A stretch of DNA of 24,496 bases from a virus (taxonomy: Duplodnaviria > Caudoviricetes), in the IMG/VR virus record IMGVR_UViG_3300037045_000212, positions 1-24,496 of that record. One strand, written 5' to 3'. Numbering within the stretch: the stretch's first letter is position 1; each line of letters begins with the position of its first letter. The notes below the pieces were generated by a model. The model ran no database searches. It saw only the letters and a program-made list of their open reading frames with translations, and had not been told where the DNA came from. Below, one piece after another: positions 1 to 24,496 of this stretch. Made by a program: the position numbers and the translations under genes.

Positions 1-1
1 G

Positions 2-10
2 TGATATAAT
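2..10 (+). promoter_or_regulatory. Extended -10 promoter element for selC
   Basis: TG-A-TATAAT at 2..10, a perfect TGnTATAAT 18 nt upstream of the tRNA 5' end. The -35 region lies outside the window. Confidence 0.75.
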
Positions 11-28
11 CATGATTGTGCCTGTCCT

Positions 29-125
29 GGGAGTAGATGGGTGCTGGTGTGTCCTCTGGTCTTCAAAACCAGTGTGAGGAGTTCAGAGCTTCTCAGGTGG
101 GTTCGATTCCCACGTACTCCCGCCA
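29..125 (+). tRNA. selC: tRNA-Sec (UCA anticodon)
   Basis: Acceptor GGGAGTA(29-35)/TACTCCC(115-121), G discriminator, CCA(123-125). 6-bp D stem GGGTGC/GTGTCC with 4-nt loop TGGT. Anticodon stem CTGGT/ACCAG with loop CT-TCA-AA. 9-bp variable arm TGAGGAGTT/AGCTTCTCA. T arm GTGGG-TTCGATT-CCCAC. Confidence 0.97.
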
Positions 126-151
126 AATTAAGACGTCACCTTTGAGACAAT
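124..151. repeat. Left attachment junction: CA core + 5 nt + left inverted-repeat arm AGACGTCACCTTTGAGACAAT (131..151)
   Basis: 131..151 is the exact reverse complement of 24224..24244. CA at 124-125 is 5 nt from the arm, mirroring CA at 24250-24251. Confidence 0.88.
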
Positions 152-164
152 CTCAGAGGGCAGT

Positions 165-197
165 AAACCCCTATTTATAGGGGTTTTGTTGTTTTTT
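165..197 (+). terminator. Intrinsic terminator downstream of selC, supplied by the element
   Basis: AAACCCCTAT-TT-ATAGGGGTTT hairpin (165..186) followed by TGTTGTTTTTT. Confidence 0.8.
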
Positions 198-271
198 GAA
201 TTAATATCTAGCATATAACTCGATTGCATAAGTCCAACAAGTTGCTGTGTAGGGCAAGCATAATATCTCGA

Positions 272-322
272 TGCACCCGAATGCACCCATTTGCACCAGG
301 CGAGTGTGCATTCTGGTGCAAA
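272..322. repeat. Subterminal TGCAC(C) repeat array with 10-bp period
   Basis: TGCACC at 272, 282 and 292. Inverted GTGCA at 306 and 316. TTTGCACCAG (290-299) / CTGGTGCAAA (313-322) is a perfect inverted repeat. Confidence 0.7.
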
Positions 323-340
323 CAATCATTTGAATAAGAG

Positions 341-369
341 AAAAGCCCGTGGATTTGTTCCACAGGCTT
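341..369 (-). terminator. Intrinsic terminator of the recombinase operon
   Basis: Minus strand AAGCCTGTGGA-ACAAA-TCCACGGGCTT-TT, 20 nt after the stop of 390..2006. Confidence 0.7.
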
Positions 370-389
370 GTAAAATTGTACTCACGTTT

Positions 390-2006
390 TTACGCGTTGC
401 TGGTACTTATAGCTTTAACCGTTATTTCTGTACCGTCCTTGTATAAGAAGACCAGAGTCTTATCAGGGTTTACCTTTACAGATTCAACGGTTGATAGCCA
501 AAGATTCTGGTCGAACTCCGATACCAGATCGTCTGCCCGTCGCAACTCATAAAGAAAGTGACGGATTTTTTCTTTTCGGGCGTTTTGATCTGATATTTCA
601 TGCTTGATCTTGGATATCTGAGATTCAAGTCCTCGACACAGCGTGTTTATTTCCTGATAGTTGCGATTGTACTTCACCTGATCGCGTACTTCACGGGTGT
701 TTTCCTCCATGTAGCGACGCATCTCGTCGATAGTAGTATCGTGCTCACTTTCGAGTTCCTCCAGTTTTTTATCCAGTGGGGATGTGTCCGCCAAGAGCGG
801 CAACAACACCTCGAAGTTGCTGATATAGCGATCTTTATTGCTGATAATTTGATTGAACGCCTGAATGAAGGCTTGCTTCAGCTCATTCTCCCGTAGGTGT
901 GGCGTATTGCATTGATTTTCGTTGGCATATTTCCTGTTGCACTGCCAGATATGGTAACGGTATTTACTGGTAGAGTGCCAAACTTTTGAGCCGTAATATC
1001 CGCCGCATGCTCCGCAAATGATCTTTGCAGCAAAGGGGCTGTTATTGTTCAGCTGCCGTCTGTTAGGTTGGCGTTTTTCAATTTCAATCTGTACGAGATT
1101 GAAGGTTTTCGGGTCAATGATGGCTGGATGAGAGTTCTCGATATAATACTGCGGAACCTCACCATCGTTTTTCTTGATGGTTTTACTGAGAAAATCCACC
1201 GTATAGGTTTTCTGCAGCAATGCATCACCTTTGTATTTTTCGTTGCTCAAAATACTCATTACAGTGCTGACGCTCCACTTTTCCTTGCCGCTAGGCGTCA
1301 GAATACCTTGTTCGGTAAGGTGCCGCGTGATATTGCGTATCGTGGTTCCTTCTAGAAAAAGAGCGTAGATTTCCCGGATTATCTTAGCTTCTGCCTCGAC
1401 AATTTTCGGCAAATTATTTTCGCCTTTCTCGTAACCTAGAAAACGTTTATAAGGGAGCGATATTTTTCCATCCTGCATACTTTTTTTCTTTCCCCAGCTG
1501 ACGTTTTCGCTGATGGAGCGGCTTTCTTCCTGGGCAAGCGAACTCATAATTGTGATGAGGACTTCACCCTTGGCATCCAGCGTGTAGATATTTTCCTTCT
1601 CAAAGTATATCTCAATGCCTTTCTCTTTCAGTTTGCGGACAGTCGTCAGGCTGTCTACAGTGTTTCGAGCAAAGCGACTGATCGACTTCGTGAGGATTAG
1701 GTCGATCTTACCATCCAGCGCATGGGCGATCATGCGATTAAATCCGTCGCGCTTTTTCATATTCGTGCCGCTGATGCCTTCATCGGTGTAGACGGAGACA
1801 AATTCCCATTCAGGGTTGCTTTGAATATGACGCGTGTAATAATCAACCTGTGCTTCGTAGCTGGTGAGTTGTTCATCTGAATCGGTAGAAACGCGCGCAT
1901 AGGCGGCTACGCGTCTTTTACGGTATTCTGAACTGGACGGTGTCGTCTGCAAATTTGCTCGCGGTTGAATGATATTGACCTTGCGAGGTGTCGCTGTCAT
2001 GGTCAT
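390..2006 (-). CDS. Large serine recombinase / integrase 1 (538 aa)
   Basis: Catalytic AAYARVSTD, DEGISG and SISRFARN motifs; recombinase domain; Zn ribbon CGACG...WQC...C with coiled coil. AAAGGAG RBS and ATGA overlap with the upstream gene. Confidence 0.96.
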   Translation of the reverse strand: MTMTATPRKVNIIQPRANLQTTPSSSEYRKRRVAAYARVSTDSDEQLTSYEAQVDYYTRHIQSNPEWEFVSVYTDEGISGTNMKKRDGFNRMIAHALDGKIDLILTKSISRFARNTVDSLTTVRKLKEKGIEIYFEKENIYTLDAKGEVLITIMSSLAQEESRSISENVSWGKKKSMQDGKISLPYKRFLGYEKGENNLPKIVEAEAKIIREIYALFLEGTTIRNITRHLTEQGILTPSGKEKWSVSTVMSILSNEKYKGDALLQKTYTVDFLSKTIKKNDGEVPQYYIENSHPAIIDPKTFNLVQIEIEKRQPNRRQLNNNSPFAAKIICGACGGYYGSKVWHSTSKYRYHIWQCNRKYANENQCNTPHLRENELKQAFIQAFNQIISNKDRYISNFEVLLPLLADTSPLDKKLEELESEHDTTIDEMRRYMEENTREVRDQVKYNRNYQEINTLCRGLESQISKIKHEISDQNARKEKIRHFLYELRRADDLVSEFDQNLWLSTVESVKVNPDKTLVFLYKDGTEITVKAISTSNA

Positions 2007-3328
2007 TTTTCACGCTCCTTTCTGTGACGAGCTGCTGTTTTTTCCCGACCAGACTGACGCATAGAATCGTCCCAGCTATGGCGACGGGACGGGTTCTCCC
2101 ACCCAATTTCCGCACAATGCCCATCCTTAAAGACATACTCGATTCGGTTGTGACCCGGAATTCGTATTTTTGTAATGCACATCTCCAAAAATTCTCGGGT
2201 CAACTCGGATACACCGAGTGCTTCTGAGGTTTTGTCCAATAGAATATTCTCGGGAATCAGTTGCGACGGACAGTAACTTTTGCCTTGGACGCTGTAGGTG
2301 TGACACATCCATACTGCGTTTGCATACTTACTGCTGGAATGCGCTGTTTTTCTATGGTAACGCTTCCCACATAGACCGCAGTGAATCAAACCGGAAAATA
2401 CATGCGTATTACCATGTCGAGCTTCGATATTATATTTTTCAGTCCGATACTCAAATTCGTGCTGAACCTGCTCGAAGAGTTCTTTACTAATAATGGGATC
2501 ATGGCTGTCGAGCACCTGATATATAGGTAACTCACCACGATTAATCTTTGTTTTCTTTTCTAGATGATCGGACTTGAATGTCTTCTGGAGCAGCATGTCG
2601 CCAGAGTACTTCTCATTTCGCAGAATTTTACGGATGGTACTTTCGTTCCATGATGGATTGCCGTTTTTTGTAGGAATACACGCATGGTTCAGTTTTTTTG
2701 TGATGGCATTCGTCCCCATACCGGACATGTAATCAGTGAATATCATCTTCACGATTTCGGATTCTTCCGGGATGATGTGAAACGTCCCGTTAATAAGGCG
2801 ATAACCAAGGGGATTACAGGAAGTAGGGCGTCCCTGTTCGAACATCTTGCGAATCCGCCACTTTTGATTTTCGCTGACCGACCGGCTTTCTTCCTGAGCA
2901 TAAGATGCCAGAATGGTAAGCATAAACTCACCATCTGCACTGAGCGAGTGAAGATTCTCTTTTTCAAAATAAACGTCAACCCCCAGCAGTTTCAGTTCGC
3001 GAATGGTCTCAAGAAGCGTCACGGTATTGCGAGCAAAGCGGGTGATTGACTTCGTAATAATCATGTCGATCTTCTTGTCACGACAGTCGGAGAGTAACCG
3101 CTGGAATTCCAGTCGGTTATTTTTAGTGCCGGTAACTGCTTCATCTGCATAAATACCGGCAAACTGCCAATCACCTCGTCGACCAATGTAACTGTTATAG
3201 TGGCTGATCTGAGCAGATAGGGAATGGAGCATGGCTTCTTTGCCAGTGGATACGCGAGCATAGGCCGCCACGCGTTTGCGCTGTACCGACTGTGCGGTCG
3301 TTCGCTGGATTTTCGTTATTTTTCGCAT
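2003..3328 (-). CDS. Large serine recombinase / integrase 2 (441 aa)
   Basis: AAYARVSTG, DEAVTG, SITRFARN, AQEESRSVSEN; Zn ribbon CGLCG...WMC...C; lacks the long coiled coil. GAGGTG RBS. Confidence 0.95.
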   Translation of the reverse strand: MRKITKIQRTTAQSVQRKRVAAYARVSTGKEAMLHSLSAQISHYNSYIGRRGDWQFAGIYADEAVTGTKNNRLEFQRLLSDCRDKKIDMIITKSITRFARNTVTLLETIRELKLLGVDVYFEKENLHSLSADGEFMLTILASYAQEESRSVSENQKWRIRKMFEQGRPTSCNPLGYRLINGTFHIIPEESEIVKMIFTDYMSGMGTNAITKKLNHACIPTKNGNPSWNESTIRKILRNEKYSGDMLLQKTFKSDHLEKKTKINRGELPIYQVLDSHDPIISKELFEQVQHEFEYRTEKYNIEARHGNTHVFSGLIHCGLCGKRYHRKTAHSSSKYANAVWMCHTYSVQGKSYCPSQLIPENILLDKTSEALGVSELTREFLEMCITKIRIPGHNRIEYVFKDGHCAEIGWENPSRRHSWDDSMRQSGREKTAARHRKEREK

Positions 3329-3401
3329 AGTAAATCACCTCGCATAATTCCTCCACATTTTTTACTGTCCCATCTATCACTCTTATGCTTAGAAAAAGCA
3401 A

Positions 3402-3424
3402 GGGGATTCTGCACGAGAATCCCC
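3402..3424. terminator. Hairpin between the DUF4314-like gene and the recombinases (possible terminator/attenuator)
   Basis: GGGGATTCT-GCACG-AGAATCCCC perfect 9-bp stem. On the minus strand it is followed by TTGCTTTTT. Confidence 0.55.
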
Positions 3425-3438
3425 ATTTTGCAAAGCAT

Positions 3439-3669
3439 TTAGAGCTTTCGAATCTGATCGACCCCATAAGCAACACCAAGGCTGGAGCCGCAGTCCCAAT
3501 TGACGAATACCGTACCGATATCATCGACGAAAAGGACAGTTCCTTTTTCGCCCGGTTTTATGTTCGTGTAAGGGTCGCTCATTGACAAGAGCTCGACGCG
3601 ACAGCCATCGGGGTACATCTTGCGTAACCTCTCGACAATAGCTTCGTTTGGAAGTCTATTGCTCTTCAT
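3439..3669 (-). CDS. DUF4314-like small protein (76 aa)
   Basis: YPxGxRVELxxMxDPY...GTVxxVDDIGTxxVxWDxGSSLG pattern that I recognise as this family. ATGA-coupled to the upstream gene. Confidence 0.85.
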   Translation of the reverse strand: MKSNRLPNEAIVERLRKMYPDGCRVELLSMSDPYTNIKPGEKGTVLFVDDIGTVFVNWDCGSSLGVAYGVDQIRKL

Positions 3670-4397
3670 AACTGTTCACCGCCATTCTCATTCGAGACTG
3701 TTGCTTCAACAGTTGTTTCTGGAGCAACAGTTTTTTGTGGGCGTTGTCCGCTTTTAAAGCTGCTGTTGCCGGTAAGGTTCTTGAGCAGGATCGTTCGTGC
3801 TGTTTTATATTCCAGCCCAATGAATCCCAAACGGATCAAGAACACCCGCATCGCGAACTTGTCGTTCTCCAGCGCCTTTTCTTTTGCAGTGATACGCTTT
3901 TGAGTTTTTGCCATATAGCAGAGGGCGGAGATAAAGCGTGTGTAAGCATCCGCTTCGCCGTCAATGCCTCTCAAAGAAAACCATTGAAAGTTTAATCTGC
4001 CGTCGATAATGTCGATCAACAGGTTGTCTGTATCGAGCGCTTTCTTAATAAGACTTTCCTTGCTGGCGATGATCTTCTTGAGGTTTTCAATTGCTTCCTC
4101 TGTGAAATCATCCGTGGGTATTTGAATGTTCAGCTTGTTGGCGGTATCCAAATCCTGATTTTGATCAGTTCTCGGGTCGTAGCCGCGTTCTTTGAGTGCG
4201 GCAAGTAAGCTTTTGACCTCATCGTGGTCAGCATCATCGGGGTAGGACAGGTTACCGTCCTTGTCGATGAGATAATGATTCACGGTGTAGGCGAAAGTCG
4301 GCGCGCCCGTGTATGCAATTTCGTGACCTGAGATTGCACTGATTACTCCAACCAGCGCCTTGCGCTTAGAACCTGTTACGTTAAACTGTACATTCAT
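3666..4397 (-). CDS. Conserved Firmicutes MGE/prophage protein, usually annotated 'virulence-related protein' (243 aa)
   Basis: G.KRKALV..IS, YTGAPTFAY, SKESLIKKAL, NDKFAMRVFLIRLGFIG.EYK..R.ILLKNLTGNSSFK motifs. GGGAG RBS. Confidence 0.75.
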   Translation of the reverse strand: MNVQFNVTGSKRKALVGVISAISGHEIAYTGAPTFAYTVNHYLIDKDGNLSYPDDADHDEVKSLLAALKERGYDPRTDQNQDLDTANKLNIQIPTDDFTEEAIENLKKIIASKESLIKKALDTDNLLIDIIDGRLNFQWFSLRGIDGEADAYTRFISALCYMAKTQKRITAKEKALENDKFAMRVFLIRLGFIGLEYKTARTILLKNLTGNSSFKSGQRPQKTVAPETTVEATVSNENGGEQL

Positions 4398-4421
4398 CGT
4401 TATCGCTCCCTTCAGCTCAGT

Positions 4422-4655
4422 TCATTCCACAATGTCCGATGTTCTAAAGCGTTTTAACCTCCTTCCGTTTGTTTTGGGGTGGATTGCAAGAGCTGCTCCC
4501 TGAAGCGAGCAGATAACCGGCGTGTATTTCGCCGCGAGCACTGCTTTGATCTTGCAGAACTCACTTTGGGTTATCAGGCGGCTCTGGAGCATTGCTGTGG
4601 CAATAGAAAGCGCCACACCATACTCCAGTTCGCGCTGAAATTGCTGCTTATTCAT
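4422..4655 (-). CDS. SHOCT-like small protein (77 aa) of the kind found upstream of tandem serine recombinases
   Basis: MNKQQFQRELEY..ALSIA..ML..RLITQSEF.KI...L..KY.P.I.SL. Start revised to ATG 4655 (GGGGAGG RBS, ATGA overlap with the upstream stop). Confidence 0.7.
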   Translation of the reverse strand: MNKQQFQRELEYGVALSIATAMLQSRLITQSEFCKIKAVLAAKYTPVICSLQGAALAIHPKTNGRRLKRFRTSDIVE

Positions 4656-5050
4656 GGCAATACCTCCCCATAACGGCTGCGGAGATAGCAATCATGTCCG
4701 CAGTATTTGCGTTTGTTTTTGCTCTTGAACGCTGCTCCGCAGAAGAGGCAGGTGAGGCGATAGGTGGTTATTCGCCCGGTGATGGAGCGATTCTCATTCC
4801 ACCATGTATAGCGACATTGGTCGTTACAGAATGTCTTTTTCTTTGATCCAACGTGATGCTCCAATGGAGTGCCGCATAGCTTACAGCAATCTTGCTCGAT
4901 ACTGTTAGGAATGCGCTTAGAATCAATCTTTTCGCGGTGGCAGAATGATTTGACTGTGTTAGCTGAAAGGCCAAGAGTTTCAGCGATGGCTATGTGTGTC
5001 ATGCGCTCGTGACGCATATATCGGATGGCTTGTTTCTGTGTATTCGTCAT
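4652..5050 (-). CDS. Sigma-region-4-like HTH + Cys-rich Zn-finger protein (132 aa)
   Basis: HTH IAETLGLSANTVKSFCHR; CKLCG, FCNDQCR, CLFCG, YCGHDC. Start revised to the second ATG (5050), 7 nt from AGGAGG. Confidence 0.8.
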   Translation of the reverse strand: MTNTQKQAIRYMRHERMTHIAIAETLGLSANTVKSFCHREKIDSKRIPNSIEQDCCKLCGTPLEHHVGSKKKTFCNDQCRYTWWNENRSITGRITTYRLTCLFCGAAFKSKNKRKYCGHDCYLRSRYGEVLP

Positions 5051-5192
5051 AGCCATGCCTCCTTTTCGGTGGGAGTGGCCGCAGGAGAGGCTCCGTGCGC
5101 GCTTTTATAGCGAGTGTCGGAGAAAATCCCGACCTTTCTTTTGAGCGGCCTGTGCGGGTAAATCTGCGCCACGTTATTCGATGGGGGTCGCA

Positions 5193-6020
5193 TCATGGCT
5201 GACTGCCTTTCGCATTGAGCTCTTCTTGCTGAATCAGCGGTTCAAGTTCATCAGGGGTGATTACGACAAAGAGATCAGGGAGATTTTTAAACGCTTCTTT
5301 TAGGTGTTTATCAATACGGTTCTTTCGGGCAACATCGGGAGCGATCCAGACAGTCAGTGGGAAGACGTTGTGCTCTTGCTGTTCGAGGCCGGTTCGGTAG
5401 TACTGGTGGTAGCGCTGACACTTTTCAATGACCTTGATCGGCGATTCCGTAGCCAGATCGATCTCAAAGAACCAGCGATCTTCATAGCTGTCACATCGGG
5501 TGATGGCGAAAAGATCAGGCTTTAGGGCGATTTGCTTTCCCGAATTCATGTACGGACGCCAGCACTGCGGTTCGTTCTGAATCTCCGTCAGAAGCATCCC
5601 CGGTTTTCGGCAGATTTCAGTCAGTCGGACGAAACATTCCGTGACCATTAAGGTGTGTGCAAGAAAATACTGGGACGGTTCAAAGTTCTTCCGATGTGGA
5701 CGGGCTGTCTTGTCGATCACTCGGAGCCGATGCTCACCGGCGCTGTCCAGATTCCAGATGAACGATCCCGAACCGGAAAAGGTTCCGCCGATTCGCCGTG
5801 GAAGGGAGTCGATCAACTGGAGAGATTTGAGCTTTTCGAGGTTGCGGCTGGCTGTCCGAAGGGCCGCACTTTCCGATGCGGAATCTCTGAAAAAAAGCCG
5901 ACTGATCTGTGAGGTTGTGATGTATCTGGATATCTGAATGGTTCTGAGGATGTTCTTATCCCGCTCGTTGAGCTGTGGTTCCAGTTCCTCTAGCATTCTT
6001 CGTGATATGCGGTCAGGCAT
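5193..6020 (-). CDS. Replication-relaxation family (PF13814-like, MOBC-type) relaxase (275 aa)
   Basis: N-terminal wHTH (RDxxIL...TTSQISRLFF), HTL motif, nuclease-like KPDLF...FFEIDLATE. Adjacent to the coupling protein. Confidence 0.88.
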   Translation of the reverse strand: MPDRISRRMLEELEPQLNERDKNILRTIQISRYITTSQISRLFFRDSASESAALRTASRNLEKLKSLQLIDSLPRRIGGTFSGSGSFIWNLDSAGEHRLRVIDKTARPHRKNFEPSQYFLAHTLMVTECFVRLTEICRKPGMLLTEIQNEPQCWRPYMNSGKQIALKPDLFAITRCDSYEDRWFFEIDLATESPIKVIEKCQRYHQYYRTGLEQQEHNVFPLTVWIAPDVARKNRIDKHLKEAFKNLPDLFVVITPDELEPLIQQEELNAKGSQP

Positions 6021-6147
6021 GGCTGCCCCCAGTGGGAAAACTACTGTGATAACAGTAGGAGTCCTTTCCCTTAAAGCCGAAATATCGGGTTTTGTCGGGG
6101 GACACTAGGATCGTGAAGTCCGACCGATTCGTCATGCGATTCGTCAT
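6013..6147 (-). CDS. Possible 44-aa coupling ORF (MTNRMTNRSDFTILVSPDKTRYFGFKGKDSYCYHSSFPTGGSHA), absent from the ORF track
   Basis: ATG overlaps the T4CP stop (ATGA) and its TGA overlaps the relaxase start (ATGCCTGA). No homology recognised. Confidence 0.3.
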   Translation of the reverse strand: MTNRMTNRSDFTILVSPDKTRYFGFKGKDSYCYHSSFPTGGSHA

Positions 6148-6148
6148 G
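6125..6148. repeat. Perfect 12-bp tandem repeat CGATTCGTCATG x2
   Basis: Copies at 6125..6136 and 6137..6148. Confidence 0.85.
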
Positions 6149-8303
6149 TTATTTTTCTCCTTCCGATGGATGCATCGCCCCAATCACTCTGGGGAGCTGC
6201 ATCCGATTTGATAATTTCAAGGTATTCCTGCTCTACTTCTTTTGCAGATTTGCCGTACCGACTCATGCTCTCGGCCTTCAGTTCGGCAGGCATTCGGAGT
6301 GCTAGTGGCGGGGGTAATGTTTGGCCTTGTATCCAGCCGGTGTTTCGACCGCCAGATTGAAATGAGGTGTATATCTGGTAACGGGGCAGATTCATAAAGT
6401 CCCGGGTCTCCAGTTCATGCGCCATCGATGCCATATCCCGGGCATCGCCGCCGTTCAGTCCGAAGATAATCTTGTTCCGGGCGTTGGCATCAATTCCGGA
6501 TCGAATGTTTTGTGGTAGCTGATCTCGGTATTGATGGGCCATCGTGATGCCAAGCCCGAGACCGCGTGCCTGAGCCAGCGCATCTGATAGATCGGTGGGA
6601 AGACTCAGGTAATCCTGAAGTTCATCGATAAACACGCTGACAATGTGCCGCTTCTCCGGAGGGATATTGGTACGGGAGAGCGCCAACGTCCAAGTGAGTC
6701 CGACAATCAGACTTCCTAAGAGCCGGGCACTCTCGGAACCAATCACTCCTTTATTGAGCGGAACCAGTATGATCCGACGCTTATAAAAGAGATCAGTCAG
6801 TGCGAACTTGGGATCGCTCTGTCCAAGCACATTACGGAGTCCGGGTCTCAGCAGGAACTGACGCATCTTATTCATGACAGGTGCGATCTCCTGTCGGCGT
6901 TCGGAGTCTTTCATAGCTTCGAAGCTATCCCAGAAGGGTTTTAGGGCGATTCGGTCGTTAACGCGGCTGGTGATTTTCTGACGAAAAGCTTCGTCCGTCA
7001 GGAGGGTCGGTAGCCAAAGAAGTGATGCACCTTCGGCTTCAACCAGCGTCAGTAGCGCTGCGCTTAAGATATCTTGACTGCGAATGCCCCAGTTGTCGGC
7101 AAAAATCTCCTTAAAAACTGCGAGGACGGCGTCCGCAATCAACGCGGGATTGTGATAGTTTTTGAATGCCAGTGGGTTGAAACCAACCGGACTCGGATCG
7201 GAGGGGTCGATGACCACGACCTCATCCGTCCGGGATTCCGGAATACAGGCGAGGATGTCATTTACAAGATCAGCCTTCGGGTCAATGAGAAGAACGCTGC
7301 GTCCGGCCTCTATGTCCGACAAAGCCAGGTGGAGCATGGCTGTAGACTTACCCGTACCGGTTGGGCCAAGAAGGATAGTGTGCTCCAGACTATCCCTGGG
7401 CGAAATGCTAAGCTGTATCCGTTCGGCAGTTCCCGTGCTCATAGCAAAGATTCGAGACTGTGCAGCGCTGGACGGACTTCGATACCACTCCGGTGGCGGC
7501 AGGGCTTTTGGGTGTAAGCCAGCCGTACCTGCCAGTTCCTTATCTCCGGCGGGAAGCAAAAGAAAGTGCGCCAGTTCTTTAACAGATAGTTTGAGCGGAA
7601 AACACCAAGGGATGTGAGCGGTGTTGATATGCTCCGGGTTTTCAGGGTGCGTATAAATACGAACACCGGCGGATTCCAAGGTTTTCAGGGCACTGAGAAT
7701 GCTGTTGATGCGACTAAGTGAACTTCCACTGGCTGAGCCGATCCGTATGGCGACGTGAAAGCCATGCTGATGGGCTTTTTCTTTGATGGCGTACCGGCTT
7801 TCCGGGGAGGCATTGTCGACACCGCCAATGAGAAACTGAAACCACGGGGTGTGAGGGCTTGGAACTCGTTTCGGAACGTCGGTTGGGGCGAATGACCGAC
7901 CAAACACGATCTGAAGCACAGCATCGGAAGGGTTCGCCCCGGAGACAATAGCGGCAAGTCCTGCCCGAATGACAGCCAGAGTGACATCGGTTTTAAGGGA
8001 TAGAACTGGGCGGGATATTTTCAGTTGTCGTACGGTATCGATAGTCTTTCTGGAATCCTCTTTAGCACTGTAAAACTGGACGCGACCGTGTGAACGGAAG
8101 ACCACTTGAATGGCTGGCATATGGCGTCGTTCTGCACCGATAAGATACTGAACACGGCCTTCCGAAGCTCGGACTTCCCAGATAATTGCTCCGCGAGGAA
8201 TCAGGGACGCAAGGTGCGTGAGAAGTTCATAGATCGTCTCAAGTTCAAACGGACGATGCCAGACTACCTCTTTCCAACAGATATCTTCGATTTGTCGTTT
8301 CAT
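6144..8303 (-). CDS. VirD4/TraD-like type IV coupling ATPase (719 aa)
   Basis: Walker A GPTGTGKS, LLIDPKAD, GFNPL, Walker B VFIDELQD, ARGLGL..TMAHQ..QL. No obvious N-terminal TM segment. Confidence 0.9.
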   Translation of the reverse strand: MKRQIEDICWKEVVWHRPFELETIYELLTHLASLIPRGAIIWEVRASEGRVQYLIGAERRHMPAIQVVFRSHGRVQFYSAKEDSRKTIDTVRQLKISRPVLSLKTDVTLAVIRAGLAAIVSGANPSDAVLQIVFGRSFAPTDVPKRVPSPHTPWFQFLIGGVDNASPESRYAIKEKAHQHGFHVAIRIGSASGSSLSRINSILSALKTLESAGVRIYTHPENPEHINTAHIPWCFPLKLSVKELAHFLLLPAGDKELAGTAGLHPKALPPPEWYRSPSSAAQSRIFAMSTGTAERIQLSISPRDSLEHTILLGPTGTGKSTAMLHLALSDIEAGRSVLLIDPKADLVNDILACIPESRTDEVVVIDPSDPSPVGFNPLAFKNYHNPALIADAVLAVFKEIFADNWGIRSQDILSAALLTLVEAEGASLLWLPTLLTDEAFRQKITSRVNDRIALKPFWDSFEAMKDSERRQEIAPVMNKMRQFLLRPGLRNVLGQSDPKFALTDLFYKRRIILVPLNKGVIGSESARLLGSLIVGLTWTLALSRTNIPPEKRHIVSVFIDELQDYLSLPTDLSDALAQARGLGLGITMAHQYRDQLPQNIRSGIDANARNKIIFGLNGGDARDMASMAHELETRDFMNLPRYQIYTSFQSGGRNTGWIQGQTLPPPLALRMPAELKAESMSRYGKSAKEVEQEYLEIIKSDAAPQSDWGDASIGRRKIT

Positions 8304-8325
8304 CGCAGTTGCTCCATTTTACGCA

Positions 8326-8886
8326 TTACTTATTACTCGCTTTAAGTCGTGGAACGGGATAACCCGGAATATCGACATCGGATTCGATCTGATTGCCCCA
8401 TGCATCCCAGCCCGGTTGACTTCGGCGCGCAAACAGCTCCAAGTATGGGCCGGGAGAAACCCGTTCGATGATTGGATATTGTTCCTCAGGCTTGTGACTG
8501 TGATCCTGAAGCGGTGCGAACAGCCAGTTAGGTTGAGCGCGGAATAAAACCGGCGCATTGCCACGGGTTCCGAGCAGGACATGCTCTGTGGCGTTTCGAA
8601 GGTAATTGCCAAGACCAAGGCGAGGCTTAATCCACGTAAACACAGAACGTGGGGTAAAACCCCAAGCTTCCAGTACGTCAAAGCCTTGGCGAAGCGTTGC
8701 ATTTGTCACCCAAAGCCAGCAGTGGGCATCATCTTCGGCCAGATCGGCCACGGGCATGGCTTTGATTTTATCCAGTGTCATTAGATTGTAGTGCATGATC
8801 GCACCGCGATGTCCTTTTTGCTGAATGTCCCAAGGCGGGTCAGCCATGATGGTTTTGTATCGTTTTTTCGTTTGTTTGATCTCCAT
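8326..8886 (-). CDS. MT-A70 family DNA methyltransferase, orphan (186 aa)
   Basis: IMADPPW, LWVTN, WGF, W.K, G.GNYLRNATEH.LLG.RG, HSHKPEE, YLELFAR...GWDAWGNQ. AAAGGAAGG RBS. Confidence 0.93.
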   Translation of the reverse strand: MEIKQTKKRYKTIMADPPWDIQQKGHRGAIMHYNLMTLDKIKAMPVADLAEDDAHCWLWVTNATLRQGFDVLEAWGFTPRSVFTWIKPRLGLGNYLRNATEHVLLGTRGNAPVLFRAQPNWLFAPLQDHSHKPEEQYPIIERVSPGPYLELFARRSQPGWDAWGNQIESDVDIPGYPVPRLKASNK

Positions 8887-9014
8887 TGAACCTTCCTTTC
8901 GTCGCTCGCATTTGATTTGCAGATATTAAAGCTCAGGTCGTATCTCTTTGGGAATAGGTGCGGGTGATCGCTCTCTAAGCGACCGGAAAGCCGTTAACAG
9001 GGGTGAAAAGAGAG

Positions 9015-9044
9015 ATAGTATGCAATAAAAAACGGTGTTGTCAA
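9015..9044 (-). promoter_or_regulatory. Sigma-A/70 promoter for the MTase-T4CP-relaxase operon
   Basis: Minus strand TTGACA (9044-9039) - 18 nt - TACTAT (9020-9015). Confidence 0.65.
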
Positions 9045-9105
9045 ACAGTACGGATGATGCTACACAGTGAGATTTTAAATCACTTAAAGGTCATGATGTG
9101 CGACA

Positions 9106-9291
9106 TTACCATCGGTTAGCAACTCGCCATAAAAGGTACTTGATACCGGCGACTACAACGCTAATGATCACGGACAGCAGCACTAAAACCCACCAGATTT
9201 TCAGAAAGAGCATGACCGCGATGTAGGTCAGAAAGGAAGCAGAAAACACAGTGAATGCAAACCCTATAATTTTGCCTTTCAGTTGCTCCAC
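9106..9291 (-). CDS. Small two-TM membrane protein (61 aa)
   Basis: Long hydrophobic stretch IIGFAF...VVVAGI with a basic C-terminus. GTG start after an AAAAGGAG tract. Co-oriented with the transfer genes. Confidence 0.7.
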   Translation of the reverse strand: MEQLKGKIIGFAFTVFSASFLTYIAVMLFLKIWWVLVLLSVIISVVVAGIKYLLWRVANRW

Positions 9292-9354
9292 CTCCTTTTT
9301 TAGTACTTTGCTCGTTTCTGATCGTTAATCTTGTTAGTGTTTGCGGCCTCAATG

Positions 9355-9645
9355 TTAGGAGGGGCGGTTGCCACGACTGTCATTCATAAATCGTGAGAAT
9401 GCATGTTCCGGCTTTTCTACAGGCTTTGAATACCTTTTGGACTCATAAGATGTCTGGATCAAATCTTTGTAAGTCTTTAAAACGGCATAATTCATACTGA
9501 CGTACTCAGAGGCAAAATCGTAAAGAGGAGAATACGGTTCGTTTCTGATTTCGATGGTTTGTTTCTTGGTTTTTTCAGACGTTGTAATGAGGTAAACAAG
9601 TGCCGAGATACAGGCGAGCAATACGATGATTAACAGAGTCATCAT
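9355..9645 (-). CDS. Small N-terminally anchored membrane protein (96 aa)
   Basis: TM segment LLIIVLLACISALVYLI. Start revised to ATG 9645 with GGAGGTG RBS. Confidence 0.7.
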   Translation of the reverse strand: MMTLLIIVLLACISALVYLITTSEKTKKQTIEIRNEPYSPLYDFASEYVSMNYAVLKTYKDLIQTSYESKRYSKPVEKPEHAFSRFMNDSRGNRPS

Positions 9646-9647
9646 TG

Positions 9648-9941
9648 CTACCACCTCCAAATCTTCATCGCAGCCCCTGATGCGAAGGCTTCGATAATTT
9701 GTCGGTATTGCTTCTCGCCACCTGGCGCAATGCTGAGCAAGTGCTCTTCGAACGCTGATAGGGCGCCTAAGTTATCCAGGGCCGTTTTTGCTAGAATGGA
9801 TCGGCACTGTTCATGGAAGATTGAAGCAACCAGTGCATTTGTGCCTTGCTGTTCTTGAGTGAGAACAAGGTGATTGTTGAGGGTTGAATTGGTAGCAGGA
9901 TAGTACTTTTGTCGATTGGTTGTGCTGAGCTGGTTTCTCAT
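9648..9941 (-). CDS. Hypothetical protein, first gene of the leftward operon (97 aa)
   Basis: Strong AGGAGGTG RBS; stop abuts the next start. Confidence 0.75.
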   Translation of the reverse strand: MRNQLSTTNRQKYYPATNSTLNNHLVLTQEQQGTNALVASIFHEQCRSILAKTALDNLGALSAFEEHLLSIAPGGEKQYRQIIEAFASGAAMKIWRW

Positions 9942-9980
9942 GATGACACCTCCTGATAGTTGGCTGTTCTGTAGGGGTTG

Positions 9981-9994
9981 ATAGATATATCTAT
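9981..9994. promoter_or_regulatory. 14-bp perfect palindrome ATAGATATATCTAT, candidate operator
   Basis: Lies 40 nt upstream of the leftward operon start, in the divergent intergenic region. Confidence 0.45.
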
Positions 9995-10049
9995 TGAGGC
10001 TAGTCTACTGCGCAGACGACATAGGTAGTGAAAAACGGAACAAAATCGG

Positions 10050-10080
10050 AAAAAGAAAAAAGCCCGCGATATTCGCGGAC
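10050..10080 (-). terminator. Minus-strand intrinsic terminator upstream of the transfer operon
   Basis: Minus strand GTCCGCGA-ATA-TCGCGGGC-TTTTTTCTTTTT. Confidence 0.7.
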
Positions 10081-10115
10081 TGGCATAGGATTGATATGGA
10101 GATTTTTCCTAGAAA

Positions 10116-10144
10116 TAGACAGGTGAATCTATCTGGAATATAAT
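10116..10144 (+). promoter_or_regulatory. Sigma-A/70 promoter for the rightward cargo genes
   Basis: TAGACA (10116-10121) - 17 nt - TATAAT (10139-10144). Confidence 0.75.
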
Positions 10145-10236
10145 GTTGATAAATGCAGTCTTAGTAATTCCATGTACAGTATTTGCGATGTGTCTACATT
10201 TCCCCAACTCGATTACACGAAGTGAGGTGCGACATA

Positions 10237-11184
10237 ATGGAATCAAAATTCAGGACGGATGACCTAATAGCAGATCTCTCCTACATGAGAAAAAGTGAAG
10301 GTTTCAAGGCGAGCCGTATTCATCAAGCTAGTAGCCTTTTGGATATAATCGGCGGGAAAAATCAAATATTTGAAGCAATCCAGGTACGCTTTACTTCAGC
10401 TATTCATTCATTGTCAGACAAAGAGAACGCAGAAGCGCTATTGGCAGCTTACGGCCTTTTACCCGGCTATGAAAACATTAAGCTATTGAAAGACCGACGC
10501 GCTAAATACAGCTTGAAAGTAAATAGAAAGTACGACACTCTTTCCGACCGAGAGGATGCGGCAATTGAGGAATTGGCTGTTCGATTATTGACAGCGTATT
10601 ATTCAGGAGCGCCACTGCCCGCTGAATTGCCCATGCCCCACGGAGGTTACTTGCTAACAGATTTAAAAGTTACGACGATGATTGAGGACTGTCGATTTGT
10701 TAAGCATGAGCAACATCGACGGATTATCCCCCTCGCCGGTTCCGCGAATAGCTTTAAGTACCATAACAATCGTCGGACGAAGCTTATCCCTATTGGCAGG
10801 GTTACGGTAACCACAAAATATGTAGAGAATGGAACGCTTCATGAATTGCACTTTCCAAAAGAGGTGCTGCGTGGACATGCATACACTTTCGGTTTTCAAG
10901 AAATACTGGAAGAGCCCGAACAATTGCCAGAGGAGCTTATCAAAGATTTTGCAGGCCAATCTTTTGAAACACCTTCGCTGGGATTTACTCAAACTGTTAT
11001 TTTCAGTGGTGCAAAACCTGCAGTCATCTGGTCGTACGACAAACTCTCAAGAATCGAACGCCCCGGTGAACCAACTAATGAAAATATTCTAACTCTTAAC
11101 AACGACGGAGTAGCACAAAAAGAGTTTTTCCAGCAATACGGCGGGCTTCATTCTGGTATCGCTTGGCGTTGGAAACTTGAATAG
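10237..11184 (+). CDS. Hypothetical protein, putative regulator (helical N-domain + beta-rich C-domain; 315 aa)
   Basis: Start revised to ATG 10237 (GAGGTG RBS). Basic helical segment LKDRRAKY...YDTLSDRED. Beta-strand-like C-domain ending GIAWRW. Divergent from the transfer operon. Function is inference. Confidence 0.7.
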   Translation: MESKFRTDDLIADLSYMRKSEGFKASRIHQASSLLDIIGGKNQIFEAIQVRFTSAIHSLSDKENAEALLAAYGLLPGYENIKLLKDRRAKYSLKVNRKYDTLSDREDAAIEELAVRLLTAYYSGAPLPAELPMPHGGYLLTDLKVTTMIEDCRFVKHEQHRRIIPLAGSANSFKYHNNRRTKLIPIGRVTVTTKYVENGTLHELHFPKEVLRGHAYTFGFQEILEEPEQLPEELIKDFAGQSFETPSLGFTQTVIFSGAKPAVIWSYDKLSRIERPGEPTNENILTLNNDGVAQKEFFQQYGGLHSGIAWRWKLE

Positions 11185-11279
11185 ATGAACTTGAGAAATA
11201 CTTATGAAGTAATGATAAACTTGATAGCATATGGGAAATATCGGAATGCTATAGAATGAAATAAAGGGGGTACGCTGAA

Positions 11280-13403
11280 ATGATATTAAATGAAGTAGTC
11301 ATCCAGAATTACAGGAAGTTTGTTAATACGTCGTTGTCGCTGACTAATGACATTACTCTTCTGGCCGGTGCGAATAACAGCGGAAAAACTTCATTGATAG
11401 ATCTACTCGTATGTATTTTAGAATCTGGTAAATGTACTTATGATATTTCAGATATACCTGTTGCAGTAGCAAAAGACTGGGTTGATAAAGCGTATCCGGT
11501 ATTTAGTGAGTGCTTTGATAAAAACATAAGTAAGGATGAAACAATCAAAGATATTGTCAACAAACTCTTTTCACTTGAGCCGCCGACACCAGAATCAAAT
11601 TTACTTATACCACCGACTTTGGTTAAATTCAAAATTGACTATTTCCCGGACGATGACATCAGAAATTTCGCTAATTACATAATGGATCTTGATCCTACGA
11701 AGCGTTCTTTTTACTTTATATACTCCTTTCACATAACGCCGACATCTTTTGGTGGAATTCTTGAAAAAGAGTTCGACAAACTGATAAGTAGATACGAGAA
11801 AACAAAAAATAATGGTAGTGATCCGACAACAGTCAATTTACTAAAACAAAAAATACTGTGTTCTTATGCCGCAAGCATTGTTGAAGAATGTTACTACACT
11901 GATAGTGAAACCTATTCATTGGATTTTATTGAGTTGGCTTATCATGCTGGTGGTGCCGTCCAAAATCTAAATAAAATTGAATTGCCGGATTTTAGGGCAT
12001 TATTTAACTTCCGCAATATTCATGCCGGAAGGCCGCTTGATGATCAGGGAAATGGCAGGTCAAGAAGCTTAAGCAGGAGTATGATTGAATTGGCAGGTCA
12101 CGATGATAGTTGGAAGACAAAGATTGGAGCACTGCCGGATCAATTCTTACAGCCTATTGAAGACGCACAGATTACTGCTGTTGTTAGAAAAGCATCTGTT
12201 GATGGACTCAGCGAAGCAATCAAAACTATAGCGAAAGCAAATGGCGGTCATACTGGCGAGATGATTCTTGATATTGATATATCAGAGGATGCAATTAGTG
12301 GCCTGATAAGCCAGATAACGAATGCGAAGTATCAAATTGATGGTCATTTTCTTAATGAAGCTTCCCAAGGATTAGGATATAGCAATATGATTTTCATACT
12401 CCTACAGCTTGAAAAATACAAAAAAGGAATTAATCCGCTGCTTGTAAATCTATTTATTATTGAAGAACCGGAATCACATATGCATCCACAAATGCAGAAT
12501 GTGTTTGGAAAATATCTCCGCACGTATCATCAAGAGAAAAAAATACAAGGTCTTATAACCACACATTCCGGCGAAATGGTGAGAGTTACCGATATGAAAA
12601 ATTTAAGGGTTGCTCGTCCTCTTGGATTTTTTGAGGTCGTCATCCTTGATTTTTCTGCCTTCAAGGAAAAAATCAGCGGTGATTCTGTCCTTGATAACTT
12701 TTACGATTGGTTTTATGAGATAGGTTTTTCGGATATAGTTTTCGCCGACAGGGTAGTTCTTTATGAGGGTGACACAGAACGGATGCTGATTAGGAAGCTA
12801 TCTACATTCGATAAATTTCAGAAATTGAATAACTTATATATTGCATTTGTTCAAGTTGGTGGGGCTTATGCGTATAACTACAGGAGCCTTATTGAGTTCT
12901 TGAATATTAAAACGCTAATATTAACAGATCTAGATTATAGTAAAGATGCTGTAACCGAAGTAGCAGTGAAGGCATCGAATACAACAAATGCTACTATCGT
13001 GAATTTTTATAGGATCGCGAATCATGGAACCACGCCTACAGTTTCCGATTTGTATCAATGGAAAACAGATGGCGGAAATATACTGTTTGATGGCTGTGCA
13101 TATTTGAGCTTTCAAGGAAAAGACGACCGATTTGCACGAACTATGGAAGAGGCTATGCTTGCCAACCATTATGCTATTAATGCATACGATGAAAAAAGTA
13201 AAGAATCTTGGACTGAATTAAGGAAGAAGGATAACTTAAAGTACACCATACCACAGAGCCCAGGCAACTACAGTATTAGAGATATTGTGGTTCATACATC
13301 GAACGGGAAAACAGACTTTATGTACTCGGTTATATTAAATAACCTTACGGAGCAAATGCTGCCTGGGTATATCGAGGAGGGTTTGGTATGGCTGATGCAG
13401 TGA
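11280..13403 (+). CDS. gajA: OLD-family ABC-ATPase/TOPRIM nuclease, Gabija GajA-like (707 aa)
   Basis: Walker A GANNSGKT, signature SQGLG, Walker B IIEEPESHMHP, H-loop TTHS, TOPRIM YEGDTE and TDLD. Overlaps a UvrD gene. Confidence 0.88.
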   Translation: MILNEVVIQNYRKFVNTSLSLTNDITLLAGANNSGKTSLIDLLVCILESGKCTYDISDIPVAVAKDWVDKAYPVFSECFDKNISKDETIKDIVNKLFSLEPPTPESNLLIPPTLVKFKIDYFPDDDIRNFANYIMDLDPTKRSFYFIYSFHITPTSFGGILEKEFDKLISRYEKTKNNGSDPTTVNLLKQKILCSYAASIVEECYYTDSETYSLDFIELAYHAGGAVQNLNKIELPDFRALFNFRNIHAGRPLDDQGNGRSRSLSRSMIELAGHDDSWKTKIGALPDQFLQPIEDAQITAVVRKASVDGLSEAIKTIAKANGGHTGEMILDIDISEDAISGLISQITNAKYQIDGHFLNEASQGLGYSNMIFILLQLEKYKKGINPLLVNLFIIEEPESHMHPQMQNVFGKYLRTYHQEKKIQGLITTHSGEMVRVTDMKNLRVARPLGFFEVVILDFSAFKEKISGDSVLDNFYDWFYEIGFSDIVFADRVVLYEGDTERMLIRKLSTFDKFQKLNNLYIAFVQVGGAYAYNYRSLIEFLNIKTLILTDLDYSKDAVTEVAVKASNTTNATIVNFYRIANHGTTPTVSDLYQWKTDGGNILFDGCAYLSFQGKDDRFARTMEEAMLANHYAINAYDEKSKESWTELRKKDNLKYTIPQSPGNYSIRDIVVHTSNGKTDFMYSVILNNLTEQMLPGYIEEGLVWLMQ

Positions 13404-15343
13404 TTGAAAATATCTTTCTCGTAAATGCACCGGCAGGTAGTGGAAAAACGACAAGAATAAAATCCATGATCGTCAACCATTTAATTGCCAACCCCAATGA
13501 CAATATCCTTTGTATTACATATACAAACAGGGCTGCCGATGAACTAAAAAAAGGTCTAACTACCGACAAGGCGTTTATTGGCACAATCCACGCCTTTCTT
13601 CGTAGTTTTATCGGAGTCTATTTTTCTCAAAGACAAATCATCGAATTGTATTTCGAAACTTACGGAGATGCAATCCAGAATAGAATTGCAAATACAGCTA
13701 GCGACGCAAATTTTACAAGAAGTAATGATAAGTACATAGAGAAATATGGATCGCTGACTTACGATATGGTGCGTCAAAATATTAAAGCAATCTCATATAA
13801 CGAGATGCAGTTTAATTCATTGTATTATGGTGGGCTTTCTCATGACGACTTAATCTCTTTTGCAAAGCTTGTTTTTGACAAGTTTCCTGTAATACGAAAA
13901 AGACTAACGCAAAGATACCAAACCATTTTTATTGATGAATATCAGGATTCTTCCGCAAGTGTATTGAAGGTGTTCTATGATGCGGTCTGCGAAACATCTA
14001 CACGTTTGTATTTTCTTGGTGACAAAATGCAACAAATATACAAGAACTATGACGGATCATTTGAAGAAAAGTTTCCAACTCTAAATAAGTCCATTGTTCT
14101 GTATATTAATCACCGCTCCATACCCAAGATTATCGACATTCTAAATAATCTATATAATGATGACTTATACAAACAGAATCCAACGATGGGAAAGGTCTAT
14201 CCTGAGCCGGATCACATGCCGCGCGTAATAATCTGTGATGATATTCCCGGAAAACTTGCTTCAGAAAAGGTCAAATTCCCTGATGGGTTGGAACTATATC
14301 TGCTCAACCAGAAGAGGTTTGATGCGATTGGAGCTAGCAGTCTCTATAGGCAGTTAGGTCGGATGGAAAAATACTCATTCGTGAGTAAATACGGCGCAGC
14401 TGATGTACTGACGGATAGCTCAGATGAGAATGTTGATATCCTTATGAAACTGTTATTCTCGGTAAATCAAATGGCTCGGTTTTATGAGAATGGAAATTTT
14501 GGCGGCATTGTTCAACTGTTAAAGAAAAGCTCAAAGATTTACGCAAAAGAATCTGTTACAGTAACTCGACATGAAGACAAAGAGCGGATGAGCGGTCTAT
14601 TAAAAACGGTTATAGATAAATACGATGATGTTGGTCAGCAATATACGATAAGCGAAGTGATCAATTCCCTGAAAGAAACAGGGCTAGCAAGATCAGAGTA
14701 TATTGACGCGATTACTGAAACTGGCGAATACACTGATGTTCTCTCAGTAAAGATATGCGAATTCAAAGCGATTGCCGATTATTTACTTATGCCAAATATC
14801 TCAACTCAACATGGCGTTAAAGGCGAAAGCCACGATACGGTGTTTTTCATCGCGGAAGATAGCAAAAATACACCCGTAGTTCATATGTATCCATTCTTTG
14901 AATTATGGAGCACTACGGATATTTCATTAAACTCGTTCGAAACATTCTATTATGAATACTCAAAATGGATATATGAAACAATCGATTTCTTAGGCTTTAA
15001 GTTGTCTGATATAAACAGTCCACTGCGTACTCAACATGATCAATATCTAAAAACAAGAATTCTCGAGTTGATTGACCGATTCAAGGACGATCTAATATTT
15101 AATCAGTTATGCAAGCCGACATACGATACGTACTTGGCGAAATCTACTGTAGGAAATGCAAAAGATTGCTTTAAAGAGAGTCAAGTGTATGGCGCCTTAT
15201 GTGCATATCGATTATTCTATGTTGGATGTTCACGGGCGCGACGAAATCTTACGGTACTTATTGATAAGAACAAAATCAGTGGCTACTCAGATAAGTTAGT
15301 TGAAAAATTCACATCAACAGGATTTGTCGTAGAACGTATTTGA
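13388..15343 (+). CDS. gajB: UvrD/SF1A helicase, Gabija GajB-like (651 aa)
   Basis: APAGSGKTT, ITYTNRA, TIHAF, IDEYQD, GDKMQQIY, NHRS, TQHGVKGES, YVGCSRAR. 16-nt overlap with the OLD nuclease; GAGGAGG RBS. Confidence 0.88.
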   Translation: MADAVIENIFLVNAPAGSGKTTRIKSMIVNHLIANPNDNILCITYTNRAADELKKGLTTDKAFIGTIHAFLRSFIGVYFSQRQIIELYFETYGDAIQNRIANTASDANFTRSNDKYIEKYGSLTYDMVRQNIKAISYNEMQFNSLYYGGLSHDDLISFAKLVFDKFPVIRKRLTQRYQTIFIDEYQDSSASVLKVFYDAVCETSTRLYFLGDKMQQIYKNYDGSFEEKFPTLNKSIVLYINHRSIPKIIDILNNLYNDDLYKQNPTMGKVYPEPDHMPRVIICDDIPGKLASEKVKFPDGLELYLLNQKRFDAIGASSLYRQLGRMEKYSFVSKYGAADVLTDSSDENVDILMKLLFSVNQMARFYENGNFGGIVQLLKKSSKIYAKESVTVTRHEDKERMSGLLKTVIDKYDDVGQQYTISEVINSLKETGLARSEYIDAITETGEYTDVLSVKICEFKAIADYLLMPNISTQHGVKGESHDTVFFIAEDSKNTPVVHMYPFFELWSTTDISLNSFETFYYEYSKWIYETIDFLGFKLSDINSPLRTQHDQYLKTRILELIDRFKDDLIFNQLCKPTYDTYLAKSTVGNAKDCFKESQVYGALCAYRLFYVGCSRARRNLTVLIDKNKISGYSDKLVEKFTSTGFVVERI

Positions 15344-15379
15344 TAATGAGTTAAAATACTCAAGTGGGGATGAGTTTAA

Positions 15380-16351
15380 ATGTCTGAAATTAACATACCA
15401 GTAACACTCAATTCTGATGAAAAAGGCTACTTTGACAGGCAATGCCCGAACAAAAAATGCGAATTCATTTTTAAAGTGTTTATGGAAGACTGGAAAGATA
15501 AGGTGACTGACGAACAGGTTTTCTGCCCGATGTGCGGTCATGACGCACCTTCTGATCAATGGTATACCCATGAGCAAATCAATGGCATTAATAAGATCGC
15601 ATCAAGCTACGCTCATTCATTAATCAGCAATGAACTGGATAGAATGTTTGGCAAGATGGCGCGCACAACGCGTAGCAACAAATATATCAAAATAACATAC
15701 AAACCCAACCGAAAGACTACGTTCGTCAACAATCCTATAGGGCAAAGACCCGAATGGGAGTTGGAGATAGCCTGCGAAAAGTGTGAGACCCGATATAGCG
15801 TGATTGGAAGTGCTTATTTCTGCCCATGTTGTGGCTATAATGCCGTTGATCGTGTTTTCGATGAGTCTATTGATACAGTTCAAAAGATGATTGAATCCAT
15901 CGGCGATATATACATCACATTAGAAAAGAGCCATGGTAAAGACAAGGCTGAGTCAATGTGCCGATCAATGATTGAGGGAACTCTTGGAGATGTTATTTCA
16001 GCCTTCCAAAAGTTCGCTGAAGATACTTACAAGAAACTAATGCCAGCGAAAAAAGTGAAGGTTAACGATTTTCAAATTATTGAAAAGGGAAGCAAGCTAT
16101 TTTATGAAGCCTCCGGCAAAGGTTACGATGCATGGCTAACAAAAGATGAGATAGTTGACGCCAATATACTTTTCCAGCAACGTCATTTGATCGAACATAA
16201 CCACGGGTTAATCGACGAAAGATACATTCAGAATTCTAACGATAATTCTTATAAAGTTGGTCAGCGGGTGATAATTAGAAGTTCTGATGCTTTAAAGTTA
16301 TTAGGTTATGTAAGAAGGCTATCGCAAGGGCTTAGTACATTATTGATGTAG
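15380..16351 (+). CDS. Double Zn-ribbon + HEPN-like protein (323 aa)
   Basis: CPNKKC, CPMC, CEKC, CPCC. Helical C-domain with an Rx4H motif (RHLIEH, followed by NHG.ID..Y). Confidence 0.7.
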   Translation: MSEINIPVTLNSDEKGYFDRQCPNKKCEFIFKVFMEDWKDKVTDEQVFCPMCGHDAPSDQWYTHEQINGINKIASSYAHSLISNELDRMFGKMARTTRSNKYIKITYKPNRKTTFVNNPIGQRPEWELEIACEKCETRYSVIGSAYFCPCCGYNAVDRVFDESIDTVQKMIESIGDIYITLEKSHGKDKAESMCRSMIEGTLGDVISAFQKFAEDTYKKLMPAKKVKVNDFQIIEKGSKLFYEASGKGYDAWLTKDEIVDANILFQQRHLIEHNHGLIDERYIQNSNDNSYKVGQRVIIRSSDALKLLGYVRRLSQGLSTLLM

Positions 16352-16546
16352 ATAATAAATACATTACGGGAAATAATATTTTATAGCATTTGGAGATTTG
16401 AAGCACTGTGTAATGAAATTTTACCTAGCAGGAATTTCCTGTACAATGAGAATATCACTGTACCGAATGGTCAGCGCTTTAATATATACAGCAAGCAATA
16501 ATGGCGTTTGTGCCAGTAAGTAAAATTGAATGAGGTGAATAATTTA

Positions 16547-19249
16547 ATGAAAATCGATTCTGCGATATTAACAACAAGTGTGAATATATGCAAAAATATT
16601 GACCGGTTTGATGATTCTGATAGAGGTCTTTTATCGCAGAATATTTTGTCCCAACTCAGAAACCTCATCGAATATATAGCCGAGAAGATCTATGCTGGTA
16701 ATAATGATATTGACCCCAATGATTTTGCTAAAAAGACAGAAGCACTTGAGTATATAAAAACAAGAGGTAATTATAGGTTCTTATATAAATTCCATAGTCT
16801 TGTTCAGATATCAGCGTCGCACTATACGCTTGACGAGGGAAAATCAGAAAGACTAATGCTCAACTACTATAAGTATCTACTCAAAATCAAGATTTTCCTA
16901 AAGGATACCTATAATCTTGAGATTCTTGAGAATATTGACCAGTTTCCTCTAAATACCGACACTAAGTTCATGGAATATTATGAGAAAATAGCAGCCAGGA
17001 TCAATCAAGTAAATCCCAGTCCATCAAAAAGCGTCTATGACGATAGGTATTACATTCATAAAGTGAAGCCGTTTTTTGTTAACAACAGAATCTACTACGA
17101 GGTTACTTTCACCGCGGCAAACGATAAATCGAGTAAGTTCGATCGGGTTATAGCGTTCACTAAACTGGAAATCAGCAGCAATTACGCCGTCAAACTTACG
17201 GTGAGAAACGACAGGATTGATATTCTAGGCAAGACGATGCCTATTCATGTTATTGATAAATGGGAGATATCAATTCGTCCATGTGAACTGAATAACTTTG
17301 CCGATTTCTTTGGCGGCCATCATAAAATCAGTAGTGGCTCCAATGAATACTACGAACTAATGAACTTTTTGACGGTATCAGGTATGAGCTTAGTTGATTT
17401 AGTTTGCTCTTCAGATAGCTATTTCACAAGTGTAAAAGCGGAAATAGCAAAAAGTGCAAAGTCTTTTCATATATATGAGATGCTAGAAAAAAGCCGTGAC
17501 ATAGTAAAACGAAATCTAAGCGGAAGTAATGTTATCAAATATCTGCTACATAGGCTGAATAACAAGATACTCAAGCGGCAATACTGGAGTGATCCATGCA
17601 ATTTGTTATCTAATTTACGTTTGAAATACGGTTGTATTCCATTTGATCAGATGCCATTCAATTCGTCTCTAATAAATCACAATCCAAGACTTGCGGACTT
17701 GTTTGAATGTATTAATTACTCGGGCAGAGAACATGAAATATTCGCCAGATTTATAAAGAACAATACGGAAATCAACGGGTCATTATTCACTCCAATTAAA
17801 GATACTACGGGATTTGATGACATCGATGCTCTGATGAGCCGTTATAACGGCAGTGTATATCGCACGCACGGCGGACGAAAGTTAGAAACTTTTAAAGACC
17901 ACATTTACATAAGAGAGTATGTAGAAAACAGCGCCGACATCGTTAATAAACTAAAAGAGCTGTCTTTGGCGGGCGTCACCAACTACACTAAGTCGGTTGA
18001 ATTTTGGCTACAATCGTCGTCGTATGGGATCGATTGTGTCGAAAAGAAAGACGCTTTAAGGCAAATGTTTGAAAATTCTAAAGTTGCATTGATATATGGT
18101 TCTGCAGGCACTGGGAAATCAACATTGATTAACCATATTTCGAACTTCTTCAACGATAAAGAAAAGATTTATCTGGCAAATACAAATCCGGCAATTGACA
18201 ACCTTAGGCGGAAAATCACTGCCAGTAACTGTAGTTTTAGTACGATAGCGAAATTCTTGTCCTCGAGGAACTGCCATGTAGATTGTGACTTATTGATAAT
18301 TGATGAGTGTAGTACCGTCAGCAATTCGGATATGAAGAAAATTCTCGAGAAGGCAAAGTTCAAATTATTAGTTTTGGTTGGGGATGTCTTTCAGATTGAG
18401 TCGATTGTGTTCGGCAATTGGTTTAGTATTGCTCGATCGTTCGTTCCGGATAAATCTGTCTTTGAACTGACAAAACCATATCGAACAACAAAGCCCAATT
18501 TACTGAATGTATGGAATCGGGTAAGGGCATTAGATGAAGCTCTGCTGGAACCGATGGTCAAACATGGCTATTCTGTTAGATTGGATGACTCGATATTTGA
18601 TCATACTGAAGAAGATCAGATTATTCTGTGTTTGAATTATGATGGACTATATGGAATAAACAATATTAATCGATTTTTACAGGGAAACAACACAAATGCT
18701 AGTGTGCAATGGGGGATTAATACTTTCAAAGTTAACGATCCCGTGCTGTTTAATGAATCAGATCGTTTTACTCCTGTCATTTATAACAATCTAAAAGGAA
18801 AAATTGTCGGCATTAAGACTTTTAAAGACAGGGTACAGTTTGAAATTGAAATTGATAAAGCAATCAATGAGTTAGACGCTTCAGGGTATGATTTTGAGCT
18901 ACTCGGCACCTCGCAGAAGGGTAATTCTATTATTAGGTTCTCGGTCAATAAGTATAAAAATACTGATGATGACGATGGATCTTCCGAAACCGTGGTTCCG
19001 TTTCAAGTAGCATATGCAGTATCGATTCATAAAGCACAGGGTCTAGAATATAGTTCAGTTAAAATTGTAATTACAAATGAAGTTGAAGAGCTTATTACAC
19101 ATAATATTTTCTATACAGCAATAACCCGAGCCAAGAACGATTTGAAGATATACTGGACACCTGAAACAGAGCAGGCGATTCTAAGTAGCTTGAAGTTAAG
19201 AAATGATAAAAAGGACGCGGCCCTATTGTCATTAAAATACAGCTTATAA
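16547..19249 (+). CDS. RecD-like SF1B helicase with long N-terminal region, possibly Nhi-like defence protein (900 aa)
   Basis: GSAGTGKST, IIDECS, LVGD.FQIES, PYRT, AYAVSIHKAQGLEY, YTAITRA. Start revised to ATG 16547 (GAGGTG RBS). The helicase call is firm; the Nhi call is tentative. Confidence 0.8.
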   Translation: MKIDSAILTTSVNICKNIDRFDDSDRGLLSQNILSQLRNLIEYIAEKIYAGNNDIDPNDFAKKTEALEYIKTRGNYRFLYKFHSLVQISASHYTLDEGKSERLMLNYYKYLLKIKIFLKDTYNLEILENIDQFPLNTDTKFMEYYEKIAARINQVNPSPSKSVYDDRYYIHKVKPFFVNNRIYYEVTFTAANDKSSKFDRVIAFTKLEISSNYAVKLTVRNDRIDILGKTMPIHVIDKWEISIRPCELNNFADFFGGHHKISSGSNEYYELMNFLTVSGMSLVDLVCSSDSYFTSVKAEIAKSAKSFHIYEMLEKSRDIVKRNLSGSNVIKYLLHRLNNKILKRQYWSDPCNLLSNLRLKYGCIPFDQMPFNSSLINHNPRLADLFECINYSGREHEIFARFIKNNTEINGSLFTPIKDTTGFDDIDALMSRYNGSVYRTHGGRKLETFKDHIYIREYVENSADIVNKLKELSLAGVTNYTKSVEFWLQSSSYGIDCVEKKDALRQMFENSKVALIYGSAGTGKSTLINHISNFFNDKEKIYLANTNPAIDNLRRKITASNCSFSTIAKFLSSRNCHVDCDLLIIDECSTVSNSDMKKILEKAKFKLLVLVGDVFQIESIVFGNWFSIARSFVPDKSVFELTKPYRTTKPNLLNVWNRVRALDEALLEPMVKHGYSVRLDDSIFDHTEEDQIILCLNYDGLYGINNINRFLQGNNTNASVQWGINTFKVNDPVLFNESDRFTPVIYNNLKGKIVGIKTFKDRVQFEIEIDKAINELDASGYDFELLGTSQKGNSIIRFSVNKYKNTDDDDGSSETVVPFQVAYAVSIHKAQGLEYSSVKIVITNEVEELITHNIFYTAITRAKNDLKIYWTPETEQAILSSLKLRNDKKDAALLSLKYSL

Positions 19250-19311
19250 TTTCACAATTTGAAATCTCAATATGAAATTGGACCCATGCTCTCACAGCGA
19301 AGATTTTTTAG

Positions 19312-19388
19312 CACGTTAAAAACCCCATGATCACAGATCTGCATCCAAATGAGGGCTCGGTGCTTACAGTATCATGAGGTTTAATGTG
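19312..19388 (-). terminator. Long imperfect hairpin between convergent genes (probable terminator)
   Basis: CACGTTAAA(AA)CCCCATGAT (19312-19331) / ATCATGAGGTTTAATGTG (19371-19388). On the minus strand the inner stem ends in GGGG-TTTTT. Confidence 0.5.
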
Positions 19389-19395
19389 AATTTGG

Positions 19396-21540
19396 TTATG
19401 CACTTTGAAAGTTTAAGATTTGAATCATTTTGATTTCCGTCATTGCGGGAATTTTAGTAATATCTAAATTTCCAGCTAATTCTGTTGATCTTGAGTGCCA
19501 AAGGTTAACATTAAACTCCATCGGTAGATTTGGTATTGGCGTAGGGTTCCATAACACTCGTCTGTGAACAATGCAACCATCAACCCGCCAAAGCAAATTG
19601 TTTTCACGCCATTCGATCTCATACTGATGAAATTCGTTTGAGGCATCAAATCCAAGTTCAATCAGTGTAGGTGTACCTCTGTAGCCATATTCAAGCTTCG
19701 TTCCTTCTATACCCGGATTAAAAAATACATTCACCAACATTTTAGTCGTATCTTTACCGAGGAACTCAATATCAATTTCCTGATGGGGGTTATTTCTATG
19801 TAAAAAAATGCCCGTAACTAAGCCGGGGACATTCGATGGTTTAATCTCAGCGCTGAACTTTCCGTATAAGAATCTATCATTGCTAGCTATTGCTGCCGAT
19901 GTGTAGTCGCGTACAGCAGTTGAGTGTTCTTTAAGCATAAGACGCATTACACCAAGATCGTCAACGCGAACATTCGCGGGATTGAAAAGAGATAGATTGC
20001 TCGGGAAGGTGTCGTTGCGAAGTTTCCATTGCTTATCATCAATGCTTTTCTCGCCGCGCCATGTAATCACAGGTTTTGTCATCGGCAAATCTACACAGCT
20101 ATCCTCTGCAATAGGGATACCACTCCAGTTGTCCGAGGATATAATCCAAGGAGAGGTATCAAACTTAAGAGGTTTACAAGGCAAGACGTCTCCGCGCTGA
20201 CTATCTTTCTCCTCTAAACTCCGCTGACCTACGTCAAAGCAGTTAGGATATAGCGATGCAGGGTATTCGCATTTAAGAAATGAACTTAATGCTGCCCATT
20301 TATCGTGATGGTTATTTGGTAGGTGCAAAACTTGCTCGGCATGAGTTTCGAGCACTCTTGAATCATCAAGTGAAGTGAATATCAACCTTGCATTCCGATG
20401 GAGTTTCACAAGATTATCAATAGACCAACCATCGATTGAGCCAATATTAACATAAGCATTAAAACGACGCTCACTCTTTTTTGCAAGGAGGTTTTGCTGC
20501 TCCATCGTAGGCAGTTCCGCAATGTCGTTACAGCACGTGTACCCCATTACAGAGAGTGCCGTAGCTAAAGACGTCAATCCAGATCCGGGACTACCGAAGG
20601 CGAATACTGGCCCTTGTAGTTTTTTTGTTTGCGCAACCAATGGTTTCTCATTCGTATGGACTCCAATTTGAGACAGTATCGGCATTACGGAATAAGAATT
20701 GGTTGAGGGCACATCAACTCGTTGTTCGATAATTGGATACTTAGTCAAATAAACATCTAGTTTATCAAATTGTAAGTTCAGCCAAAGATCAATCGGGCCA
20801 TATACCGGCAACATTTTAAGTAATTTCTGTGCCCCTTCTTGGGATAGAACATATCCCGATGCTTGCCATATCCCGCGATCTGGTTTTCGCACCAATTCTA
20901 TGTGTGGCTTTTTAAACTTTGGGGCAGCGCCTACTTCCTGAAATGATAAGAACAACAAATCAAATGCCGTAGAATCGGAGGAATTCATAATTACGTCAGT
21001 CCATGCAGCATCTAGGTTACGAACAAACCCACGGCAAAAATAAACGTCATCTTCTAAAATAAGCGTATATGGGACATTGCTGGCGGCAATTAATTTCCAT
21101 ATCTCAATATGAGATAGAGCAATAGCAATCTCCTGTGGCGTCATTTTTATACGAAGCGCCTTTGAATTGGCATCAATTTGTACAAGTGGATTTGGCTCAA
21201 CAAATAGTTGGTCGGCTAGTGAAAAGTATGGAATCAACATCTTTTCATCAATCTTATCGTTAAGATATCGTGCATCAATAGCGGAGTATCTTCTGCTTAT
21301 TTCTGACAGTGTCGTGCCAGAGCGGATTTTTATCCTGTCAAGTTCTTGACTCACTTGATGCCAACGATCCGGTTTTCGATCGAGATTTATTACGTAGACT
21401 CTTTGGATTGCATCAATTGCATCGGCATTTGCGAAAGAATCTGCTTTTTTCTTTGTATCGAGTAACCGCGTATGGAACATGAGTCTGTGTTGTAGCCTCT
21501 TGAAGAATCCGGAATATATTTTCATATTCATATGAAACAA
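19396..21540 (-). CDS. Triple fusion: GT25 glycosyltransferase - sulfotransferase-like P-loop domain - GH16 (lichenase-like) hydrolase (~714 aa; start uncertain)
   Basis: GT25: VYVINLDRKPDRW, SAIDA, EIAIALSHIEIW, LILEDD, GYVLSQEGAQKLL, PIDLWL. Middle: VFAFGSPGSGLTSLATALSVMGY...DKWAALSSFL....P...YP. GH16: YGKFSAEIK, G.VTGIF, QEIDIEFLGKDTTK, FDASNEFHQYEIEW, NVNLW. Confidence 0.88.
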   Translation of the reverse strand: MFHMNMKIYSGFFKRLQHRLMFHTRLLDTKKKADSFANADAIDAIQRVYVINLDRKPDRWHQVSQELDRIKIRSGTTLSEISRRYSAIDARYLNDKIDEKMLIPYFSLADQLFVEPNPLVQIDANSKALRIKMTPQEIAIALSHIEIWKLIAASNVPYTLILEDDVYFCRGFVRNLDAAWTDVIMNSSDSTAFDLLFLSFQEVGAAPKFKKPHIELVRKPDRGIWQASGYVLSQEGAQKLLKMLPVYGPIDLWLNLQFDKLDVYLTKYPIIEQRVDVPSTNSYSVMPILSQIGVHTNEKPLVAQTKKLQGPVFAFGSPGSGLTSLATALSVMGYTCCNDIAELPTMEQQNLLAKKSERRFNAYVNIGSIDGWSIDNLVKLHRNARLIFTSLDDSRVLETHAEQVLHLPNNHHDKWAALSSFLKCEYPASLYPNCFDVGQRSLEEKDSQRGDVLPCKPLKFDTSPWIISSDNWSGIPIAEDSCVDLPMTKPVITWRGEKSIDDKQWKLRNDTFPSNLSLFNPANVRVDDLGVMRLMLKEHSTAVRDYTSAAIASNDRFLYGKFSAEIKPSNVPGLVTGIFLHRNNPHQEIDIEFLGKDTTKMLVNVFFNPGIEGTKLEYGYRGTPTLIELGFDASNEFHQYEIEWRENNLLWRVDGCIVHRRVLWNPTPIPNLPMEFNVNLWHSRSTELAGNLDITKIPAMTEIKMIQILNFQSA

Positions 21541-21546
21541 TAAATC

Positions 21547-21567
21547 GCTAACTTAATGCGAGTTAGC
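21547..21567. other. Intercistronic hairpin between GT32 and the GT25 fusion
   Basis: GCTAACT-TAATGCG-AGTTAGC in the 30-nt gap. Confidence 0.5.
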
Positions 21568-21570
21568 TTC

Positions 21571-22398
21571 CTAGTAGTCATTGCCATCCCAAAGCCTCCA
21601 ATTTCGTTTGTCTTTCCGATATTCTAATGGCCATTGTGATATGGATATGCTATCCCAATTATCAATAAGTACAAAATCACACGCCTGACCGGCATTTTGA
21701 GATTCAATTGCATATCTAATTAAGCTGGCGGTCAAATTACCTGGGCCGGTAGTCGATTGAACATCTTTTATTTTACTCCCCGGAGCTAATAAAATTTGCG
21801 TAGACCTTTCTAGTGCCAGTTTTATAACTGGGTGGTTTGGCGGTGCGATAATTGGATTATTATTTACATAATATATTAAGTCTTGTGAGTATTCATTGCT
21901 TGTCAAGAAATCGATGGCATTAACCATTAGGTCCGTCGATAAGTCATAACATAATGGTTGAACCTTCAGTTTGTTGTCTTGAAACAAAGTTTCGATGTCG
22001 ACGTTATAAAAAACGTCATCTGCGTCAACGTATAATCCGCCGGCTTTCAAGATATAACAGAGCCGAAAATAGTCAGATCTCATAGCTGGATGTTGGCATC
22101 GTTCGAATGCGTCAATGTGGCGTTGATCGTAGTTTCTCATAATAAAAAGTCTAGCGTCTTCATCGCTAAATAGAAGCCGCTTAAAGTCACACTCGTCAAG
22201 TGATTTCCAGCTATCTATGCACTTGCGAACATCGGCAGGCATATTCACGACGTCATCCCAGAATTGAATTAAAGTACGTGGAATTTTGATTTGTTCATTT
22301 GGAGATGTATAGATACCAGGATTGCGAATTAAACCCCACATATACTGAGATCTCAATTGATGATTTTCTGAAATTTCTACAGGCGCTAGGTTACTCAT
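21571..22398 (-). CDS. GT32-like (DXD, Och1/TcdB-type fold) glycosyltransferase (~275 aa)
   Basis: KIPRTLIQFW, CIDSWK, AMRSDYFRL..I...GGLYVDADD, NN.IIAPPNHPVI, TGPG.LT. Start revised to ATG 22398 (GAAGG upstream); upstream ATGs are possible. Confidence 0.85.
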   Translation of the reverse strand: MSNLAPVEISENHQLRSQYMWGLIRNPGIYTSPNEQIKIPRTLIQFWDDVVNMPADVRKCIDSWKSLDECDFKRLLFSDEDARLFIMRNYDQRHIDAFERCQHPAMRSDYFRLCYILKAGGLYVDADDVFYNVDIETLFQDNKLKVQPLCYDLSTDLMVNAIDFLTSNEYSQDLIYYVNNNPIIAPPNHPVIKLALERSTQILLAPGSKIKDVQSTTGPGNLTASLIRYAIESQNAGQACDFVLIDNWDSISISQWPLEYRKDKRNWRLWDGNDY

Positions 22399-22690
22399 CC
22401 AAATACCTTCAGCAAATGCTGATGCTTTCTTAGAATGTTTAATCATATCCGATACCAGTACTGTATATAATGCTACCACGTTATTTGCATGATAACAGAT
22501 TTGCCAATTGCTGTACATCGCAATCGATAAACCAATTAACCGGGTTGAGTTGAGTCACTGTAAGCGTACTGCTATTATTTTAAGAAATAATCGTCATATG
22601 TGATTCCTTTACTCACCGAAAGCATGGAAGATGATGCCTCGAAAATATTTTGGCAAGTTCTGGATTGTGCCCACCCAACCCCTCATTGTG

Positions 22691-22719
22691 TTGTTATATT
22701 TTACATAAGTGTGTAAAAT
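22691..22719 (+). promoter_or_regulatory. Promoter with overlapping inverted-repeat operator
   Basis: TTGTTA (22691-22696) - 17 nt - TAAAAT (22714-22719), overlapped by ATTTTACA-N6-TGTAAAAT (22698-22719). Confidence 0.55.
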
Positions 22720-22745
22720 TAAACTCAATCAATTGGAGTTTATAT

Positions 22746-24077
22746 ATGCATGCAATCCAGAAACTAACAAAGAAAAAGATCATTACTATTGGCATCTTAG
22801 GGATTGCGATCATTATTGCTTTAATCACAAGTCGTGTTTACTTGCAAAATGCATTAGAGGCGAGTAATAAGCTAGATTATAAAAATATTGCGACACTGGG
22901 ATCTTCTGCAGATATAAAATACTTGGGTGTGAATTTTAAGTTCAACGTAGACTACTTTGTTACTAACGGTAGTATTTTTGCATATACATCATTTGGGAAA
23001 TTGTTTATTTACGATAGCGATTCAAAGTTAATAAAAAAAATCGAAGTATCGGACGATTATAAATATGGATACTTTAAATTAGCGATAACTGAAGATAAGA
23101 TTGTAGCCTCCAAGGAGAACGATATTGAAGTGTTTAATTTTATAGGAGAATCGCTTGGCATTACAAATATTCCATTTGGAATAGCTTCGTTGACCAGTTC
23201 AACAATCACTGGTATCTCCACAAACTCTGCAGATTTTCCTAGCACTTTAATATCAAGTGCTGAGACTGTATCATATAAAACTGCTGGCGAAGAGGATATA
23301 ATTTCGTTTGATTATGATATTAAAAATGGCAAAATAGTCACCTCTGTTGGAACAATAAGACAAATCGGCGGAGTGGGCAAAGATAACAGCAATCCAAATA
23401 ATATTATTTCAGAGTACAATGGCAGTGGGACATACTTACTTTTAAATTTGAGCGATAATGTCTCAGTAAAGAGTTTTAGTCATGCCGATGATAAAGAATT
23501 ATTCCCGAAATTAATGCCTTTTAAAGAAGATCTATCTTCAAATGAGGGCAACTATATTTGTAATTGCAAGGAATATATTGGTGATACCCTACACAACGAC
23601 GGCACTACGGTTCGATGGATGAGACCCGTAATGAATCCCATCACAGTCTCATCCGCTAAATTTACATCTGAAGGCAAAATGGACGGCTTGTTTGTTTTAT
23701 CTGATGCACAAAATAAGAATAGTGTCCTTGGATCTGGCAGAGATGACTATAGCGACGATAATGACTACGGTAGTCTTTTACAATTGAATAAGTATAACAA
23801 TAATAACGGTTCATTAATAAGTTCTAAATTAATCGACGGAATAAGCGCATTCAACACGTCAATGATTGCAACAAACGAGAGTCTTTACATTATTGGTGGT
23901 CTGAAAAATACCGATACGGAGATTCGAAAATACAGTCCCGAGTTAAATCTAACGAGTAAAGCATTATTGCCAAAAGGTACATTCTTAAATACATACCAGT
24001 ATAAAAACGATATCTACATACTTTTTTCGACTGAAAAGAAAGAACCATCCCTTGAAGTCTACAAGATAGTAAAATAG
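22746..24077 (+). CDS. Membrane-anchored/secreted beta-rich hypothetical protein (443 aa)
   Basis: Start revised to ATG 22746 (GGAG RBS). KKK + hydrophobic IITIGILGIAIIIALI anchor. Ser/Asn/Tyr-rich, with propeller-like short strands. Confidence 0.75.
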   Translation: MHAIQKLTKKKIITIGILGIAIIIALITSRVYLQNALEASNKLDYKNIATLGSSADIKYLGVNFKFNVDYFVTNGSIFAYTSFGKLFIYDSDSKLIKKIEVSDDYKYGYFKLAITEDKIVASKENDIEVFNFIGESLGITNIPFGIASLTSSTITGISTNSADFPSTLISSAETVSYKTAGEEDIISFDYDIKNGKIVTSVGTIRQIGGVGKDNSNPNNIISEYNGSGTYLLLNLSDNVSVKSFSHADDKELFPKLMPFKEDLSSNEGNYICNCKEYIGDTLHNDGTTVRWMRPVMNPITVSSAKFTSEGKMDGLFVLSDAQNKNSVLGSGRDDYSDDNDYGSLLQLNKYNNNNGSLISSKLIDGISAFNTSMIATNESLYIIGGLKNTDTEIRKYSPELNLTSKALLPKGTFLNTYQYKNDIYILFSTEKKEPSLEVYKIVK

Positions 24078-24169
24078 AGATTTCTATGGATGGAATTGCA
24101 GTTAAATATCTCGTATTTATTTTATGAACTTTGATTTTTTTACTTTTCACGTCATCAAATATTCACACA

Positions 24170-24203
24170 TACACGTTTAGTTAAATCGTGTACAAACGTG
24201 TAC
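24170..24203. repeat. Subterminal TACACG repeat array at the right end
   Basis: TACACGTTT (24170-24178) / AAACGTGTA (24194-24202) inverted repeat. CGTGTAC at 24187 and 24197 (10-bp period). Confidence 0.65.
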
Positions 24204-24223
24204 CAACCAGAAGACGGAGCGGA

Positions 24224-24251
24224 ATTGTCTCAAAGGTGACGTCTATACACA
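24224..24251. repeat. Right attachment junction: right inverted-repeat arm ATTGTCTCAAAGGTGACGTCT (24224..24244) + 5 nt + CA core
   Basis: Exact reverse complement of 131..151. CA at 24250-24251. Confidence 0.88.
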
Positions 24252-24255
24252 ATAA

Positions 24256-24300
24256 AAAAACCCGGTTTGTCTGATGGCACACCGGGTTTTTGTCTTTTTT
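24256..24300 (+). terminator. Intrinsic terminator, probably the original selC terminator displaced by the insertion
   Basis: AAAAACCCGGT...ACCGGGTTTTT (24256-24291) with inner TGTC/GGCA pairs, followed by GTCTTTTTT. Starts 4 nt after the right CA core. Confidence 0.85.
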
Positions 24301-24496
24301 GAGTTGTCATTCCATACGAAAGCCTTGCTGTGATCTGATGTTCCTGACAGATTCCATCCTTGAATATACGTAAGCGTAAATCCTAGCACACATATATTGA
24401 TGAAATAGGTTTTGATATGATCAACCTCGAAAGGGGTTGGTTACTATCAGCAGCAATGAGAATCAACAGATTTGGGAAGAACGCGTCTCTGAACAG

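Follow-up and report, generated by a model that had tools for sequence, protein, structure and literature searches.

What placed a 24.1-kb element directly behind an intact host tRNA gene, and how does the responsible system choose its target? The window analysed here, by which we mean the whole stretch of 24,496 nucleotides, carries near its left end a tRNA-Sec gene identified by ARAGORN (29..125, plus strand; encoded CCA at 123-125), after which the element begins. The first-pass annotation had read perfect 21-bp terminal inverted repeats as the exact element ends, and both the exact match and the empty junction described below confirm this. Positions 131-151 are the exact reverse complement of 24224-24244. 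No other exact inverted repeat in the window is as long as this arm pair, the runner-up measuring 16 nt, and a length of 21 nt was reached in 0 of 100 shuffles of the window (three-base-block shuffling). Each arm lies 5 nt from a CA dinucleotide (124..125 on the left, 24250..24251 on the right); with these spacers, the left and right att arms span 126..151 and 24224..24249, respectively, all on the plus strand. When joined, the element ends form a 54-bp site that is symmetric around CA.

Both junctions have CAA in common (124-126 and 24250-24252) and, with these 3 nt shared, the window locus alone fits CA and AA equally as the core. Given the symmetry of the arms and the existence of relatives in which a different base follows CA, we assign the core to CA. 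The predicted crossover at the left CA is supported by arm geometry, the empty allele and relatives, and the right CA by arm geometry and the empty allele. Thus, the proposed location of a CA core within the CCA of the tRNA is borne out by the 5-nt spacing, the empty site and the relatives, and the tRNA end is, as claimed, not duplicated at length, since the junctions share only CAA. In the left att arm, the family motif TTGAGAC starts 17 nt from the core. Further inside the element, a terminator-like hairpin (165..196, plus strand), recognised by pattern and fold only, is predicted to stand in for the host's own tRNA terminator, which the insertion would have displaced. Five TGCACC-like 6-mers, spaced by ~10 nt, are clustered at 272..320 (pattern, no strand assigned); such clusters were also seen near the ends of relatives.

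The predicted attB, in which tRNA-Sec is joined directly to the right flank, was recovered in five of five sequencing runs (X1-X5). A long contig bridges the empty junction in X4 (18,943 bp) and in X5 (3,389 bp); in X1-X3, where both occupied junctions are present as well, it is bridged by pieces of 57 nt. It should be noted that all five runs derive from 2020 groundwater and may belong to one campaign, and that X1 is possibly the source of the window. According to these sequencing data, the host flank at 24252..24305 (plus strand), which contains a stable hairpin and a T-run, lies directly 3' of the tRNA in the empty allele. The circular attP junction of the window's element was absent from the data of X1-X5, in which contigs drop rare forms. 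Junctions of attP type, which may represent circles or tandems, are present in two relatives, L158 and L098; L158, which is 100% identical to the tRNA-Leu-inserted L052, shows the order right arm, CA, left arm. For another related element (G004), no empty site was found among 30 relatives.

Two large serine recombinases are encoded next to the left end on the minus strand: recombinase 1 (390..2006, 538 aa) and recombinase 2 (2003..3328, 441 aa), whose genes overlap by 4 nt. In both proteins, Resolvase, Recombinase and zinc-ribbon domains score above Pfam cut-offs, and catalytic and zinc residues are intact, as illustrated by the catalytic YARVS and four Cys of recombinase 1 and by the catalytic motif of recombinase 2. 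Since these are two full-domain large serine recombinases and no tyrosine integrase or DDE transposase was found among the 19 ORFs scanned, the earlier attribution to a serine-integrase system stands.

The element itself is a mobilizable defence island, with a PF13814 relaxase, a VirD4-like coupling protein and Gabija. Next to the recombinases, all on the minus strand, lie a 76-aa DUF4314 protein (3439..3669), found at the same position in the relative L215 and speculatively a candidate accessory factor, and three backbone genes (3666..5056) for a 243-aa protein of unknown function (phrog_2443 N-terminal part), a SHOCT_2 protein and a 134-aa HTH-like protein. These are followed by the Replic_Relax (PF13814) relaxase (5193..6020), which we take to be of MobC type and which had no match in a plasmid collection, the VirD4/TraD-like coupling protein (6144..8303) and an MT-A70 methyltransferase (8326..8886). 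The cargo comprises Gabija (11280..15343, plus strand; GajA 11280-13403, GajB 13388-15343), further defence candidates (15380..19249, plus strand; PDC-M14A-like N-terminus 15380-16351, PDC-S53 helicase 16526-19249), a GT25-GH16 fusion (19396..21540, minus strand), a DXD glycosyltransferase (21571..22518, minus strand) and a 475-aa protein of unknown function (22650..24077, plus strand). Relaxase and coupling protein are present, and no VirB4-type match was found among the 19 ORFs. With its own integrase and relaxase and without a complete mating pore, the island has the make-up of an integrative mobilizable element.

Perfect inverted repeats near both ends would also be expected of a transposon, and tRNA 3' ends are the classic sites of tyrosine integrases according to an excerpt of PMC5704250. 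However, the 19 ORFs include neither a DDE nor a tyrosine enzyme, and the arms lie 5 nt inward of a directly repeated CA, with junctions that share CAA only; a transposon-type or tyrosine-integrase origin is therefore largely refuted, and we attach next to no probability to it. A misassembled contig, or a prophage, seems very improbable: the record (G000) is labelled as a virus and related recombinase pairs occur in phages, whereas both occupied junctions are found in three runs and no virion or packaging gene was detected among the 14 ORFs scanned against PHROGs, in which the coupling protein gave a weak P-loop match only.

We then come to the target. The first-pass annotation considered that the system targets selC, a specificity that is not supported, as the same arm also occurs at other sites. 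The identical 21-nt arm follows tRNA-Leu(GAG), where the recombinase is 78% identical and the backbone is the same; a near-identical arm follows tRNA-Met and, at tRNA-Gln(CTG), is present at either end of a TIR-gene cassette of 1.17 kb. The same arm is found after a tRNA-Pro 3' fragment and at two non-tRNA sites. Conversely, at tRNA-Sec 3'-end loci elsewhere, a recombinase relative lies downstream in 0 of 54 cases (downstream lengths of 15 nt to 10 kb). Eleven tRNA-Sec loci with a loose arm-pattern match were rejected, since they have neither the final C of the motif nor a recombinase, and pattern matches in G001-G003 were judged by context not to be element ends.

Overall, among loci other than the window's own in which recombinase 1 has a called tRNA facing it, 20 of 22 have an arm starting at the CCA of that tRNA. 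In sister clades, recombinases that are 99.4-99.6% identical are found at tRNA-Ala versus tRNA-Pro, and at a tRNA end versus tmRNA. Distinct junctions number 27 at tRNA/tmRNA ends and 7 at non-tRNA sites; the latter have an ACCA end in 6 of 7 cases and keep ATCC in the tRNA register in 3 of 7. For example, a 57-kb relative (G005) interrupts a SpaA-domain gene, the reading frame of which stays open over 190 + 300 codons when the two parts are rejoined at CA and is lost with a shift of 1 or 2. It speaks against such a range that, of 110 relatives whose flank was long enough, 87 had no arm 200-420 nt from the gene; some of these have a GA core at other targets. In the recombinase tree, from which short loci were left out and in which a strict pattern gave L016 and L100 the wrong label and a chance match did so for L003, GA cores fall in a sister branch; tRNA targeting does not form one well-supported clade, and deep nodes are weak. 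Of 401 related genomes, 70 contain the tRNA-end-plus-arm signature, against 8 in the control. We do not take this figure to count intact elements; most sampled signature-bearing genomes have no nearby recombinase. Searching viral sequences with the arm returned 7 loci, of which 1 was a copy of the element, 1 was a relative and 5 were chance matches without recombinase.

The window's own pair has been seen at a single site, and its closest relatives share 73-79% identity with it; the target range per enzyme is thus established in sister clades only. This pair might therefore be specialised on tRNA-Sec, with relatives at other tRNAs having their own specificities: the exact pair is seen solely there, differs by at least 21% from its closest relatives and forms the earliest branch of its subclade, and the T-loop register of tRNA-Sec is shifted. 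Nevertheless, the identical arm at tRNA-Leu and its near-identical forms at Met, Gln and non-tRNA sites, the use of different tRNAs by near-identical sister-clade enzymes and the lack of relatives at the other tRNA-Sec ends make such a specialisation rather unlikely. Insertion might instead be of low specificity, at short ACCA-type motifs, with tRNA ends enriched because harmless insertions survive. Seven distinct non-tRNA sites, one within a protein gene, and the unrelated sequences used by the GA-core branch are in line with this, yet tRNA/tmRNA ends predominate even if ACCA is far commoner elsewhere, several secondary sites mimic a tRNA end, and gene sparing fails to explain insertions after incomplete tRNA 3' fragments; we consider this reading doubtful. 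The presence of related islands at the same spot of many tRNA genes indicates that the recombinases likely recognise tRNA gene ends generally. With good confidence, we conclude that the repeats are the att arms of a 24.1-kb island that was likely inserted by the serine pair, which likely accepts almost any tRNA/tmRNA CCA end.

Among known systems, the window does not match a tyrosine-integrase tRNA island, with no tyrosine integrase among the 19 ORFs scanned and no long direct repeat of the tRNA end. The Streptococcus pyogenes prophage Phi1207.3, Phi10394.4 and Javan phages likewise carry two overlapping large serine recombinase genes; Orf56 and Orf57 of Phi1207.3 are 40% and 51% identical to recombinases 2 and 1, respectively. 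The ends of Phi1207.3 have core + 16 nt + TTGATACAA on both sides, the same geometry as in the window, whose arms fit core + 16 nt + TTGA(T/G)ACAA of this module. According to PMC4260502, only a dinucleotide is repeated in Phi1207.3, and cooperation of Orf56 and Orf57 is only proposed. Phi1207.3 is a phage with a GA core in comEC, whereas the window holds a relaxase-bearing island with a CA core at a tRNA end. CcrA/CcrB of SCCmec similarly form a two-recombinase module with a central dinucleotide, inverted half-sites and insertion at a gene 3' end (excerpt of PMC13739063), and SCCmec also carries defence cargo. In contrast, SCCmec has rlmH as target, a GA core and the motif TATCATAA, none of which was found in the window, and the window's recombinases score 58-150 against NCBIfam Ccr models with cut-offs of 700-900. 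The likely mobilizable DsiB/DsiA ssrA islands of Dehalococcoides also use serine recombinases at a tmRNA 3' end; as described in extracts of PMC3146451, they have a 20-bp direct repeat, a T-loop crossover, a single target and a small second recombinase without DNA-binding domain, unlike the CCA crossover, 3-nt overlap and two full-length enzymes of the window and the many targets of its family. Streptococcal IMEs with a MobC relaxase and their own VirD4 resemble the window in having relaxase and coupling protein and no mating pore, but, in the same excerpt of PMC5704250, IMEs of the serine type interrupt protein genes, and those located at tRNAs rely on tyrosine integrases. Finally, in multi-targeting large serine recombinases (Durrant et al., PMC10083194), one enzyme cluster has many targets, as here, whereas that set is defined on protein target genes within a DUF4368-rich TndX-like clade, and its main text contains 0 occurrences of 'tRNA'.

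From the observed ends, empty allele, gene content and family-wide target range, we infer the following mechanism. The circular form would carry attP, in the order right arm, CA and left arm. The two recombinases would cut both attP and the end of the tRNA at CA and exchange them, so that the tRNA stays intact and CA(A) alone is repeated. Host-side specificity may come from invariant tRNA DNA, namely ACCA, the T-stem ATCC and the T-loop. From +17 onward, the complement of this loop, T(C/T)GAAC, would be in register with the motif TTGA(T/G)AC of the arm, and no constraint would apply to the host half-site downstream. This T-loop match is imperfect, is one base further out in tRNA-Sec and absent from non-tRNA sites, and both motifs are fixed by the search patterns used. 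The element-borne hairpin would replace the tRNA terminator, and relaxase and coupling protein would move the island via a helper's mating pore.

In excerpts of PMC5704250, PMC4701971 and PMC13626063, tyrosine integrases are the enzymes assigned to tRNA 3' ends, and serine integrases those assigned to protein genes. The serine branch described here uses the ends of many different tRNAs, with a repeat of 2-3 nt left behind. Island finders based on duplicated tRNA fragments would probably miss it because so short a repeat is left. We found no paper on a CCA-targeting serine branch, and older integration-site surveys may bear on its novelty. The window offers a complete att set, verified by data, and two intact enzymes, with which the need for two recombinases and half-site-only target reading can be tested; should the pair act on tRNA ends of any kind, it would provide a portable, non-disruptive bacterial integration tool. 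As a tentative broader view, a two-subunit serine integrase may read the universal tRNA gene end as its sole half-site, the T-loop mimicking the attP motif at equal core distance. Islands, mini-cassettes and prophages could then dock behind any CCA-encoding tRNA/tmRNA gene without a telltale repeat, and left-over arms may now serve as tRNA terminators in ~1/6 of Clostridia genomes.

The 21-nt arm at 131–151 has its exact reverse complement at 24224–24244. This pair of perfect terminal inverted repeats, claimed in the first-pass annotation, exceeds every other exact inverted repeat of the window in length, and 21 nt was reached in 0 of 100 block shuffles. The tRNA-Sec gene (selC) occupies 29–125 with CCA at its end, and a CA indeed stands 5 nt off each arm (124–125 and 24250–24251), giving the element a core-to-core length of 24,126 bp. 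The two junctions have three bases in common (CAA) and nothing longer, in agreement with the proposal that the tRNA end is not duplicated. A terminator-like hairpin lies 3' of the left arm and a host hairpin 3' of the right core. Five TGCACC-like repeats spaced by ~10 nt (272–320), possible sites for an accessory protein, separate the left end from recombinase 1 and have counterparts near the ends of relatives.

Both ends could be read in five relatives (G004, 59 kb; G005, 57 kb; G036; G037; G252). The base following CA varies among them, and in G005 a SpaA-domain gene comes back into frame when the flanks are joined at CA, but not with shifts of 1 or 2. The core is therefore CA, as had been claimed. 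Moreover, two loci (L158 and L098) carry the order right arm, CA, left arm, and are either circles or tandems.

The left end is partly present in seven sequencing runs, of which five were examined (left end in X1–X4, right end in X1–X3 and X5); all five are 2020 groundwater and may come from one campaign. At the left end, a piece departs from the tRNA after base 126 and runs on into the right flank (4/4 runs); at the right end, a piece from the tRNA end joins at 24250 (4/4 runs). The empty junction was bridged with >31 bases per side by contigs of 18,943 bp in X4 and 3,389 bp in X5, and was seen in X1–X3 as 57-nt pieces, below that bar. The predicted attB (empty host site), with the tRNA end joined to the right flank, was thus recovered in all five runs. 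Occupied junctions were also present at both ends in X1–X3, and the depth of the empty pieces (41.1, 8.6 and 11.8) versus that of the element's right end (4.7, 5.8 and 4.2) suggests that the element is a minority allele, the depth ratio not being a cell share. The circular attP junction (joined element ends), which the first-pass annotation had proposed to seek, did not appear: no attP-type loose end was listed in the examined runs. Overall, the ends of the element are real and precisely mapped, and its empty site is verified. Contigs branch a second time 110 nt past the right end, on its downstream side (24359–24399): in all 4 runs examined there, they depart at 24369 or join at 24359/24370, which suggests another variable insertion site adjoining the tRNA.

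The element encodes two overlapping large serine recombinases (recombinase 1, 390..2006, and recombinase 2, 2003..3328, both on the minus strand) whose catalytic and zinc residues are intact. It further carries genes for a DUF4314 protein, a PF13814 relaxase, a VirD4-like coupling protein and an MT-A70 methyltransferase, together with Gabija, two PADLOC defence candidates and glycosyltransferases. Scans of its ORFs revealed no gene for a tyrosine integrase, a transposase, VirB4 or a virion protein. Despite the classification of the record as a virus, this gene content points to an integrative mobilizable defence island. Beside the defence genes, a GT25 glycosyltransferase-GH16 fusion adjoins a DXD glycosyltransferase (19396–22518), possibly for surface modification, and two long ORFs (10183–11184, 333 aa; 22650–24077, 475 aa) had no match in Pfam, NCBIfam, PADLOC or PHROGs. 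The host is probably a relative of Acidaminobacter, as judged from locus L192, whose tRNA-Sec differs by one base and whose SelB clusters with Acidaminobacter sp.

The targeting of selC, as initially claimed, did not hold among relatives, since identical or similar arms occur at other tRNAs and a recombinase relative lies downstream of 0/54 other tRNA-Sec ends. P0003, a relative at 78% with the same backbone, carries the identical 21-nt arm 5 nt past the CCA of tRNA-Leu(GAG). Within the subclade of the window (relatives at 73–79%, tree support 1.0), insertions lie after tRNA-Met (L085), after a tRNA-Pro 3' fragment (L082) and at two non-tRNA sites (L229 and L001). A similar arm follows tRNA-Leu(CAG) in L232, 4 kb upstream of the recombinase gene; past this arm (L232:5753–11548) come a reverse-transcriptase gene, a single recombinase, then restriction and Gabija-like genes, a layout unlike that of the window. 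At a tRNA-Gln in G252 (contig C62; L274:1903–3097), window-type arms and CA cores flank a cassette of 1.17 kb that holds a single TIR_2 gene; as it has no recombinase, it probably moved in trans.

More distant relatives contributed 160 loci. In this set, a called tRNA faces recombinase 1 in 22 non-self loci, with an arm at the CCA in 20/22 (Ser, Ala, Pro, Leu, Arg, Met and Thr, the Thr arm possibly belonging to a neighbouring element), and three more loci have tmRNA ends. Recombinases 99.4% identical were found at a tRNA-Ala and a tRNA-Pro, and a pair 99.6% identical at a tRNA end and a tmRNA. An arm at 200–420 nt was absent in 87 of the 110 loci with enough flank, which counts against a uniform picture. 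On the side of the tree holding the streptococcal prophage Phi1207.3, 15 of 41 loci (counted by eye) pair the family arm with GA as the core, and their sites are unrelated. In L003, L009, L015 and L004 the recombinases lie at the end far from the tRNA or tmRNA, the core being seen from there as TG; in G036 and G037 a tmRNA that bears an arm is located at a distance of 55–60 kb, on a contig of the same length.

We scanned 401 genomes of the class of G003 (Clostridia) for a T-loop, 15 nt, CCA, 16 nt and TTGA(T/G)AC. This signature occurred at 87 sites in 70/401 genomes; a 19-nt spacer gave 8/401 genomes and the reversed pattern 8 matches. A whole tRNA or tmRNA, of 11 kinds, was called at 24/30 signature loci. 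The signature was present in 10/20 genomes with a top recombinase match versus 60 of the other 379 (counted by eye), a comparison that includes G003, picked for its recombinase match. When 35 sites were read for 5–20 kb, a recombinase was found at 3 and a closing arm at 7 (0–3 at other spacers). In L283 and L291, the closing arm and CA are followed directly by another opening arm; these are tandem arrays of same-family elements. Neither recombinase nor closing arm was found within the 5–20 kb read at 26/35 sites (among L279–L317), many of which have housekeeping genes downstream of a perfect hairpin. These arms could be remnants of element ends that persist as terminators, ends of elements longer than 20 kb, or convergent terminators.

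Phi1207.3 Orf57 and Orf56 share 51% and 40% identity with recombinases 1 and 2, and the ends of this prophage have the same spacing and motif; however, it has a GA core in comEC, according to PMC4260502, a feature that the element lacks. The system probably works like the Phi1207.3 module and like CcrAB of SCCmec, although the recombinases failed the Ccr models and the GA/rlmH feature is absent. The Dehalococcoides DsiAB serine recombinases at tmRNA offer a precedent, but with a long repeat (PMC3146451); the 20-bp repeat of that type is absent here. In the portions compared of PMC5704250, PMC3146451, PMC12884075, PMC13626063, PMC4701971, PMC4260502, PMC3783163, PMC13739063 and PMC10083194, we found no description of paired serine recombinases that insert at the CCA ends of tRNAs; such sites may be listed in database supplements.

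We propose that the recombinase pair would recombine attP with the tRNA end, crossing over at CA, guided on the host side by ACCA, T-stem and T-loop DNA, and that the two proteins would divide labour as CcrA and CcrB do. The zinc-ribbon domain of the Listeria LI integrase contacts attP base pairs 16–24, its attB motif being displaced 5 bp inward relative to attP (PMC3783163). In the present family, positions +17 to +23 from the core hold the conserved arm motif and, when the tRNA is read outward from CA, also the complement of its T-loop. Over 27 distinct junctions, the host base matches that of the arm at +17 in 25, at +18 in 15, at +19 in 26, at +20 in 26 and at +23 in 22. As the search patterns themselves fixed both motifs, only the register that they have in common is informative, and it is suggestive. 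The T-loop of tRNA-Sec is displaced by one, and non-tRNA sites keep ACCA (6/7) and ATCC (3/7) and do not keep the T-loop match. No arm motif was common to the downstream host flanks read, hence the target looks one-sided. The interest of this system lies in its likely targeting of any tRNA, and not in that of selC.
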